A stretch of 64,000 nucleotides of DNA, taken from a virus (taxonomy: Duplodnaviria > Heunggongvirae > Uroviricota > Caudoviricetes). The stretch spans positions 165,154-229,153 of IMG/VR virus record IMGVR_UViG_3300021400_002728. The stretch is one strand, 5' to 3'. Shown here piece after piece: positions 1-64,000 of the stretch (position 1 is its first letter; the number at the start of each line of letters is the position of its first letter). The translations under genes and the position numbers were made by a program. The notes beneath the pieces are model-generated. The model had not been told where the DNA came from. It did not search any database and saw only the letters and a list, made by a program, of their open reading frames with translations.

Positions 1-288
1 AACTCTAGCAGTTATCAACGACTTCAGATAATTAGCAAACTCACTATTATTGTCATTCATAAAGAAGCCTGGGCAAAATGTACCTTCATACCAAGCTTGT
101 ACATTTGATTGTAATTCCTTGTCTTCTAATTCTTGCTCATTAAAATAGCTCTCTATCTTCTGTAATAATTCCCGTCCTTTTTCACTGTCACAAACACCAT
201 TTCGTCTGCACATATCAAGCATATCAAATCCAATATTGCTTAATTTAGGGTACAGGTGAGCTAATTCCTTTTGCTCATCTGAGATCAT
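1..288 (-). CDS. hypothetical protein, runs off window start
   Basis: GAGGAG RBS, ATG at 288, open frame MISDEQKELAHLYPKL... to position 1. Confidence 0.65.
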   Translation of the reverse strand, partial: MISDEQKELAHLYPKLSNIGFDMLDMCRRNGVCDSEKGRELLQKIESYFNEQELEDKELQSNVQAWYEGTFCPGFFMNDNNSEFANYLKSLITARV

Positions 289-460
289 CGTTGTCTCCTC
301 CTTACATGATAATAGAGACTATACATAGCCTCTATTTGTGATTTTTTTCAAAAAGTTCAAATTTTAATATTTATTTATATTGTAAATATTATTATATATA
401 GCATATTAGTGTAACCTTTTTTGCAACCTAACCCACATCAAAGATTACTTACATTGTTCA

Positions 461-1555
461 CTATTGGAAATCAGTTTCATTATAAGAATAATAGTCTGCA
501 AATGTTAAATATTCACTCTGATATTCATTTTGATGAGTAACTACTATCTTATAATCATAACCTTCAGCATCTACTTTAATTCTATTAAGAAGCTGATCAG
601 CTAGATCCTTATCAAATAAACCATATCTGAGAGTTCCCTGATAGTCATTAGGATGATTTGTTTTATCAACCATATAACTATTTATATTATTTATAGAAGT
701 TTCACCAGGAAACACCCCATTACCGTGTTTGGTAAGATATGATCTTGTTACATAATATGGAATAACTTCTTCAGATGTAAGTTCTTTAATATAAGTCATT
801 CCAGTTCTTGTAGGTGTTCCCCATGTATCAATATATCTATCTAACAGTAATCCTTGAGCATTTTCAAAAACTACTACATCATATTCTTTTTCAATTGACT
901 TATAACTGCGCACATTTGCAATTAAGGTCATATTAACTGTATCTGCAGCATAATTTTCAAGAAGATTATCTGAATAAAATAGATCATACTCATCAGCTGT
1001 AAGTACGATTCCATATTCTACAAGAACATTCTTAAAATAAGTATCTCTAAGTGTTTTAAGCTTTTCTACAACCTCAGCAGTACTAATACCAAGCATATCT
1101 TTCCAATATATAGGATGCCCAGCTTCATTTCTACGAACTGTTTCCCATATACCATAACCACAACTACCATGACGTTTATCACGTCTTTGTTCAATCATGC
1201 GATTGACTAACATATCAAATGGAGTTGTTATTGTACAATCTTCGTCAATATAGATTCTGTTCATTGGATCCATGGTTTTCTTAAGTTCAAAATACTCATT
1301 CATAAAGAGCATTGGATTAACCATATAGAACTTAGAGAAATAGATATCAGCATATGAAAATCCTGCACCAAAATGTGAATATACATGACGATTTCCATCT
1401 TTGTCATAGGCAGTATGACCACGCTGACATCCACCATTTGTAAGAACATTTATAACCGACTTATTCTGAAGTTTAGCCTCGCGGCAAAGTTTATTTGCCA
1501 CGAGACCTTTACCTTCATCGCCGTAATTTGCACCAATTACTGCGTATCTTACCAT
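461..1555 (-). CDS. purA: adenylosuccinate synthetase-like protein (divergent PurA family)
   Basis: GANYGDEGKG P-loop, GGCQRGHT, FENAQGLLLD, TRSYLTKHGNG motifs. Confidence 0.85.
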   Translation of the reverse strand: MVRYAVIGANYGDEGKGLVANKLCREAKLQNKSVINVLTNGGCQRGHTAYDKDGNRHVYSHFGAGFSYADIYFSKFYMVNPMLFMNEYFELKKTMDPMNRIYIDEDCTITTPFDMLVNRMIEQRRDKRHGSCGYGIWETVRRNEAGHPIYWKDMLGISTAEVVEKLKTLRDTYFKNVLVEYGIVLTADEYDLFYSDNLLENYAADTVNMTLIANVRSYKSIEKEYDVVVFENAQGLLLDRYIDTWGTPTRTGMTYIKELTSEEVIPYYVTRSYLTKHGNGVFPGETSINNINSYMVDKTNHPNDYQGTLRYGLFDKDLADQLLNRIKVDAEGYDYKIVVTHQNEYQSEYLTFADYYSYNETDFQ

Positions 1556-2442
1556 GTAATTACTCCATTTTCTTTCTTAAGACCGGTGCTTGTAGTTCCA
1601 GATGTTTTACCTGCATTATTATTAATAACTTCGGTAATCTTATCTGCTACATCATCAAGAGTTGCACAGATTACTCGATCTTCTCCCATAACCTTGGCAA
1701 ATGTAGGACCACAGTTTTCAAAGCTATAAAAGCTTCTAGAAGAATTGTGATTTACATGGATATGGAAGCATTCAAACTTCTTACTAACTTCCTGATAAAG
1801 AGCATTTGTATCAATGTCTTCCTCGATGATATCACCGAATACTGACTCGAAACTAGCTCTTCCACCACGCTTAGGAAGATAAGGATTGATAGGTTCATCA
1901 CCCATAGTGATGATGATACCTTTCTTATTTCTCTTATCAATAGCATCGATCTTAGTATGATTGAGTGCAAAGTACCAAGCGAGTGTATAGGATTCAAATC
2001 CATTACCACCACCGCCAAACTCGAAATAAATCTTTTCCAGCTGATCTGCGATACGAATATCAGATTCGAACTGAGATGCCTGAGCAGGAACTGAATCACA
2101 AGCCATATCACCAATTCCCATAATAAGGAACTGTACGTCTGGCATTGTCTTATAAAGCTCTGTCATAACTACATTAATCTTCTTAGCGACTTCAACTGCT
2201 GCCTGTCCCATAGAACCTGTAACATCAAGCGCAAGGATTACTGGAACAACGTTAGGATGTTCATCAGAATCACAACACTCGCGAGTTACGTTCTTAGGAT
2301 TGAGCATAGGATTTAGATCATAGGACTTAAAGATCTCCTGATTGCTGTAATTGCCATCTACAACACCACTGGCGCTTACACTACGTCCTTTAGAACTAGA
2401 ATAACTTCTGAAAGCAGAATCAGACCAACTACCGTAACCCAT
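1549..2442 (-). CDS. von Willebrand factor A (vWA) domain protein
   Basis: MIDAS-like ILALDVTGSMG, GGGGNxxESY, IITMGDE. Confidence 0.8.
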   Translation of the reverse strand: MGYGSWSDSAFRSYSSSKGRSVSASGVVDGNYSNQEIFKSYDLNPMLNPKNVTRECCDSDEHPNVVPVILALDVTGSMGQAAVEVAKKINVVMTELYKTMPDVQFLIMGIGDMACDSVPAQASQFESDIRIADQLEKIYFEFGGGGNGFESYTLAWYFALNHTKIDAIDKRNKKGIIITMGDEPINPYLPKRGGRASFESVFGDIIEEDIDTNALYQEVSKKFECFHIHVNHNSSRSFYSFENCGPTFAKVMGEDRVICATLDDVADKITEVINNNAGKTSGTTSTGLKKENGVITW

Positions 2443-2445
2443 AGA

Positions 2446-3075
2446 TTAGTCCTCCTTCTCTTCACCGTCATCATCATCTTCATCAGCTGCCTCAGCAGCA
2501 TCTGTATCACCATCATTCATGATATTGAAAATGTCACCGAAGAAATCATCTCCGCCATTTCCATTCATGAGCATCATCATTGGAAGCATACCAGACATGT
2601 TATTACTCATGCCATTGTTTCCGTTCATCATCTGAGACATCATCATGTACTTGAAGATTCTGTTTGTTCCCTTACCCTTGAAGTCAGTACCGAAAAGAGA
2701 TACGATCTTACCATAGAAGTAAGTATTGCCCATAAAGACGTGTCTCTCAGGAATAATATCCTCAAGACGAGAATCTTCATAATCAAGAACCTTGATACTC
2801 TTGTCTTCATTGACCTTTATTACACACTTAGGCTTGCCATTTGCGATGATAATATCACCGGTAGCAACCCTATTTGTAGGGATCATGAAGAAGCAATCCA
2901 TGTTAGCACCAATGTTGAAGACGAAGTTGTTACAGTTAACCAGCTTGTTCTTCTTTACATTGTACGTCTTGTAGCCATTAGATGTCTTAATGGCAATGTC
3001 GCCGTTCATAGACAGCCTACACATATCAGATCCAATCTTACCAAACATGTTGTCAAGAAAATTACCATTTCCCAT
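2446..3075 (-). CDS. hypothetical protein with Met-rich and acidic tail, first gene of vWA-purA operon
   Basis: ORF directly downstream of a sigmaA promoter, tightly coupled to the vWA gene. Confidence 0.7.
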   Translation of the reverse strand: MGNGNFLDNMFGKIGSDMCRLSMNGDIAIKTSNGYKTYNVKKNKLVNCNNFVFNIGANMDCFFMIPTNRVATGDIIIANGKPKCVIKVNEDKSIKVLDYEDSRLEDIIPERHVFMGNTYFYGKIVSLFGTDFKGKGTNRIFKYMMMSQMMNGNNGMSNNMSGMLPMMMLMNGNGGDDFFGDIFNIMNDGDTDAAEAADEDDDDGEEKED

Positions 3076-3127
3076 AATTTTGTTTCCTTTCTACTTATAA
3101 ATATGGATTTTTTGGTTTAACAATTAT

Positions 3128-3159
3128 ATTATAATTTGCTTCTAGACAAATGTAAATAG
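3128..3159 (-). promoter_or_regulatory. sigmaA-type promoter CTA-TTTACA-N17-TATAAT
   Basis: TTTACA and TATAAT hexamers with 17-nt spacer; same pattern recurs 7 times in the window. Confidence 0.8.
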
Positions 3160-3162
3160 TTT

Positions 3163-4992
3163 TTATGAACCGAATGTAGCATTTTCATCTTCTTCATCTT
3201 CATCACGTTTCTTAGCAAACGGGTTGGAAGTAAGAAGATTAACATCATAGATAGACTTAATACGAATAATACCATTACGATTTAATCTATCAATCATAAA
3301 GCAAGTACCAGTAGGAAAGTTGGTAGCTGACGATACAATTGAATCTACGTCAATAGCTGAAGATGGATTGATCTTTGATGTATCAAATGCATCCAAGAAT
3401 AACTGTGCTTCTTCCATAGACGACTTAAACATAAACTTAGTTGTAATATAGTTTGCAATACCTTTAGGGAAGTGAGAAATACCCTGAGATGCGAGTACTG
3501 TAGCAACATTAAGTGAACGTCCAAGAACAAGGAATCTATCAATAATAGCACCCATCTCTTTGTTACCAAATAATAAGTGAGCCTCATCACAAATAAGTGT
3601 TGTAGGAACCTTATTATCACCAGAAAGAATATCCAAGAGCTTAGTTGTAATAATATACAAAATAGCTGATGTAAATCTTTCATTTGCATCATAATCTTCT
3701 GGTTTCTTAGAATAATCAGGTAAGCTAAGACCATGTAATGATATAACCATTGAATCTGTAGCTGAAAGTACAAGAGGCTTTACGTTTGATTCACGAGTAA
3801 AGAGTAACTTACCATACTTGTTATCTTCAAACATCTTAAGCATTGTACCAACAGTCTGTGCTGATTCATTCTGGTTAGCATAAAGATAGTCAGCAACGTC
3901 CTGCATATCATAATAATCACCAGTAGTTTTAGCTCTAGTAACGAAATCAGTTACAATAGGTGTAATACCAATGATTGTGTTTCTATCTAACTTACCACAC
4001 ATGATCTCAATAATAGTCATAAGTGTAGCAGTATCAATAGGTTTTATTCTACCTTTCTCATCGATCTTCTTTAAGAATTCGAATGGATTTAACGCACCAG
4101 GACGAATCTTATTAATATCAATAATATTGATGTTTGGGTTTACATTATATAACTTATCAAAGTCATTCTTAGGGTCAATTGCAATAACTCTCTGACCCAT
4201 ACCTAAGCAATTAGCTGCAATATTTAATAACGCAAATGTCTTACCGCTACCCGGGGATCCTACTACAATAGTTCCGGGCGCATTATTTACCATTTGCGCT
4301 GTTGTAGGTATAGTGATAGGTAATACAAAGCTTCATCTTTATATGGTCAGTTTGTATTTTCCCTCACTTCACACCGTACGTGAGACTTTCACCTCATACG
4401 GCGTTCCATCAGTAGTTTAACAATTCTCGAGTTACTGTTAAACTATTTGACTATGCCCCTTTGCTCTATAGATATTATTCTATTTCATAGCTACTACAGG
4501 CAGCTGCCCTACAGTTTCATAGATCATTTCCTATCTATTATAAGCATTGACTCTTAATAGTCTTAACATCTTATACTGTAGTTCTCTTGTTCCGTTAAGT
4601 TTATCCTTATCTATAATAACTTAGTCTCTGTCTCTAGCTTATAATCCATCTCTTCTTTCTATGATCAGTAAAATAAAGACTAATGCATAATGTTAATGGC
4701 CTAACATTAATACGAATTATAAGTCGTCATAAACAGTTTCTGTACGTAGACATATTATTTTTATAGGACTCCCCGATTTTCATCGACTTTACCGTGCTTT
4801 ATACATTATTAGATTAAGCTAATTATGCATAACGGAGTTTTAGAGAATAAGATGCTGATTCATCTTATAAATGGACTTTCACCATTCAAATCAACTTAAC
4901 AGTTAAATACTATAAAGTATTCCACTAACTTGTTTTCATTTCTGAAGTGTTTCATTAGCGAACAAGACACACGACCATTTTATAGTACTCAT
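3163..4992 (-). CDS. VirB4/HerA-like P-loop ATPase, two exons (4973-4992 and 3163-4309) split by a group II intron; 388 aa spliced
   Basis: Walker A GSPGSGKT, IDPK, Walker B ICDEAH, GRSLN..LASQ; splicing gives MSTIKWSPTTAQMVNNAPG behind a GGAGG RBS. Confidence 0.8.
4310..4972 (-). mobile_element. ORF-less group II intron (663 nt)
   Basis: 5' GTGTG; domain V GAACGCCGTATGAGGTGAAAGTCTCACGTACGGTGTG; domain VI ending ...TTACCTATCACTAT; removal restores frame. Confidence 0.9.
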
Positions 4993-4995
4993 TAT

Positions 4996-6037
4996 TTAAT
5001 TTACCTCCTTCAAATTACTAATATAATTTTCAATATCTAAATTATTCCATAATTCTACAAAATTTAGACTTTGTCCATATTTTCGTTTTTCTGGATCAGA
5101 TTTAGTCCAAATATATATGGCATATTGATATTGTTTACTTGTTTTGGCTTTTTCTATCCAAGTATCTAATGTTTTCTTATCAGATTTATTATGACTATTA
5201 TAAGCATGTGAATTATGCATCCAATAACCATTTATCTCTACATAAGTATTAGATTTAACTAAATAGAAATCGCACATAAAATGGATATTCTTCAGATCTA
5301 TATTGACAATAATAATCTTGATCTTTTACATATCCTAATTCATTTAATTTAGACTCAAATAATGATTCTAACTTACTATGTTTAGGTTTACCTCTTAATG
5401 AATTAGCTCGTTTAATTTGAACTTCTTTAGTACCAATTTTCTTTTTAACTTCATCAGTATTAAGATTACATACTACTCCATATCTTTTAAGATTCGTAGA
5501 CTTTATCTTAGATATTATATCAGGATTCTGTGTAACATATTCAGTTCCATATTTAAATATATTAGTCTGTTTAATCTTAGTCTTTATAGATTCTGAAGCA
5601 TATACATTAGTAGTACCATATTTAGTAAGATTAGTTTGTTCTCTTTTATTATTTGATTCTTTACTATGAGCAGCCTTTATACCATTTTCATGTACTTTAG
5701 GTATTTTTAGAACAGAACTAACTCCATATCGTTCTAGACAAGTTTCTTTAACTTTAACTTGATTATTATAAGTGCTACTTCCATATCGAGCTAATTTAAC
5801 TTGTTTTATTTTATCTATATTATGATTATTAGAACATTTTGCTGAACAGCATTCTAAATAACCTTCAGATAATCCTCTAAATGAAGTTTTCTTTCCACAT
5901 ACTACACAAATACCTTCATTAGGTTTTTTCATATAACTATCGTAATATTCTTGTAAAGTAATCTTATGTACACGAATATGATGACTTAATTTTCGTATAG
6001 ACTCAAACTGAGTTTGACATATACTACAATTTATCAT
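4996..6037 (-). CDS. free-standing homing endonuclease (Zn finger, ERYG-type repeats, Vsr/PD-(D/E)xK-like C-terminus), frameshifted near 5280
   Basis: ORFs 5255-6037 and 4996-5277 join as ...SEEYPF/MCDFYL..YVEING.W.H if one T of a T-run is removed; N-terminus similar to 13169-14236. Confidence 0.7.
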
Positions 6038-6195
6038 TCATCTTCCTCCACCTTATCTTTTACGTTATCTTCTATTTTATTGCCATTTTTATCTAAATAG
6101 AATTTCTGTCCTTTTCCAGGACGTCCTACTACAAAAATATTTGGTGAGTTATTCACCATTTTATCTGATATAGGGTTCCACATAATTGTAGTCAT
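6034..6195 (-). pseudogene. displaced duplicate of the VirB4-like ATPase N-terminus
   Basis: MTTIMWNPISDKMVNNSPNIFVVGRPGKG aligns with MSTIKWSPTTAQMVNNAPGTIVVGSPGSG. Confidence 0.8.
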
Positions 6196-6219
6196 TTTTC
6201 TCCTCCATACAAACAAAAT

Positions 6220-6250
6220 AAAAGCTTCAGACGAATCTGAAGCTCATTTT
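6220..6250 (-). terminator. intrinsic terminator hairpin
   Basis: AGCTTCAGA..TCTGAAGCT inverted repeat followed by a T-rich tract on the minus strand. Confidence 0.6.
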
Positions 6251-6252
6251 AA

Positions 6253-6492
6253 TTACTGAAATTTAGTTAATGGTAAAAAGTTATTATAGCATGTAGGGCA
6301 TTCTCTATAACCCTTACCGTGTTCATTTGTATAACGTATAGACTCAAAGCTTTCTGAATACTTAATAGGCTGTCCGCAATGAATACAATTGATAATAGTA
6401 TCATTATCGTCTTTTACTGAAATATTCCAATCATTAGGAATATTTGCATCAGTATACTTTCCAGTAACGATATTATACCTATGAACAATCAT
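6253..6492 (-). CDS. small Zn-ribbon hypothetical protein
   Basis: CIHC...CPTC, RBS. Confidence 0.65.
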   Translation of the reverse strand: MIVHRYNIVTGKYTDANIPNDWNISVKDDNDTIINCIHCGQPIKYSESFESIRYTNEHGKGYRECPTCYNNFLPLTKFQ

Positions 6493-6506
6493 TGTTAACT
6501 TCCTCC

Positions 6507-6776
6507 TTAGTAATATCTTTCAATAACTTCAGGCTTAGTTGTAACCATCTCATCATCAGAATAATTAAATTTCTTCTTGAGATACTCAACTATCTTATAT
6601 CCATCACGTGACTTAGAACGATAACCATGCATATTTTTATTCTCAGCTATGTCGAAAAACTGTTCAATAAAATCTGAAAGTTCTTCAGTTGCTTTAGTAG
6701 TCATGATTGTTACAGTTGTGCATACATTTCCATATGCGTCGTCTCTAAGCGTTAAAGTTAATGTTTTCATTTTCAT
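6507..6776 (-). CDS. hypothetical protein
   Basis: ORF with RBS, in operon. Confidence 0.65.
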   Translation of the reverse strand: MKMKTLTLTLRDDAYGNVCTTVTIMTTKATEELSDFIEQFFDIAENKNMHGYRSKSRDGYKIVEYLKKKFNYSDDEMVTTKPEVIERYY

Positions 6777-6794
6777 AATTTCCTTTCTTATTTG

Positions 6795-7046
6795 TTATTT
6801 GCCTTCGTTTGCATATATCCAAGCTTCATGACCATGGTATTCCCAAATCATGATCTTTTCAATACCATTTTCGATCTCAATATCATACTTTTCAAAATTT
6901 TCAGCTTCTTCACCAGTATCTTCGGCAATCCACTGTTCCTTCATAGTTATCTGTTTATCTGTACGTTCTACTACCTTATATCGAATATCACCACCATATA
7001 GCATGGTACCTCTATAGATTTTACCTATTTCAAATTTATTTTCCAT
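6795..7046 (-). CDS. hypothetical protein
   Basis: ORF with RBS, in operon. Confidence 0.65.
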   Translation of the reverse strand: MENKFEIGKIYRGTMLYGGDIRYKVVERTDKQITMKEQWIAEDTGEEAENFEKYDIEIENGIEKIMIWEYHGHEAWIYANEGK

Positions 7047-7048
7047 AA

Positions 7049-8194
7049 CTATTCTCCTTCACATGATTCAAACTTTACATATTTGTTAAGTTTAGATGCT
7101 TTAATTGCATCAGGTGAAAGAATACTGTTAATCATCCAACTAACAGACTCTCGATCTTCATACTTTTCGAAGTACTTAATCATTCTGTCAGTAACATCAT
7201 TAAACTTACTAAAGAAATCACAAGTCTTCTTCTCAGCATCATTCATATCTTCATAATCTACATATACGTTGTCATATGAATCATTTTCGCCAACTAATAC
7301 ATGAAAAATTATGAATCCTTCTACACAATCATCTCTAGGACTAGTCTTATACACAAATGATAATAAGTTCTGCATCTTTTCTTCTTTGAGCATAACAATG
7401 TTAAGCGGCATGAAACTTAAATTATTTTCATCACATATAAGTTTAGGTATATCATAAATTAAATCAAGAACAATTTGTTCAGAAATATCAGTTTGATAAT
7501 ATGGAAACAAATACATCATAGGTTGATTATATATTCCACGATAATCTTGATCTTCACCAAGTTGTTTGATAGTCATTGCAAACATAGTAGTGACTTCACC
7601 ATTACGTTCTACATAATAAATACAACCAAACTGCATCCAAAATATAATATTCTCTCTAGCAGCCTCTTCAGAATCAAGTACATTATTCTTTTTAAGATAC
7701 CTAATAAGATACTCTGTAATCTTATCTAGATCATCCCATGTTGCGTATTTAAGTATATATGTACTCTTAATACCAATAGTCTTCTTGGACTTCCTGGTAG
7801 TCCTAGGAGTTATCAGGATTGATCTGTTATATTCATCATAAGTTAATAATCTATGACGCTGACAGTAATCCATAACCTGAATATATGAATTCAAATAGTC
7901 TTCTATCTGAGTTCTATACTTAGGCTTAATATACTTAATATAATCCATACTATAGAGCTTATCATCTTTAGTTTCATTACAGTCTTTACATAATGGAATT
8001 AAGTTAATGAACTGATTAGATCCACCTTTATTAAGCGGAATAAAATGATCGACGGTCATTTGATAACCTGCATAAATAGGTGTACCACAATGAGCACACT
8101 TATTGTCAGATTTTGCACAAATATCTTCTTTCTCATCGATAGTAAATTGTTCTCGATTATAATATTTTTGTTGTGTTAATTTTCCTTCCATCAT
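7049..8194 (-). CDS. HNH endonuclease domain protein (N-terminal McrA-like HNH) with unknown C-terminal region
   Basis: CAHCG...TVDHFIPLNKGGSN..NLIPLCKDCN. Confidence 0.8.
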   Translation of the reverse strand: MMEGKLTQQKYYNREQFTIDEKEDICAKSDNKCAHCGTPIYAGYQMTVDHFIPLNKGGSNQFINLIPLCKDCNETKDDKLYSMDYIKYIKPKYRTQIEDYLNSYIQVMDYCQRHRLLTYDEYNRSILITPRTTRKSKKTIGIKSTYILKYATWDDLDKITEYLIRYLKKNNVLDSEEAARENIIFWMQFGCIYYVERNGEVTTMFAMTIKQLGEDQDYRGIYNQPMMYLFPYYQTDISEQIVLDLIYDIPKLICDENNLSFMPLNIVMLKEEKMQNLLSFVYKTSPRDDCVEGFIIFHVLVGENDSYDNVYVDYEDMNDAEKKTCDFFSKFNDVTDRMIKYFEKYEDRESVSWMINSILSPDAIKASKLNKYVKFESCEGE

Positions 8195-8415
8195 ACCTCC
8201 TTATAGGTTTACGTCTATGACCAATAAAAGGAGATTCTTACTCATGAAACCAATCTTCTAATGCAGTTGTTTTTCCTGCTAGAAGATCATAAGCAGATTC
8301 CGGTGTTTTATCTGTAAGTATAGCAACCGCTGAAATAATTCCAGCAATAACAAATGTAACAATACAAGTAGAAACAAATGAATATATCATTATTCATATC
8401 CTCCTTATATTTTTT

Positions 8416-8447
8416 ATTATATCAAGAAGAATGGTAATTGTAAATAG
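8416..8447 (-). promoter_or_regulatory. sigmaA-type promoter with extended -10
   Basis: CTATTTACA-N17-TATAAT, TG upstream of -10. Confidence 0.75.
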
Positions 8448-8493
8448 TTATATCTACTTATATTATTAAATAGTCTATACTAAATATTTACAA

Positions 8494-8757
8494 TCAATCT
8501 CTAGTTGCAAGTGCCCAGAAACAAGATCTGGTATTGTTATACTTAATCTTTAGACCTAATCCTTCAAACCAAGATCTGATATGGGCATGCACATCATCTT
8601 CAAGATTTATAATGTATGAATCAATATAACGACTATACTGCTTTTTGAGTTTAATGTCTACTACACCATTCATATCAGGTTGGAATACAAACTCAAATAT
8701 AGCATCGCTATACTCATTATTGAGCTCATCAAGTATTTCCTGTGTGATCTCTTTCAT
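8494..8757 (-). CDS. hypothetical protein
   Basis: ORF with GGAGG RBS. Confidence 0.65.
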   Translation of the reverse strand: MKEITQEILDELNNEYSDAIFEFVFQPDMNGVVDIKLKKQYSRYIDSYIINLEDDVHAHIRSWFEGLGLKIKYNNTRSCFWALATRD

Positions 8758-8767
8758 ATTTTACCTC

Positions 8768-9187
8768 CTACTCAATTGATGTTTCTATATAAGATACCTT
8801 CTTACCACAAATAGGGCAAAAGGTATAACTTAATTTATCAGGAATATCATCGTCAGTTAGCTCATATCTATTATTGTCGCATTTTCTATATAAGATCTTC
8901 TTATTTTCAGATTTTCTCAGAACTGCTGTATAATAACAAAATTCACTTACTGAATCTAGTTCGTTTTCTACAATAGGTTCCTCTATAATAGTTTCTTCTA
9001 CTGTAGGTTCTTTATTTTCTTCATATTCCTTAACTGGTTTTTCAAAATTAGATACATCAGTATCTTCAGTATCAAACAGTGCAGTATTAACTTGTGATTT
9101 GTCCCATTTATCTCTATAATAAGAATCTGATATCTTATTACCAAACTTAACTATATTCTTTTTTGCTTTTTCTATTAAAGATTCCAT
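8768..9187 (-). CDS. hypothetical protein with C-terminal Zn ribbon
   Basis: FCPICGKK. Confidence 0.65.
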   Translation of the reverse strand: MESLIEKAKKNIVKFGNKISDSYYRDKWDKSQVNTALFDTEDTDVSNFEKPVKEYEENKEPTVEETIIEEPIVENELDSVSEFCYYTAVLRKSENKKILYRKCDNNRYELTDDDIPDKLSYTFCPICGKKVSYIETSIE

Positions 9188-9246
9188 ACCCTTTATTACC
9201 TTTATAACTAGTCTAACTATTGTTCAAAACTATAATTTACTTCTAT

Positions 9247-9765
9247 TTATTCCAATGACTTTAAATAATTATTCAATTCAGAAATAAGTTTCCAACCTTC
9301 AAAAGCTTCAGGTTGTGAGCTAGTAGTAAAAGAACAAAAAATATTATTATCATATAAATGAGTATGTAATTTACTGATAAAATCTATAACTTCAGGTATT
9401 TCTGCATTATCTATAGATTCTCCAGCAGTATGATGTGAATTATCTGGATCATTTTCACCAAAGTTAAAATCAACATCTGTGTCATATTCTGCATGTATTC
9501 CATCATCATTACAATCTATTTGTATATAAACATAATATGTATCTATATATCCTGGTGGTTCATGTTCGGTATCTTCAAGAAGTATTTCAGTTGTAAAATT
9601 ATACGGAGAACCTTCTACTTTTATAGTATGTTTAAGATCACTGCGCCAGATTGTTTGACAAAACTGATTTGTACCAGATGTATTATGTGAGTGATCAGTA
9701 CCATTATATTTTTTACAAATATCATAAATATTTTTATATATTTCTTTTATTTGTGCAATTGTCAT
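9247..9765 (-). CDS. hypothetical protein
   Basis: ORF with GGAGG RBS. Confidence 0.65.
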   Translation of the reverse strand: MTIAQIKEIYKNIYDICKKYNGTDHSHNTSGTNQFCQTIWRSDLKHTIKVEGSPYNFTTEILLEDTEHEPPGYIDTYYVYIQIDCNDDGIHAEYDTDVDFNFGENDPDNSHHTAGESIDNAEIPEVIDFISKLHTHLYDNNIFCSFTTSSQPEAFEGWKLISELNNYLKSLE

Positions 9766-9767
9766 TA

Positions 9768-10019
9768 TTAGACCTCCTTTATTATCTTAAACGAGCCGTC
9801 TTTTTCATTAAATTTTGCTTTATACTGTTTATCTACTTGATATAGATTAGAATCTTCATCATACTCATATAGTATTTTAGAATTTTCAGGTTCTACAAAA
9901 CTAAATTGATACTCACAAGTAGATTTATTTCTACCATCGTCATCTATACCATAGATCATATTTTTAACTGTACATTTAATTATACAGTCTATAATATATT
10001 TTTTCTTAAAAAATAACAT
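9768..10019 (-). CDS. hypothetical protein
   Basis: ORF with RBS. Confidence 0.6.
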   Translation of the reverse strand: MLFFKKKYIIDCIIKCTVKNMIYGIDDDGRNKSTCEYQFSFVEPENSKILYEYDEDSNLYQVDKQYKAKFNEKDGSFKIIKEV

Positions 10020-10040
10020 AATTTCCCTCCAATATAATAT

Positions 10041-10613
10041 TTAGAACCAGTCATCATAATCGTTTAATTCATCTAATTCATCTTTAAATGATTCTACACT
10101 ATTTAAAATTTCTTTTTCGTGTTCTACTACAAATTTAATACTATTATCATCTTCAAAACAACAATCTCGTATATTTTCAATGACAGATTCCATAAACTCT
10201 TGACTAGTATACTCATTTCGTAAAGGATAGTAAAAAATATCAGCTATATCTGATTTATCATATTCTATATGATTGTCATCAAATATTTTACAAAGTTTAT
10301 GAAAATAACGTGCGTTTTTCACTTTTTTATATATATCTTCATCTGGAATGTCAAACTGTTTAACTTTAATTGATACCATATATACATCTTCATAATCAAA
10401 TGATTTTACGTATTTAAGTGTATCTAAATTTACACTTTCAATAAGTTCACTTAATGAATACCCAAAAAAATTGAGTAATTTTCTTTCTGATTCTGAACAT
10501 ATAGAGCTGTCTGTATCTGAATCATGACATATTGCGTCAATGATGTCTGTTTCATCTAAATTACCCTTAATATCTGTTTTAAACATTACTTGTGCCATAA
10601 TTATATCCTCCAA
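10041..10613 (-). CDS. hypothetical acidic protein
   Basis: ORF; likely start at MAQVMF behind GGAGG. Confidence 0.65.
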   Translation of the reverse strand: MEDIIMAQVMFKTDIKGNLDETDIIDAICHDSDTDSSICSESERKLLNFFGYSLSELIESVNLDTLKYVKSFDYEDVYMVSIKVKQFDIPDEDIYKKVKNARYFHKLCKIFDDNHIEYDKSDIADIFYYPLRNEYTSQEFMESVIENIRDCCFEDDNSIKFVVEHEKEILNSVESFKDELDELNDYDDWF

Positions 10614-10727
10614 TTAGTATTAAAATTTATTTGAATATTTCTTAATTTCTAATAAACTGTTATATGCACTTTTTGTGATCTGACTTTAATGTTCTTTCTA
10701 AATCATATCTTATAAATAAGTACCGCC

Positions 10728-11234
10728 TTAATCATATACTAATGTAGTTTTATCATACATTAAGTTATTATAAGCATCAGCATATACAGTAACGGTAGTA
10801 ACGTTTATACTAGCCTGACTACCAATACCAATATGTCTAGTTTCATTTCTTCCAGAAGATATTAAGCTCATAAATCTTTCTTTAGAGATCTTATTAGCAT
10901 ATCCATATCTATCTTCTTCATAGAATTCTTTGACAGATTCTAAATCAGAACCTTTTATAGTAGTTTCTTTCCAGCCAAACTGAGGATGTTTCTTATAGAA
11001 ATATCTAAAACCACTAATAATTCCAGAAGCATTTCCAGAAAGTTTTATATCATACTTTTCTGAATAATCTGAATCATAAGATAAGTCTAATCCTTTAGAT
11101 CTAAGAGCTCTTTCCATATCTTTTTCGATACCCTTCCAAGTATCATAATTGATTAAATGGACATCTTCTATTTTATAACCAGATTGTGCTAATGTATCAA
11201 TTAAGACATCCATAATTTCATCTGCCTTAGACAT
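10728..11234 (-). CDS. hypothetical protein
   Basis: ORF with GGAGG RBS. Confidence 0.65.
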   Translation of the reverse strand: MSKADEIMDVLIDTLAQSGYKIEDVHLINYDTWKGIEKDMERALRSKGLDLSYDSDYSEKYDIKLSGNASGIISGFRYFYKKHPQFGWKETTIKGSDLESVKEFYEEDRYGYANKISKERFMSLISSGRNETRHIGIGSQASINVTTVTVYADAYNNLMYDKTTLVYD

Positions 11235-11245
11235 AATACACCTCC

Positions 11246-11551
11246 TTAACTGCTTCTACATTCACCCATGAATACGATTTTCTTAGGATTAATAGTAACT
11301 CCATTTTCCATTACAAGATAGCCTTCTTCATCGAGTTCCTTAAATATTCCAGTATTTACATATCCTTGCTGAGTAACTATAAATAAATTTTGTCCTTTAC
11401 CAAATAGTAGTAAAAATCCATTGCCATCGTCATCTTTAACACTAGCACCTTTAAGATCTGTCCATACTAATGCTGTCTTTGGATCTTCTCCAGTACGAAG
11501 TTCTCCTTCTTCTACTCTAATGTTTCCGTAAACATAATTATTAAAATACAT
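11246..11551 (-). CDS. hypothetical protein
   Basis: ORF with GGAGG RBS. Confidence 0.65.
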   Translation of the reverse strand: MYFNNYVYGNIRVEEGELRTGEDPKTALVWTDLKGASVKDDDGNGFLLLFGKGQNLFIVTQQGYVNTGIFKELDEEGYLVMENGVTINPKKIVFMGECRSS

Positions 11552-11663
11552 AATAATATCCTCCTTATAAATATAATAATCTGCCTATAAAAGAAGCAAA
11601 TTATTGTTAACATACACTCTATTATATACTTGATCAAATTTTTATTGGATTTGTTATTATAGT

Positions 11664-12239
11664 TTAAACTTTCCAGTTCTCTGCATTTTTGCTAGGTGCA
11701 GACATACCACGTATACCACTATAGACGATTTCATTATCACATAGATAATCATAAGTACCTTTATCCATGCGTACTGTAATATGTTCTTTGTAAAAAATAA
11801 GTGCATTCTTAATAATTTGATAGGCTTCGGACATTTCTCTAAAAATGTCAAATTCACTATCAATTAAAGTATCAGCTCTATTGCAAAGTTCATCAAAAGT
11901 AGCAAATTCTTCTTGAATAGACTCATTACCATTATCGTAATGTAAAACTGCAGTATTTTTAGAGTAACAAACTTCAAATCCACAAATATATTGATCAGTA
12001 ATAATAACACCAAAAAATCCATCATCGTAATAATAATAAGATTGAACAAATTTCTTAGATAAATTATTTAGACAACTTTGAAATGATTTTTTCCAAATTG
12101 TTGCTGTACGCTTAGATTCTTTCATATCATAGGAACATTCTAGTGTATCAATTACTGTATGATAATACAGTTGCCAAGGAGTGACTGGTTCACCAAAATT
12201 ATATTTAATACTAAGTGCTTTATATTCTTGAATATCCAT
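11664..12239 (-). CDS. hypothetical protein
   Basis: start MDIQEY behind GGAGG. Confidence 0.65.
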   Translation of the reverse strand: MDIQEYKALSIKYNFGEPVTPWQLYYHTVIDTLECSYDMKESKRTATIWKKSFQSCLNNLSKKFVQSYYYYDDGFFGVIITDQYICGFEVCYSKNTAVLHYDNGNESIQEEFATFDELCNRADTLIDSEFDIFREMSEAYQIIKNALIFYKEHITVRMDKGTYDYLCDNEIVYSGIRGMSAPSKNAENWKV

Positions 12240-12300
12240 ATTTTTACCTCCAAATTTCAACTAAATACTTACTAGTTATTTGATGAGCTTGATTATAGAC

Positions 12301-12360
12301 AAAATGACCAGCTTCATTTCTGAAACCAGTCATTTTTCTCATCCTTATATAATTAAATAG
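12301..12360 (-). repeat. leader element copy 1 (CTATTTAATTATA..GRATGHGAAAAATGAC-hairpin-GTCATTTT)
   Basis: matches 15-copy consensus. Confidence 0.85.
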
Positions 12361-12364
12361 CCTT

Positions 12365-13129
12365 TTATGTACTAAGAATACGTTTAGCTAAATTATCTAT
12401 ACTACCTAAATAATTAGTTACTATTCTAGAATAATCTACAAGCATCTCTGGATCATATTTATCTGGTCTAGCCCAAACTATTCTCTCTACAATACTTTTT
12501 CCAATATCTTTACCATAAGGTTCAGTAGTATCTTCATTATAACTAAAGCATATCATTAAATTATGTATATATTCTTTAGGATTATAATCTATACAAGTTT
12601 TTGGCGCATATTTAACTATCCATTTAGTAGTATTACCATCCTGATAATAATCATCTAAATATTTATTCCAATATTTGCTGTTCCAATCAAATATCCAAAC
12701 TAAGTTATATCCAGCATGTAAATAAAAAGATGTTCTATTAAAAAATTCTTCTGAAGACATTGGACTATGTTGAAATTCTACTACAAAATTCTTATAGCAA
12801 ATATCTGCTATATGTGTCTCTTTAGTCATATCACCTATATAATCTGGATCATTAGGATATAATTCTGCCCAAGTTTTAGTGATTATAACTTCTCTATACT
12901 CTTTAGGAAATAATGACTGACAATACCTATGCCATTCACTCATTTCATTATCATAGTCATCAACACAATCGCTATTAGTTAAATGTGAAAAATATGGAAT
13001 TTTTACATCTCCAGCTTTAAGAATAACTTTTTCTCCACAACATGGACATATATAAGATTTATTTCTACCATACTTATATAAAGCATCATCTGCATATACA
13101 ATTTGGTTATCTAATATAGCTACTTGCAA
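12365..13129 (-). CDS. CoiA-like nuclease
   Basis: CPCCGEKVILKAG..KIPYFSH, HIADI, VEFQHSPMS, GY..VWIFD. Confidence 0.8.
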   Translation of the reverse strand: MQVAILDNQIVYADDALYKYGRNKSYICPCCGEKVILKAGDVKIPYFSHLTNSDCVDDYDNEMSEWHRYCQSLFPKEYREVIITKTWAELYPNDPDYIGDMTKETHIADICYKNFVVEFQHSPMSSEEFFNRTSFYLHAGYNLVWIFDWNSKYWNKYLDDYYQDGNTTKWIVKYAPKTCIDYNPKEYIHNLMICFSYNEDTTEPYGKDIGKSIVERIVWARPDKYDPEMLVDYSRIVTNYLGSIDNLAKRILST

Positions 13130-13168
13130 TATATTCTCCTTCTACACAAAGGCTATAATGTCTTCATG

Positions 13169-14236
13169 TTAATCTTTTGTTTTAACTAAAGTATCAGCAC
13201 TTAATGGATTGTTCTGGACTAACTCTCCAGCACCATATATAGTATAGTTATTATCTTTATAAATAACTTCAGCCTTAGGAATAGTATTAGTTAAGTTGTT
13301 TTTATTAAAATCATCTTTAGGATAATTATCTGTTCCTAAAATTAGATCTTTTAATAACTGTTTTTGCTCTTCAAAATCTTCAAATTCATATATATGAATA
13401 AGTCGAATACATTTGTCTCTACAAAGTAAAGACTTATTTAGATGATAATCTTTTGGTGCACCCAGTTCAATACTATGCCATCTTGTCCCATTATATTCAA
13501 TACCTATTTTAAGGTCAGGTAAATAAATATCAATTTCTTTAGGTGAAATTACTGATTTACAATCATGTTTTATAGTTCCACTATAAATAGACTGAACAAA
13601 TCTCAATAATTCCATTTCTTTATGAGATCGATTATTATGAATAGTTTCCTCAATATATGTTTCAATTTTAGGAATATCTGAGATATAATAGTAATTAGTA
13701 TATCGTCCACCCTGCAACATTTTTACTGGTTTTATTATATTATCCCAATACCACATCCAGCCATACTTTTCAGTAAGTTGTTCTTTAGTAATTAGCTCTG
13801 GATGCTCAGCAATAAAATTATCTTTTATTTTATATTTAGTCTGTGCAGACTTTATACCAACTTTTTTAGCAATTTCTTTTCTTTTTAATGGATGATCTAC
13901 TCCAAATTTAGCTAATCGATCTTGTTTAATTCTTTCTTTTATTTCTTCAGATTGATATGGATTTTCTACTCCGTATTTTTCAAGATTTGTAGCTTTAAGT
14001 TTTTCTTGAACCTTTGGATCCAATGTGCTACATCTGACTGAACAGTGCCTACGATAACCACCTTTAGTAAGACCTTTGAAACTTGTAGGTTTTCCGCAAT
14101 ACTGACAAAACTCTTCACCTTCAGTTTTTAAGTAAGTATCATAATAGTCTTTTGTAGATAATTTATGTATAAATCTAAGGTGATTCCTAAATTTACCAGT
14201 ATTATCTGTCTCAAAATCACATATAGCACATTTCAT
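13169..14236 (-). CDS. free-standing homing endonuclease (Zn finger + Hef/Vsr-like nuclease) fused to a duplicate of the upstream gene's tail
   Basis: EIDIYLPDLKIGIEYNGTRWHS, IRLIHIYE; ends GELVQNNPLSADTLVKTKD. Confidence 0.8.
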   Translation of the reverse strand: MKCAICDFETDNTGKFRNHLRFIHKLSTKDYYDTYLKTEGEEFCQYCGKPTSFKGLTKGGYRRHCSVRCSTLDPKVQEKLKATNLEKYGVENPYQSEEIKERIKQDRLAKFGVDHPLKRKEIAKKVGIKSAQTKYKIKDNFIAEHPELITKEQLTEKYGWMWYWDNIIKPVKMLQGGRYTNYYYISDIPKIETYIEETIHNNRSHKEMELLRFVQSIYSGTIKHDCKSVISPKEIDIYLPDLKIGIEYNGTRWHSIELGAPKDYHLNKSLLCRDKCIRLIHIYEFEDFEEQKQLLKDLILGTDNYPKDDFNKNNLTNTIPKAEVIYKDNNYTIYGAGELVQNNPLSADTLVKTKD

Positions 14237-14250
14237 TTTTCAAATTCCTT

Positions 14251-15273
14251 TCAATCTTTTACTTCTACTAAAGTATCAATGCTTAGAGGATTATTTTGAA
14301 TAATTATGTCAATAGGTAAGATTTTGAAGTAATCTCTATCTTTTCCCCTGACCCACACCGTGCATGCGACTTTCACCGCACACGGCGCTCCATCAAGGTT
14401 TAATTATTCTCGAGTTACGATTAAACCATTGACTTGTGTCCATTCCTACTACTCTTATTACAAGAGTTATCCACAGTTCGAACACTACTTTTCATCATTA
14501 CTAAAGAAGCTTATTATTCTTCGTCTTCACCATAAAAATATGTATAATGACTTTCCTTGTTCCATAAGATATTATCCGTACATATTAGTTTAGGTGCCTA
14601 TTATAAATATTACTAGCTAGATATAACCCGCCACATATAATGTTTCGTTATATAAGGAATTTCATAGTCCGGAATTTTACTTTTCCTCACTAATAATATT
14701 CTTCGATCATAGGTTCGTCTTACTATATTACTCACCTTGCTAATTTTATGGACGACCGGATTACTAACAACCCGACTTTAGCGAGCTTCATACATAACTC
14801 TTTACAAATTATGCATGTCGCAGTCTCATCGCTATATATTCAGAGCGTTACCTCTTCATTTATATAGTCATATCTTATAGTTCTTATACTATCATAAGGT
14901 CAATCTTTTCAATTGACAACAAGTCGCACCCGGGCAAGACTGTAGCATCATTCCTTTGAGTACAAAGTATACAATGAATGCCAGCACTTCGACCTAATTG
15001 AGTTATCGATTGGATATTACTAATTATTTCATCTTTAAGCGCGTCTTCAGCTTTACCTTCAGTAGTTTTAATACCAGATTTACCGGTCAACTCCGCAATC
15101 TCATCGACGACTATGAGTAGACGTGGCATTTCATCTGTATAGCATTTATCAACACAATTCTTATTGACTGGAATCCAATGTTCACCATCTAATTGAATTT
15201 CAAGCTCAGGTAGTTGAACTTCTACTTTAGCTTTAGCGGCTGAACCGCTATCTTGATGATCGAACCAACCCAT
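14251..15273 (-). CDS. FtsK/SpoIIIE-like ATPase middle fragment, two exons (14930-15273 and 14251-14305); 132 aa spliced
   Basis: MPRLLIVVDEIAEL Walker B, LGRSAGIH..LCTQR; splicing gives ...ATVLPGIIQNNPLSIDTLVEVKD*; no Walker A. Confidence 0.75.
14306..14929 (-). mobile_element. ORF-less group II intron (624 nt)
   Basis: 5' GTGCG; domain V GAGCGCCGTGTGCGGTGAAAGTCGCATGCACGGTGTG; ends ...TTACCTATTGACAT; shares GTAACTCGAGAA with the first intron; removal restores frame. Confidence 0.9.
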
Positions 15274-15277
15274 GAAA

Positions 15278-16108
15278 TCACTCCTTTCTTAATAAGTCAG
15301 TAAATCTATTTTTCATTTCCTGTGTAAATCTATCAAGTATTGCTAATAAGTCAGGATAAGGTGAAAGTCTATTTCTTACTTCCTGAACCATTTCTTTTGG
15401 AATAGGATAATAAGCTTCTGCCATACTTCCAGCAATACAAGTTAATGTATCGCAGTCTCCACCTAAAGAAACTGCATTTCTAATAACATCTTCAAAATCT
15501 GTACCTTCAAAGAAAGCTGTCATAGCTTGAGGTACGGTTTCTTGACAGGACTCAACATGATGATAGTCAGGTCTAATTTCATCACAAGTCTTAGATAAGT
15601 CATAACCAAAACAGTCATGAACATACTTTTTGATGAATGTTTTATCATAACCTGTTCTAGCTAAAAAAATAACTGCAGCAACTGATTCTGCACCTTTGAT
15701 ACCTTCTGGATGATTATGTGTTACTTCAGCAGTAAGTCTAGCAATATCTCTAGTTTCTTTTACTGAATTGTATAACCATCCTGCAGATGAAACTCTCATA
15801 GCTGAACCATTACCAAAACTATTATATGGTTTTGGATCATTAGATTTAAGCCACCAAGAGAATCTTGTTCCGTAGCCTTCCCAGGGATAAAGTTCGCCAT
15901 ATTTTTTCATAGACTTAATAACAGCTTCTTTAATATCCTCTGGTGACGCATGGAGCGTATCTAGGAGTGCTTCTGCAACAGCTAGAGTCATAACAGTATC
16001 ATCAGTTTTTCTGCTTGAGTCTATCCAAAATGGAAAATCTTTTCGTTTTTCACTTCTATCATATTCATATGGTGCGCCAACCATATCACCTAAAATTGCT
16101 CCGTACAT
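15278..16108 (-). CDS. ADP-ribosylglycohydrolase (DraG/ARH family)
   Basis: GAILGD, TDDT, SFGNGSAMR, THNHPEG, GGDCDT motifs. Confidence 0.9.
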   Translation of the reverse strand: MYGAILGDMVGAPYEYDRSEKRKDFPFWIDSSRKTDDTVMTLAVAEALLDTLHASPEDIKEAVIKSMKKYGELYPWEGYGTRFSWWLKSNDPKPYNSFGNGSAMRVSSAGWLYNSVKETRDIARLTAEVTHNHPEGIKGAESVAAVIFLARTGYDKTFIKKYVHDCFGYDLSKTCDEIRPDYHHVESCQETVPQAMTAFFEGTDFEDVIRNAVSLGGDCDTLTCIAGSMAEAYYPIPKEMVQEVRNRLSPYPDLLAILDRFTQEMKNRFTDLLRKE

Positions 16109-16198
16109 ATATTCACCTTCTTTTAATAAACAAAAAATGCCTGTCATTTTTCAGACAGGCATAATTTCAGCTCTACCTACACAAGGACAGGAGAGTAA

Positions 16199-16471
16199 TT
16201 AGATATTAGTCCAATGGTCACCTTCAAACTGAATCTGACCAAGTACATCTGTCTCAGTAAACTTAACACCATCAGATGTACCGATAACTACAGTTCCAAT
16301 ATTGCCTGAAATCTTAACTATAATAAAATAAGGCTCAGGATCATTTAGATCATAAATAAATGACTCCTTAGAAATGAATTTCTTTCTAGCCTCATCATAG
16401 TCAAACTCAATCGGATCAATATTGAGCTGATCAAAGTACTGTTTCATTACATCATTAATATTTGTATTCAT
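16199..16471 (-). CDS. hypothetical protein
   Basis: ORF with RBS. Confidence 0.65.
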   Translation of the reverse strand: MNTNINDVMKQYFDQLNIDPIEFDYDEARKKFISKESFIYDLNDPEPYFIIVKISGNIGTVVIGTSDGVKFTETDVLGQIQFEGDHWTNI

Positions 16472-16503
16472 TATATAATTTCCTTTCGTTTTTAATTAAA
16501 TAG

Positions 16504-18237
16504 TTATTCATTGTCATCGTCTTCAACGTCTTCTTCAGACTCATTATCAAATAAGAATCCAATCTTGTGATCTTTATCCTTACCTCTATTGTAGATTCTT
16601 GTAAGGTTTAACATACGTCTACCGTCAAAGCCTTTTTCATCACCTTCAGCATCTGCGAAAGTATAGAACTGGAAGATGAAACTTTCATCTGCATCCAATT
16701 CAATATTTGTAAGAATAGCCACACCTGAAGATACATTGAATTCTTTGATGTGAGATCTAAGCTCATCAATAAGCTCAATTGGTTTATAGAGAATAATATT
16801 ACCTCTAAGTCTACCACGTTTCTCAAAGTAGTATGTCTTATCTTTAAGAACATTTGCCTTAGATGTACCAGCAATACCTTCAAGTAATGGCTTAGTAAGT
16901 TTAGGATCTCTTGAGTTATCAATAAGAATCTCAAGAACCTCATCCCAACCTCTAACTGCTTCATAGTAGTCAGATAATTTATTTCTAGCTACATATTTAG
17001 CAATAGCCTTACGATCTTTCTCAGGCATATCATAGAAATCATAATAAATCTTAAGCATGTTAAGGATATGTTCCTTAAGTATAGTAAGATCAATAATTTC
17101 AGGGTACATATTATAGATAATGTATTTAGGTGCATCCTGCTTATATCTAACTAATGCTTTCTGAACAGTATCGAAGTAACCTAAACTTAATGCAGTATCA
17201 ATATCAATAAAAGCAGTCATAGCATCTAGACCACTAGTATTATATTCTTGATACAGTTCGTCTCTAAACTGTTTAACTTTAGAATATTCTACATAGGTCT
17301 TAACATTATTAAGGAATCTAGTCTTAATGTCATCTACTATTGCAGTTTCAGTATAGTTTTTGATAGTGATCTTATTTCTAATTTCGGTCTCAGCATTATC
17401 AAAGTATGATGCCAAATTAGTCTTATACATAGTCTTAGAACTTAACATACCAACTATGCGATCTTCAAGATTAGGTACATTAACAGATGCAATTATAGGT
17501 TCAGCATTAGCAATAAGCTGAGCTTTAGTAAGACTAGCACCATTTGGCCAAATCTGAGCCTTAATTACTCTTAACCATTTAAGTGTTTCATCTTTAACTT
17601 TCATCATTGCATCATAGTTCTTAAGATATTCTTCATGTTCTTTCTTAGCATTCTCTTCAAAATCTTTAATAAGCGAGTTATATTTTTCTTCAGAAATCAT
17701 TACACAATTACCATTTTCTACCATACCATAGAAAGTATAACCTTCATCATTTCTTACCTTACGTCTATAACATTTAACAAATGCTAAATGATTACTACCA
17801 TAATGACAATCTTTAGACCAAGTTTTCCACTCTTGTTCAAGATCTAAGGTATCAAGGAATTGCTGAGGTCTAGACCAACTGAATCTAGATCCATCCCAAA
17901 AAGATTTAATAATCTCTTCACCTTTAGCCTTAATAATAGCATCATCATTTCCATTATCTGTTTGAATGTCAATAATTTTAGTTTCTTTGCCGTCTTTACG
18001 TGTATATGGAATAAGCTTAGCAGTAACAGTAAATTCACCTTTACCAGACTTTCTAGGTACCTTGAATGTTACAGTTTTTCCTGCTACAATAGCATCAAGA
18101 TGTGCTTCAGTAAAATAACCTTTAGTCATATAGTTGTTATAAACTTCTTCAAATATTGATAAATTTTTCTTTTTTCCGTCAGTGTCGATATACTGATAAT
18201 ACCAACCATAAGGACCATGAAGTACTTTATTAGCCAT
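16504..18237 (-). CDS. large hypothetical protein; N-terminus has one topoisomerase C-terminal-repeat-like unit
   Basis: FTEAHLDAIVAGKTVTFK..RKSGK similar to repeats in 23970-24488. Confidence 0.7.
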   Translation of the reverse strand: MANKVLHGPYGWYYQYIDTDGKKKNLSIFEEVYNNYMTKGYFTEAHLDAIVAGKTVTFKVPRKSGKGEFTVTAKLIPYTRKDGKETKIIDIQTDNGNDDAIIKAKGEEIIKSFWDGSRFSWSRPQQFLDTLDLEQEWKTWSKDCHYGSNHLAFVKCYRRKVRNDEGYTFYGMVENGNCVMISEEKYNSLIKDFEENAKKEHEEYLKNYDAMMKVKDETLKWLRVIKAQIWPNGASLTKAQLIANAEPIIASVNVPNLEDRIVGMLSSKTMYKTNLASYFDNAETEIRNKITIKNYTETAIVDDIKTRFLNNVKTYVEYSKVKQFRDELYQEYNTSGLDAMTAFIDIDTALSLGYFDTVQKALVRYKQDAPKYIIYNMYPEIIDLTILKEHILNMLKIYYDFYDMPEKDRKAIAKYVARNKLSDYYEAVRGWDEVLEILIDNSRDPKLTKPLLEGIAGTSKANVLKDKTYYFEKRGRLRGNIILYKPIELIDELRSHIKEFNVSSGVAILTNIELDADESFIFQFYTFADAEGDEKGFDGRRMLNLTRIYNRGKDKDHKIGFLFDNESEEDVEDDDNE

Positions 18238-18258
18238 ATTCTACCTCCTTATCAAAAT

Positions 18259-18322
18259 AAAATGACTGATCTATAATCAGACCAGTCATTTTTCTCATTC
18301 TTACTATGTTATAATTAAATAG
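18259..18322 (-). repeat. leader element copy 2
   Basis: matches consensus. Confidence 0.85.
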
Positions 18323-18326
18323 TCTT

Positions 18327-18506
18327 TTATACTTCTACCTGTACAATAAGTACGTTATCTCTAATTTCACACCAAGATACTGTAAGATTAGACTTATCTA
18401 TTTTCTGCGATTCACCAATTTGTCCTTCATATAATACTTCATTTATAGTCTCAATACGAATTCTAGTGTCATTACTAAATGCTGCTATCATTTGTTTAAG
18501 TATCAT
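18327..18506 (-). CDS. 59-aa hypothetical protein (small paralogue family), not in ORF track
   Basis: GAGG RBS, MILKQMIAAFSNDTRIRIETINEVLYEG... Confidence 0.65.
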   Translation of the reverse strand: MILKQMIAAFSNDTRIRIETINEVLYEGQIGESQKIDKSNLTVSWCEIRDNVLIVQVEV

Positions 18507-18520
18507 AACTATTACCTCTC

Positions 18521-19324
18521 TTAATCGGCATTAAAATGATCATAGATTGCACCAAGCATAACTGGACGAATGTTCTTAAAATAGATTGCCTTGAAACAAT
18601 CATCTGGCGCCATAGATAATCCATATTCCTGTGTAACATCCTTTAAGAGATCTGAATTATCATAAAACATTGCTTTCATAATTTGTGCAGATGCTTCAAA
18701 TTTAGGCCAAACTAATTCACTTTTCTCTGGTTGATTCTTAATTAAATCTTCAAAATAGTTATTATCAAAGGTACCTTTGAAATGATCAAACTCACCTTGG
18801 AAGAAATCTAATACACTATTTTTCCAATCATCAAATGTACTTACTGCAGTATCAATATTAAGATCACTACAGATTTTTTCAATAGATTTAGAAATAGCTG
18901 CTTTATACTCTTTCATTCCTTCAGCATTAGCAGGTAATTGAAAAGCATACTTATGACCAGTACGACCTAAAAGATACTCATAACATTCATAACAATGTGA
19001 CACTGTCATATCATGATTATAACTAATATACTCAGAGATTTCCATATTATCTCTGCTCCATCCTTGTTTATTGTTACCAACTTCATCCTGAACAACTGCT
19101 TTAAGTTTTCCAGCAAACCAATGTCTAATCCATTCTTCAGATCTACCTCTAAAACCGCTATCCCATTTGTCATTGTCAATCTCAAGATCAGTTCCATTAG
19201 TCCTAGCATATTTCCAATACTTATTCATTGCAGGACTATTTTCCCACATACCATCAGATAACTGACCAATAACACCGTCAATAATTCTAGCTCTAGTTTT
19301 ATTACCTAATGAAATTATCATCAT
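18521..19324 (-). CDS. hypothetical protein
   Basis: ORF with GGAGG RBS. Confidence 0.7.
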   Translation of the reverse strand: MMIISLGNKTRARIIDGVIGQLSDGMWENSPAMNKYWKYARTNGTDLEIDNDKWDSGFRGRSEEWIRHWFAGKLKAVVQDEVGNNKQGWSRDNMEISEYISYNHDMTVSHCYECYEYLLGRTGHKYAFQLPANAEGMKEYKAAISKSIEKICSDLNIDTAVSTFDDWKNSVLDFFQGEFDHFKGTFDNNYFEDLIKNQPEKSELVWPKFEASAQIMKAMFYDNSDLLKDVTQEYGLSMAPDDCFKAIYFKNIRPVMLGAIYDHFNAD

Positions 19325-19364
19325 GATTATCTACCTCCTATAAGTAATTTTTGCATATAAAAAC

Positions 19365-19424
19365 AAAATGACTCAGTCATTAAAGACTAAGTCATTTTTC
19401 TCATCCACTATTATAATTAAATAG
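19365..19424 (-). repeat. leader element copy 3
   Basis: matches consensus. Confidence 0.85.
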
Positions 19425-19428
19425 TTCT

Positions 19429-19662
19429 TTATGTTATTGATGGCAATCCAAGTATACATTGACAAATTCCATCTCCACCATTTTTAGGATTATTTGAACA
19501 TCTTTCGCACGAGTCAGTTTTTAGTGGCTGACAACCTGCTAATACTAAATTTTCTCTACCTCTTATACCTTCAATCAACAATGATTTTTCTAAGTCAGTA
19601 AATCCATTAGAATCATTAATCTTTTTTACTAAATCTTTCCTTGTTTCTTCTATATTAATCAC
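19429..19662 (-). CDS. small Cys-rich hypothetical protein
   Basis: CERCSNNPKNGGDGICQCILG. Confidence 0.6.
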   Translation of the reverse strand: MINIEETRKDLVKKINDSNGFTDLEKSLLIEGIRGRENLVLAGCQPLKTDSCERCSNNPKNGGDGICQCILGLPSIT

Positions 19663-19675
19663 AACTATTCATCCC

Positions 19676-19747
19676 CTATGTATAATTTACTAATTTACTG
19701 TCAAGTTTCTTTTTATCCGCAATTGATCCGTATAAACCTATGCAAAT
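19676..19747 (-). pseudogene. displaced duplicate of the RuvC-like gene C-terminus
   Basis: reads ICIGLYGSIADKKKLDSKLVNYT*, colinear with ICIALFAQKVDIELLNKHKVNYT* of 20717-21262. Confidence 0.8.
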
Positions 19748-20703
19748 TACATTTGTGTATTATAGTTATTTTTCTTTTTTGTTTGCCCTTTGTGATATCC
19801 GTTATTTATATAAGTATTTAATTCATCTAAATATATAAATTTATTAGTTATACCATTAGTTATACAAATTTTTCCATAGCATGGATTATTTTTTCCAGAA
19901 ACATTAGCGTGATTTTTAGATAATTTTTGTTTTGTTTCATCTGAAACTATTCTACCTTTATTAGCTATTGATATTTTTTGTCTAGCTTCTAATGATACTT
20001 CTAAACCTTTATGTGAATTAGACATTTTTTCTCTAGTTTTAATAGATGGATGCTTATTATAATTAGGATTGTTTTTGCCTAATTTAGATATAGACTGTTT
20101 ATATTTTGTTTCTTTTGAGTGTTTTCTGCCTTTTCCAGCTATTGATAATTTTTGTTTAGTTTCATCTGATAATGTCTTACCGCGCCGCCTAGTATTTCCT
20201 AATAATGATTTAGATATTTTACTTCTAGCTTCTTCAGACATATTTTTGCATGATTTAGATATTTTTTCCTTATGTTCTTTAGATAATTTTTTACCTTTAT
20301 TAGGACTAGGCAATCCTTTATGGCTTTCTGACATACACTTTAAAGTTTTTTCAGATAAATTTTCTTTTTTATGCGCCTCTGAGCAATGTTTTTTAGCTTC
20401 AGCCGAAAATTTACTACCTTTTCTATTACCACAACTGCCACCAATAGCTAAATTATAAAAATTATCTGAATTTACTGCATCATAATACGAAATCCAGTAT
20501 ATTTCTTGTTTATCTAATTGTTCTTGTGAATTACACCATTCAATAATATCTACTTTAAAATTTTCTTTTCCATATTTTTGTATAGCCTTTATTAGTAATT
20601 TACCAGATCCAAAATACTTTTTATCAAATATTTCTGATGCGTGCTGACCTATATATTGTTTATTATTAATTAGATTAGTTATTTTATAAATATATCCATA
20701 CAT
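19747..20703 (-). CDS. GIY-YIG homing endonuclease with NUMOD3-like repeats (Seg-like)
   Basis: YIYKITNLINNKQYIGQH, YFGSG, YNLAIGG, repeated (H)S.ETK.K(L/I)S. Confidence 0.9.
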   Translation of the reverse strand: MYGYIYKITNLINNKQYIGQHASEIFDKKYFGSGKLLIKAIQKYGKENFKVDIIEWCNSQEQLDKQEIYWISYYDAVNSDNFYNLAIGGSCGNRKGSKFSAEAKKHCSEAHKKENLSEKTLKCMSESHKGLPSPNKGKKLSKEHKEKISKSCKNMSEEARSKISKSLLGNTRRRGKTLSDETKQKLSIAGKGRKHSKETKYKQSISKLGKNNPNYNKHPSIKTREKMSNSHKGLEVSLEARQKISIANKGRIVSDETKQKLSKNHANVSGKNNPCYGKICITNGITNKFIYLDELNTYINNGYHKGQTKKKNNYNTQM

Positions 20704-20716
20704 ATTTAATTTCCCA

Positions 20717-21262
20717 TTATGTATAATTAACTTTATGCTTATTTAACAGTTCAATATCAACTTTTTGTGCGAATAATGCTATGCAAATTGCGTCTGCTGT
20801 ATCGTTATCTTTAATAATTTCATCACCCTTTTTAGGATGATGTATTACTATATTCAAATCTACTTGAGGATAGTTCTTTTCCACAAAAGCAACGGCATCT
20901 TCTTTCTTTGCTGATCTATTACCTAAAACTTTACTCTTCCATGACTGAACATGGACAGCACTGATTGAAATTTTATCAGAGAACTCATTTATTAGAGTTG
21001 ATTGTAAGAATGCCATACTAACAATATTGTACATTCTAGATACACCTCTATAGAATGCAATTTCCTCAAATAGCATGTAGTCATCTTTAGTTAATTTATA
21101 CTTCTTAATATACTCATTAATTTGTTTAATGATCTTCTTTCTATGATGCCAGGCTGATTCAGAATCACTATAGTTAAGTCTACTCCATTCAAGCAACTTA
21201 TCACCTTGCATGACACAGATAGAATTACGTGTTCTATTTCCTAAATCTATGCCTATTACCAT
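20717..21262 (-). CDS. RuvC-like Holliday junction resolvase
   Basis: VIGIDLG, FEE, WK..VLG, DxADAICIA. Confidence 0.75.
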   Translation of the reverse strand: MVIGIDLGNRTRNSICVMQGDKLLEWSRLNYSDSESAWHHRKKIIKQINEYIKKYKLTKDDYMLFEEIAFYRGVSRMYNIVSMAFLQSTLINEFSDKISISAVHVQSWKSKVLGNRSAKKEDAVAFVEKNYPQVDLNIVIHHPKKGDEIIKDNDTADAICIALFAQKVDIELLNKHKVNYT

Positions 21263-21280
21263 AATAATTTCCTTTCATAA

Positions 21281-21312
21281 AAAGAGGACACTCATTTCTG
21301 AATGTCCTCTTA
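21281..21312 (-). terminator. intrinsic terminator hairpin after PhoH gene
   Basis: AAGAGGACA..TGTCCTCTT inverted repeat with T tract. Confidence 0.6.
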
Positions 21313-21316
21313 TTTG

Positions 21317-22720
21317 TTATTTCATTCTTTTAATAGCTTCCTCAGCAAGAGGGCTTCTTACACATTGATCAGGTTCAAAGCGAATGATTGCACATAAAGG
21401 ACTACCTTTCATACAATCTTTTGCATAAACCAAACCGTTATTTCTCTTATCAAGCTTAGTATTATCAACCTGTGAAGGATCTCCAGCAATAATTACTTTT
21501 GTATTCTGACAAGGTCTGGTAACTACGTCTTTAATAAGATTCTTAGAAGCATTCTGTGCTTCATCACAGATAAGATAGGCATTGTTAATTGAACGACCTC
21601 TAATAGAATAAAGAGGGCATAATTCAATGTATCTATCATACATCATATCTTCAATGACTCGTCTTGTATCTGCAATAGGTGTGTCTTTATCACCAAGAAT
21701 AACTTCGAGGTTATCCATATAAGACGCAACCATAGGACCCATCTTTTCCTCAAGTGTACCTGGCAAATAACCAAAGTCTGCATCAGATGTATTAGCATTA
21801 GGTCTAGAAATTAGAATTCTGTTATAGATTTCTTGTGTATCATTATCTGACTTCTTTTTGCTAATACCTAACTGATGTAATCCGCATGCCAATGATGCAA
21901 ATGTTTTAGATGTACCTGCAGGTCCTTCTAGAATAACTAAAGGAATATCAGGATTAGTTAATGCCCACATTGCATATGTTTGCATCTTATTAAGTGGATG
22001 AATATTTCCATGCACAATAATATCATTGATCTGCTTAATAATACCTTTCTGATATACTGTAAGCACGCATTTATCACCACATGTAATAGTTACAAACTGA
22101 TTTTCATATAATGGATATTTTAATTTTCCAATTTCGTCAATCAATTCTGCCTCTATTTGATGATTCTTATAAATTTCATCTATAATAGTCCAATCTGCAA
22201 TTTCAAGATTTAAGTGACCTGAATATCCAATATACTCGATCTCTTCACTTTTTATAGTATCAGCATTAACATCACATATAAGTGAATTAATAAAACATCC
22301 AGTATCATTTGTGAGAAGAGTAACTGGACTATCTTTAAGATAGTTCTTATTCATATGTACACAAGAAGAAATTATTCTATTGTCTGGAACTGATATATCA
22401 TATCCTTTAGGAAGATTAGAAACATCAACTCCATCTGGCTCAAAGAATAACTTTCCACCATTAGGAAGATCAATTCCCTGATCTCTTACAATTTTAATTC
22501 TGTCTTCTTTAGGTACATTGTCAATTGCATCTTTAATTAAATTAGCAATGATACGGAGAGCTTCTCTGGCATTATAACCAGGCTCTCCTGCATCTTTTTT
22601 GTGTTTATCTAATTCCTGGATAACTGTACCACAAAGACGAACATTGTTATCCTCGAAACTAAAAATAGCATTAGGATTGGACATCAAAATATTGGTGTCG
22701 AGTAAATAGTTCTTAACCAA
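21317..22720 (-). CDS. phoH: PIN-PhoH family ATPase (PhoH2/YlaK-like)
   Basis: PIN LLDTNIL, DNRII; GPAGTSKT, GYLPG.LEEK, RGRS, DEAQN, GDPSQ.D. Confidence 0.9.
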   Translation of the reverse strand: MVKNYLLDTNILMSNPNAIFSFEDNNVRLCGTVIQELDKHKKDAGEPGYNAREALRIIANLIKDAIDNVPKEDRIKIVRDQGIDLPNGGKLFFEPDGVDVSNLPKGYDISVPDNRIISSCVHMNKNYLKDSPVTLLTNDTGCFINSLICDVNADTIKSEEIEYIGYSGHLNLEIADWTIIDEIYKNHQIEAELIDEIGKLKYPLYENQFVTITCGDKCVLTVYQKGIIKQINDIIVHGNIHPLNKMQTYAMWALTNPDIPLVILEGPAGTSKTFASLACGLHQLGISKKKSDNDTQEIYNRILISRPNANTSDADFGYLPGTLEEKMGPMVASYMDNLEVILGDKDTPIADTRRVIEDMMYDRYIELCPLYSIRGRSINNAYLICDEAQNASKNLIKDVVTRPCQNTKVIIAGDPSQVDNTKLDKRNNGLVYAKDCMKGSPLCAIIRFEPDQCVRSPLAEEAIKRMK

Positions 22721-22735
22721 TGTACATTTCTCCTT

Positions 22736-23407
22736 TTAGATTATTTCGTCTATATCACAGTCTTCACCTACAATATAATCTGCCACTCCGACTTCTTTAG
22801 CTTTCTTTGGAAGGAAGTACCATTCAACTCTATATTTCTCATCATATAACTCGCTAGAAATCTTAGTACGGTTTATAATGTAGTTCTTGGTCATCTGTTC
22901 TAACTCGCCAAGTTCAAAATCCATTCGATCTTTCACCTTTGCAGTTGAACCAAATGCCATATTTGAACCATCATGCATTAAAAATTCTGCGTGTGGCATA
23001 GTAAATCTTTTCTGACCTGCAATAAAAATGAGAAATCCCATACTATAGCACATTGCCTGATTTATTGTATAAACAGGTGTTTTGCTAGTAAGAATTGCAT
23101 CGATTAAACCATAACCCGCACAAACATCACCGCCTGGGCTATTGATATAAAGTTTAATTGGGACTCGGTCTTCAATAGGTTTACCTTTATCTTGTCTGTT
23201 ATATCTTAAGATATGCCAAACTATAGACTCGATAATCTCTTCATCGATACCAAAGTTAATGTATAGTCGTCTACCATCAATTTCTTCAATATCAAAGGTA
23301 TCTTCTATACAAAGATTAACTACGCTTTTTGCCTCCTCTTTTTTATTTGATTTTGTTGTCGGCGTCTTAGCGCTGGCCTTGGTTGTTTTGTTTTCTGCCA
23401 TAGACAT
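22736..23407 (-). CDS. clpP: ClpP-like serine protease
   Basis: IKLYINSPGG, CYSMG (catalytic Ser), FLMH. Confidence 0.85.
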   Translation of the reverse strand: MSMAENKTTKASAKTPTTKSNKKEEAKSVVNLCIEDTFDIEEIDGRRLYINFGIDEEIIESIVWHILRYNRQDKGKPIEDRVPIKLYINSPGGDVCAGYGLIDAILTSKTPVYTINQAMCYSMGFLIFIAGQKRFTMPHAEFLMHDGSNMAFGSTAKVKDRMDFELGELEQMTKNYIINRTKISSELYDEKYRVEWYFLPKKAKEVGVADYIVGEDCDIDEII

Positions 23408-23453
23408 AAATTTCCTTTCTGGTTTTTATGTTAAATAGCTTGTGCTATAAACA

Positions 23454-23669
23454 TTACTTAATGCCATGCTCATCGAAGAAATGAATCATAAACCATTCAT
23501 GCGCATCTTCAATAATCTCTTCGTATTCCTTCTTAGTTAAATCCTCTTCAGAAATACCAAATTTATTCTCCTGTAATGCAAGTACTTCAAAGCAACAATT
23601 ACTTACTGCATTATAATATTTGGATCTAAATGTTGATTTTAATTCTTCCATCTTTTCTTCTGATAACAT
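23454..23669 (-). CDS. hypothetical protein
   Basis: ORF with GGAGG RBS. Confidence 0.65.
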   Translation of the reverse strand: MLSEEKMEELKSTFRSKYYNAVSNCCFEVLALQENKFGISEEDLTKKEYEEIIEDAHEWFMIHFFDEHGIK

Positions 23670-23681
23670 GATAATACCTCC

Positions 23682-23924
23682 TTATAAATCTAAATGAAAA
23701 TATTTAATAAGAACTTGAGTAATTCTATTCCAAGAATCTCTGTCAAGTTCTGCACCTCGTATAGTTTCACCAGTGGTACCATCAACGATATCAACATCAT
23801 CAAAGTAAAATGGATTATCAGCGTCAATTTTATCACCAAATTTTTCTAGAAATTTCTGTTTATACTTAAGTTGATCGTTATAATTAGAAATTTCATCTGA
23901 GAATATGTTTATTACGTCTTTCAT
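23682..23924 (-). CDS. hypothetical protein
   Basis: ORF with GGAGG RBS. Confidence 0.65.
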   Translation of the reverse strand: MKDVINIFSDEISNYNDQLKYKQKFLEKFGDKIDADNPFYFDDVDIVDGTTGETIRGAELDRDSWNRITQVLIKYFHLDL

Positions 23925-23969
23925 ATTGACCTCCTTTAGTGATTATCACTGATAATCCATTTTTTGTTT

Positions 23970-24488
23970 TTAACCGAAATTCGGTTTGAATCCTACAAAT
24001 TTGTTTCCATTGTATTCCTGTTCAGCTAACTTACCCTCAGCGCCATAGTAATTACCTGTTTTCTGAGACTTAGCCTGGAATTTAATAGTATCACCTGCAA
24101 GTAAATGAGCTACTTCATCATCAGTAAATCTATGCTCACTCCAAACTCTCTTTACTTTGACTTCTTTACCATTCCACATACCAGTAAATCTTTCTACATC
24201 ATCCTGCTGTGGCTTTTCGTCGAATTTAATTGCAAATCCAAGATATTCGTGAGTACTACCGTCATCTGCAGTAAATGACTGCATAGAAAGAGATCCTTTT
24301 GCTGTATAAGGTTTTCCTGCCTTTGAAACAGCTTCAAATTCAATTGTTTCACCTGCAAATAGCTTAGCAGCTTCTTCTGCTGAGAACGTATGACCTTCCC
24401 AGTGAGGATTCTTTCCCCATACTTTCTTTATACTATATGGGTTACCATCTGTCCAGGTACCATTTATTTTTTCTACTGTATCTGCCAT
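23970..24488 (-). CDS. stand-alone tandem topoisomerase-III C-terminal-repeat-like protein
   Basis: two repeats K.VW..H.F..EE...L.AG.TI.F.A.S.K.G..Y.A.G.L. Confidence 0.65.
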   Translation of the reverse strand: MADTVEKINGTWTDGNPYSIKKVWGKNPHWEGHTFSAEEAAKLFAGETIEFEAVSKAGKPYTAKGSLSMQSFTADDGSTHEYLGFAIKFDEKPQQDDVERFTGMWNGKEVKVKRVWSEHRFTDDEVAHLLAGDTIKFQAKSQKTGNYYGAEGKLAEQEYNGNKFVGFKPNFG

Positions 24489-24539
24489 AATAATTTCCTT
24501 TCTAAACTAAGTTTACTACTTATATAATTAAATAGTTCT

Positions 24540-25301
24540 TTAGTATGTTTTTGATAAACCTTCTAAGCATACCCAAAGACATCCACCTAAAAGAATAAGT
24601 GGAGCAAATGGAAGTGCAACTACTACTCCAGTAGCCACTAAAGCCCCCATTCCAACACCTTTAGCAACGTCACCAGTTTTATCTAATGCATTTCCAATAG
24701 CTTCTTTTCTAGCAGCTTTCTTAGCTTCTTTGGCTGCTTCTGCATCCTCTAACTCTTTTGCTTTTCTAGCAGCTTCAAATTCTTCTGCAAATACGAGCTT
24801 ACTAAGGTTAATATTATAAGTACTATCTGCGTTTAACTGATCTTCAAATAAATCAAAAATTCTTTGTACTCTTTGTTGATCGTGTTCTATCCAATCTCCA
24901 CCCATAGAACAATTAGACTGACTTAATACAACCTGATCTAAGTTAGAAAATTCAAATTTACCGGGTTTATCATTAGCTAAATTTTCATAGTATTCAAGTA
25001 CAGGATCTTCTGATAACTCACGTATACAATCAGGATTTCTATATACTTTGCCATTTATCATTTCCTCTTCTGGCTCATCATATCCAAATTTACCATTTTT
25101 GCATACAATATAAATAAGTAAACTTATATCATTATTACGATCTGTAGTTAAACGAAACTCCTGAACATGAAGATCAAATTCGAATTTTACAGGACCACTA
25201 CGAGTACGAGTGTCTAATGTTATATGTCTACCTTCATTATCTTCCTTAAATTTAGCTTCCATTTGAGTAACTAATTTATCAATTTGATCAAAGTTTAACA
25301 T
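24540..25301 (-). CDS. hypothetical protein with C-terminal membrane anchor
   Basis: hydrophobic C-terminus. Confidence 0.65.
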   Translation of the reverse strand: MLNFDQIDKLVTQMEAKFKEDNEGRHITLDTRTRSGPVKFEFDLHVQEFRLTTDRNNDISLLIYIVCKNGKFGYDEPEEEMINGKVYRNPDCIRELSEDPVLEYYENLANDKPGKFEFSNLDQVVLSQSNCSMGGDWIEHDQQRVQRIFDLFEDQLNADSTYNINLSKLVFAEEFEAARKAKELEDAEAAKEAKKAARKEAIGNALDKTGDVAKGVGMGALVATGVVVALPFAPLILLGGCLWVCLEGLSKTY

Positions 25302-25329
25302 AATATTCCTCCTTATTTATAATAAACAA

Positions 25330-25391
25330 AAAATAACTCATCTATTTCTAGACAAGTTATTTTTCGCATTCATTCTTATATAATTAAATAG
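25330..25391 (-). repeat. leader element copy 4 (covariant stem)
   Basis: AAATAAC..GTTATTTT. Confidence 0.8.
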
Positions 25392-25565
25392 TCTTTATTT
25401 ATCTCGTTCCTTGAAGTATCTACATGCCCTTTGCCCAAATATAGAAATATGTTTTCCAACAATATCTGAATTAAGACATACACATGTTGATGAACAATTA
25501 TACCGACAGTCTCGACAGTTCTTTGGTTTTATCGGTTTAGTTTTAACTTTCATGATTATTTACCT

Positions 25566-25820
25566 TTACATAGCATCGATAATCTTCTTATATTCGTCAT
25601 CATCTGGAACAAGATGAACTTGATTATTCCAGTCTGTAAGCCAAATAATAGATCTATCTAAGCATTCCTCTTTAGTTCTGTTTGGATTGTACTTATAAAT
25701 TAACTTAGCATACTTTTTGACATCTGAACGTCTATTTTTACAATCAGCTAAACGTTCCCAAGCAGCATAGTCATCTCTTTTAAGTTCTTCTCTCCAATCA
25801 TCATTCCAATTTTCGTCCAT
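25566..25820 (-). CDS. hypothetical protein
   Basis: ORF with GGAGG RBS. Confidence 0.65.
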   Translation of the reverse strand: MDENWNDDWREELKRDDYAAWERLADCKNRRSDVKKYAKLIYKYNPNRTKEECLDRSIIWLTDWNNQVHLVPDDDEYKKIIDAM

Positions 25821-25832
25821 ATTAATTCCTCC

Positions 25833-26255
25833 TTAATAACTTTTATTAATTATTGTATAATCTTTAGGAATAGATTGATATTCTGAATATTCTGGTGTAT
25901 TAATGTAATCTGCATCTGGATTAAATAAGAATTGAGATAATTCAGATTCACTCATATTAAATCCGAACATATAATCTTCAAATTCAAGATCTGTACCAGT
26001 GTCGTTAATTACATTGACACCTTTACTAGCTAAGTACTGTAAATATGCCGATGCATATCCATTTTCTTCAGCAAGACTATACATAAATGCCATTCTCGTT
26101 TCAATAGATGGATGACGATCTGAAATATAGTCAGTACTCATAAGCTTAGATAATTTTATTTCTGTTGGAATTTTCTGTCCTTTATTAGGTGGTAATATGA
26201 AACAGTGTGAACTAGAACTATTAGTTTCAAATAATCCATTTCTTACATTAAACAT
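25833..26255 (-). CDS. FETNSSS-motif family protein
   Basis: MFNVRNGLFETNSSSSH. Confidence 0.75.
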   Translation of the reverse strand: MFNVRNGLFETNSSSSHCFILPPNKGQKIPTEIKLSKLMSTDYISDRHPSIETRMAFMYSLAEENGYASAYLQYLASKGVNVINDTGTDLEFEDYMFGFNMSESELSQFLFNPDADYINTPEYSEYQSIPKDYTIINKSY

Positions 26256-26276
26256 ATTTAGTCTCCTTTACAAAAC

Positions 26277-26333
26277 AAATACCTAATCTTTACAGACTAG
26301 GTATTTTTCAATTCCTCTATTATAATTAAATAG
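26277..26333 (-). repeat. leader element copy 5 (covariant stem)
   Basis: AAATACC..GGTATTT. Confidence 0.8.
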
Positions 26334-26336
26334 CCA

Positions 26337-26753
26337 TTAATACTTACTTCTAATATCTTTTTTGCAATTTTCACAGATACGACCTGTTACATTTTGATAC
26401 ATTTCATTTAGATCGTGGGTAGTCTTACATGCGGTACATACTTTAGCTTCTTTAATAGCAGTATCAATAATTGTACTAAGTTGTAGATGATGTTTATTAT
26501 CTATAGTAGTAAGATAACTCTGTGCACCATATTCAGGACCGTCAAAACATACATATAAACCAATTTCAGTTCTTCCAGGTCTACATACTAATGCTATTCC
26601 ATACCATTCTTCATTTGTTTTACTCTGAAACTGTGGTATAGAAATTACAATCTGATCATCTTTTACAAAATCACATTTATAGTTGTTCAATTCAGCCAGC
26701 AAATATCTCATATCTGGGCGACTGTCTAAATCTACCATACTATCATCCTCCAT
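26337..26753 (-). CDS. hypothetical protein with C-terminal Zn finger
   Basis: CTAC...GRICENC; similar tail in 33317-33802. Confidence 0.65.
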   Translation of the reverse strand: MEDDSMVDLDSRPDMRYLLAELNNYKCDFVKDDQIVISIPQFQSKTNEEWYGIALVCRPGRTEIGLYVCFDGPEYGAQSYLTTIDNKHHLQLSTIIDTAIKEAKVCTACKTTHDLNEMYQNVTGRICENCKKDIRSKY

Positions 26754-27102
26754 TTCTTGCTATAATCCTATCATAATATTTTGATTCTCCAGCATCTTTA
26801 GTTCCAATAGTTATTTCTAGACTTACATCTGAATCAAGTCTATTTATTTTAGCTAGATAATTATAATACCTAACTATTTCATTTACTAGAGAATTTACAT
26901 CATCGTCCCAGTCTTCAGTAATCCATAACATAGCAATAACATCATCGTCATAGTGAACTGCCTCTACATGATAGTTTCGCAGATTATATGGAATGTTACA
27001 TATGTTAATAGCGTCACATCTTTCTGGTGGCATTTTGGTGTCAAATTTTGGTCCATTTACTTTTGGATCACTAAATTGACGAATAAAATCACGTGCTCTC
27101 AT
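26743..27102 (-). CDS. hypothetical protein
   Basis: overlapping-gene operon. Confidence 0.6.
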   Translation of the reverse strand: MRARDFIRQFSDPKVNGPKFDTKMPPERCDAINICNIPYNLRNYHVEAVHYDDDVIAMLWITEDWDDDVNSLVNEIVRYYNYLAKINRLDSDVSLEITIGTKDAGESKYYDRIIARNGG

Positions 27103-27424
27103 TTTGATGGACCTCCTTTGCCTTTTCCTTAAATGTTATATAGTCATACATAGTCTGTCCTATACTAGGTAATGTCATAGAACAAAATGTAGCCTTTGAA
27201 TATTCTAAAAATTCCTCTGAAAACTTAGTTCCAGAACAACACATTGATTTTATATATTTACGATTTTCCTTTGTATTTTCACGTCCAAGTAATTCAAGTG
27301 TATACTTAGTTGCAAAATACATTGGCAAACTGTTTGTATAGAAAAACATAACTAAATATGGTCGATCTAGTCCAGCAAGTAATATTATAACAAGTAGTAC
27401 GGTACACATTATAATCGACCACAT
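27089..27424 (-). CDS. hypothetical membrane protein
   Basis: hydrophobic N-terminus. Confidence 0.6.
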   Translation of the reverse strand: MWSIIMCTVLLVIILLAGLDRPYLVMFFYTNSLPMYFATKYTLELLGRENTKENRKYIKSMCCSGTKFSEEFLEYSKATFCSMTLPSIGQTMYDYITFKEKAKEVHQNEST

Positions 27425-27443
27425 TTTGACACTTCCTCTCTAT

Positions 27444-27749
27444 TTATTTTCTCGTGTCAAAGTTTATACAATCTCTTACAATTCTGTTATACAATAAACT
27501 ATCATAATTTTTAAACTCTGACCATTTGTAAGGTTTTTCATTAAATTTAGCCTTACCAGTAATATCATAATATTCTTTATCTATCTTACATATAAAATGA
27601 TTTTCTATAGGTAGATAGTATATTTCACCATTAAATCGTTCTTTCAGAATTACGGCAAAATAATAGCAGTTACCTGTTGTAAATACTTGCACAAGTTCCT
27701 GCTTATAAATAAACTTAAATTTATCAATAAATTTTTCTACATCTGTCAT
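27444..27749 (-). CDS. hypothetical protein
   Basis: G.CYYFA.IL..RF, H, YYDITG motif. Confidence 0.65.
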   Translation of the reverse strand: MTDVEKFIDKFKFIYKQELVQVFTTGNCYYFAVILKERFNGEIYYLPIENHFICKIDKEYYDITGKAKFNEKPYKWSEFKNYDSLLYNRIVRDCINFDTRK

Positions 27750-27964
27750 AGGCGCATTTCTTCCATATATATCTTAAGATAGTTTTCATTTCTAAATTCT
27801 GGCATTTCCTCCAAAACAATATTGTTCCAGACTTTCTGCCAGTCAACATTATTAGCCTCAGAAAAAATAATGTGACGAATAACAGTTTCTATAGAACCAT
27901 TGATACCACTTCGCGATAAACTAGTAGAAATAATTTCTTTAATATCCTGATTTGATAATTCCAT
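27746..27964 (-). CDS. hypothetical protein
   Basis: ORF with GGAGG RBS. Confidence 0.6.
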   Translation of the reverse strand: MELSNQDIKEIISTSLSRSGINGSIETVIRHIIFSEANNVDWQKVWNNIVLEEMPEFRNENYLKIYMEEMRL

Positions 27965-27975
27965 AATTAGCCTCC

Positions 27976-28416
27976 TTAAGGTACGCTATCTAAAAGTTGT
28001 GTAGGTGATAAGAACATTAAACAAGGAAAGTTTCGTATTACACCAAACACAATAAGTGTTACAAGAAATAAACCAATGAACCATAGAGTAAATTTTGACC
28101 ATTTACCTTTGAATATATAGAAGAAATTTTGATAAATGTAAATGAGAATTACAATTGGCCACATAATAAATACATACTGATTCCATCTAAATGCTTGAAC
28201 AAAATCATGATCGTAAAGTGCACTTTCCATAAGTCTAGTAGTACCACAACCAGGACAATTGATGTCAAAGTTCTGATGGATAGGACATTGTATTCTGTAA
28301 CCAACATGCCATTCTATGATTACAAAAGCGATACATATACAAACTATAAATATGTTTATAAGTAAGACCAGCTGGACTCTGTCCATACTGGTCTTCTCGG
28401 AGGAGGGTCTATTCAT
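27976..28416 (-). CDS. DUF2752-like membrane protein
   Basis: CP.....I.CPGCGTTR, AFRWN, FGVIRN with TM segments. Confidence 0.7.
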   Translation of the reverse strand: MNRPSSEKTSMDRVQLVLLINIFIVCICIAFVIIEWHVGYRIQCPIHQNFDINCPGCGTTRLMESALYDHDFVQAFRWNQYVFIMWPIVILIYIYQNFFYIFKGKWSKFTLWFIGLFLVTLIVFGVIRNFPCLMFLSPTQLLDSVP

Positions 28417-28429
28417 TTACTTACTTTCC

Positions 28430-28735
28430 TTAATTATTCGCATACATTCCAGCACCAGCAAGAATGATATTGTACATATACTGGAGAAGAGATACGTTGT
28501 CACCCTTGAAGTACTGGATCTTAGCGATCATCTTCTTCTGATATGCTGTAGCCTTAACATAAACATTCATGAAATTGATAAGCTGCTTCTTCTTCTCAGC
28601 CATGTTAATAGTCTCATCGAGGCAAATCTTATCAAACTGATCATGATACTCAGAAAGGGTAAAAACGATTGAACCTTCCTTTGTGCTAAGATCTACCATG
28701 TTTTTCTTTTCATTAACTTTCTTTGCCATTTTCAA
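28430..28735 (-). CDS. hypothetical protein behind sigmaA promoter
   Basis: ORF with GGAGG RBS. Confidence 0.7.
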   Translation of the reverse strand: MKMAKKVNEKKNMVDLSTKEGSIVFTLSEYHDQFDKICLDETINMAEKKKQLINFMNVYVKATAYQKKMIAKIQYFKGDNVSLLQYMYNIILAGAGMYANN

Positions 28736-28775
28736 ATACCTCCACGCATTTGTTTTTTATTTATTTTATAATTAT

Positions 28776-28804
28776 ATTATAACAAGAATCGAGGTATTTG
28801 TAAA
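28776..28804 (-). promoter_or_regulatory. sigmaA-type promoter
   Basis: TTTACA-N17-TATAAT with TG. Confidence 0.75.
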
Positions 28805-28853
28805 CAATTTTTTGAAATTTTTTCAAAAAATTTTTAATATTTTGAGATAATCA

Positions 28854-29411
28854 TTAATATTTACTATATTGAATACGCTCACCGTTTTCATAATAGTAAA
28901 CATGTGAATTTTCAAATGGTACTATTACTGTCTTTTTATACTGTTCACGTCTATCAGCATCTTGAGCATGTTCTGCAGCACCTTTAAGATGTTCGGTTAA
29001 AAACTGTTCTATGTTTTCATCATATCTATCTTGCCACTGACTATATCTACTAGAATAGTTTTTATGAAGTGTGTCAGCAACTATAGTGATAGTAAACTTA
29101 ATTACATGTTTATCTGGAAAATATGTATAATCTATATTCTCATAATCAGAAATACAATTCTGTCTAATATTACTTATATACAACCATAGATCTCTTATGA
29201 GTATATCTTCTTCAATATCTATGTCAAGGCCCTTAAATAAAAAACTTGCTTCATATTCAAGTTCTCTATTGTCGCCTTCTCCATTTCCAGTATTAGACTT
29301 AGAATCTCCAGTACTTCCAAGAGTAGCATGATTAGACAAAGCTCTATGCTCAGTTTTTCTTAAATTATTACGCATTGTATTACCTGCGCTTATAAGATGT
29401 GCTGTTCCCAT
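28854..29411 (-). CDS. hypothetical protein, MGTAHL N-terminus
   Basis: shares N-terminus with 29434-30027. Confidence 0.7.
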   Translation of the reverse strand: MGTAHLISAGNTMRNNLRKTEHRALSNHATLGSTGDSKSNTGNGEGDNRELEYEASFLFKGLDIDIEEDILIRDLWLYISNIRQNCISDYENIDYTYFPDKHVIKFTITIVADTLHKNYSSRYSQWQDRYDENIEQFLTEHLKGAAEHAQDADRREQYKKTVIVPFENSHVYYYENGERIQYSKY

Positions 29412-29433
29412 TTAAATGCCTCCATATAATGTT

Positions 29434-30027
29434 CTAACTAACTTTTCTAACAGTCTCACCATCTGTTGTAGCAAACAATTCACCCATTCTACGTCGATAT
29501 TGAACTGATTCTACATTAAGTAATTCTGGTAATTTAATTGCTATAAAATACTCAAGTCTATCCTCAAAATCTGCAAGCACCTTGTCTAATCCAAGTCGAC
29601 GACGTAATGCATTCCAATCACCTATAAAAGGTCTAGTAAAATACACACTCACTACAATAGTACTATCATCTTCATTATACTCAAATTCATTCTCATGTTG
29701 AAAGCTATAATATTCTTCTAGTGATTCATTTTCTTTATAGTCAAAATCTACAGTTGTAAAATGTTCAAGAGCACTTTCGTTTTCGAATGGCTCAGATAAA
29801 TACTTCTCTAATATTGGTTCCATTTCTTTTGCTGGAACAGATATATTTTCTAATTGATAAGACATCCTATACTCAAAGAAAAATGTTTTAGGTTCTTCTT
29901 TTTCATTTGATGATGCTCCACTAAATTTTTTAGTTGATGAACTACTAGATGAACCGCTATGATTATGATGAGTATGAGCTTTAGTTCTACCTCTACTTGC
30001 CATCATAAGTAAATGTGCTGTTCCCAT
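29434..30027 (-). CDS. hypothetical protein, MGTAHL N-terminus
   Basis: shares N-terminus with 28854-29411. Confidence 0.7.
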   Translation of the reverse strand: MGTAHLLMMASRGRTKAHTHHNHSGSSSSSSTKKFSGASSNEKEEPKTFFFEYRMSYQLENISVPAKEMEPILEKYLSEPFENESALEHFTTVDFDYKENESLEEYYSFQHENEFEYNEDDSTIVVSVYFTRPFIGDWNALRRRLGLDKVLADFEDRLEYFIAIKLPELLNVESVQYRRRMGELFATTDGETVRKVS

Positions 30028-30030
30028 TTA

Positions 30031-30495
30031 TTATACCTCCTCAAACTTCTGATCTTTACGAGAATCAATTTCGGCATGTTCACCATCAAAATCAATAACA
30101 GTAGTTGAATTCATATTATCAAGATCAATTTCACCTTCAAGTTCAACATCATCTGATACTTGTACAGATGCACCATTAAGATAACCTAAATCATCAAGAC
30201 CTCTCTGTCTAAAATAAGTCTCAGTAATCCATTTCTGTTGCTCAAAGTAATACTGAACACGTGAAATCTGACCTTGCATTTTAGTAATACCTGCACCTTT
30301 ATGAGTACCATCTACTGTTGTACCTAGTGTTGAACCAAGCGCCATCATTGAAGCTGTCTGTTCCAAACGTCCAGCTACGACCTAAATACGAGCAGCACAA
30401 TTATGGGTAAAGATCATATTCTTATCCATGGTTGTTCCACTCTTATTTAGATCACCTCCTTTACGCTTAAAAACTTTTTCTAAAATATTTAACAT
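30031..30495 (-). CDS. FtsK-like ATPase C-terminal fragment preceded by an intein-like THN|C junction; in-frame TAG at 30382-30384
   Basis: GGAGG + ATG at 30495; ...NMIFTHN|CAARI*VVAGRLEQTASMMALGS...KGAG...RVQYYF continues the FtsK fold after ...IIQNN of 14251-15273. Confidence 0.6.
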
Positions 30496-30517
30496 AATTT
30501 TCCTCCTATTATTTCAA

Positions 30518-30763
30518 TTAAGAATGTACAAATAAAATAGCAACTTCGTTATCTACAATATGATCTAAGTGCTCCATTGTATTCTGTGCGTATTTACCTG
30601 CTCCACCATCAAATGGATCTTCTGCACACCAATCTAAATCATACTCAGGAATTTCTGATTTGATAACATGAGCTAAATTATCTACGTAATTCTCTAACAT
30701 ATTTTCAAGATCTCTTTTGATCTTCTTACGAACTTCTGCTTTTATTTCGTTTACGTCAGCCAT
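30518..30763 (-). CDS. hypothetical protein
   Basis: ORF with GGAGG RBS. Confidence 0.65.
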   Translation of the reverse strand: MADVNEIKAEVRKKIKRDLENMLENYVDNLAHVIKSEIPEYDLDWCAEDPFDGGAGKYAQNTMEHLDHIVDNEVAILFVHS

Positions 30764-31358
30764 GATTAGCCTCCTTTATATTCACATCAAGAACATTATA
30801 TGGAATATGAATATCTTCCTTAGCTAATTTTTGAAGTAAAGTTTCTTTAATCCAAGAACAAGCTTTAAAGTTATCTTCTACTGAATTAGTAATAACAAAA
30901 AATGAATAACCTACGTAAGAATCCTTAAAGTTTATAAAAATACTTGGTGTGCTTGCTACAGTCCATTCACATAGATCAATAGTATCAGCAATAGCACTTT
31001 TAATTATATCAGATGTAGTAGGATTCTCAGCATCAGGGTAACTAACAGGAAGTTCTACGATATATCTATTATGTTCTTCTTTTCCATTGTAGCTATTCTT
31101 AATTACTGCTTGATCTACTTTACAGTTTGGAATAACTATTTCAGCATTAGTCTGAATGTCATGAATGACGATATGTCGAATATTTCTTCTAGCAACGGTT
31201 CCTGTATAGGATGTGCCATCTACAAATATTTCAACTCTATCGCCATTATGAACATCAGAAAATAATCTAAAAATTAAACCATGAATTATATTGGTTATTC
31301 CTTCTTGTAAAATAAATGTTGCAATAGCTACACATAATGTTATAACTGCTGCACTCAT
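30756..31358 (-). CDS. short MscS-family mechanosensitive channel protein
   Basis: N-terminal TM, NIIHG, GDRVEI..GTV....R...I......IPN, IHIPY. Confidence 0.75.
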   Translation of the reverse strand: MSAAVITLCVAIATFILQEGITNIIHGLIFRLFSDVHNGDRVEIFVDGTSYTGTVARRNIRHIVIHDIQTNAEIVIPNCKVDQAVIKNSYNGKEEHNRYIVELPVSYPDAENPTTSDIIKSAIADTIDLCEWTVASTPSIFINFKDSYVGYSFFVITNSVEDNFKACSWIKETLLQKLAKEDIHIPYNVLDVNIKEANHG

Positions 31359-31370
31359 AATTTCCTTCCT

Positions 31371-31763
31371 TTAGATATATTCAGTCTGAATATATTGAGC
31401 TAAATATTTCATCAAGTTACCATAGGCCTGTTGCTGATCTCCCTGAAAATCTCCTAAGAAATATACAAAGTCAGAATTAACTATATGATATATCTCACCA
31501 TTAAGTGTAAGAGTTGCATCTTCTTCATCATAAGTAACTTCTCTGAGTCCAGCTAATCTTAAAGGCTTATCAAGTTTTACTGTAAATGGTCCATTAAAAA
31601 TATCATCTGCTGAACAGTTGAGATCTGTACCATTACAGCAAAACGCTATAATATGAAATGTGAAAGTATTTGATTGATCGTCTACATTAAATACACACGA
31701 GAATAGATCAATCTTAGTCTTTCAACCATATTTTTTCCAATCAACCTTATTATAATCAAACAT
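31371..31763 (-). pseudogene. hypothetical gene with in-frame TGA at codon 14 (31722-31724)
   Basis: AAGGAG RBS, MFDYNKVDWKKYG*KTKIDLFS... otherwise open to TAA at 31371. Confidence 0.6.
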
Positions 31764-31768
31764 GATTA

Positions 31769-32230
31769 TCACTCCTTATTGGTTGGGTACTTAACTGCAC
31801 TATTTCTCTGAAGTCTATCACAGAAATCAAGGAAAGCTTCCTTATCTTCAGGATTAGAGAATGGTACAGTAAAGGTAAGAGCACCATGTCCTTCAATAGT
31901 TCTATCAGGTTCGATCTTAAGTAATAACTTACCTGTACTATCATATACGCTAAAGTTCTTTGCTTCAGTCTTATAGTTAGGATTGTTAGCATAAACTTCA
32001 TCATCTTCAAGCATTTCAGGTAAGTAATCTGGTAAGTTACGATTAACTTCTTCCTGAGCTTCCTTAGCAGTCATACCATCTATTTCTATATTTACTGGGA
32101 TTTGTTCAAGCTCACCCATAAGTTCAACTACCATTCCATTTGCCGCATCAGCATTTAATGCAATATCAAGATATTTTGATAATGTTTCTCTAGAATACAT
32201 AATATAATCCTCCTTTATTAGTATATACAA
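31769..32230 (-). CDS. hypothetical protein
   Basis: ORF; likely start MYSRET. Confidence 0.65.
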   Translation of the reverse strand: MYILIKEDYIMYSRETLSKYLDIALNADAANGMVVELMGELEQIPVNIEIDGMTAKEAQEEVNRNLPDYLPEMLEDDEVYANNPNYKTEAKNFSVYDSTGKLLLKIEPDRTIEGHGALTFTVPFSNPEDKEAFLDFCDRLQRNSAVKYPTNKE

Positions 32231-32424
32231 ATTTCAATAGTTAATGTAGTTCCATCAACTTCCCATCTTAAAACATCTGCATCATTCCAACCTTTATCTA
32301 CGATTGTAGATGCAAGATCACCATATTTGCCATCATATAGTTGATTGTTGGAATCTTTCCATCCATCTAAAAGAATGACTCGTTCAATATTTTTAGCTGT
32401 AGCTAAGAACATTTTCAAATTCAT
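32218..32424 (-). CDS. small hypothetical protein (paralogue family)
   Basis: MNLKMFL...LYDG. Confidence 0.65.
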   Translation of the reverse strand: MNLKMFLATAKNIERVILLDGWKDSNNQLYDGKYGDLASTIVDKGWNDADVLRWEVDGTTLTIEICIY

Positions 32425-32444
32425 GATTATACCTCCCTTAAAAA

Positions 32445-32509
32445 ATATGACTTGCTTCCTATTATAAGAAACAAGTCATTTTTCACCATCCACTATTATA
32501 ATTAAATAG
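32445..32509 (-). repeat. leader element copy 6
   Basis: matches consensus. Confidence 0.85.
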
Positions 32510-32529
32510 TCTTTGTGATGGATTTAGGC

Positions 32530-32784
32530 TTAATCATCATCTCTACCAATAAATGTAAGAGATTTTACTGGATGTATTCCATATTTTTCAAATACTAACT
32601 GTGCTTGATCTACTTGTACATCAGAAAGTCTATCATAGAACATTCTACCATTAGTGGTAACTACATAACAGTCGTCACCTCTAACTAAATCACACTTACC
32701 AACTGTACCAGTAATAATAAAACAACCTGCACCAGTTAAAAATGATAAGTTACCAGAAGCGAAACTGCAAAAGTACTTATTCAT
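32530..32784 (-). CDS. hypothetical protein
   Basis: ORF with RBS. Confidence 0.6.
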   Translation of the reverse strand: MNKYFCSFASGNLSFLTGAGCFIITGTVGKCDLVRGDDCYVVTTNGRMFYDRLSDVQVDQAQLVFEKYGIHPVKSLTFIGRDDD

Positions 32785-32798
32785 ATTACTTACCTCGC

Positions 32799-33302
32799 TT
32801 AATCAGCTACAAGTTTTACTGGATTATCATACTCATTATCTAATACTTTTTGAATATCTATAATATCTTGATTAGATAATTCAAAAATCTTTTTAATTTC
32901 ATCAAATGTTAATGGATCCTTAAATTCAGTCGGTTCGTACTCATAACAATCTGGTTCAATCCAATATAGATCACCAGATGAATCAAATTCATCATATTCG
33001 TCCTCATCTCCATATTGGCAAGCTAATGAATAACAACTATCATATATGTTTTCAGCGATATCAGCTGTAACATATCCATTAGATTGATAACCATCAGTAT
33101 ATAAGCTTAAGTTTTCAGCTAATGTCATAAATTTGTCTTTTAATTCATCTGGTACGTTCTGTGTTCTTAATTCATAAATATCATCTCTTTCATGGTTCCA
33201 ATCAAAATATTCCAATACTTCAAAAAATTGAGATTCTGTTTTAATGTCTTTATTTATACTTTGGAAAAATTCAGCATAAAATTCTAATATTTCTTGTGTC
33301 AT
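32799..33302 (-). CDS. hypothetical acidic protein
   Basis: ORF with GGAGG RBS. Confidence 0.65.
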   Translation of the reverse strand: MTQEILEFYAEFFQSINKDIKTESQFFEVLEYFDWNHERDDIYELRTQNVPDELKDKFMTLAENLSLYTDGYQSNGYVTADIAENIYDSCYSLACQYGDEDEYDEFDSSGDLYWIEPDCYEYEPTEFKDPLTFDEIKKIFELSNQDIIDIQKVLDNEYDNPVKLVAD

Positions 33303-33316
33303 AATAAAAATCCTCC

Positions 33317-33802
33317 TTAATTATACCAACCTGGTTGTTCATATTTCTTTTTCATTTCAGGAAGACAATCTGGACAACATCTACCTGCAAATGAATATCT
33401 TTTCTGATCCTTATAAGGAACTACTTTTCCACATACTGGACATGTTTCCATTGCCGTTCTAGCCTTACCAACTACATCTGATAAACTACAACCACCATCT
33501 AGATCATTGATGATATTCTTTCCAGAATAAATAGAACCATTACGTTCAATAGCTTCCCAAACATCAATGCCACGTTTTCTAGGACAAATATATAGACCTA
33601 ATATATCCTCACCCATATCTTCAATTCTATAGATAATATTGATTGATACTGGGCCAGATGATTCATCTAATAAAATGTCAGCCAAACCATTTTCACCGGC
33701 TTCTCTATAGATAGGATCATTTTTGATGTCCATATTGTCCCAAACTCTTTCTATGGCACAAGCATCTTCAAATGAAATTATTCTACTCATAATAACCTCC
33801 AT
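33317..33802 (-). CDS. hypothetical protein with C-terminal Zn finger
   Basis: CPVCG...AGRCCPDC. Confidence 0.65.
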   Translation of the reverse strand: MEVIMSRIISFEDACAIERVWDNMDIKNDPIYREAGENGLADILLDESSGPVSINIIYRIEDMGEDILGLYICPRKRGIDVWEAIERNGSIYSGKNIINDLDGGCSLSDVVGKARTAMETCPVCGKVVPYKDQKRYSFAGRCCPDCLPEMKKKYEQPGWYN

Positions 33803-34143
33803 TAATAATGTACTAATTTAACTACCAAACCATAACTATCATCATTATAAGAGCTTTCTACGTTATAATTATCAAAGAAATATTCTCTTAAGAAAGCTTC
33901 ATCAGATAATTGTTCTAGTTTAGTAAAATCTTCATCCTGAATAAAGATATTTTCATGCCACAGATCAATATCATGATTTTCTAAATATGACTGATGATCA
34001 CCATAATAATCTACCATATGATCATCTGTTGGATCATAACCAGCTCTTTCTGCCATATCACAATAAATATCCCAATCAAATGAAATACAGAACCCTGATG
34101 TAGGATTAAGTTTATGTTGTTTCTTAAATTCTTTGAAGGTCAT
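33802..34143 (-). CDS. hypothetical protein
   Basis: ORF with RBS. Confidence 0.65.
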   Translation of the reverse strand: MTFKEFKKQHKLNPTSGFCISFDWDIYCDMAERAGYDPTDDHMVDYYGDHQSYLENHDIDLWHENIFIQDEDFTKLEQLSDEAFLREYFFDNYNVESSYNDDSYGLVVKLVHY

Positions 34144-34144
34144 A

Positions 34145-34435
34145 TTATCTACCTCCCTTCACGATTACCCAAGCTCTAACCCAATCATCAGAATAATCTC
34201 CATCTTGACATCCATCTGCTGGCTTAACAATAGTAAGATCATTCTTTTCAGCAAAACGTTCAATCCATCTTTTGGCCTTTTCTACAGAGGTATTTTTGAA
34301 ATCAGCTTCAATCTCAAAGGTACCGTCCTGTTTCTCATATACATTTATTGTATCTGCTTCACCAGATGCAGGATAATCTCCTCTACGATGCTGATAATCA
34401 TCTGTGGCTAATGCTAGAATTTCTTCTCTATTCAT
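34145..34435 (-). CDS. hypothetical protein
   Basis: ORF with GGAGG RBS. Confidence 0.65.
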   Translation of the reverse strand: MNREEILALATDDYQHRRGDYPASGEADTINVYEKQDGTFEIEADFKNTSVEKAKRWIERFAEKNDLTIVKPADGCQDGDYSDDWVRAWVIVKGGR

Positions 34436-34445
34436 ATTAGCCTCC

Positions 34446-34765
34446 TTATAAACTACCTATTACTTCGCCGTTGATTTCTATATTATCAGTGTCATATACT
34501 TTTATATAACCTACTGGTTCTACTTTTATATCATTAAAATCAGTAATTTCATCAAATAAATGTACATCAAAGAAATCATCTTCAAAAAATCTTTTATCTG
34601 AATTATAAGTATTTGCTAATTCAATTATATCATATACTTTATTAGATTTAGTAAGATAATAATCATCATCTATGTTATCTATTAACCAATCTTGTAAAGT
34701 ATCATAATCATCATCGTCAATATATGAAAGTACAAAGTTGGTGATCTAACAAATGTTAAAAGCAT
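34446..34765 (-). pseudogene. acidic hypothetical gene with a frameshift near its start
   Basis: GGAGG-ATG at 34765 is out of frame with a ~100-codon acidic frame ITNFVLSYIDDDDYDTLQDWL... ending TAA at 34446. Confidence 0.55.
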
Positions 34766-34778
34766 AGGTTATACCTCC

Positions 34779-35048
34779 TTATCCTACAGCTGACTTTAAT
34801 TCCTTAAAATCATAGTAACGTTTCTCATTATATTCTATATAAGAACAATCACCATCAGAGTTTAATACAATTTTCATAGATCCAGCTTCAAACATATTAA
34901 AGTATGGTCTATTAAACTCTTTTATTTTTGACAGTTCATCTAAATGAAAAGGCATTCTTTTACCATATCTTTGAAGTGTACGATTTATGTTCTTTTCAAG
35001 AATTTCAATTACTTTCTTGCCATCCATAACTCTACCTCCATTAACCAT
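34779..35048 (-). CDS. hypothetical protein
   Basis: ORF; likely start MDGKKV. Confidence 0.6.
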   Translation of the reverse strand: MVNGGRVMDGKKVIEILEKNINRTLQRYGKRMPFHLDELSKIKEFNRPYFNMFEAGSMKIVLNSDGDCSYIEYNEKRYYDFKELKSAVG

Positions 35049-35331
35049 CCTCTTCTACTGAATTACATCCACTACAAGTAATAGGTTTTGTAGTAAGATA
35101 TATACTTGCAAAAGGCTGTGTTCCATCTGCTTCAACTTTTACTATGTGATACGTATCATTATCATTAAAATTTGTAACATTAGGTTCTTTAAATGATAAT
35201 TCACCACTTTCAAATCTGTCATAGTCACCTTTACGAAGAACTTTTGTAAGAACTTCATTTATATCACCATTTGAAACTGGTGCAATACGAGTGTCCATAC
35301 TACCGAAAAATGTACATACAGCAATATACAT
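35041..35331 (-). CDS. hypothetical protein
   Basis: ORF with GGAGG RBS. Confidence 0.65.
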   Translation of the reverse strand: MYIAVCTFFGSMDTRIAPVSNGDINEVLTKVLRKGDYDRFESGELSFKEPNVTNFNDNDTYHIVKVEADGTQPFASIYLTTKPITCSGCNSVEEDG

Positions 35332-35345
35332 AATTTTTTACCTCC

Positions 35346-35729
35346 TTAAAATTCATAATATTCATCACACGGTATACCATTTTTATTTAACCACTTAGCT
35401 ACTAAATGTCTATGACAGAAATCAGACGGTTTCTCGTAACATATAAGAGCAATATCTTTTCCTCTAGACATTTTAGAAAGTTCTTCATATATAGTTTTAA
35501 CATCTAATAGATTTAAGACTTCTGAATCAAAATGTTCTATATAATAATCATTATCATGAGTCTTTTTCCATTCCATAAAGAATCCATACTTAGGTGCTAA
35601 CTTCTTATATTGAAGTCCAGTATACCAGTCAGGAGCCTTACCACATATAGATATTGGAACTATACTTTCTGGAAGGCTCCTCAATTTTGCAAAATAAGAC
35701 GTATATATTTTCATTTTTCTCATCCTCAC
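35346..35729 (-). CDS. DUF488-like protein
   Basis: IYTSYF, LAP, ALICYEKP.DFCHRHLVA.WL. Confidence 0.75.
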   Translation of the reverse strand: MRMRKMKIYTSYFAKLRSLPESIVPISICGKAPDWYTGLQYKKLAPKYGFFMEWKKTHDNDYYIEHFDSEVLNLLDVKTIYEELSKMSRGKDIALICYEKPSDFCHRHLVAKWLNKNGIPCDEYYEF

Positions 35730-35738
35730 TTTTTATGA

Positions 35739-36785
35739 TTATTTTTTAGGCTTAACTAAAACTCTAAAATGATAGCATTGTCCATGGCGTCCTGAATCAA
35801 GAATAACATGTTCATTATAACCACCTGCTCCGATAGTTTCGACTTCAGCTTTTCCATCTTTACCAATAATGTAACCATTAAGATTACCATCATCTGCAAT
35901 GTAAAGATATTGAGCATCAATAATCTCACCAGTAATCTTAGAAACTCTAGTCATAAGATCAATAAGTTTGTTATTCTTTTCCTGTTCAATTTGTTTATCT
36001 AACCAATCAGGATCGAACTTACGAGATAACCATGCCTGGAAGAATCCGTCTCCGAATTTAGCTTTCCACTGCTCTTCATTTCTGACATACTTAGGATGCT
36101 CATCTGGATCATTCTTATCTCTATAACCGAAGTGAATTAAGTTAATGTATTCATAATTGTTGTTAGGTTTGAATCCTTCATTAAGAGTGTCAATGATTCT
36201 ATTGAATCTGTCTTCACTCTTCCAGCAATACTTCTGAATAAACTCTTCTTTATTCTCTTCAACAAGTCTATTGACTATTTCTACGAGACATTCATAATAT
36301 AGCTTATCTCGAGTCTCTTGGTATTCCTGTAAGGCCTCAGGATATTCTTCTGCTTTCTTAGTATAATATTCTATTACTCTAGATTTCCATTCATTCAGGA
36401 ACTCCTTGATAACTCTAGGGACTGAATCTTGAATATACTGTAACTTAACTTCTTCAAGTCTAAGTTTTTCTTGCCAAATCTTAACACCTTCTTGTGCAGC
36501 TTTAAGCTTTTTAAGATTATCATTAATAGATGATTCCTTATCTCTTATATCACAAGCCGTCCAATATAATTCATGATAGAAAGGTTGATTTTGATAGTCA
36601 TAATACCAATTTGGATTATCACATACATCATCATAAGTTATTCCAAGGTTATTTTGCTCCATGATCTTATTGAGAGCCATAACTTTCTTTTCACCTTGAG
36701 TCTTATGACGTTCAATAGTCTTTTCGATCTTTGCACATTTTTCTTCTGCAAGTCGAACTTTTTCTTTTAGCTCATCAATAGTCAT
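35739..36785 (-). CDS. coiled-coil hypothetical protein
   Basis: C-terminal LNG.IIG..GKA.VETIGAGGYN...QCYHFRVLV. Confidence 0.7.
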   Translation of the reverse strand: MTIDELKEKVRLAEEKCAKIEKTIERHKTQGEKKVMALNKIMEQNNLGITYDDVCDNPNWYYDYQNQPFYHELYWTACDIRDKESSINDNLKKLKAAQEGVKIWQEKLRLEEVKLQYIQDSVPRVIKEFLNEWKSRVIEYYTKKAEEYPEALQEYQETRDKLYYECLVEIVNRLVEENKEEFIQKYCWKSEDRFNRIIDTLNEGFKPNNNYEYINLIHFGYRDKNDPDEHPKYVRNEEQWKAKFGDGFFQAWLSRKFDPDWLDKQIEQEKNNKLIDLMTRVSKITGEIIDAQYLYIADDGNLNGYIIGKDGKAEVETIGAGGYNEHVILDSGRHGQCYHFRVLVKPKK

Positions 36786-36796
36786 AGTTATGCTCC

Positions 36797-37246
36797 TTAT
36801 TTAATGATTGCTACACCAAATATATTTTCAATCTTATCAATCTGCTCATGCGCGTTAACAATATTAGTATATGTGTCTTTAGCATACTGATTAAGTTTTT
36901 CACCAATTGAGGTAAATTCTACATTGATCTCAGTAGTATCTTCAATATAATTTGGATAATAAGATATTCCATTTCTGGTTATAATCATTTCAGAATATGG
37001 ATCTCTACTTGGCTTAATATCAAAAGGTAATCCAGCAGGAACCCAAATATCATCACCATTTGAATCAATTCTGCAACTAAATTTTTCTGCAGCTTCTTTA
37101 GCGACAACTTTATCATTATTATCATATAAACTAAGTTGATCAATCATAATTGGTTCAGCAAAACTAAACTTACCACTTTCAAATATAAGTTCAAATAATT
37201 CTTTATTGTCTGAATATAAAATTGGTTTAAGATCTTTATAAAGCAT
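36797..37246 (-). CDS. hypothetical protein
   Basis: start MLYKDL behind GGAGG. Confidence 0.65.
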   Translation of the reverse strand: MLYKDLKPILYSDNKELFELIFESGKFSFAEPIMIDQLSLYDNNDKVVAKEAAEKFSCRIDSNGDDIWVPAGLPFDIKPSRDPYSEMIITRNGISYYPNYIEDTTEINVEFTSIGEKLNQYAKDTYTNIVNAHEQIDKIENIFGVAIIK

Positions 37247-37267
37247 ATATATGCCTCCTTTCAAACC

Positions 37268-37329
37268 AAATGACCCGCCTCATATGAGACAAGTCATTTT
37301 TCGCATCTACACTATTTATAATTAAATAG
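37268..37329 (-). repeat. leader element copy 7
   Basis: matches consensus; G-U pairs on minus strand. Confidence 0.85.
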
Positions 37330-37339
37330 CACTTAATAT

Positions 37340-37795
37340 TCATACATGTACATCTTCTTTATATTTTATAATGTGATCCCAACCTTCCATATAAGTAGGT
37401 TCTTCATATACACTAACCATTCTATCAAACTCAGCATCTTCAACCTTAGCATAACCAGTTCGCATATTGTTTCTATACTTACATAATGACAGAGGTGTAT
37501 CTACTAGACAACAAGTTTTATCACAGGCAAAGTCTCGAATCAAACTCAGGAACTTTCTTCTACGTCTGACTGTTAGATTAGTAGAATCATAAACTATATC
37601 CTTTTTAGCCATCATATCTACTAATATTCGTTCATGTAGAATATCAAACACTCTCTGAGTATCATCGAGACTATGCAAGTTTAGTTCATTTCTTATTGTA
37701 TCAGGTGAATGAACTACATAACCTTTATTTTTGTATTCCTTAGCTAGAGTACTTTTACCTGCACCAGGAAAACCAACTAACATAACTAATTTCAT
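37340..37795 (-). CDS. P-loop kinase, polynucleotide-kinase-like (AAA_33)
   Basis: LVGFPGAGKST, SPDTIR, YDSTN, RN..R, P...EGWD. Confidence 0.8.
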   Translation of the reverse strand: MKLVMLVGFPGAGKSTLAKEYKNKGYVVHSPDTIRNELNLHSLDDTQRVFDILHERILVDMMAKKDIVYDSTNLTVRRRRKFLSLIRDFACDKTCCLVDTPLSLCKYRNNMRTGYAKVEDAEFDRMVSVYEEPTYMEGWDHIIKYKEDVHV

Positions 37796-37831
37796 TTTTT
37801 AATCATCCTTACTTTTCATATTAAGCACATC

Positions 37832-38233
37832 TTAATTACTTACACTAATAACTAATAGTTCTGAATCAATTATATCTGTACCAGTATTTTCAGTAAATTC
37901 AATAATATCATGTAGTATTTCTAGTAAAGTGTGTTCAGTTTTATATTTACAAGTTAATATAATTTTTGATTTTTTATTATCGGATTTTTCTAGTTGTACA
38001 TCAGTATAAATATGGTTATACTTGCTATAGTTATCATCCATAGTATTATTAATTTGTTCTAATATTTCAGATTTTTTATCATCAAAAGTTTGGATATTAG
38101 TATCAACAAATTTAGCTGAATCAAAATATACTGAAAATTGAACATTATATTTTGTTGTAGTATCAGCATATAATTCAGAAAATTTTAAAAGATGTATTAT
38201 ATCAAGTTGTATTATATCACCTTCATGCCACAT
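37832..38233 (-). CDS. hypothetical protein
   Basis: ORF with GGAGG RBS. Confidence 0.6.
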   Translation of the reverse strand: MWHEGDIIQLDIIHLLKFSELYADTTTKYNVQFSVYFDSAKFVDTNIQTFDDKKSEILEQINNTMDDNYSKYNHIYTDVQLEKSDNKKSKIILTCKYKTEHTLLEILHDIIEFTENTGTDIIDSELLVISVSN

Positions 38234-38293
38234 AATTGTAACCTCCGTATTTTTATAAGTTTTGCTTAGTTAAGATTATCTATATTAATCTCC

Positions 38294-38512
38294 CTAAAAA
38301 TCATTTTCTATAAAGTTTTTGAATAGGTCTATAATGTCTCTAGAATTAGCAATAACTTTACGATCTTCATAACCATCCTCAGTACCAATATATGCCATAT
38401 AATTTCCATCTTCAAAATGTAAAGCTACTTTAATAACTGTATCAAGTTTAGCTTCAGGATCTACTTCATAATTTTCATGCCATCTTTCTTCTAATTTTTC
38501 TACAGGTACCAT
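38294..38512 (-). CDS. hypothetical protein
   Basis: ORF with GGAGG RBS. Confidence 0.6.
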   Translation of the reverse strand: MVPVEKLEERWHENYEVDPEAKLDTVIKVALHFEDGNYMAYIGTEDGYEDRKVIANSRDIIDLFKNFIENDF

Positions 38513-38522
38513 ATTATACCTC

Positions 38523-39224
38523 CTAATGATAATTTTCTACATTAGTTACTACGAATACATATTCTTTTTCATTACCAAATTTACCTTTATAAGTATATTG
38601 AGCAAGCATTGGATATTTTTCAGAAGGACCGCCGTATTCATTTACTATAAATACAGCTTTCTCATCATATACATTACTTATTGCCTGTCTAATAGTAACA
38701 GAATCTGGCATATAAGCAATTTCATCTGATACTTTACCAATTTCTCGTATACTCTTATGAACATTTGAGATTATATCATTTATTTTATCTTTTACTGTAC
38801 TTATAGTTGAGTTAGTTAACATAATTTCTCCACTATGTTTATCTAACCATGTAAATGATACATTATTAAGTTTAAGCTGTACAAAGATATATAATCTATC
38901 ATAATTTTCCTGTTTAGCATCAATAACTTCTGGTGCAAAATTTTTAGTATGACTCATTACAAAATCTTCTACTAATGATGGATCCCAATTACGTTCATTA
39001 CTGCCATAAATACTTACTACAATAGGAGTAGTTATAATAAGATCTCCTTCATAAGTATGTTTTTCAATATTCTTTTCATATTCAGCTTGTTTCTTCTTTT
39101 CTTCGGCTTCGCGGTTAGCTCTATAAGCAGCCTCTCGACCTTCATCAGTTATTTCACTTTTACCTATATCAAATGGATTACCACCAGCATGACTCATAGA
39201 CCAAATGGTAAAATAAGCTCCCAT
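38523..39224 (-). CDS. hypothetical protein
   Basis: ORF with GGAGG RBS. Confidence 0.65.
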   Translation of the reverse strand: MGAYFTIWSMSHAGGNPFDIGKSEITDEGREAAYRANREAEEKKKQAEYEKNIEKHTYEGDLIITTPIVVSIYGSNERNWDPSLVEDFVMSHTKNFAPEVIDAKQENYDRLYIFVQLKLNNVSFTWLDKHSGEIMLTNSTISTVKDKINDIISNVHKSIREIGKVSDEIAYMPDSVTIRQAISNVYDEKAVFIVNEYGGPSEKYPMLAQYTYKGKFGNEKEYVFVVTNVENYH

Positions 39225-39242
39225 AATAACCTCCTATCAGAT

Positions 39243-39305
39243 AAAATGACCTACCTCTTTCAAGATAAGTCATTTTTCACAATCCATACTATTATATATA
39301 AATAG
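39243..39305 (-). repeat. leader element copy 8
   Basis: matches consensus. Confidence 0.85.
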
Positions 39306-39308
39306 TTC

Positions 39309-39842
39309 TTAATAGCTAATGTTATCGTAAAAAACATCATCATCGATTTCTTCACCATAGACATGCTCAATTTCGATGATTTCTATCCAACCTTGATTAT
39401 GGAAAAGCTTTAATATATCATCTTTTACTTTATTTCTAGCTGGACATTCTTCTTTCTTAAGTGGAAATCCTGTGTAGTCAAATTCAAGCTCTGCTGGTTC
39501 TGGTGGAGAATATCTATCTCCTGGATATGCAGGTGATACTACATGAATATCAGCTGAAACATCAGCTGTAATAGTAATATCGTCATCATCGAAGTTATCT
39601 ACTTCAAAATCATCTGCATCTTCCATAAGTGAGCTGAGAATATCAAATACATCCTCTTCTACTTTATAGAAGTCACTTTCTAAAATTTCATTCACGCGTT
39701 CTTCAGTAACATCATCAGCCCATTTAAGAATGATTCTAATAGTTTGACGACCATGAGTAGTAGTTGGTCCATCATCATAATCGTCATATCTATCTGAGGA
39801 AGAACTATTAGTTTCAAATAATTTATTTCTAATCTTTAGCAT
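39309..39842 (-). CDS. FETNSSS-motif family protein
   Basis: MLKIRNKLFETNSSSS behind GGAGG. Confidence 0.75.
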   Translation of the reverse strand: MLKIRNKLFETNSSSSDRYDDYDDGPTTTHGRQTIRIILKWADDVTEERVNEILESDFYKVEEDVFDILSSLMEDADDFEVDNFDDDDITITADVSADIHVVSPAYPGDRYSPPEPAELEFDYTGFPLKKEECPARNKVKDDILKLFHNQGWIEIIEIEHVYGEEIDDDVFYDNISY

Positions 39843-39843
39843 G

Positions 39844-40230
39844 TTATTTACCTCCTTCAAAAATTGGTCTACCTAAGAATCCACCAAATTTAGTAAGTAC
39901 AACTACTTCATCTGTTGGTTCAAATGTTAGATTCTTTGTATTAACTGCTTTGCCTTCAGGTGAAATAGATAATGTTATATGTGGTACTGGAATAGCATTA
40001 TATAACTCTCTAAGTTCATCTGACTCGCATAATACTAACTGAACTTTATAGCCTTCGTTCACATTATCATTACCATATCCAGTAACAATAAACTTAGCCT
40101 CTTGACCATATAAATGTTCATGACTTACGGCAGGCTTATATTCAGTAGTTACATGCTTAAATTCAATATCTTTAGATAGTTTACTAGGTAATGTACCTTG
40201 TACAAAGAATGCTTCATATACTATATTCAT
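39844..40230 (-). CDS. 2H phosphoesterase family protein
   Basis: two HxT motifs: KHVT and PHITLS. Confidence 0.7.
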   Translation of the reverse strand: MNIVYEAFFVQGTLPSKLSKDIEFKHVTTEYKPAVSHEHLYGQEAKFIVTGYGNDNVNEGYKVQLVLCESDELRELYNAIPVPHITLSISPEGKAVNTKNLTFEPTDEVVVLTKFGGFLGRPIFEGGK

Positions 40231-40242
40231 AATAATTCTCCA

Positions 40243-40638
40243 TTAAGATTCTAATATTAATTCTAACTCTTCAAACATATTTGACCAGAAGTAATCTCCA
40301 TCATTATGATACCAGTCTTCGATAATTTTAAGCTCTTCATCAGTTAATTTTCTATTTGTAGTAACTTTTACATACCAATAACCCTCATTACCAAGACCCT
40401 CATCGTCATATATGTCATTGTCTCTAATATAATCTTCTTCTGATTCATAACCATCAAAGTCATTAGTTATTGCTATAATAGCGTCACTTAATGATTCTAC
40501 TATAGTATCATCAGATTTAAATGATTCAGTAACATCTTGATCTAATGTATTATACATAACATCTGATTTTTCTGCAAACTCACCTTTTGCGCCTTTAAGA
40601 TCAGATAACCATATTCTACCTGTGTAATTATATTCCAT
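40243..40638 (-). CDS. hypothetical acidic protein
   Basis: ORF with GGAGG RBS. Confidence 0.65.
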   Translation of the reverse strand: MEYNYTGRIWLSDLKGAKGEFAEKSDVMYNTLDQDVTESFKSDDTIVESLSDAIIAITNDFDGYESEEDYIRDNDIYDDEGLGNEGYWYVKVTTNRKLTDEELKIIEDWYHNDGDYFWSNMFEELELILES

Positions 40639-40692
40639 TTTTATTATACCTCCTAATTATCAACTAATAATTTAATATCACTAATACTATGC

Positions 40693-41103
40693 CTAAGCTA
40701 ATCCGTATTGTTCAAGATCATCTTCAGTAATGTCATTAATAGTATATCTGAACTCATTTTCGAGCTCAGCATAATGTTCCATAATGTAGAATATAATGTC
40801 ATTAGTAAGGTTATTCTTAGAATAACTACATACTACATTCATATTATACATATTAGTAATACCAGAATACTGAACTACAAGATAATCTTTCCACTGTTCC
40901 TTTGAAGGTTTATTGGTTACTTCTTCGTCTTCGTCAGAATTGAATACTAATACATAACCCTCATTTATGGCTTCAATAATATGTTCTTCAATAAACTTCT
41001 GAAGCTTAAAAATTTCATCATTTTCAGTCGGTAATAAACCTCTATTTCGTCTATTTTTAATAGAGAGTTCTCTATATCTTTTAATTGCATCTAAAATAGT
41101 CAT
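40693..41103 (-). CDS. hypothetical protein; C-terminal DUF5049-like motif
   Basis: VQYSGITNMYN. Confidence 0.6.
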   Translation of the reverse strand: MTILDAIKRYRELSIKNRRNRGLLPTENDEIFKLQKFIEEHIIEAINEGYVLVFNSDEDEEVTNKPSKEQWKDYLVVQYSGITNMYNMNVVCSYSKNNLTNDIIFYIMEHYAELENEFRYTINDITEDDLEQYGLA

Positions 41104-41111
41104 AATCTACC

Positions 41112-41414
41112 TCATTGTAAATTCTTTTCCCAGGCTACGTATACAATCCAATCAGAAGTTATAGATGTTATGACTAAGTCTTTTACATCCATATTCTTAA
41201 GTCTTATTTCAGGTACTCCACCTTGTATACCAACAAGATCTAATTCATCGTGAAGATCACAATAATCTTTGATTTTATCTACAAGATCTGTAAATCTGTT
41301 TGGTAAGTTCTGTACATCAAGTCTATCTCTTAAAACTGTATATGTGTCAGGAATAGAGTTTATACGTACTTCAAATGGAAAATCTACTACCTTTTGTAGA
41401 TCTCGTACTCTCAT
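41112..41414 (-). CDS. hypothetical protein
   Basis: ORF; likely start MRVRDL. Confidence 0.55.
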   Translation of the reverse strand: MRVRDLQKVVDFPFEVRINSIPDTYTVLRDRLDVQNLPNRFTDLVDKIKDYCDLHDELDLVGIQGGVPEIRLKNMDVKDLVITSITSDWIVYVAWEKNLQ

Positions 41415-41415
41415 A

Positions 41416-41649
41416 TTACCACTCATAGTATTCACCTTCCTCAAAAGCTAAAACTACTGATACATTTGAAGTATATCTAGACCAATAGAAATCCATCATA
41501 TTTTCAAACTCTTCTTTTGTATTAGCCTCGTAGAGTTTCTGTCCTTCTTTTTTGACAAATCCTAAACTAATTCTTTGTCTATTGATACCATTTTGATCTA
41601 AATAGTCTTCAAGTGTTCTTTTATCTATCAACCAAATTTGATAATCCAT
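41416..41649 (-). CDS. hypothetical protein
   Basis: ORF with GGAGG RBS. Confidence 0.65.
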   Translation of the reverse strand: MDYQIWLIDKRTLEDYLDQNGINRQRISLGFVKKEGQKLYEANTKEEFENMMDFYWSRYTSNVSVVLAFEEGEYYEW

Positions 41650-41673
41650 AGAAATACCTCCTTATATACAAAG

Positions 41674-41737
41674 AAAATGACCTGCCTCTAGTGAGACAAG
41701 TCATTTTTCACTTTCATACTATATTATAATTAAATAG
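41674..41737 (-). repeat. leader element copy 9
   Basis: matches consensus; G-U pairs on minus strand. Confidence 0.85.
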
Positions 41738-41762
41738 CACTTTACAATCAATACGAAAGTCT

Positions 41763-42878
41763 TTATTCATGTCCAGCTTTCTTTCTAACCTTGTGAAAGA
41801 TTGTATCGAATGTATCTCCAGGTTCAAGATCAAAAAGTTCAGTTTCCATAGACGAAATAGCGAACTTATTATTTTTCCAGTCATATCCACGATACCAACC
41901 TTCTTTAGAATATTTAGTTTCCCATTCTTCTAAAGATACGTATTTTGCACCAGTTTCATTATTTATTCTAATAAGTCCTTTATTTTTATTAGTATTTTTA
42001 TTTCCAGTGCCTTTAGTCCAACCTTGTGGTTCATATATAGTTATAAATTCTTCTTCTAAAACATATTTATAAGTTTTTCCATTATTTATTGCTATTTTAC
42101 CTCTAATATGACCACATTTTTCAGTATTACCTTTTAGTGTTTTTGAAATTTTAGCTTTACACTCTTTAGATAATTTTTTACCTTTATTACTTTTACTAAT
42201 ATTTTCATTCCATTCTTTATTATGTGGTAATGGTTTACCTAAATGTGCTTTTCTATTCTTTTCATTAGATTGTTTGTTTTTAGGTGGACCTTTAATTATT
42301 GCACCGGATTTAACTAATTTTTCTAATTCATTAGCTTTTACTAATTTATACTGATTATTATAATAAATCCAAGTTCTACCTAAATTTTGATGTAGTGTTT
42401 TACTTAAATTTTTAAACCGTTCTTTTTCTTTTTCAGAACAGACGTGTTTAGATCCAGTTAATCTTTTAGACATTAATTCAGAATTTATTTTACTTATTTG
42501 ATTTATTTCTTCTTTATTGTTAATAATAAAATCTTCTAAATTATATGTAATACCATTAGCTTTATGTTGTCCTAAAAATCTAATAACTGCAGTTGAATTT
42601 GCAAGTTTATATTTATTATTGTAACTACAAAAACACAAATATAAATGTGCTAAAATATGATCAGCTCTAGATAAATATACTAAATTATCTTCGGTATTAT
42701 CTAATTTTTTAGATATACTTTTATAATAATAGTTAGGAATGATATGATGTAAATCATATCCTCGTTGTTTAATATTAGATTTATTTTTGACAATTAGTTT
42801 CACATATTTAGATAAATATTTATTATTAATACATAATTTTAAGTCTAATAGTTTATTTTTCAGATCTTTCTGTGTCAT
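41763..42878 (-). CDS. HNH (Mob-like) homing endonuclease fused to a duplicate of the radical SAM C-terminus
   Basis: HHIIP...DNLVYLS..DH.LAH.YL; NUMOD-like repeats; ends FAISSMETELF...DTIFHKVRKKAGHE. Confidence 0.8.
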   Translation of the reverse strand: MTQKDLKNKLLDLKLCINNKYLSKYVKLIVKNKSNIKQRGYDLHHIIPNYYYKSISKKLDNTEDNLVYLSRADHILAHLYLCFCSYNNKYKLANSTAVIRFLGQHKANGITYNLEDFIINNKEEINQISKINSELMSKRLTGSKHVCSEKEKERFKNLSKTLHQNLGRTWIYYNNQYKLVKANELEKLVKSGAIIKGPPKNKQSNEKNRKAHLGKPLPHNKEWNENISKSNKGKKLSKECKAKISKTLKGNTEKCGHIRGKIAINNGKTYKYVLEEEFITIYEPQGWTKGTGNKNTNKNKGLIRINNETGAKYVSLEEWETKYSKEGWYRGYDWKNNKFAISSMETELFDLEPGDTFDTIFHKVRKKAGHE

Positions 42879-43767
42879 GACCTGCTACCTCTCGCACATG
42901 CTTAAACATGGAGTCCAAAGTATCATTTTCTTTAATTGGAAAAATATTTTCAGTTTCCATTGAACTAATTGCATAAGTATTATCAATTAAATTTACAAAA
43001 AATGTATATTGTCCTTCGGCACCCATATTATGAAGTGCCCATTTCTCGGGACCAACCTTCTCTTCCATATGAAGATCTATAGTAGCAAGTGTGTCAAATC
43101 CAATACCATTGAATCTATCCTTGTTTTCCATAAGATGTTTATCAAGGTAATCGATGTTGGCATCTACTTCATCTTTATGCTTTTCATAGTACTCAACACC
43201 ACGACCCTTATGTTTGAATCCTAGCATAAGAAGCTTAAGATTATGATCTGCCATATTCTCAAGATCTTCTTTGGTGAAGCATCCATCAATAACATGAACT
43301 ACTACATTCTTGAGACCGTTCTCCCAAAGAATAGAATCTGACGAATTAGTAAGAGAAACACCAATGCCCCATACTAACTGTCTATTCTGCCAATCTTTAA
43401 GAGTCTCAACATTATCCTTAAGATGTTTCTGGTTGATTGTAATGTTTACAAATACACCTTTTTCTTTCATCTTAATAAGGAATGCTTCAAGTCCAGGATG
43501 AGTCATATCATTTGCATTGATTGCCATCTCTGTACCAGGATGTACAGTGTCAAAGATCGGATTAGTGAGATCTGCATGAGGCTTATCCATATTGCAGTTC
43601 AAATAACAGTATTCACAACCACCATTACACTTTTCTGTGATTGTGACATCCATACTTTCTGCAAAATCTGGAGTAAGATTGTCAAGGTCATTCATACGAA
43701 TCTTTGTGCCGTCATCAAAAAGACGAACAGTATAATTTCCATTTTTATATTTAGCAAGAAGCTTCAT
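42853..43767 (-). CDS. radical SAM enzyme
   Basis: CNGGCEYC (CxxxCxxC), ESMDVTIT. Confidence 0.85.
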   Translation of the reverse strand: MKLLAKYKNGNYTVRLFDDGTKIRMNDLDNLTPDFAESMDVTITEKCNGGCEYCYLNCNMDKPHADLTNPIFDTVHPGTEMAINANDMTHPGLEAFLIKMKEKGVFVNITINQKHLKDNVETLKDWQNRQLVWGIGVSLTNSSDSILWENGLKNVVVHVIDGCFTKEDLENMADHNLKLLMLGFKHKGRGVEYYEKHKDEVDANIDYLDKHLMENKDRFNGIGFDTLATIDLHMEEKVGPEKWALHNMGAEGQYTFFVNLIDNTYAISSMETENIFPIKENDTLDSMFKHVREVAGHDTERSEK

Positions 43768-43795
43768 ATCTAAGTTCCTTTCAATTTTTTAGATT

Positions 43796-43827
43796 ATTAT
43801 AACATAACAAATTTAGTTTGTATATAG
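43796..43827 (-). promoter_or_regulatory. sigmaA-type promoter for the radical SAM gene
   Basis: CTA-TATACA-N17-TATAAT with TG. Confidence 0.65.
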
Positions 43828-43838
43828 TTTAAACTATA

Positions 43839-44453
43839 TTATTTTTTATATTCTTTCCATTTTTGATAAAATGCATATATATTAAGTTTACCTTTGGTAA
43901 AGCCTTTACCATACCAATCAGTATATTTATCACTATATGTGTTAGCATCACTGTTAATTGCTACATAGGCAGGTATTTCATTTATAGCATTTAATGTTCC
44001 TATTGGTAATGAGCTGATTGTGTCTATATATACTACGTCAGCATCTGCACATCCTTTAGTTACATCATAATTACCATCTACATCTATTTCAGTAATTAGA
44101 TCATAGTAGTCTGTATGTAAAAATGCTTCATCAATTGTATAGTAATCTCCATTTTCTTCAGGTTCACCTATAAAAACATGAAAAGCCCTAGAATATGTTT
44201 GAGGTTCCCAGTCTCTACTCAATAAAACATTAATATCTTTTTCAATATCATGTATTTTTGCTACTCTATCTTCTCTATCTACACCTAAATATTTATATGG
44301 TAATTCAGTTTCAATATTATCTGCAATTTGCTTGTTTATAGTAAGTCTAAAATTACCTAAAGTTACAGTAAAACCACTATCTATATCTTCAATTGTGTAT
44401 TTTTTACTATTTTTATTATCTAGTATTAAATCTTTTACTTCTTCGACTGTCAT
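43839..44453 (-). CDS. hypothetical protein
   Basis: ORF with GGAGG RBS. Confidence 0.65.
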   Translation of the reverse strand: MTVEEVKDLILDNKNSKKYTIEDIDSGFTVTLGNFRLTINKQIADNIETELPYKYLGVDREDRVAKIHDIEKDINVLLSRDWEPQTYSRAFHVFIGEPEENGDYYTIDEAFLHTDYYDLITEIDVDGNYDVTKGCADADVVYIDTISSLPIGTLNAINEIPAYVAINSDANTYSDKYTDWYGKGFTKGKLNIYAFYQKWKEYKK

Positions 44454-44518
44454 GGTTTTCCTCCTATAAAATAGAGGACCTAATCGCTTAGATCCTCTTT
44501 GTGCTATTTATGTCTTCC

Positions 44519-44899
44519 TTAATCTCTACCACTGAAGCTAAATGCAGTAATATCACCTTCAGCTACATCAGCATATTCTTCCATTTCTTCTATAGTCTGA
44601 TCAAAAGTAAAGTAATCTCGGTTATTTGCATATTGTTTTAGATAATTAAGATCTAATGGTACGTCATCATCAATTAATCCTTCTGCATTCATCTCATCAA
44701 TAAAATCTTTTCCAGTCTTAAATTTTTGTTCGCTAGACTGTGTTCCGCTGTCCCATCTATTCCAAAATACTATATCTTCTAAATTATCATAATTTTCTTC
44801 ATGTTTACTAAATCTAATAAAATCAGTAGATTTCATCATAACTAGAACATGTACGCTGGAACTATTGGTTTCAAACATACTTGGTCTAAATTGAATCAT
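44519..44899 (-). CDS. FETNSSS-motif family protein
   Basis: true start MIQFRPSMFETNSSSVH behind GAGG. Confidence 0.75.
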   Translation of the reverse strand: MIQFRPSMFETNSSSVHVLVMMKSTDFIRFSKHEENYDNLEDIVFWNRWDSGTQSSEQKFKTGKDFIDEMNAEGLIDDDVPLDLNYLKQYANNRDYFTFDQTIEEMEEYADVAEGDITAFSFSGRD

Positions 44900-44912
44900 A
44901 TTATACCTCTCT

Positions 44913-45623
44913 TTATCTTTTTCTGTTTTTCTTTTTATTGTGACGGTTTTTCTTAGTAAGATAGAAGTCATCATCTTCCCAAGCAGCATCTTCTTCCTGA
45001 AGATCTTCGATAGTTTTATTTTCGTAACCATCATATCCGTCGTATTCGCTTTCAATATCTTCATCATACTCTTTCTTATGTGCGAGATATTCTTTTTCAG
45101 CTTCAACTTCTTCATCAGAGATGACCATCTTAGCGAATCTAGTTGATTCCCAATCAATCTCATTACCGTCTTCGTCTATACAAATAATAAGATATTTTGG
45201 ATCTTTAATTAATGTCTGAACAGTTTTAATCTCACCTTTTGTTAAATACTGTGAATTATCCCATTCATCATTATAACCATGCCATTCACTAAAACTCTGA
45301 AAATCACCAAAACATTTAGCAAGAAGAACTTCTTCTCTGCAGAAAGTAACTCTTCTATTTTCAGGATCAGCATTTACTGGTCTACCATCTACATATATTT
45401 CTTTGACACCTGCATGTTTAAGTAAACCTAAGAACTGTTCTTCTTCCTGTTTAATTGCTGCCCAAGCGTATACTCCATTTAGATCACTTTTCCAATGATC
45501 TCCATTGGAATCAATTCTAACTACAGGTGGAATTTCAAGTTCAGCTACTTGACAAATCTGTACAGCAAATGTCATAGTAGACGAACTATTTGTTTCAAAT
45601 AATCCATATCTTACTTGAATCAT
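44913..45623 (-). CDS. FETNSSS-motif family protein
   Basis: MIQVRYGLFETNSSST. Confidence 0.75.
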   Translation of the reverse strand: MIQVRYGLFETNSSSTMTFAVQICQVAELEIPPVVRIDSNGDHWKSDLNGVYAWAAIKQEEEQFLGLLKHAGVKEIYVDGRPVNADPENRRVTFCREEVLLAKCFGDFQSFSEWHGYNDEWDNSQYLTKGEIKTVQTLIKDPKYLIICIDEDGNEIDWESTRFAKMVISDEEVEAEKEYLAHKKEYDEDIESEYDGYDGYENKTIEDLQEEDAAWEDDDFYLTKKNRHNKKKNRKR

Positions 45624-45638
45624 AATTATTTCTCCTTA

Positions 45639-46673
45639 TTAATTCTTCTGCATATCATTTCCAACTATATTTAACAGTTCTACTTTTAATGCATTACCCA
45701 TTTCTAATACTTGACTTATCCAACTATCGATTATGTGTCTTGGTGGAAATTCTGATTCAGGTTTGTCAATTAATGATACCATTAATTTTATATCGTCTAT
45801 TTGTGAAATAACCATATTGATTGCTTTATTTGACTTACTTATTTTATTAGCTTCAAGATCGTCTAGTAGATCTAATAAATTCTGATATTCAGTTAAATTA
45901 GGAACTTCAGCTAGCATTATAGCAAGTAAAAAGTTGGTAAGTAAATTTCTGCTTATTTTAAATAATCTGTGAATATCATCTTCATCACAATCATCAATGC
46001 GCTTGTTAGAATATGCTATATTTAAAGATGTGAGTAGACCACTACCCTTGTTAAAATAATGATTAATATTTTCTACATTAGATAAATCATCTGAATTAGC
46101 TACATCATCAGTTACAGTAAAAACACGAATCATACTACTCATATTTTCACAATAATCTACTAATGACTTAAGATGATATATTTTAAGACCATTATCAGTT
46201 ATAGGAATATTCCAATACTCACCATGATAGTCAATATCTTTTAAATCATGTGTTTGTCCAACCGTAAATTTTTTTAACCACATATCCAAATCTGGTGTAA
46301 GTTTACGAATATCATTGGCTAAATTTTTGAGTCCATAAAATTTCTCTTCATCAACCTTAGCACGATCAAATGGTAGTTCAAATACTTTCCCTCTATTTTC
46401 GGGATTTTCACGAAATTCCTCTCCATATTTTACAATAACATTTTCAAAACTATTTATAGACTTCATAGCTATAAATGTTCCAGTGTATAAAATAGCATTT
46501 TTTGTAACATCATTATCTGATCTATTAAAATCAGTTATTGCCTCTATAGCTTGTTGATAATATGCCTGAGCCTCTCTAAAGTCTATAATTTTATCAAAAT
46601 CAGCACCAAATAACTGATATTTATTTAAGTACTTTTTAAGTAATTCTTCATTTTGTACTGTTTGACTTTTCAT
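45639..46673 (-). CDS. hypothetical helical protein
   Basis: start MKSQTV behind GGAGG. Confidence 0.65.
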   Translation of the reverse strand: MKSQTVQNEELLKKYLNKYQLFGADFDKIIDFREAQAYYQQAIEAITDFNRSDNDVTKNAILYTGTFIAMKSINSFENVIVKYGEEFRENPENRGKVFELPFDRAKVDEEKFYGLKNLANDIRKLTPDLDMWLKKFTVGQTHDLKDIDYHGEYWNIPITDNGLKIYHLKSLVDYCENMSSMIRVFTVTDDVANSDDLSNVENINHYFNKGSGLLTSLNIAYSNKRIDDCDEDDIHRLFKISRNLLTNFLLAIMLAEVPNLTEYQNLLDLLDDLEANKISKSNKAINMVISQIDDIKLMVSLIDKPESEFPPRHIIDSWISQVLEMGNALKVELLNIVGNDMQKN

Positions 46674-46698
46674 GCTGGATCCTCCTTTTATATAATAC

Positions 46699-46759
46699 AA
46701 ATAGCGTACCTATTGCTAGATACGCTATTTTTCACATTCATACTATTATATATAAATAG
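46699..46759 (-). repeat. leader element copy 10 (covariant stem)
   Basis: AAATAGCG..CGCTATTT. Confidence 0.8.
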
Positions 46760-46762
46760 CTT

Positions 46763-46990
46763 TTAATTATTCATTTGATCTATTTTATCAAATATATCTG
46801 TAAATAGTCTCATCTTAGTTTTTGCATTAGTAAGTAGCTTCTGGTAGGTATATTCATCTATATCCAGAACTGACATTACTTCTACTATGTTTAATTCTTC
46901 ATAGTAGGTTAATATTAAGACCATTTTCTCTTGTTCGGTCATATAAGACATGCCTTTAGTTAAGGCTTCTACCAAGCTTTCTTTGTTCAT
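46763..46990 (-). CDS. stand-alone sigma-70 region 4-like protein (FliA/SigD-like)
   Basis: L..G...MTEQEKMVLILTYYEELNIVEV..VLDI......L...AK.KMR. Confidence 0.65.
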   Translation of the reverse strand: MNKESLVEALTKGMSYMTEQEKMVLILTYYEELNIVEVMSVLDIDEYTYQKLLTNAKTKMRLFTDIFDKIDQMNN

Positions 46991-47002
46991 ATAATTTACC
47001 TA

Positions 47003-47452
47003 TTAAGAAAGTCTAAGTGAGATAAATTTCTTACCTTCACCAAACTCATTATCTACTGCTTCCTGACAAACTTCAAAGTCTTCCATTGTAGTGAGTTTAG
47101 TAGTTTCATTGAATAAAACCTGAATAAGACCCTTTTTATCATAACAACGATAGTTACCTCTTTCTTTGTATAATTCAAATAGCTTTACTACGTTCTCATC
47201 AGAACATCTTACATTCTGAACACCAATTGCAAGAAGACTATTAAGGAATCCTCCTATATAATCATCTTCAAACTCTCGTTCAGGTCTATACCAACAGTAA
47301 TAGTCGTTAAACAATATTTGAAGCATAGAATCTTCACTGTTAGGTATCAGTGTAACAGTTTTCTGTACTGTAGCATTACCTTTAGGGTCATATACAAATA
47401 CATGACAAGATGAACTGTTTGTTTCAAACATAGCGTTTCGTATTTCTAACAT
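47003..47452 (-). CDS. FETNSSS-motif family protein
   Basis: MLEIRNAMFETNSSSCH. Confidence 0.75.
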   Translation of the reverse strand: MLEIRNAMFETNSSSCHVFVYDPKGNATVQKTVTLIPNSEDSMLQILFNDYYCWYRPEREFEDDYIGGFLNSLLAIGVQNVRCSDENVVKLFELYKERGNYRCYDKKGLIQVLFNETTKLTTMEDFEVCQEAVDNEFGEGKKFISLRLS

Positions 47453-47457
47453 AATAA

Positions 47458-47907
47458 CTAATTCTCCTTATCCATAGTTTCATCTTTACATTCGCCTATT
47501 CGTATAAGTTCTTCTATAACTCTATGACATTCCGCTTCTACGTCTTCTGTAGTAGCATACATATTATAGTATTCTGAATCTCCACTCATAGCTCTAGCAT
47601 ATTCAAGTATATCTTCTATGTTAGGATCATTTCCATGTAGTTTACGAATACCTTCTTCATCAATACCATCCCACAAATGATGATGATCCCATCCAATAAA
47701 CCAACCATTAAGTCCTTTAATATGACCACTAAAAGTTAATCCAACTGAGTTAAAGTCAAGTTCAGTAAAGTGGATTTCATAAAAAGGATGAGTTTCTGGA
47801 ATATGAACATATCCGCATCTATATCCCTGAATATCATGAAACCATACAGCATATAAATAATTTTTATATTTATTTATTACTTCATAGTCTTCGGTTGGTT
47901 TAAGCAT
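47458..47907 (-). CDS. hypothetical protein
   Basis: GYRCGYV.IP..HP, GLTF, WFIGWD.HH. Confidence 0.65.
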   Translation of the reverse strand: MLKPTEDYEVINKYKNYLYAVWFHDIQGYRCGYVHIPETHPFYEIHFTELDFNSVGLTFSGHIKGLNGWFIGWDHHHLWDGIDEEGIRKLHGNDPNIEDILEYARAMSGDSEYYNMYATTEDVEAECHRVIEELIRIGECKDETMDKEN

Positions 47908-47910
47908 ATA

Positions 47911-48276
47911 TTACTCCTTAATCTCTGGAAATCTTACATTCTGACCAAAATAACCCACAATATCTGTATTCCAATATCTAATGAATGCTTCAATTTCAGT
48001 TGTTCTGAAAAATAATCTTTCACCTTCTTGATCAGCAACTCTAACAGAATAATGATTGTCCCAAATATCTACTATAATATATGGTTCAGTCATAAACTTA
48101 TAAATTGTTCCAGAATCCTCTTGCGTGCAAATTACTAATTTGCTATCATTATAAAGCTCCATCATTTCAGTTTCAGACATTTCAGAAAGTTCTGCATATT
48201 CTTTAACCATACCTAAAATGGATTCTTTTACATCATATTCAAAGAATCTTTCAAGTTCTCTATTTCTAGGATTCAT
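47911..48276 (-). CDS. hypothetical protein
   Basis: ORF with RBS. Confidence 0.65.
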   Translation of the reverse strand: MNPRNRELERFFEYDVKESILGMVKEYAELSEMSETEMMELYNDSKLVICTQEDSGTIYKFMTEPYIIVDIWDNHYSVRVADQEGERLFFRTTEIEAFIRYWNTDIVGYFGQNVRFPEIKE

Positions 48277-48288
48277 ATTATATTCTCC

Positions 48289-48684
48289 TTATCGTACAAA
48301 GTATTTCCAGCCATAAGGGAAATTATAATCAACTCCACAACAAATGTCTCTAATTTTGATTTTTATAATGTCACTTGCTCCACCATAGCCAGAGATACTA
48401 AGTTCTTTTTCCATTTCTCTACACTTCTGAGCAAATTTGATATATTTTGAATAGAATCTACCTTTATCGTCATCATACTTCATATCTATAGAATCTATAG
48501 TGTTCTGATTAGGAAACTTAATATAGTCTTCCATGCATACATCATACGCTGCTTTAAGAGTTCTATACCATTCATCAATATCCTCAAATTTCTCAGTGCT
48601 AGTGAACTTAAGAACTTCATTAGGTATCTCAGGATCGATGAAATTAGTCATTTCATACATAATAAATACCTCCTCAACCTGCAC
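48289..48684 (-). CDS. hypothetical protein
   Basis: likely start MYEMTN. Confidence 0.65.
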   Translation of the reverse strand: MQVEEVFIMYEMTNFIDPEIPNEVLKFTSTEKFEDIDEWYRTLKAAYDVCMEDYIKFPNQNTIDSIDMKYDDDKGRFYSKYIKFAQKCREMEKELSISGYGGASDIIKIKIRDICCGVDYNFPYGWKYFVR

Positions 48685-49039
48685 CTACGTATGCGTCAAT
48701 ATATAATACCTCTCGTTTCATTTGATAATCAACAGTAAGTGCTTGTATTTCATTTCCATTTACATACGCAACTGAACCAGTTTGATGATAGATATTTTCA
48801 AACATCTTCATATCCCATTCTTTATCTACAATTCGAACAGAATCTGCATGAATCTCTTCTCTAAATTCTCCATTAGGACCTTTCCATTCAACAGGTCTAC
48901 CATGTGAATCCCAGTAATAGCTAATAACTACATCTATATCTTGTGCAGTAAAAACTATTTCTTCTACTTCATTCATTTTTTCGAATTCAAAACTAATAGA
49001 TTCCATACTATATTTCCTCTTCAGTTTCCAGTATAACAC
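48674..49039 (-). CDS. hypothetical protein
   Basis: likely start MESISF. Confidence 0.6.
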   Translation of the reverse strand: MLYWKLKRKYSMESISFEFEKMNEVEEIVFTAQDIDVVISYYWDSHGRPVEWKGPNGEFREEIHADSVRIVDKEWDMKMFENIYHQTGSVAYVNGNEIQALTVDYQMKREVLYIDAYVGAG

Positions 49040-49241
49040 GTTCTACATAGGGATATAATGTGTCATAGTAATCACATGCCCATTCAGTAAGATCACAAGT
49101 ATCTCCACCATAATTCTCATCAAATGGTACAAATCCAGACATAATGTTCATTATAATAGAAGAAATATTACTTTCAACAATTTGTTCTTTAGTCATATAT
49201 TTCTTCATGTAGTCTCTAACCTTTCTTTCATCAGAAGTCAT
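49008..49241 (-). CDS. hypothetical protein
   Basis: ORF with GGAGG RBS. Confidence 0.6.
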   Translation of the reverse strand: MTSDERKVRDYMKKYMTKEQIVESNISSIIMNIMSGFVPFDENYGGDTCDLTEWACDYYDTLYPYVERVILETEEEI

Positions 49242-49243
49242 AT

Positions 49244-49645
49244 CTAATCCTCCTTATTAACTGTAATCTTTATAATAAATGAATCATGTTTATATCTGTC
49301 TCTATCTTCTACTTTTACCTTAATTCTAACTTCTTCAAGTTCAGTATTATCATGATATTGATCTATCCAATACTTAGCCCATCTAGTAATTTCTTTCTTC
49401 ATACCAGATAAACTTGTACTCCATTCTTCTTGACATAACCAATATAACATAATGTAATCATCTTGAACATATATATCACTATCTTTATCACGTAATGGCT
49501 CATACTTATTATGATTAAACTCATAAATATTTATAGAGTCTTCATTAAAACAAGGAACAGGCGCATCTGCATGTGCTTTCCAGTTTATCTCAAAATTATC
49601 TACTAAATAAGAAAGAAGTTTCATAATAACCTCCTTATAATACAA
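49244..49645 (-). CDS. hypothetical protein
   Basis: likely start MKLLSY. Confidence 0.6.
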   Translation of the reverse strand: MYYKEVIMKLLSYLVDNFEINWKAHADAPVPCFNEDSINIYEFNHNKYEPLRDKDSDIYVQDDYIMLYWLCQEEWSTSLSGMKKEITRWAKYWIDQYHDNTELEEVRIKVKVEDRDRYKHDSFIIKITVNKED

Positions 49646-50156
49646 ATTTAATTATACAACCAATAGTTATATCTAAAAATACGAATACCCAAGTAAATAC
49701 TACACCAGCAGTACTATTACCGTCAATTCTAGCAAGACTAATTCGTTTAATTGGTCCACAAGGGATTCCTTTTCCATTAAATATATCTAAGAATAAATGT
49801 GACATACAACCTAAGAAGAAACCTATCATAGGTGTAAAAAAGAAATAACATAATACTAATCCAATTGTATAAGTAATTGGATCATGCAGAATTCCTCTGT
49901 GGTTTGAGCCAACCTTACCAAGTTTCTTATTAATAGCACCTATAACTGTAGACACTGGTGCAGAAAGCTGTCCCATATGACTACTAGGATTATCTATGTC
50001 TGGAAAAATACCACCTAAGATACCACCAAGTATAAATAATGTAGCTGTCTCAGGTGTATTAGTTACATTAGGAATTATTGCAGCTACTTTATCTAAGTTC
50101 ATTGTTACTGCTGTACCAACTGCTGCTCCATATACAAAATGACAATTTCCATTCAT
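49635..50156 (-). CDS. YdjM-like membrane metal-dependent hydrolase
   Basis: N-terminal H, PDID, HRGILH, SHLFLD with TM helices. Confidence 0.8.
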   Translation of the reverse strand: MNGNCHFVYGAAVGTAVTMNLDKVAAIIPNVTNTPETATLFILGGILGGIFPDIDNPSSHMGQLSAPVSTVIGAINKKLGKVGSNHRGILHDPITYTIGLVLCYFFFTPMIGFFLGCMSHLFLDIFNGKGIPCGPIKRISLARIDGNSTAGVVFTWVFVFLDITIGCIIKFVL

Positions 50157-50180
50157 AGATTAAATACCTCTTTTTGTTTT

Positions 50181-50212
50181 ATTATAACAAGAAACCGTCA
50201 ACTTGTAAATAG
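50181..50212 (-). promoter_or_regulatory. sigmaA-type promoter
   Basis: CTATTTACA-N17-TATAAT with TG. Confidence 0.75.
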
Positions 50213-50241
50213 TTTCTTATTATAACTTAATGTAATCTTCT

Positions 50242-50607
50242 TTACTTATAAATGCTAATCTTTTGTAAGCAATCTACAGGAAATTCAATATCGTCTTCTT
50301 TTCTGATATTGATTTCTCTACAAAGATCATACAAGGTCTCATACTTATCAGAATTACTGTCGAGATTAGCTATCATAAGACTAAATGTATTAGGACAATG
50401 TTCCTCAAAGAACTTAGTAACTGCCTCAAAATTCTCTCTAGAATCTGAAAGTGCATACTTCAAACTTTCATGAGTTTCATGTAAATCGCCTGAAATACAT
50501 CCAGCTTGTTCCATCTCATATTCACTATAACCTCTACTAGCTCTTTCATAATCTTTAGAGGCCTTGCTGAAGAACAATAATTGCTCTTCTAACTCTACAT
50601 ACTTCAT
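50242..50607 (-). CDS. hypothetical protein
   Basis: ORF with GGAGG RBS. Confidence 0.65.
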   Translation of the reverse strand: MKYVELEEQLLFFSKASKDYERASRGYSEYEMEQAGCISGDLHETHESLKYALSDSRENFEAVTKFFEEHCPNTFSLMIANLDSNSDKYETLYDLCREINIRKEDDIEFPVDCLQKISIYK

Positions 50608-50617
50608 TGTATACCTC

Positions 50618-50806
50618 CTATACTTCTAAATGAACTATAAATTTAGATCCTTTAGGTTCAATAGAATAAATTATTTCTGTTAATAATTCCGGCTTATTCA
50701 TTCTAATTGCATTCTTATCTGCTTCATAGATTATATCACCACGATCACCACGTTCAACTCTGATAATCTCTGAACCAATGACTTTAAGGAACTGTTCTAA
50801 TATCAT
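50618..50806 (-). CDS. small hypothetical protein (paralogue family)
   Basis: MILEQFL...IIYE. Confidence 0.65.
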   Translation of the reverse strand: MILEQFLKVIGSEIIRVERGDRGDIIYEADKNAIRMNKPELLTEIIYSIEPKGSKFIVHLEV

Positions 50807-50818
50807 AAATATTCCTCC

Positions 50819-51154
50819 TTATGTCCAATCGTTATTGATAATATAATCATTAACTCTCTTAGCAAAAGCAAGAGCAGATTTGAGAACTTCAATATATTCT
50901 TCTGTATCAGCAAAAGAGTCTGCGCACATTCTCATACCATGTGATACTTCAGTTCTTTCTGGATCATATCTATGCTTTACTGGTGTACCATCAAATCGAG
51001 GATTACCTACACTAGAAAGTCTTACTTCTACTACATGTTTTTCTGCTGCATCTGAACTTTTTACTTTAAGGCCTTCCCAAGGTGTATCATTTACTCCAAT
51101 ACCAGAGTCCTTTACTAAGGTAAAATCACCTTCTGAAAAAATTACTTCTAACAT
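50819..51154 (-). CDS. hypothetical protein
   Basis: ORF with GGAGG RBS. Confidence 0.65.
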   Translation of the reverse strand: MLEVIFSEGDFTLVKDSGIGVNDTPWEGLKVKSSDAAEKHVVEVRLSSVGNPRFDGTPVKHRYDPERTEVSHGMRMCADSFADTEEYIEVLKSALAFAKRVNDYIINNDWT

Positions 51155-51289
51155 ATTTATACCTCCTATTCTACAAGCTGATATACATAAGATTGTTCTA
51201 GTAAATCACCTATAGAGTAACCTCTTGAAAAATATGAATGTTTTTCTAAAAACTTACGATAAGCTTTTACAGTGTAAGCTTTTTTAGTT

Positions 51290-51661
51290 CTATATACAAT
51301 CTCCTGAATAAATCTTTTTTCTTTTACCAATATCATGTATACTTATTGAATCAAATTCTGGTCCAATAAAGTCAAAGTCTGCTATTTCTTCACAGCCAGT
51401 TGAAAACTGATTTTTGAATATTTGTTCTAATGCTTGATCATCTTCAAATGTTTCTTCAAGTAAATTATCAAAACAGTCGTATTCATCTTCAGCATCATAT
51501 ATCTCTGTAATGATGTTTGTACCATTTTTAGACTTATACTCTACTATGGTATTATCTTCAACAAATTCTCTAAATTCAAAAATATACTTATGCTCATTAT
51601 ATTCTTTAGCATTATAATCATCTATCTGCGAATTTAATGAATACTTAGTATTAAGCTGCAT
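51290..51661 (-). CDS. hypothetical acidic protein
   Basis: start MQLNTK behind GGAGG. Confidence 0.65.
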   Translation of the reverse strand: MQLNTKYSLNSQIDDYNAKEYNEHKYIFEFREFVEDNTIVEYKSKNGTNIITEIYDAEDEYDCFDNLLEETFEDDQALEQIFKNQFSTGCEEIADFDFIGPEFDSISIHDIGKRKKIYSGDCI

Positions 51662-51684
51662 GATGAATACCTCCTTTATCAAAC

Positions 51685-51726
51685 AAAATGACCTGCTTCT
51701 TTCGAAACAAGTCATTTTTCACATTC
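51685..51726 (-). repeat. leader element copy 11, hairpin half only (CTATTTAATTATA half at 52034-52049)
   Basis: GAATGTGAAAAATGAC abuts the stop codon of 51727-51999. Confidence 0.8.
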
Positions 51727-51999
51727 TTACTTATCTAAAACTAATTTCATTCCTTTGCCCCAAATCATAGTCTCAACTGGTGCATATAGATCATTGAACT
51801 TCTGACTTTTCTTAGGCTTGATATTGATTAGTGTAACTTTATTACCATCTAAGCTAATATCTCCTTTCATCTGAAGTTCATTAAGTTCATTTTCAACTTC
51901 TTCTTCCGTCATTTCTGATACATCAGCAATTTTTGGAATATCTAATTCAAACTCGTTACTATTAAAGTAACTTCCTAAATAACTTAAAACTTTATCCAT
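51727..51999 (-). CDS. small possible winged-helix protein lying between the two halves of a leader element
   Basis: IPKIADVSEMTEEEVENELNELQMKGDI. Confidence 0.6.
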   Translation of the reverse strand: MDKVLSYLGSYFNSNEFELDIPKIADVSEMTEEEVENELNELQMKGDISLDGNKVTLINIKPKKSQKFNDLYAPVETMIWGKGMKLVLDK

Positions 52000-52110
52000 T
52001 TTTGCTCCTTTGCTAAATAATTATATCTTACACTTATATAATTAAATAGCACTTCAATATGGAGCAAAAATAAAAAGGTGTACCACTTTTATATGATACA
52101 CCTTTATTAT

Positions 52111-53184
52111 TTATAAACAGTTTTCCAAATCATCTGCATATTTACTAAATTGCTCATATAGATTTAATGTATCAGCTATTTGCTGAATAAATTTAGTTAA
52201 CTGCGTTTGTGACTGTATAAATGATTCTACATTAAAATGTTCTCCTTTATCAGTCATTATATCTATTATAAATTTATAATTTATTTGATTATCAGATTTT
52301 AACTTTTCAACTTTAAATAAAGGAATTTTAGTATCTACAGCACAAATAATTATTGTATTCATTTTAATGTCATCGTCTATTTCTAAACTAAAAAATTCAT
52401 CAATAGAATCATAGTATGATTGAACGTTTAATTTATTTGATTCACTAATTTTATAAATAAAATCTTTTACAGCGTCTTCTACACCTAAAGCACACTTATC
52501 TGGATTTTGTTCCATCCATTGGCTAAGTGTTAACTTATGGTCTTCTAAATATTCTTCTACTGAAGCTTGAACGTAATAGTCTTTATCATTGATAAGCTTA
52601 TCAAGTCCATATCCGTATCTTGCTACTTCTACACGAACCCAATTAACTTCATCATTGATAAGTGTATCTAAACTATAACCTTGTGCAGCTACTGCCTTTC
52701 GAACATGATAATTTTTATCATTAACAAGAATATCAAGTCCATATCCTTTATAAGCTACGCTAGCGCGAACAACTCTATCTTCATCATTAACAAGAATATC
52801 CAGCCTATAACCATGTCTTGCTACTTCAGCACGAATATGTGATTCTTTATCATAAACAAGTTTATCTAGACCATAACCTTGTTTTGCTACTTCTTTACGA
52901 ACGTCATAATCTTCATCATTAACAAGAATATCAAGTCCATATCCATGTTTTGCTACTTCCCATCGAATCCAAGATTCTTTATCATAAACAAATTTATCTA
53001 GACCATAGCCATGTTTAGCTAATTCGAATCGAATACTAAATTCTTTATCATAAACAAGTTTATCTAGACCGTAGCCTTGTTCAGCTACTTTGTATCGAAT
53101 ATTAATATCATCACTATCAACTTGTTTATCTAATTCAGGATCTGTACCATAAGGTGTCCAATTACAATTTTCTGATATATACAT
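52111..53184 (-). CDS. HEAT/LRV-like tandem repeat protein
   Basis: about 8 repeats of GYGLD.LV.D....(V/I)R..VA.. Confidence 0.8.
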   Translation of the reverse strand: MYISENCNWTPYGTDPELDKQVDSDDINIRYKVAEQGYGLDKLVYDKEFSIRFELAKHGYGLDKFVYDKESWIRWEVAKHGYGLDILVNDEDYDVRKEVAKQGYGLDKLVYDKESHIRAEVARHGYRLDILVNDEDRVVRASVAYKGYGLDILVNDKNYHVRKAVAAQGYSLDTLINDEVNWVRVEVARYGYGLDKLINDKDYYVQASVEEYLEDHKLTLSQWMEQNPDKCALGVEDAVKDFIYKISESNKLNVQSYYDSIDEFFSLEIDDDIKMNTIIICAVDTKIPLFKVEKLKSDNQINYKFIIDIMTDKGEHFNVESFIQSQTQLTKFIQQIADTLNLYEQFSKYADDLENCL

Positions 53185-53230
53185 AATAATCTCCTTATAA
53201 ATTTCTAAATTATATATATATAATTTTTAG

Positions 53231-53956
53231 TTACATGTTCATTTGATTATATAAATCTACTATAGGTTCGAATATATTTCTAAATTCATCAATCCATGAT
53301 TCAATGACTTTTTCTAAATCTGAATCTGAATCTGAATCAAAATAAACTGAAGTACCAGTACCAAAATCATTTTCACATGTAAGATCATAATCACCATCTT
53401 GATCTCTGGTTATACGTATTTTAGAAATACTATTAACATTAATTATAAATTCATCATCGTCTCTTTTATCAATATCTTCAACTTTTATATTATATTTTTC
53501 AAAAATTCGTCTAATGTCACTCTCACTAATTTCATCTACTATGCAGTCATCATAGTTAGTTGGTAATTCAAAAAATTGAAAAATATCGCCAGATCTAGCA
53601 AATTCTTTTTGTTCTTCTACTATCTTTTCTACACAATCCCAATAAGTAGGATCATCTTCATCAGGTAATGTTGTATATTGTAAACCACTAGCACCCTCTG
53701 CTAAGTCTTCTTCAGAATAATCAATATACTCAATACTCTCTTCAGCTCGTCCATCTTCATAAATTAAAAACTTAAAAGTTATTTTACCAAAACCGCATTG
53801 GTTACTAGAAGATCTTCTATCGTTAGCGCTTATAGTAACTTCTGCACCTTCTGAATTATACTCTATATTATCTACTTCTACACTAGCAAATCTAGATTCA
53901 TCATATATTTTATTGTATAATTTTTCTTCAATTATTTTCATAATATTTTTCTTCAA
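53231..53956 (-). CDS. hypothetical acidic protein
   Basis: long ORF. Confidence 0.6.
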   Translation of the reverse strand: MKKNIMKIIEEKLYNKIYDESRFASVEVDNIEYNSEGAEVTISANDRRSSSNQCGFGKITFKFLIYEDGRAEESIEYIDYSEEDLAEGASGLQYTTLPDEDDPTYWDCVEKIVEEQKEFARSGDIFQFFELPTNYDDCIVDEISESDIRRIFEKYNIKVEDIDKRDDDEFIINVNSISKIRITRDQDGDYDLTCENDFGTGTSVYFDSDSDSDLEKVIESWIDEFRNIFEPIVDLYNQMNM

Positions 53957-53960
53957 TAAT

Positions 53961-53990
53961 AAAAAGCGCCTTAGTTTTCACTAAGACGCT
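53961..53990 (-). terminator. intrinsic terminator after 54013-55149
   Basis: AGCGTCTTAG..CTAAGGCGCT followed by T tract. Confidence 0.65.
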
Positions 53991-54012
53991 GTAATTATTT
54001 ATTTGTTAATTA

Positions 54013-55149
54013 TTACAGAATAGCACCGATAGCGTTCTGTACACAATCTACATACTCATTCATGTCATTCTCTTCAAGTACCTCAATAAGATCTTCAAGA
54101 GTCTTCTTGAGTTCTGCCTTGGTAGCGATCTGTCTTACAGGTCTCTTACCACCGGAAGTGATGTAGAGAGTGAAGGTGTAGAATGCATCTGTAGGTTCTA
54201 CCTTAGAGATACCACAAAGTCTACGTCTACCATTATCGCTGCCATCCTTATCTGCGGTGTAGATAGATACGTTCATTGCGTCCTTTGCATTTGATCTAGA
54301 TACAACCAACTTAGTACCTCTACCACCTCTTTCAAGGTTATCACAGAAGTCTTCGATGTTGGTATAGAGTGCTTCCCACTCCTTCTGATAAGCTTCAGGT
54401 GTAGAGCTAGTAAGGTGAGCTACAAGACCATCAACATATCCGTCAAACTCAGAACCATCTGCATTCTGGATTGCCTTAAATACCTTAGAGTTAGATCTAA
54501 CAAGAGAAATAACCTCGTCCTTAGGAACCTTAGGACATACCCAAGTATCTTCAGGAAGACCTACTTCTTCGTTGATCTTCTTTCTAAGTGCTGCATGAAT
54601 GTCCTTAAACTCTGCCTTGCTGATAACATTACCAGGTCTCTGAGGAAGAGTACCACGAAGATCATCGTCATTTCCATATCTCTTAGAAAGTTCTACTGCT
54701 TCCTTATACATAGCCATCAGATCTGCAACTGACATACCACTGAAATCAGGATGATATGCTGAGAAGAATCTAGTTGTAGGAATATCACCTACTGCGATAG
54801 TAGAAGAATTCTGCTCGAACTCATCAGGATGAGCTGCCTTATATTCCTTCCACTTCTTATCTGCTGCTTCGATCTGAGTCTTATACTTAACTCCCCACTC
54901 AGCATTGTGCTCATGCTCTGCCCAAGTGTCCTTGACCTCATAATCAGTCTTAGCAGTATGAGTTACATAAGTAGGATCGTCAGTACCAATAACGATTGCC
55001 TTAATATCAGCTGCAACATCTCTTGCCACATTGTGGATAAAAAGAGGAGTAGCCTTATAGGTACCGTCATCGTTAGGCTGGAAGTATCTCTCATCGATAT
55101 TTCCAGAAAGCTGGAACTTCTTGTTACTAAGCATTTCAAATAAAGTCAT
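54013..55149 (-). CDS. hypothetical protein, probably highly expressed
   Basis: own sigmaA promoter and terminator; AAG/TTC/ATC-rich codons. Confidence 0.75.
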   Translation of the reverse strand: MTLFEMLSNKKFQLSGNIDERYFQPNDDGTYKATPLFIHNVARDVAADIKAIVIGTDDPTYVTHTAKTDYEVKDTWAEHEHNAEWGVKYKTQIEAADKKWKEYKAAHPDEFEQNSSTIAVGDIPTTRFFSAYHPDFSGMSVADLMAMYKEAVELSKRYGNDDDLRGTLPQRPGNVISKAEFKDIHAALRKKINEEVGLPEDTWVCPKVPKDEVISLVRSNSKVFKAIQNADGSEFDGYVDGLVAHLTSSTPEAYQKEWEALYTNIEDFCDNLERGGRGTKLVVSRSNAKDAMNVSIYTADKDGSDNGRRRLCGISKVEPTDAFYTFTLYITSGGKRPVRQIATKAELKKTLEDLIEVLEENDMNEYVDCVQNAIGAIL

Positions 55150-55200
55150 GATAATTACTCCTTTCGAATTATAGGTTCTTTTATTTGATTTGATATAATT

Positions 55201-55232
55201 ATTATATCACGATCTAACCTATTTGTAAATAG
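55201..55232 (-). promoter_or_regulatory. sigmaA-type promoter
   Basis: CTATTTACA-N17-TATAAT with TG. Confidence 0.8.
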
Positions 55233-55258
55233 TTATTTGTAAACTTTTAGTATTTATA

Positions 55259-55471
55259 TTAAATACCCAATTCTTCAGTATTCAACCATAAATATCCAGA
55301 AAAATCTTCATCAAGATAAGCTTGTCCATCTTTTGGATTGTAGATAAGCTTACATTTTTCAGAACCAAATGGATGAATGACTGTATCAGATGGAAGTTGG
55401 CTTAAAGCCTTTACTAATTGACCAGTAGTATTAACATTTTTTAATAATACTTGAACATCAACTTCGCTCAT
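55259..55471 (-). CDS. hypothetical protein
   Basis: start MSEVDV behind AAGGAG. Confidence 0.6.
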   Translation of the reverse strand: MSEVDVQVLLKNVNTTGQLVKALSQLPSDTVIHPFGSEKCKLIYNPKDGQAYLDEDFSGYLWLNTEELGI

Positions 55472-55490
55472 TTTGATCTCCTTTCCAAAC

Positions 55491-55556
55491 AAAATGACTA
55501 ACCTTATATTTAATAGACTAGTCATTTTTCACATTCATTCTTATAATATTAAATAG
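55491..55556 (-). repeat. leader element copy 12
   Basis: matches consensus. Confidence 0.85.
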
Positions 55557-55692
55557 CTCTTATTGAACTGTACTCATCCATAAATCATTAAGTACTTCAC
55601 CAGGTACGTTATAGTATAAATAATAACCTAAAACCATACCTAAACCAATTGCAACTAAAATAGCTATTCCAATTATAACTTTCTTTTTCATT

Positions 55693-56049
55693 TTAACAAT
55701 ATTTCCTTCCACTTCCATACGGTATTGGTGATCTAGATCCTCTATAGATAAAGGTACCATCATCATTAACAATAAACTCTAACCAAACATTGGTTTTAGG
55801 ATTACCTAAATTAAAAGAATCATCACCTGTAATTTCAATTCCTTCAAGTTGGTCAAATAAATCTTGTAGACTATCTTCATCGTCAAAACTCATTTGACTA
55901 AATAGAAAATCTTTGCCTCTGACAATATTTCTACCAAGAGCGCGTATAATACTGTATTGGTCAAAGAAATTTCTTTTCTCAGAGGCGTCAATCATTTCTT
56001 TATAGAATCGAATTTTCTTAAATTCATTATTCTTAATCAATTGACTCAC
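55693..56049 (-). CDS. hypothetical protein
   Basis: overlapping-gene operon. Confidence 0.6.
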   Translation of the reverse strand: MSQLIKNNEFKKIRFYKEMIDASEKRNFFDQYSIIRALGRNIVRGKDFLFSQMSFDDEDSLQDLFDQLEGIEITGDDSFNLGNPKTNVWLEFIVNDDGTFIYRGSRSPIPYGSGRKYC

Positions 56050-56333
56050 CTTCTTTTTATATACTCATAATAAATCTTTTTAATCTCTTCCTGATCTGCT
56101 TTACTTATTTCAGTTTTATATGTTTCTGCACTACCATCTTCAAAGCCCTCTTCTACAAAGAAATGGAATGAATTATTGTCATCTTCCCAGACTTCAAAAC
56201 CAAATAAAAGATAACCGTTGTCTCCATTATCTACAATATAGTCAGAAAACATATAGCTGCCTTCTCCAGCATATTCTTTTAGATGTTCAAGATCTACATT
56301 TTGGCATAAACCATATTGTGTTTGAACTACCAT
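56046..56333 (-). CDS. hypothetical protein
   Basis: ORF with RBS. Confidence 0.65.
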   Translation of the reverse strand: MVVQTQYGLCQNVDLEHLKEYAGEGSYMFSDYIVDNGDNGYLLFGFEVWEDDNNSFHFFVEEGFEDGSAETYKTEISKADQEEIKKIYYEYIKRR

Positions 56334-56344
56334 AATTGTACTCC

Positions 56345-56821
56345 TTAATCTGCACTATATTCTCTGTACCAATTTTCATCATCAGAGTCTAAGTATTTAT
56401 ATTCTGGTGCAGGACCTACATTTGGTCTAGTTTCACCATCACTAAAATGTTGTATTTCTGACTCATTTCCAAAGAGAGCGAACTTAAGCACTTCTTTGTT
56501 CCAACCATCTGGAACTCCCATATCTTCTGGATGATCTTTATACTGTTCAATGGCTCTTTCAAAATAAGAATCATGACCTCCGTAAACAATCTCTTCTACA
56601 CCTGAGATATAGAGGAAATTGACTAATTTATCTATATTCTCACGATCGGCTTTCCAACCATGAATAATAGAATAGATAACTTTTTCTGACGGCTTCAAAG
56701 AAGTTTCATCATCTACGTAAATGAATCTCTGTGGTACATGAATACCTTGACTCTTAGGAATGATTAAAATATTAGCACTTGAGCTGTTTGTTTCAAAACA
56801 ACTTGTTCTAATCTGTATCAT
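56345..56821 (-). CDS. FETNSSS-motif family protein
   Basis: MIQIRTSCFETNSSSAN. Confidence 0.75.
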   Translation of the reverse strand: MIQIRTSCFETNSSSANILIIPKSQGIHVPQRFIYVDDETSLKPSEKVIYSIIHGWKADRENIDKLVNFLYISGVEEIVYGGHDSYFERAIEQYKDHPEDMGVPDGWNKEVLKFALFGNESEIQHFSDGETRPNVGPAPEYKYLDSDDENWYREYSAD

Positions 56822-56832
56822 ACTATACCTCC

Positions 56833-57033
56833 TTATTTAAGTAACAATATAATTACACCGTCATACGCTCTTATCTGATCTACATCAGATTCAAGTAATT
56901 CATTCTTGTCTTTCTCAGGCATAGTAGCTCTAAAATCTGCACAAGGACCGTTATATTTAACTACACCTTGTCCATCATGAATACTAATCTTATCTATAGC
57001 TGAGATCATAGAAATAATTTTTGATAAAGGCAT
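56833..57033 (-). CDS. small hypothetical protein (paralogue family)
   Basis: MPLSKII...VKYNG. Confidence 0.6.
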   Translation of the reverse strand: MPLSKIISMISAIDKISIHDGQGVVKYNGPCADFRATMPEKDKNELLESDVDQIRAYDGVIILLLK

Positions 57034-57162
57034 ATTATAGTCTCCTCTTTATAATTTATAAAATAACTTAAATTCTAATGCTAAACTAATAAGCTCTTCA
57101 TTGTTTAAGCAATCAGTTAACTCATACTTTTCATTAAATTCATTTTGTAAATATTTTATCCT

Positions 57163-57888
57163 TTATAATTTACGCATTACATTAAATTCTACTGCTAAAA
57201 CTGGAAGTTCATCACGTATTCTACTATTTGGTTCGTAATTTTCTGAAAATTTAGTTTTTAAGAAATTTAACACTTCATCTAAATTTAATCCATATGAATC
57301 ACAAAATTCTTGAACAGTTCTAATATCCATTATATAAAAATAATCTTTTACTTGCTTTTCATTTCTATAATACCATTCTTCAGTAGATGTTCCCCAACCA
57401 CTAGGTATATACCAGTTATTTAGACTTCCATAAGTATTTAATAAATTAACTACAACTTCACGTCCACCTAAAAATGCTATATCTTCACTATCTAGGCTAT
57501 CTGAATACAAGCCTGCTTCTTCATAACTACCACCACTTTTAGCACCAACAGTATCTATATCTATACCTAAATTATAAAAAATATTGTAAATAGTTGCTCC
57601 ATTATGTATATCCATAAGAATATTAGGTGGTAATTTCATATTCATAGGAATCCAACCTTTTTCTCTACATTCTTTAATATTAAGTGAATCACTAGATAAT
57701 AACTCTATAATAATATTTTTATCTAAAATTTCAAATGCAATATCTAATATTCCATTTTCAGCAAAAACTTCTATTAAATCACTATCATATTCAATTTCAT
57801 CTTTAAGATCAGATAAAATAAGCTTAATTGTAGCTTTATCTATATGATTCTTAACAAGACTTTCTATAAGACTATTTTCATATATCAT
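57163..57888 (-). CDS. hypothetical protein
   Basis: ORF with RBS. Confidence 0.65.
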   Translation of the reverse strand: MIYENSLIESLVKNHIDKATIKLILSDLKDEIEYDSDLIEVFAENGILDIAFEILDKNIIIELLSSDSLNIKECREKGWIPMNMKLPPNILMDIHNGATIYNIFYNLGIDIDTVGAKSGGSYEEAGLYSDSLDSEDIAFLGGREVVVNLLNTYGSLNNWYIPSGWGTSTEEWYYRNEKQVKDYFYIMDIRTVQEFCDSYGLNLDEVLNFLKTKFSENYEPNSRIRDELPVLAVEFNVMRKL

Positions 57889-57900
57889 ATTATTATCTCC

Positions 57901-58143
57901 TTATTCAATCATAACTAAAAGATAGTCATTAGTATATTTCTGAGCAATTACACTATATTCAGATAACTGTCCATAGTTACTTCTTGATACCTTATAAAAA
58001 TCTCCAACATTAAAATCACTTAAAGATGATAATAACTGCTGCATCTTTAACTGCTCACTTGCAGGAACATTTGCGCTCCAAGTAAATAATACTTTGTCAT
58101 TCTCAATGTCAGTGAAGCTTAAAAACTGTGGAAATGTCATCAT
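57901..58143 (-). CDS. hypothetical protein
   Basis: ORF with GGAGG RBS. Confidence 0.6.
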   Translation of the reverse strand: MMTFPQFLSFTDIENDKVLFTWSANVPASEQLKMQQLLSSLSDFNVGDFYKVSRSNYGQLSEYSVIAQKYTNDYLLVMIE

Positions 58144-58156
58144 GTTAATGTCCTCC

Positions 58157-58624
58157 TTAATAACCTCCGTCTTCTGGATCTTCTAAATTTGTTTCACATT
58201 CCTCTTCAAATGTACACATAACAATCTCATACATATCAGTACCTTTGAAAGTATGTATGTTCTGAAATGGTTCATTTGCCGGATTACATTCTTGAAGTAA
58301 ACTTCCTGGAATATCTGCCTTATAAACACATGAGTTGATGTCTTTATAATATTCGCATCTATTATTCCAATCATACTCAAAATTATTTTGGTTTAATGAG
58401 TCTATATCAACTTTTAGAACTACTATATCTTCTGGACACTCATCAGCGCATTCTGCATAAGCTTCAGCCGCATCAGCATCTAGTGCTAGAAATATCTTAC
58501 CTTTAAGAGCTGCTACACCTATTTCCTCTTTAAACGCATGTTCAGGTGGATTAATTAGCAATCCGTTTTGTTTGATAGACTCTAAATTTTTTCTGTCTGT
58601 TGCATGATAGAGATATAAACTCAT
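58157..58624 (-). CDS. ADP-ribosyltransferase-fold protein (Tpt1/KptA C-domain-like)
   Basis: LYHAT...NL.SI...GL, IFLA.....A..YA, VVLKVD, IP...L. Confidence 0.6.
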   Translation of the reverse strand: MSLYLYHATDRKNLESIKQNGLLINPPEHAFKEEIGVAALKGKIFLALDADAAEAYAECADECPEDIVVLKVDIDSLNQNNFEYDWNNRCEYYKDINSCVYKADIPGSLLQECNPANEPFQNIHTFKGTDMYEIVMCTFEEECETNLEDPEDGGY

Positions 58625-59061
58625 GTTGTTACCTCCTCATCACAAGTAAGACTAATATAAGACTCTTTTAATTGCTGATAAATAGTAATAAACTGTTCAG
58701 CTACATCCGAATCATATCTATCGAATCTTTCATAATAACCATCATCCAAAGCATCTTTCATAGCCATAAGATCTGACTTATTAGTTTTATGACTAGCTAC
58801 AAATAAGAATAAATCTGTACGACTATCCACCTCTGTAAGATACTGAATCATCTTTTGAAGTTGATCATTATTTAAGATTCCTTTATATATAGGCATATCA
58901 TTAAACAAACATTCTAATACATGCTCATGAATAGCATTATATGCCTTCTTTTCAGTTTCAAATATAACTTCATCACCATCCAGTTGAACAGTAAAATAAG
59001 GTCCATCAGTAGAAATATCATAATCACCATTGAAGGTATGAATAGTTTTTAATATTTCCAT
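58621..59061 (-). CDS. hypothetical protein
   Basis: ORF with GGAGG RBS. Confidence 0.65.
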   Translation of the reverse strand: MEILKTIHTFNGDYDISTDGPYFTVQLDGDEVIFETEKKAYNAIHEHVLECLFNDMPIYKGILNNDQLQKMIQYLTEVDSRTDLFLFVASHKTNKSDLMAMKDALDDGYYERFDRYDSDVAEQFITIYQQLKESYISLTCDEEVTT

Positions 59062-59081
59062 ATTAACCTCCTTAATAAGAA

Positions 59082-59141
59082 AAAATGGCTAATCCTTTCA
59101 GATTAACCATTTTTCGCATTCATTCTATTAATATTAAATAG
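59082..59141 (-). repeat. leader element copy 13 (covariant stem)
   Basis: AAAATGGTTAATC..GATTAGCCATTTT on minus strand. Confidence 0.8.
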
Positions 59142-59145
59142 CTCT

Positions 59146-59358
59146 TTAGCCACCATAGTGGGAATCTCTCCAGTCCTGATATTTTTCTCTAGCAACTTCA
59201 TACTGTTCAGTATAATATTTGAAAGCAACATCCATTACTTCAGAACTATATTCTTTTATGAAATCATCCTTACTCATAGGATGCATGCAAGAAAAATCTG
59301 AGCTGGACCTTAATTGAATTGTTTTGAGTATATCCTTTAATTCATCTTCACTTTTCAT
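59146..59358 (-). CDS. hypothetical protein
   Basis: ORF with RBS. Confidence 0.6.
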   Translation of the reverse strand: MKSEDELKDILKTIQLRSSSDFSCMHPMSKDDFIKEYSSEVMDVAFKYYTEQYEVAREKYQDWRDSHYGG

Positions 59359-59367
59359 ATAAACTCC

Positions 59368-59843
59368 TTACTGAACGAAGTCCTTGAGATCAGTAAAGAC
59401 AAGAGTCTTAATCTTATCCTTATACTTAGAAGCCTTCTCGAAGTCTTTGATATACTTATCACATCTCTTAAGAATTACGTCCTTATCTGTGTCCTGAGGA
59501 ACCTTGACATAAAACTCCTTATAACCGTCTGTCATAACTACGATAGAAGCATATCCAGCTTTGACTGCTTTCTTATAATACTTCTCATAATCTGCGAGAA
59601 CTAAGATCTCATAAAGCAGACACTCAAGACCATAAATGCTATCCGGTCCATAAAACTCTTTTGCTACTGCATCAAGTTCCTTAGTATCAAATTCATATTA
59701 ATCAGGTCCACCCCCCAACCGTCTTGAGACCAGAAACCTTTCTTAACTCCATTGAAGTAAATATTTCCCTGATAATTAGTCGGATATTCATGACCTCTAA
59801 AAGTCTTTACATTCTTTATCTCGATTCCTTTTATACTTGCCAT
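59368..59843 (-). pseudogene. hypothetical gene broken by a frameshift in a G-run (~59711-59716) and an adjacent TAA
   Basis: MASIKGIEIKNVKTFRGHE...DGWG/GPD*YEFDTKELD... to TAA at 59368. Confidence 0.6.
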
Positions 59844-59884
59844 AACAATACCTCCAAATATTGTGTTTGATTTATTATGGTTTA

Positions 59885-59916
59885 ATTATAACATAGAATC
59901 TAGATAATGTAAATAG
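59885..59916 (-). promoter_or_regulatory. sigmaA-type promoter
   Basis: CTATTTACA-N17-TATAAT with TG. Confidence 0.8.
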
Positions 59917-59918
59917 TT

Positions 59919-60218
59919 TTACCAGTCATCTCCAACTAAAATATCAAGACATTTGTCACCATCATGATCAAACCAATTATAGCCAAGTACTTTAACTTTT
60001 TCAGAATAACTATCTCCATCTAATGAAATAAGAATATTTTTATCCCACTTAAATACTCCGCAGAATCCAACTATAGTATCAGCTATAACTTCTACACTAT
60101 GTACCTGTACAACGTTAATAGTAGTATCTTTGAACATCTCATTAAAAGACATTGGATTTTCTACTATAGTAAAATTCTTGTATCTAGGTAATTTCTTTAT
60201 AATTTCCTTCCAATTCAT
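59919..60218 (-). CDS. hypothetical protein
   Basis: start MNWKEI; GFCG.F.W....LISLDGD.Y. Confidence 0.65.
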   Translation of the reverse strand: MNWKEIIKKLPRYKNFTIVENPMSFNEMFKDTTINVVQVHSVEVIADTIVGFCGVFKWDKNILISLDGDSYSEKVKVLGYNWFDHDGDKCLDILVGDDW

Positions 60219-60252
60219 TATAATTATTTTTCTCCTTAATATAAAGTTCTCT

Positions 60253-60786
60253 TTATTTAATTGAAAATTTTGGATTAACCGCGATCCATAGATCTTTGCC
60301 GTCATTACTTTCAGATTTTTCCCATTTTTCGGCAATAACACCAAATTTTTCTGCCTCTTTAATCATATCTTCTACGCTACTAGCTATATGACTACGGTAA
60401 TGTGCATGATTCGCGGTGTAAAGAATAAGCTCCCACGAATTATAGTCATCATCATAAATAATTCCAGCTTCTGTAAAATGTTCACCGCAATAATCTAAAG
60501 CTATATAGTTTTGTTCAATAAAAAGCTCTACCTGTTGTTGTAATTCTTTTAGGTCATCACCAATTGGTGTATGGTGATCAAAATCAAATGAACTACCATC
60601 TTTTTTAATAACTTTTATTCTTCGATCACGGTCAGTACCACGAATTACGGTAATATACTCATTATCTCCTGAAATAAATGGATATTGTGCTACTTTTAAA
60701 GGACTGTCAGCATGCACTTTAATAATTACTTGATTATCGTCAACTTCTGCTATTGAAAAAATATTGTCTAAGTCATAAGTTCTCAT
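60253..60786 (-). CDS. hypothetical protein
   Basis: ORF with RBS. Confidence 0.65.
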   Translation of the reverse strand: MRTYDLDNIFSIAEVDDNQVIIKVHADSPLKVAQYPFISGDNEYITVIRGTDRDRRIKVIKKDGSSFDFDHHTPIGDDLKELQQQVELFIEQNYIALDYCGEHFTEAGIIYDDDYNSWELILYTANHAHYRSHIASSVEDMIKEAEKFGVIAEKWEKSESNDGKDLWIAVNPKFSIK

Positions 60787-60814
60787 ATTAAATTTCTCCT
60801 TTTCTCATAAATAT

Positions 60815-60866
60815 AAAATGACTTGTCTATTATTAGACAGGCTATTTTTCACATTCATACTATTAT
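60815..60866 (-). repeat. leader element copy 14, truncated by the AAA gene stop codon
   Basis: hairpin and GAATGTGAAAAAT present, CTATTTA half absent. Confidence 0.75.
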
Positions 60867-62006
60867 TTACCATCTATTAGGACCATTTTGTTTTTTCTCA
60901 TCAATTGGATATAAGAAGTCTGCTTTTTTAGCTGAATACTCTTCAGTAAAACCTTTTGTCATATAACTGTTTCGATCATGCCTTGCTATTGCAATAGCAT
61001 CTTCCTCTGTCTCAGCTGCCACATTAGATTTCCAAGTGTATGTAACTTCCCAAACACCAGTATTTGCGTTCGTATCATTATTGTCAGGTATTATTTCATC
61101 TTTCTTCTCTTCAAAGATAGCTTTACCTATAAACTTGATAAGTTCTGGCATTATCTGTCCAGGATTATGATATGTTGTAGCAAGCTCAGCAATGACATTT
61201 TTGTCTATATATTTTTCTGTATCAGTTGCCTTAATATATTGTCTTATCATAGCATTAAGTTCAACTGTAGTCATATTCTTGATCTCATGCTTTATAGAGA
61301 GTCTTCTCATAAGAGCATCATCTACAATATCAAGACGATTTGTAGCTGCAATCAATACTACATGATTAGGTAGTTTGTCAAGTTCCTGCATAATAGAGAT
61401 TGTTGTTCTTTCTAGTTCACCATCTGCTCCTTTGCTACCACCAGAACTTCGCTTTGTAGCTACACAATCAACTTCATCAAGCATCAAAACACATGGAATA
61501 GTATTACAAAACTCGAATACTTTATGAATATTCTTTGCAGTACCACCCATATATGAGTCAATCATAGATGAAAATGATATATAGAAAAATGGCAAGTTGA
61601 GCTTATACGCAATATACTTACCAAGTTCTGTTTTGCCTGTTCCAGATTCTCCATATAAGAGTGTTGTATTCTTATATGGGATATCTCTAAGTGACATTTC
61701 ATCAGCAACATACTTCATCTTTATTATGTCATCAACAATCGCAGATTCGCTTTCTCTAACATAATAGCGATCTGCTTTGAATCCACCAGGAGAACTTCCA
61801 ACAAGGAATGTCTGTATATCACTTGGTAGATTAGACATAAGAATGCTTGCATTACCGACAAGAAGTTTGCGATAATACTTTATCATATCAGCATTTTTCT
61901 TCGATGTATCTTCTGCAAGAGAAGCCATAGCTGCCATTCTTGCTCTGTGTATATCATTTTTTGCTATTGCCTTGATTATCTCAAGATTATTATTTGTAAG
62001 AGCCAT
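60867..62006 (-). CDS. AAA+ ATPase
   Basis: LLYGESGTGKT, LMLDEVD, AATNR..D.AL.RR. Confidence 0.9.
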   Translation of the reverse strand: MALTNNNLEIIKAIAKNDIHRARMAAMASLAEDTSKKNADMIKYYRKLLVGNASILMSNLPSDIQTFLVGSSPGGFKADRYYVRESESAIVDDIIKMKYVADEMSLRDIPYKNTTLLYGESGTGKTELGKYIAYKLNLPFFYISFSSMIDSYMGGTAKNIHKVFEFCNTIPCVLMLDEVDCVATKRSSGGSKGADGELERTTISIMQELDKLPNHVVLIAATNRLDIVDDALMRRLSIKHEIKNMTTVELNAMIRQYIKATDTEKYIDKNVIAELATTYHNPGQIMPELIKFIGKAIFEEKKDEIIPDNNDTNANTGVWEVTYTWKSNVAAETEEDAIAIARHDRNSYMTKGFTEEYSAKKADFLYPIDEKKQNGPNRW

Positions 62007-62079
62007 ATATTTCTCCTATACTACAATCTGACATATAAAATAATATGTCATAAATTATTGTTAAATTTCCACACTTATT

Positions 62080-62637
62080 TCATGAAGCTTTTAATTTATA
62101 TGTCGGATGATTTCTATGCATAGTATCATCTATAAAATACTGATTATAATCTCCAGTGGCTTCAAGCATTTCTCTAGTAACTACATCAAAATACTTAATT
62201 AGTTCAGCTAAAGTGTCATCTTTCTGATTATACATTAAACGTTCAAATTTATGATTTAATTGTTCATTTATAGGTCGATTAACTAATAATCTTCCCCAAC
62301 CTTCTATATCATTACAATTAAACTCACCTTGTTTAAATGAAAAATCAAATAATTCATCATAACTAGAATGTTTTCTATAGTTCTTTACAATTTTGCTAAC
62401 AATTCGTTCAATATATTGTTTAGATTTAGGACTATAAGGCTTAACTTTACGCTTTTTCATTAGAGGTTTAACGATTGGCTTAAGCAAAAATAGAATTAAA
62501 CACAAAACCCAACATACAGGTCCAGCTATAATAATGTCAAGAGTCTCAACGATATAATAACCAGAACTGTCTTTATATAAGGTTACAATCGTTAAAATCA
62601 ACGAATAGATCAAAATCGTAATTATTACTTGCAGCAT
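62080..62637 (-). CDS. hypothetical membrane protein
   Basis: two N-terminal TM segments. Confidence 0.65.
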   Translation of the reverse strand: MLQVIITILIYSLILTIVTLYKDSSGYYIVETLDIIIAGPVCWVLCLILFLLKPIVKPLMKKRKVKPYSPKSKQYIERIVSKIVKNYRKHSSYDELFDFSFKQGEFNCNDIEGWGRLLVNRPINEQLNHKFERLMYNQKDDTLAELIKYFDVVTREMLEATGDYNQYFIDDTMHRNHPTYKLKAS

Positions 62638-62666
62638 CTAAATTAGTCCTTTCTAAATACTTAAAT

Positions 62667-62725
62667 AAAATGACCTGCCTAAAAGACAAGTCATTTTTCA
62701 CATTCACACTATTAATAATAAATAG
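62667..62725 (-). repeat. leader element copy 15
   Basis: matches consensus. Confidence 0.85.
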
Positions 62726-62767
62726 TTTTTCTTATATTTAGTTTACATAAATTAATGTTTATTTGAT

Positions 62768-63316
62768 TTATGCTATTAAAGAAGAAATATGATATCCTCT
62801 AACAAAATCATATGTTTCTTCAACATTTAAAAGTGTTTTAGCTGTATCTTCAACAAAAATTATTTCTTTATTGTGCTTATTATAAATTTCTTTTAACTTT
62901 TCCAGTTTTTCTTTTGAATTTCTGACATGAATAACATTTTCTTCTTTTACCGTTGGAAAAAATTTTTTTATAGCTTTATTTTTTCCTTTTTCAACATTTT
63001 CTTGTGTTACTGTTAAAATATAAACATCTTCTTCATATAATTCATTTAATATATATTGCATTGTTTTAGGAATCTTAACGTTTTCATAAATATTATTTAA
63101 CTTTGAATACTCATTTATATCGTCATCCTTACAAGGAAGAAGTCTATCAGTTGCATAATCAAAATGTGTTAATGTTCCATCAAAATCAAATACAACTGTT
63201 TTAAATTTTAATAAAGATATAAGGTTCAAAACATTTCTTATATATTCGTCTTTTAAGCTAGATATATCAATATCATTTAACATCCTTCCAGCGTTCATAA
63301 TATTATCGCCAAACAT
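62768..63316 (-). CDS. HAD-superfamily hydrolase
   Basis: VFDFDGTL, ILT, K, FVED. Confidence 0.8.
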   Translation of the reverse strand: MFGDNIMNAGRMLNDIDISSLKDEYIRNVLNLISLLKFKTVVFDFDGTLTHFDYATDRLLPCKDDDINEYSKLNNIYENVKIPKTMQYILNELYEEDVYILTVTQENVEKGKNKAIKKFFPTVKEENVIHVRNSKEKLEKLKEIYNKHNKEIIFVEDTAKTLLNVEETYDFVRGYHISSLIA

Positions 63317-63405
63317 ATATTAAGCCTACTTTCTTTTAGAATAACTTTGATAAAACACTTTTTATAATATATAAGTTATTCTACATATAAAATTAGTTTT
63401 TTCTT

Positions 63406-64000
63406 TTATATAATAAACACTTGAATTGACTCATATTCTTTCTTTTGATTACCGTCTTTTCTAGTAAAATGACTAGATTTCTGTTGTAAAATAATCTCTT
63501 CTACAAAAGAATAACCTAAATCCAAGATTTGTTTATTCATATCTTTCTTAAATCTTTGATTGATTTGATAAGCAACTATCTTACAATCAGATTTCTGAAT
63601 AACTGATTTCCACCAAGTTAAAAACTCTTCATAAGAAAGATTCTCTGCACCATTATCAGTATAGATTTCAGTATTCCAATATGGTGGACAAGTAAATAAT
63701 ATATTACTAGTAAAGCTACCTTTACTTGAATCCCCATACTTAACTGTAGCATTGATATTATACTTATCAATCAAAGTATTAAGACCTTCCACAACATTAT
63801 CATTTATATCAAATCCTAAATATCTGATTCCATATTGATGACAAGTAAGCAGTCTCTCACCCCAACCAGAACAAGGGTCATATATAGTAGAAGGCTTATA
63901 TTTTTCAATAAACTGTATCATACCAGTATTATCAAATGTACTATACTTTCTAAGTTTACCAGAAATACTAAGTCCATTTAATAAGGCAAGATTAGAAAGT
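63406..64000 (-). CDS. DNA amino-methyltransferase-like protein, 5' end beyond window
   Basis: IYDPCSGWGERL (SAM-binding), FTCPPY; frame open to window edge. Confidence 0.75.
   Translation of the reverse strand, partial: LSNLALLNGLSISGKLRKYSTFDNTGMIQFIEKYKPSTIYDPCSGWGERLLTCHQYGIRYLGFDINDNVVEGLNTLIDKYNINATVKYGDSSKGSFTSNILFTCPPYWNTEIYTDNGAENLSYEEFLTWWKSVIQKSDCKIVAYQINQRFKKDMNKQILDLGYSFVEEIILQQKSSHFTRKDGNQKKEYESIQVFII

What the first reader, a model, noticed from the sequence alone, without database searches (positions are those of the whole stretch)
14251..30495. FtsK-like ATPase split into distant pieces with minimal intein-like ends: possible multi-piece split intein
Seen: the spliced middle piece ends ...CTQRNDATVLPGIIQNN|PLSIDTLVEVKD*. 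Fifteen kb away a separately initiated ORF reads ...NMIFTHN|CAARI*VVAGRLEQTASMMALGS..KGAG, which is what the FtsK/TcpA fold is expected to contain after 'NN'. PLSxDTLV resembles intein block A, and THN|C is an intein block G junction; Pro1 together with Thr before His-Asn fits class 3 inteins (established). The 12-aa tail and its stop position are conserved, with many synonymous changes, in the HEG-fused duplicate, which implies selection. Neither piece carries recognisable blocks B/F, and the Walker A piece is not in the window. Inference: either a natural three-part split intein with a trans-acting core encoded elsewhere, or vestigial intein ends on subunits that assemble non-covalently. Caveat: in-frame TAG at 30382-30384.
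Basis: partly seen in the sequence, partly recalled or inferred. Interest (0 to 1): 0.85.

Follow-up and report, generated by a model that had tools for sequence, protein, structure and literature searches.

The report
Natural three-piece split intein candidate
A giant phage encodes one motor-like protein as two genes 15 kb apart, and the self-splicing element (intein) expected to rejoin them is itself split into three genes: two tiny tags and a free-standing catalytic core, a layout described so far only for laboratory-made inteins.

Summary
The window lies in a 394-kb jumbo phage.

- **The break.** An FtsK-like "half" protein is cut exactly at IIQNN|CAARI. Homologues show every state at this one site: no intein (P0034), a contiguous class 3 mini-intein (P0065), two-piece splits at either end (P0068, P0193), and this form.
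- **The tags.** The 12-residue tail PLSIDTLVEVKD is intein block A. The NMIFTHN leader is block G.
- **The core.** The predicted missing core exists, 43 kb away and outside the window (genome 238533-238889, minus strand). It is a free-standing 118-residue gene with blocks B and F only. It has the class 3 Trp and Cys. It has a HINT fold closest to solved class 3 DnaB inteins.
- **Conservation.** It is kept as the same short ORF in three related phages. All three parts are under strong purifying selection.

Corrections:
- This protein family natively has no Walker A piece.
- The HEG-fused duplicate tail is a homing scar, not proof of selection.
- The in-frame TAG is real. It marks a conserved, variable insertion five codons into the C-extein, and how it is decoded is unresolved.

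Splicing itself is untested. The scan reported the same layout earlier on other DNA (e1-5635508, e1-5635523). I found no paper describing a natural example.

The parts
14930..15273 (-). Exon 1 of the FtsK-like 'half' protein (N-extein). It has its own RBS and ATG, Walker B (LLIVVDEIAEL) and sensor (CTQR).
   Evidence: PF01580 scores 21 bits, below its 24-bit cut-off. phrog_1358, FtsK/SpoIIIE-like, matches the orthologue at 2.5e-16.
14306..14929 (-). ORF-less group II intron of 624 nt interrupting the gene after ...VLPG.
   Evidence: RF02004 scores 93 bits and RF00029 scores 60 bits. Intron-less orthologues fix the exon junction. No reverse transcriptase is found in the genome.
14290..14305 (-). 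Start of exon 2: the last residues of the N-extein, (G)IIQNN.
   Evidence: IQNN is invariant in alignment A3.
14251..14289 (-). N-tag: intein block A, PLSIDTLVEVKD (12 aa), plus the stop codon.
   Evidence: It aligns to residues 1-10 of the contiguous intein of P0065. The same tag leads into the core in P0193 and P0206. The amino acids are identical in G003 despite pS of 0.73.
13169..14236 (-). Free-standing homing endonuclease gene. Its last 15 codons (13172-13216) are a diverged duplicate of QNN plus the N-tag.
   Evidence: phrog_3339, homing endonuclease, 2.3e-43. Pfam DUF7487. At least 10 paralogues in the genome. Paralogues end at ...YGAGKL, so the tail is foreign to the endonuclease.
30400..30495 (-). 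C-tag: a variable basic leader followed by intein block G, NMIFTHN (30420-30400). AGGAGG lies 7 nt upstream of the ATG.
   Evidence: It aligns to the last strand of the inteins in P0065 and P0068. IFTHN is conserved across 9 lineages.
30382..30399 (-). First five C-extein codons, CAARI (+1 Cys and the likely arginine finger), followed by the in-frame TAG at 30384-30382.
   Evidence: Across the nine codons IFTHNCxAR, pS is 0.50 and pN is 0.02 in the 8 interrupted lineages.
30031..30381 (-). Remainder of the C-extein (VVAGRLEQTASMMALGS...KFEEV*).
   Evidence: It is contiguous with the N-extein in P0034. Over its first 30 codons from GRLE, pS is 0.60 and pN is 0.10.

Best explanation
**What it is.** The window holds two of the three parts of a naturally three-piece class 3 intein. 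The intein sits at the IQNN|C site of a phage FtsK-like 'half' ATPase. That protein has Walker B, a sensor motif and an arginine finger, and natively has no Walker A.

**The three parts.**
- Part 1: the N-extein gene (15273-14251, spliced at RNA level by a group II intron) ends in a 12-residue block A tag.
- Part 2: a free-standing 118-residue gene outside the window (genome 238533-238889, minus strand) encodes only the HINT core. It carries block B (S-x-x-H-x-W) and block F with the class 3 nucleophile Cys.
- Part 3: the gene at 30495 starts with a basic leader and block G (FTHN), then the +1 Cys of the C-extein.

**Proposed mechanism (inferred, not shown).**
- The two tags supply the first and last beta-strands of the HINT fold around the core.
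- The core Cys attacks the Asn-Pro bond and carries the N-extein as a thioester.
- The +1 Cys takes the N-extein over.
- The block G Asn cyclises.
- An S-to-N shift yields ...IIQNN-CAARI...
- Because the first nucleophile lies on the core and is regenerated, the core could turn over like a ligase.

**The TAG.** In this phage a TAG five codons into the C-extein means one of two things. Either only CAARI is ligated and the rest is made separately, or the stop is read through.
For: **Homologues show every state of one intein at one site.**
- No intein: P0034.
- Contiguous: P0065.
- Split after block A: P0068, P0190, P0195.
- Split before block G: P0193, P0206.
- Split at both points: this genome.

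**The core.**
- The free core matches residues 10-127 of the 154-residue intein fragment of P0068 at E=5e-21, and the P0065 intein at 4e-10.
- A profile of the cores hits solved class 3 DnaB inteins 6rix, 6riy and 6bs8 at E=2e-8, covering residues 16-133 of 145.
- The AlphaFold model (mean pLDDT 85) has those same structures as top Foldseek hits, TM 0.68-0.72.
- The core is a short ORF (open frame 123-125 aa) with the same ends in three relatives, at 89, 77 and 64% identity.
- About 15 further clusters of free cores, 115-156 aa long, exist in metagenomes.

**Selection.**
- Core: pN/pS 0.08-0.22 at pS 0.63-0.69.
- Tail: identical amino acids at pS 0.73.
- Block G plus CAAR: pN 0.02 against pS 0.50.

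**Catalytic residues are all present and conserved.**
- Block B Ser, His and Trp; block F Cys; block G Thr-His-Asn; +1 Cys.
- This matches the WCT definition of class 3 (PMC7891396, PMC7664689).

**Precedent.** The split points equal the engineered S1 (11-12 aa) and S11 (about 6 aa) sites, which work in the laboratory (PMC3620165).
Against: - No experiment shows splicing.
- The C-extein ORF is broken by TAG after five residues. I found no canonical start codon between the TAG and the conserved VAGR codons, and no good RBS for the downstream part.
- General intein HMMs (TIGR01445, TIGR01443, PF14890) found none of the parts.
- Engineered three-piece inteins are often inefficient.
- The three genes lie 15 and 43 kb apart, with no evidence of co-expression.
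- The genome holds a second C-tag and a second free core, so pairings rest on homology only.
Confidence: 0.6

Rival explanations
1. The intein is catalytically retired. The tags and the core survive as a non-covalent clamp that holds the two ATPase pieces together, or they perform only a cleavage step that removes the tags, without ligation.
For: The ORF break after CAARI in at least 8 lineages suggests that covalent joining of the whole C-terminal part is dispensable. Strong conservation of tags and core would also be expected for a binding module.
Against: A mere clamp would not need the nucleophile Cys, block B His, block G Asn and +1 Cys. Yet these are invariant across cores only 31-37% identical and across all tags seen. 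Contiguous and two-piece forms of the same intein must splice for the host protein to exist.
Confidence: 0.25
2. The pieces are decaying debris of an intein-containing gene shattered by homing endonucleases and rearrangements, and have no present function.
For: The genome is riddled with endonuclease genes and introns. There is an in-frame stop. Other FtsK-like paralogues exist.
Against: All parts keep intact ORFs with the same ends in four genomes whose synonymous sites are near saturation, and pN/pS is 0.02-0.2. No intact copy of this paralogue exists to relieve selection.
Confidence: 0.08
3. The pieces are joined at the RNA or DNA level (trans-splicing of group II intron halves, or a programmed rearrangement), and the intein-like ends are incidental.
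For: A group II intron lies 5 codons upstream of the break.
Against: That intron is complete and cis-spliced, with both exons adjacent. Only two group II domain V/VI matches exist in the genome, and both belong to complete introns. Each piece has its own start, stop and RBS. The gene order is core, C piece, N piece.
Confidence: 0.02

Closest known systems
Engineered three-piece split inteins (Ssp and Rma DnaB, Npu DnaE, gp41-1; bioRxiv 10.1101/2023.01.30.526203; S1 and S11 sites, PMC3620165)
   Same: An N fragment of about 12 residues, a C fragment that is essentially the last strand, and a middle piece without exteins. The break points correspond to the S1 and S11 sites.
   Different: Those are man-made class 1 inteins whose first nucleophile sits on the N fragment. 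This one is natural and class 3, so the nucleophile sits on the free core. The preprint states that natural inteins are so far known as one gene or two.
AceL NrdHF, the first reported naturally split class 3 intein (PMC7891396)
   Same: Class 3 chemistry (internal Cys, Thr-His-Asn end), a phage or metagenomic origin, and trans-splicing from separate genes.
   Different: That intein has two pieces, each fused to an extein. Its model is only a weak structural match here (6zgq, rank 48). The closest solved relatives are the mycobacterial DnaB class 3 inteins.
Atypical natural split inteins with short N fragments, and 'fractured genes' with free-standing endonuclease genes (Dassa et al. 2009, PMC2677866)
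   Same: A very short N fragment, a host gene broken at the intein, and Vsr-like or other free-standing endonuclease genes next to the pieces. Homologues P0068, P0190 and P0195 have exactly this two-piece form.
   Different: Here a second break removes block G from the large fragment, leaving it with no extein. The pieces are 15 and 43 kb apart rather than flanking one endonuclease gene.
Mycobacterial DnaB class 3 mini-inteins (PDB 6bs8, 6rix)
   Same: The best sequence-profile match and the best fold match to the core. The same Cys-His-Thr triad and Trp are present.
   Different: Those are contiguous inteins of 139-146 residues inside DnaB. The core here corresponds to residues 16-133 only.

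Membership tests
Intein, class 3 | HINT fold | tested here: met
   The core model has mean pLDDT 85. Its top Foldseek hits are class 3 DnaB inteins, TM 0.68-0.72, E about 1e-6. The profile hit has E=2e-8.
Intein, class 3 | No Ser or Cys at intein position 1 | tested here: met
   Pro follows IQNN in the window and in the contiguous intein of P0065.
Intein, class 3 | WCT triplet: Trp at block B:12, Cys at block F:4, Thr at block G:5 (PMC7891396) | tested here: met
   The core has SNVHQW and VVMCITT. The leader has FTHN. The triplet is spread over two genes.
Intein, class 3 | C-terminal His-Asn followed by a +1 Cys, Ser or Thr | tested here: met
   HN|C lies at 30405-30397 and is conserved in 9 lineages.
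Intein, class 3 | Inserted at a conserved host site, with intein-free homologues joining the same residues | tested here: met
   P0034 reads VIQNN|CQQRF with no intein.
Intein, class 3 | Protein splicing activity | not testable with these tools
   This needs co-expression and mass spectrometry.
Natural (two-piece) split intein | The intein is divided into two fragments, each fused to an extein | tested here: not met
   There are three genes. The 118-aa core has its own RBS, start and stop and no extein.
Fractured gene (Dassa 2009) | The two gene halves adjoin with an endonuclease gene between them | tested here: not met
   An endonuclease gene abuts the N piece (14236-13169), but the C piece lies 15 kb upstream and the core 43 kb further.
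FtsK/SpoIIIE ATPase | Walker A P-loop | tested here: not met
   No P-loop occurs in any homologue of this protein. All start at MGWFD-like residues. PF01580 scores below its cut-off.
FtsK/SpoIIIE ATPase | Walker B, sensor TQR and an arginine-finger strand | tested here: met
   LLIVVDE, CTQR and CAARI are present. phrog_1358 covers residues 45-181 of the contiguous P0034.
Group II intron | Domains I-IV and V/VI, and GUGYG...AY boundaries | tested here: met
   RF02004 and RF00029 score above their gathering thresholds. The boundaries are GTGCG and AT. Intron-less orthologues fix the junction.

The most novel reading that the evidence does not exclude
The free core is a true multi-turnover protein ligase, not a single-use intein. 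It recognises a 12-residue N-tag and an 8-residue C-tag, holds the N-extein as an acyl-enzyme on its own Cys, and is regenerated. In this lineage its natural job may be to weld only a five-residue peptide (CAARI, carrying the arginine finger) onto an ATPase subunit. That would be a post-translational 'arming' step. It may also act on other tagged proteins, for example the endonuclease that carries a second copy of the N-tag.
Probability: 0.25. Interest if true: 0.93.

Novelty: new variant of a known kind. Interest (0 to 1): 0.85.

Why it matters
Inteins are described as one gene or two. A natural three-gene intein would show that evolution reached the minimal-tag design that protein engineers built by hand.

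Because this one is class 3, the catalytic Cys sits on the extein-free core. The core may therefore behave as an enzyme that ligates proteins through tags of about 12 and 8 residues. That would be attractive as a sortase-like tool.

Homologues provide a complete natural series at one site: no intein, contiguous, split at either point, and split at both. This makes the origin of split inteins directly testable.

It also links this window to the orphan core noted elsewhere in the same genome.

Tried and rejected
**Complex prediction.** I ran complex prediction on the G001 trio: N-extein end plus tag, C-tag plus extein start, and core. It gave no verdict. The score was 0.52, but 0.43 when the C-tag chain was replaced. 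It counts neither for nor against binding.

**General intein HMMs.** TIGR01445, TIGR01443 and PF14890 run on the genome found none of the parts. Pfam gave the core only a sub-threshold Hom_end_hint hit.

**Stop-codon recoding.** TAG ends 42 of 445 long ORFs and TAA ends 332, so the genome uses the standard code.

**Suppressor tRNA.** The phage has a tRNA with anticodon UUA. A DNA search did not find it in the three relatives. That empty result proves nothing, so read-through stays open.

**Ribosome hop over the TAG.** Matching take-off and landing codons exist in G003 and L028 (ATT..ATC), L030 (ATT..ATT), G002 (GTA..GTA) and L031 (CGA..CGA). They do not exist in the window (ATT..GTC) or in L029. 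I did not adopt this reading.

**A missing Walker A piece.** I searched for one. I rejected the idea because the family natively lacks it.

**A two-piece split intein in the paralogue at 268 kb.** I first read its MSVV...VFHN|SGKS start this way. I did not follow it up.

**Phage database.** DNA searches found no close record.
Full report
**Context.** The window is bases 165154-229153 of a 394,266-bp virus record with terminal repeats. It is 32% G+C and almost every gene is on the minus strand. Genome coordinate equals window coordinate plus 165153. The genome carries 39 tRNA genes, at least ten paralogous homing-endonuclease genes, group I-like introns, and exactly two ORF-less group II introns, both in the window.

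**The observation.** The middle piece starts at its own ATG (15273) behind an AAGGAG.
- It runs to ...VLPG, where a 624-nt group II intron begins (14929-14306, GTGCG...AT).
- It resumes at 14305 and ends IIQNNPLSIDTLVEVKD-stop at 14251.
- Two relatives have the same gene with no intron and read straight across the junction.

The second ORF starts at 30495 behind AGGAGG. It reads a basic leader, NMIFTHN, CAARI, TAG (30384-30382), then VVAGRLEQTASMMALGS... to 30031.

The endonuclease ORF 14236-13169 ends with a diverged copy of QNN plus the tail.

**The two pieces are one protein, cut at an intein site.** A search for longer relatives of the middle piece and of the C piece returned a complete series.
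- **No intein.** P0034 and four others of 241-246 aa are contiguous and read ...VIQNN|CQQRFVCGRLGSVASMMALG....
- **Contiguous intein.** P0065 has, at exactly that point, a 176-residue insert. It begins PLSINT, contains ...SRCIAV..., and ends ILTRN before CQFRVVCGR.
- **Split after block A.** P0068, P0190 and P0195 are C pieces that begin with a 120-154-residue intein body ending (V/I)(L/F)T(H/K)N|C.
- **Split before block G.** P0193 and P0206 are N pieces whose tail PLSLDT... runs on through the whole body and stops just before block G.

So the 12-residue tail and the FTHN leader are genuine intein ends. Both break points occur singly in nature.

**No Walker A piece is missing.** All homologues begin near MGWFD with no P-loop. 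In locus L015 the contiguous 246-aa gene follows a complete 675-aa FtsK gene. The paralogues in this genome are different proteins. These are a multi-exon FtsK at about 264-269 kb and a complete 221-aa one at 387.8 kb (E of 0.004 or worse).

**The missing core exists.** I searched all open frames of the genome with the intein bodies of the homologues. This found one ORF at genome 238889-238536 (stop codon 238535-238533), minus strand, 118 aa. It matches residues 10-127 of the 154-residue intein fragment of P0068 at E=5e-21, and the P0065 intein at 4e-10.
- It has an AAGGAAAGG ahead of its ATG.
- It starts just after block A (MKKTIADVQVGD...).
- It carries block B (KCSNVHQW) and block F (VVMCITTDAPDHQF).
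- It stops five residues later, before block G.
- Alignment A2 places it on residues about 17-143 of the contiguous intein.
- A profile of A2 hits the solved class 3 DnaB inteins 6rix, 6riy and 6bs8 at E=2e-8, over residues 16-133 of 145.
- The AlphaFold model (mean pLDDT 85) has those same structures as its best matches, TM 0.68-0.72.

The class 3 signature defined in PMC7891396 and PMC7664689 is complete but distributed. Trp and Cys are on the core. Thr-His-Asn and the +1 Cys are on the C piece. Pro replaces a nucleophile at position 1.

**Conservation.** The three relatives in IMG/VR (290, 332 and 467 kb) each have all three parts.
- The core is 77, 89 and 64% identical to ours.
- In each relative it lies in an open frame of 123-125 codons, so the truncated ends are conserved.
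- Gene order and spacing differ between genomes. In G001 the order is core, C piece, N piece within 12 kb. In G002 the C piece is 60 kb beyond the N piece.

Selection measures:
- Core: pN/pS is 0.08-0.22 at pS 0.63-0.69.
- The 17-codon end of the N piece has identical amino acids in G000 and G003 at pS 0.73.
- The nine codons IFTHNCxAR give pN 0.02 against pS 0.50 among eight lineages.

An exhaustive profile-free search with the core found about 15 further 50%-identity clusters of free-standing cores, 115-156 aa long. Their block F Cys is invariant, and all stop before block G.

**Mechanism (inferred).** The split points coincide with the S1 site (11-12 residues) and the S11 site (about 6 residues). 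These sites give active two-piece and three-piece inteins in the laboratory (PMC3620165; 10.1101/2023.01.30.526203). I propose the following steps.
- The tags dock as the first and last strands of the fold.
- The core Cys takes the N-extein as a thioester.
- The +1 Cys accepts it.
- The Asn cyclises.
- The result is ...IIQNN-CAARI...

In class 3 chemistry the core emerges unchanged, so turnover is conceivable. None of this is shown. The one complex prediction gave no verdict.

**The TAG.** It is real and old. After CAAR(I/M/V) there is a short, variable insertion:

| Lineage | Insertion after CAAR(I/M/V) |
|---|---|
| G001 and many metagenomic proteins | none |
| Window | TAGGTC |
| G003, L028 | TAGATC |
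| L029 | TAGCCTAGC |
| L030 | TAG plus 15 nt |
| L032 | TAGTG, creating a GTG start that overlaps the stop |
| L031 | 24 nt with TAA, followed by the native ATG |
| G002 | 13 nt, shifting the frame |

Both sides stay under purifying selection, including the VAGR codons directly after the stop.
- In L031 and L032 the C-extein is clearly two ORFs.
- In the window I see no canonical start before TTG at 30366 and no good RBS.
- Either the stop is read through (the phage has a tRNA with anticodon UUA), or only CAARI is ligated.
- I cannot decide between these.

**The duplicate tail.** Paralogous endonucleases end at ...YGAGKL, so the 15 extra residues are host-gene sequence. Synonymous divergence from the real tail is as high as between genomes (pS 0.70). 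This fits a homing event that brought in a replacement gene end from another lineage and left the old end fused to the endonuclease. It is not independent evidence of selection.

**Pairing.** The genome also has several related features:
- a second free core at 302709-303314;
- a second C-tag, METAKRGLISHN|S, at 231.3 kb;
- a contiguous intein in the ORF at 318671-319975.

Earlier first-reader notes on neighbouring windows paired the 238.5-kb core with METAKRGLISHN|S (e1-5692666, e1-5692652). Homology argues otherwise.
- Cores of this type are fused to (I/V)(F/L)T(H/K/R)N|C and to NN|PLSxDT in P0065, P0068, P0190, P0193, P0195 and P0206.
- ISHN resembles the end of the other intein type, DFISHN in P0001.
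- The cognate tags of the 238.5-kb core are therefore most likely the two in this window.

**Novelty.** Hoffmann et al. 2020 found no split form among 1701 class 3 inteins and reported one two-piece case (PMC7891396). Weis et al. 2023 state that natural inteins are encoded by one gene or two. My text searches found no natural three-piece intein. The scan itself reported the same layout on another genome (e1-5635508, e1-5635523), so this is a further, independent instance with the added homologue series.

Noticed in passing
window 3163-6216 (-): A second ORF-less group II intron (about 4310-4930) sits just upstream of the Walker A of a VirB4/TraC-like ATPase gene (3163-4293). Upstream lie a frameshifted homing-endonuclease gene (5255-6037 and 4996-5277) and a short ORF (6034-6216) with a degenerate duplicate of the P-loop region. 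The relative G001 has the gene uninterrupted (L014:17028-18164).
   Followed up: partly
genome 114279-114350 (-), outside the window: A tRNA with anticodon UUA (ochre/amber suppressor type) lies among the 39 tRNA genes, although TAA is the main stop codon. A DNA search did not find it in three relatives.
   Followed up: partly
genome 302709-303314 (-) and 231246-231335 (-), outside the window: There is a second free-standing HINT core, ending CFCISTDTGRYET, related to the intein that relatives carry at RNDA|T of the middle piece. There is also a second minimal C-tag, METAKRGLISHN|S, followed by FtsK-like sequence. Together they probably form a second three-piece system.
   Followed up: partly
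genome 318671-319975 (-), outside the window: A membrane ATPase ORF carries a contiguous intein that starts PLGLNT, has block F VRCFMI, and ends YIYQ before TGGGK. The terminal residue is Gln rather than Asn. The ORF stops soon afterwards, next to another endonuclease gene.
   Followed up: no
genome 264384-268676 (-), outside the window: An FtsK-like paralogue is broken by group I-like introns and two endonuclease genes. Its first exon ORF reads MSVV...DGSVFHN|SGKSV, which could be a 41-residue split-intein C fragment inside the P-loop.
   Followed up: no
P0001, P0005 and P0053 (relatives of the middle piece): Relatives carry other class 3-like mini-inteins in the same gene. One lies at RNDA|(T/S), four codons from the window's group II intron site. 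Another lies at ILA|...|TQR and starts PLSLDT. This 25-codon stretch is a hot spot for three kinds of mobile element.
   Followed up: partly
L009:10001-12330 (relative G002): The middle-piece gene appears to be cut into four exons (...SITQ / LGRSSGIHCILCTQR / NDASVIPG / IIQNNPLSLDTLVEVKN) by three intervening sequences within about 40 codons. The last is at the same position as the window's intron.
   Followed up: no
L007:9104-9997 (relative G003): An endonuclease gene inserted at the 5' end of the middle-piece gene begins MGWFD, a duplicate of the host gene's start. This mirrors the 3' duplicate in the window.
   Followed up: no
L014:14812-15189 (relative G001): A 125-aa P-loop ORF directly follows the middle piece. 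It is weakly similar to the N-terminal half of the 221-aa FtsK-like protein of this genome (E=5e-4) and is absent from this genome. It could be a separate Walker A partner.
   Followed up: no
window 15278-16147 (-) and 12365-13129 (-): An ADP-ribosylglycohydrolase gene (PF03747, 3.5e-35) sits directly upstream of the middle piece. A CoiA-like nuclease gene sits downstream of the endonuclease.
   Followed up: no
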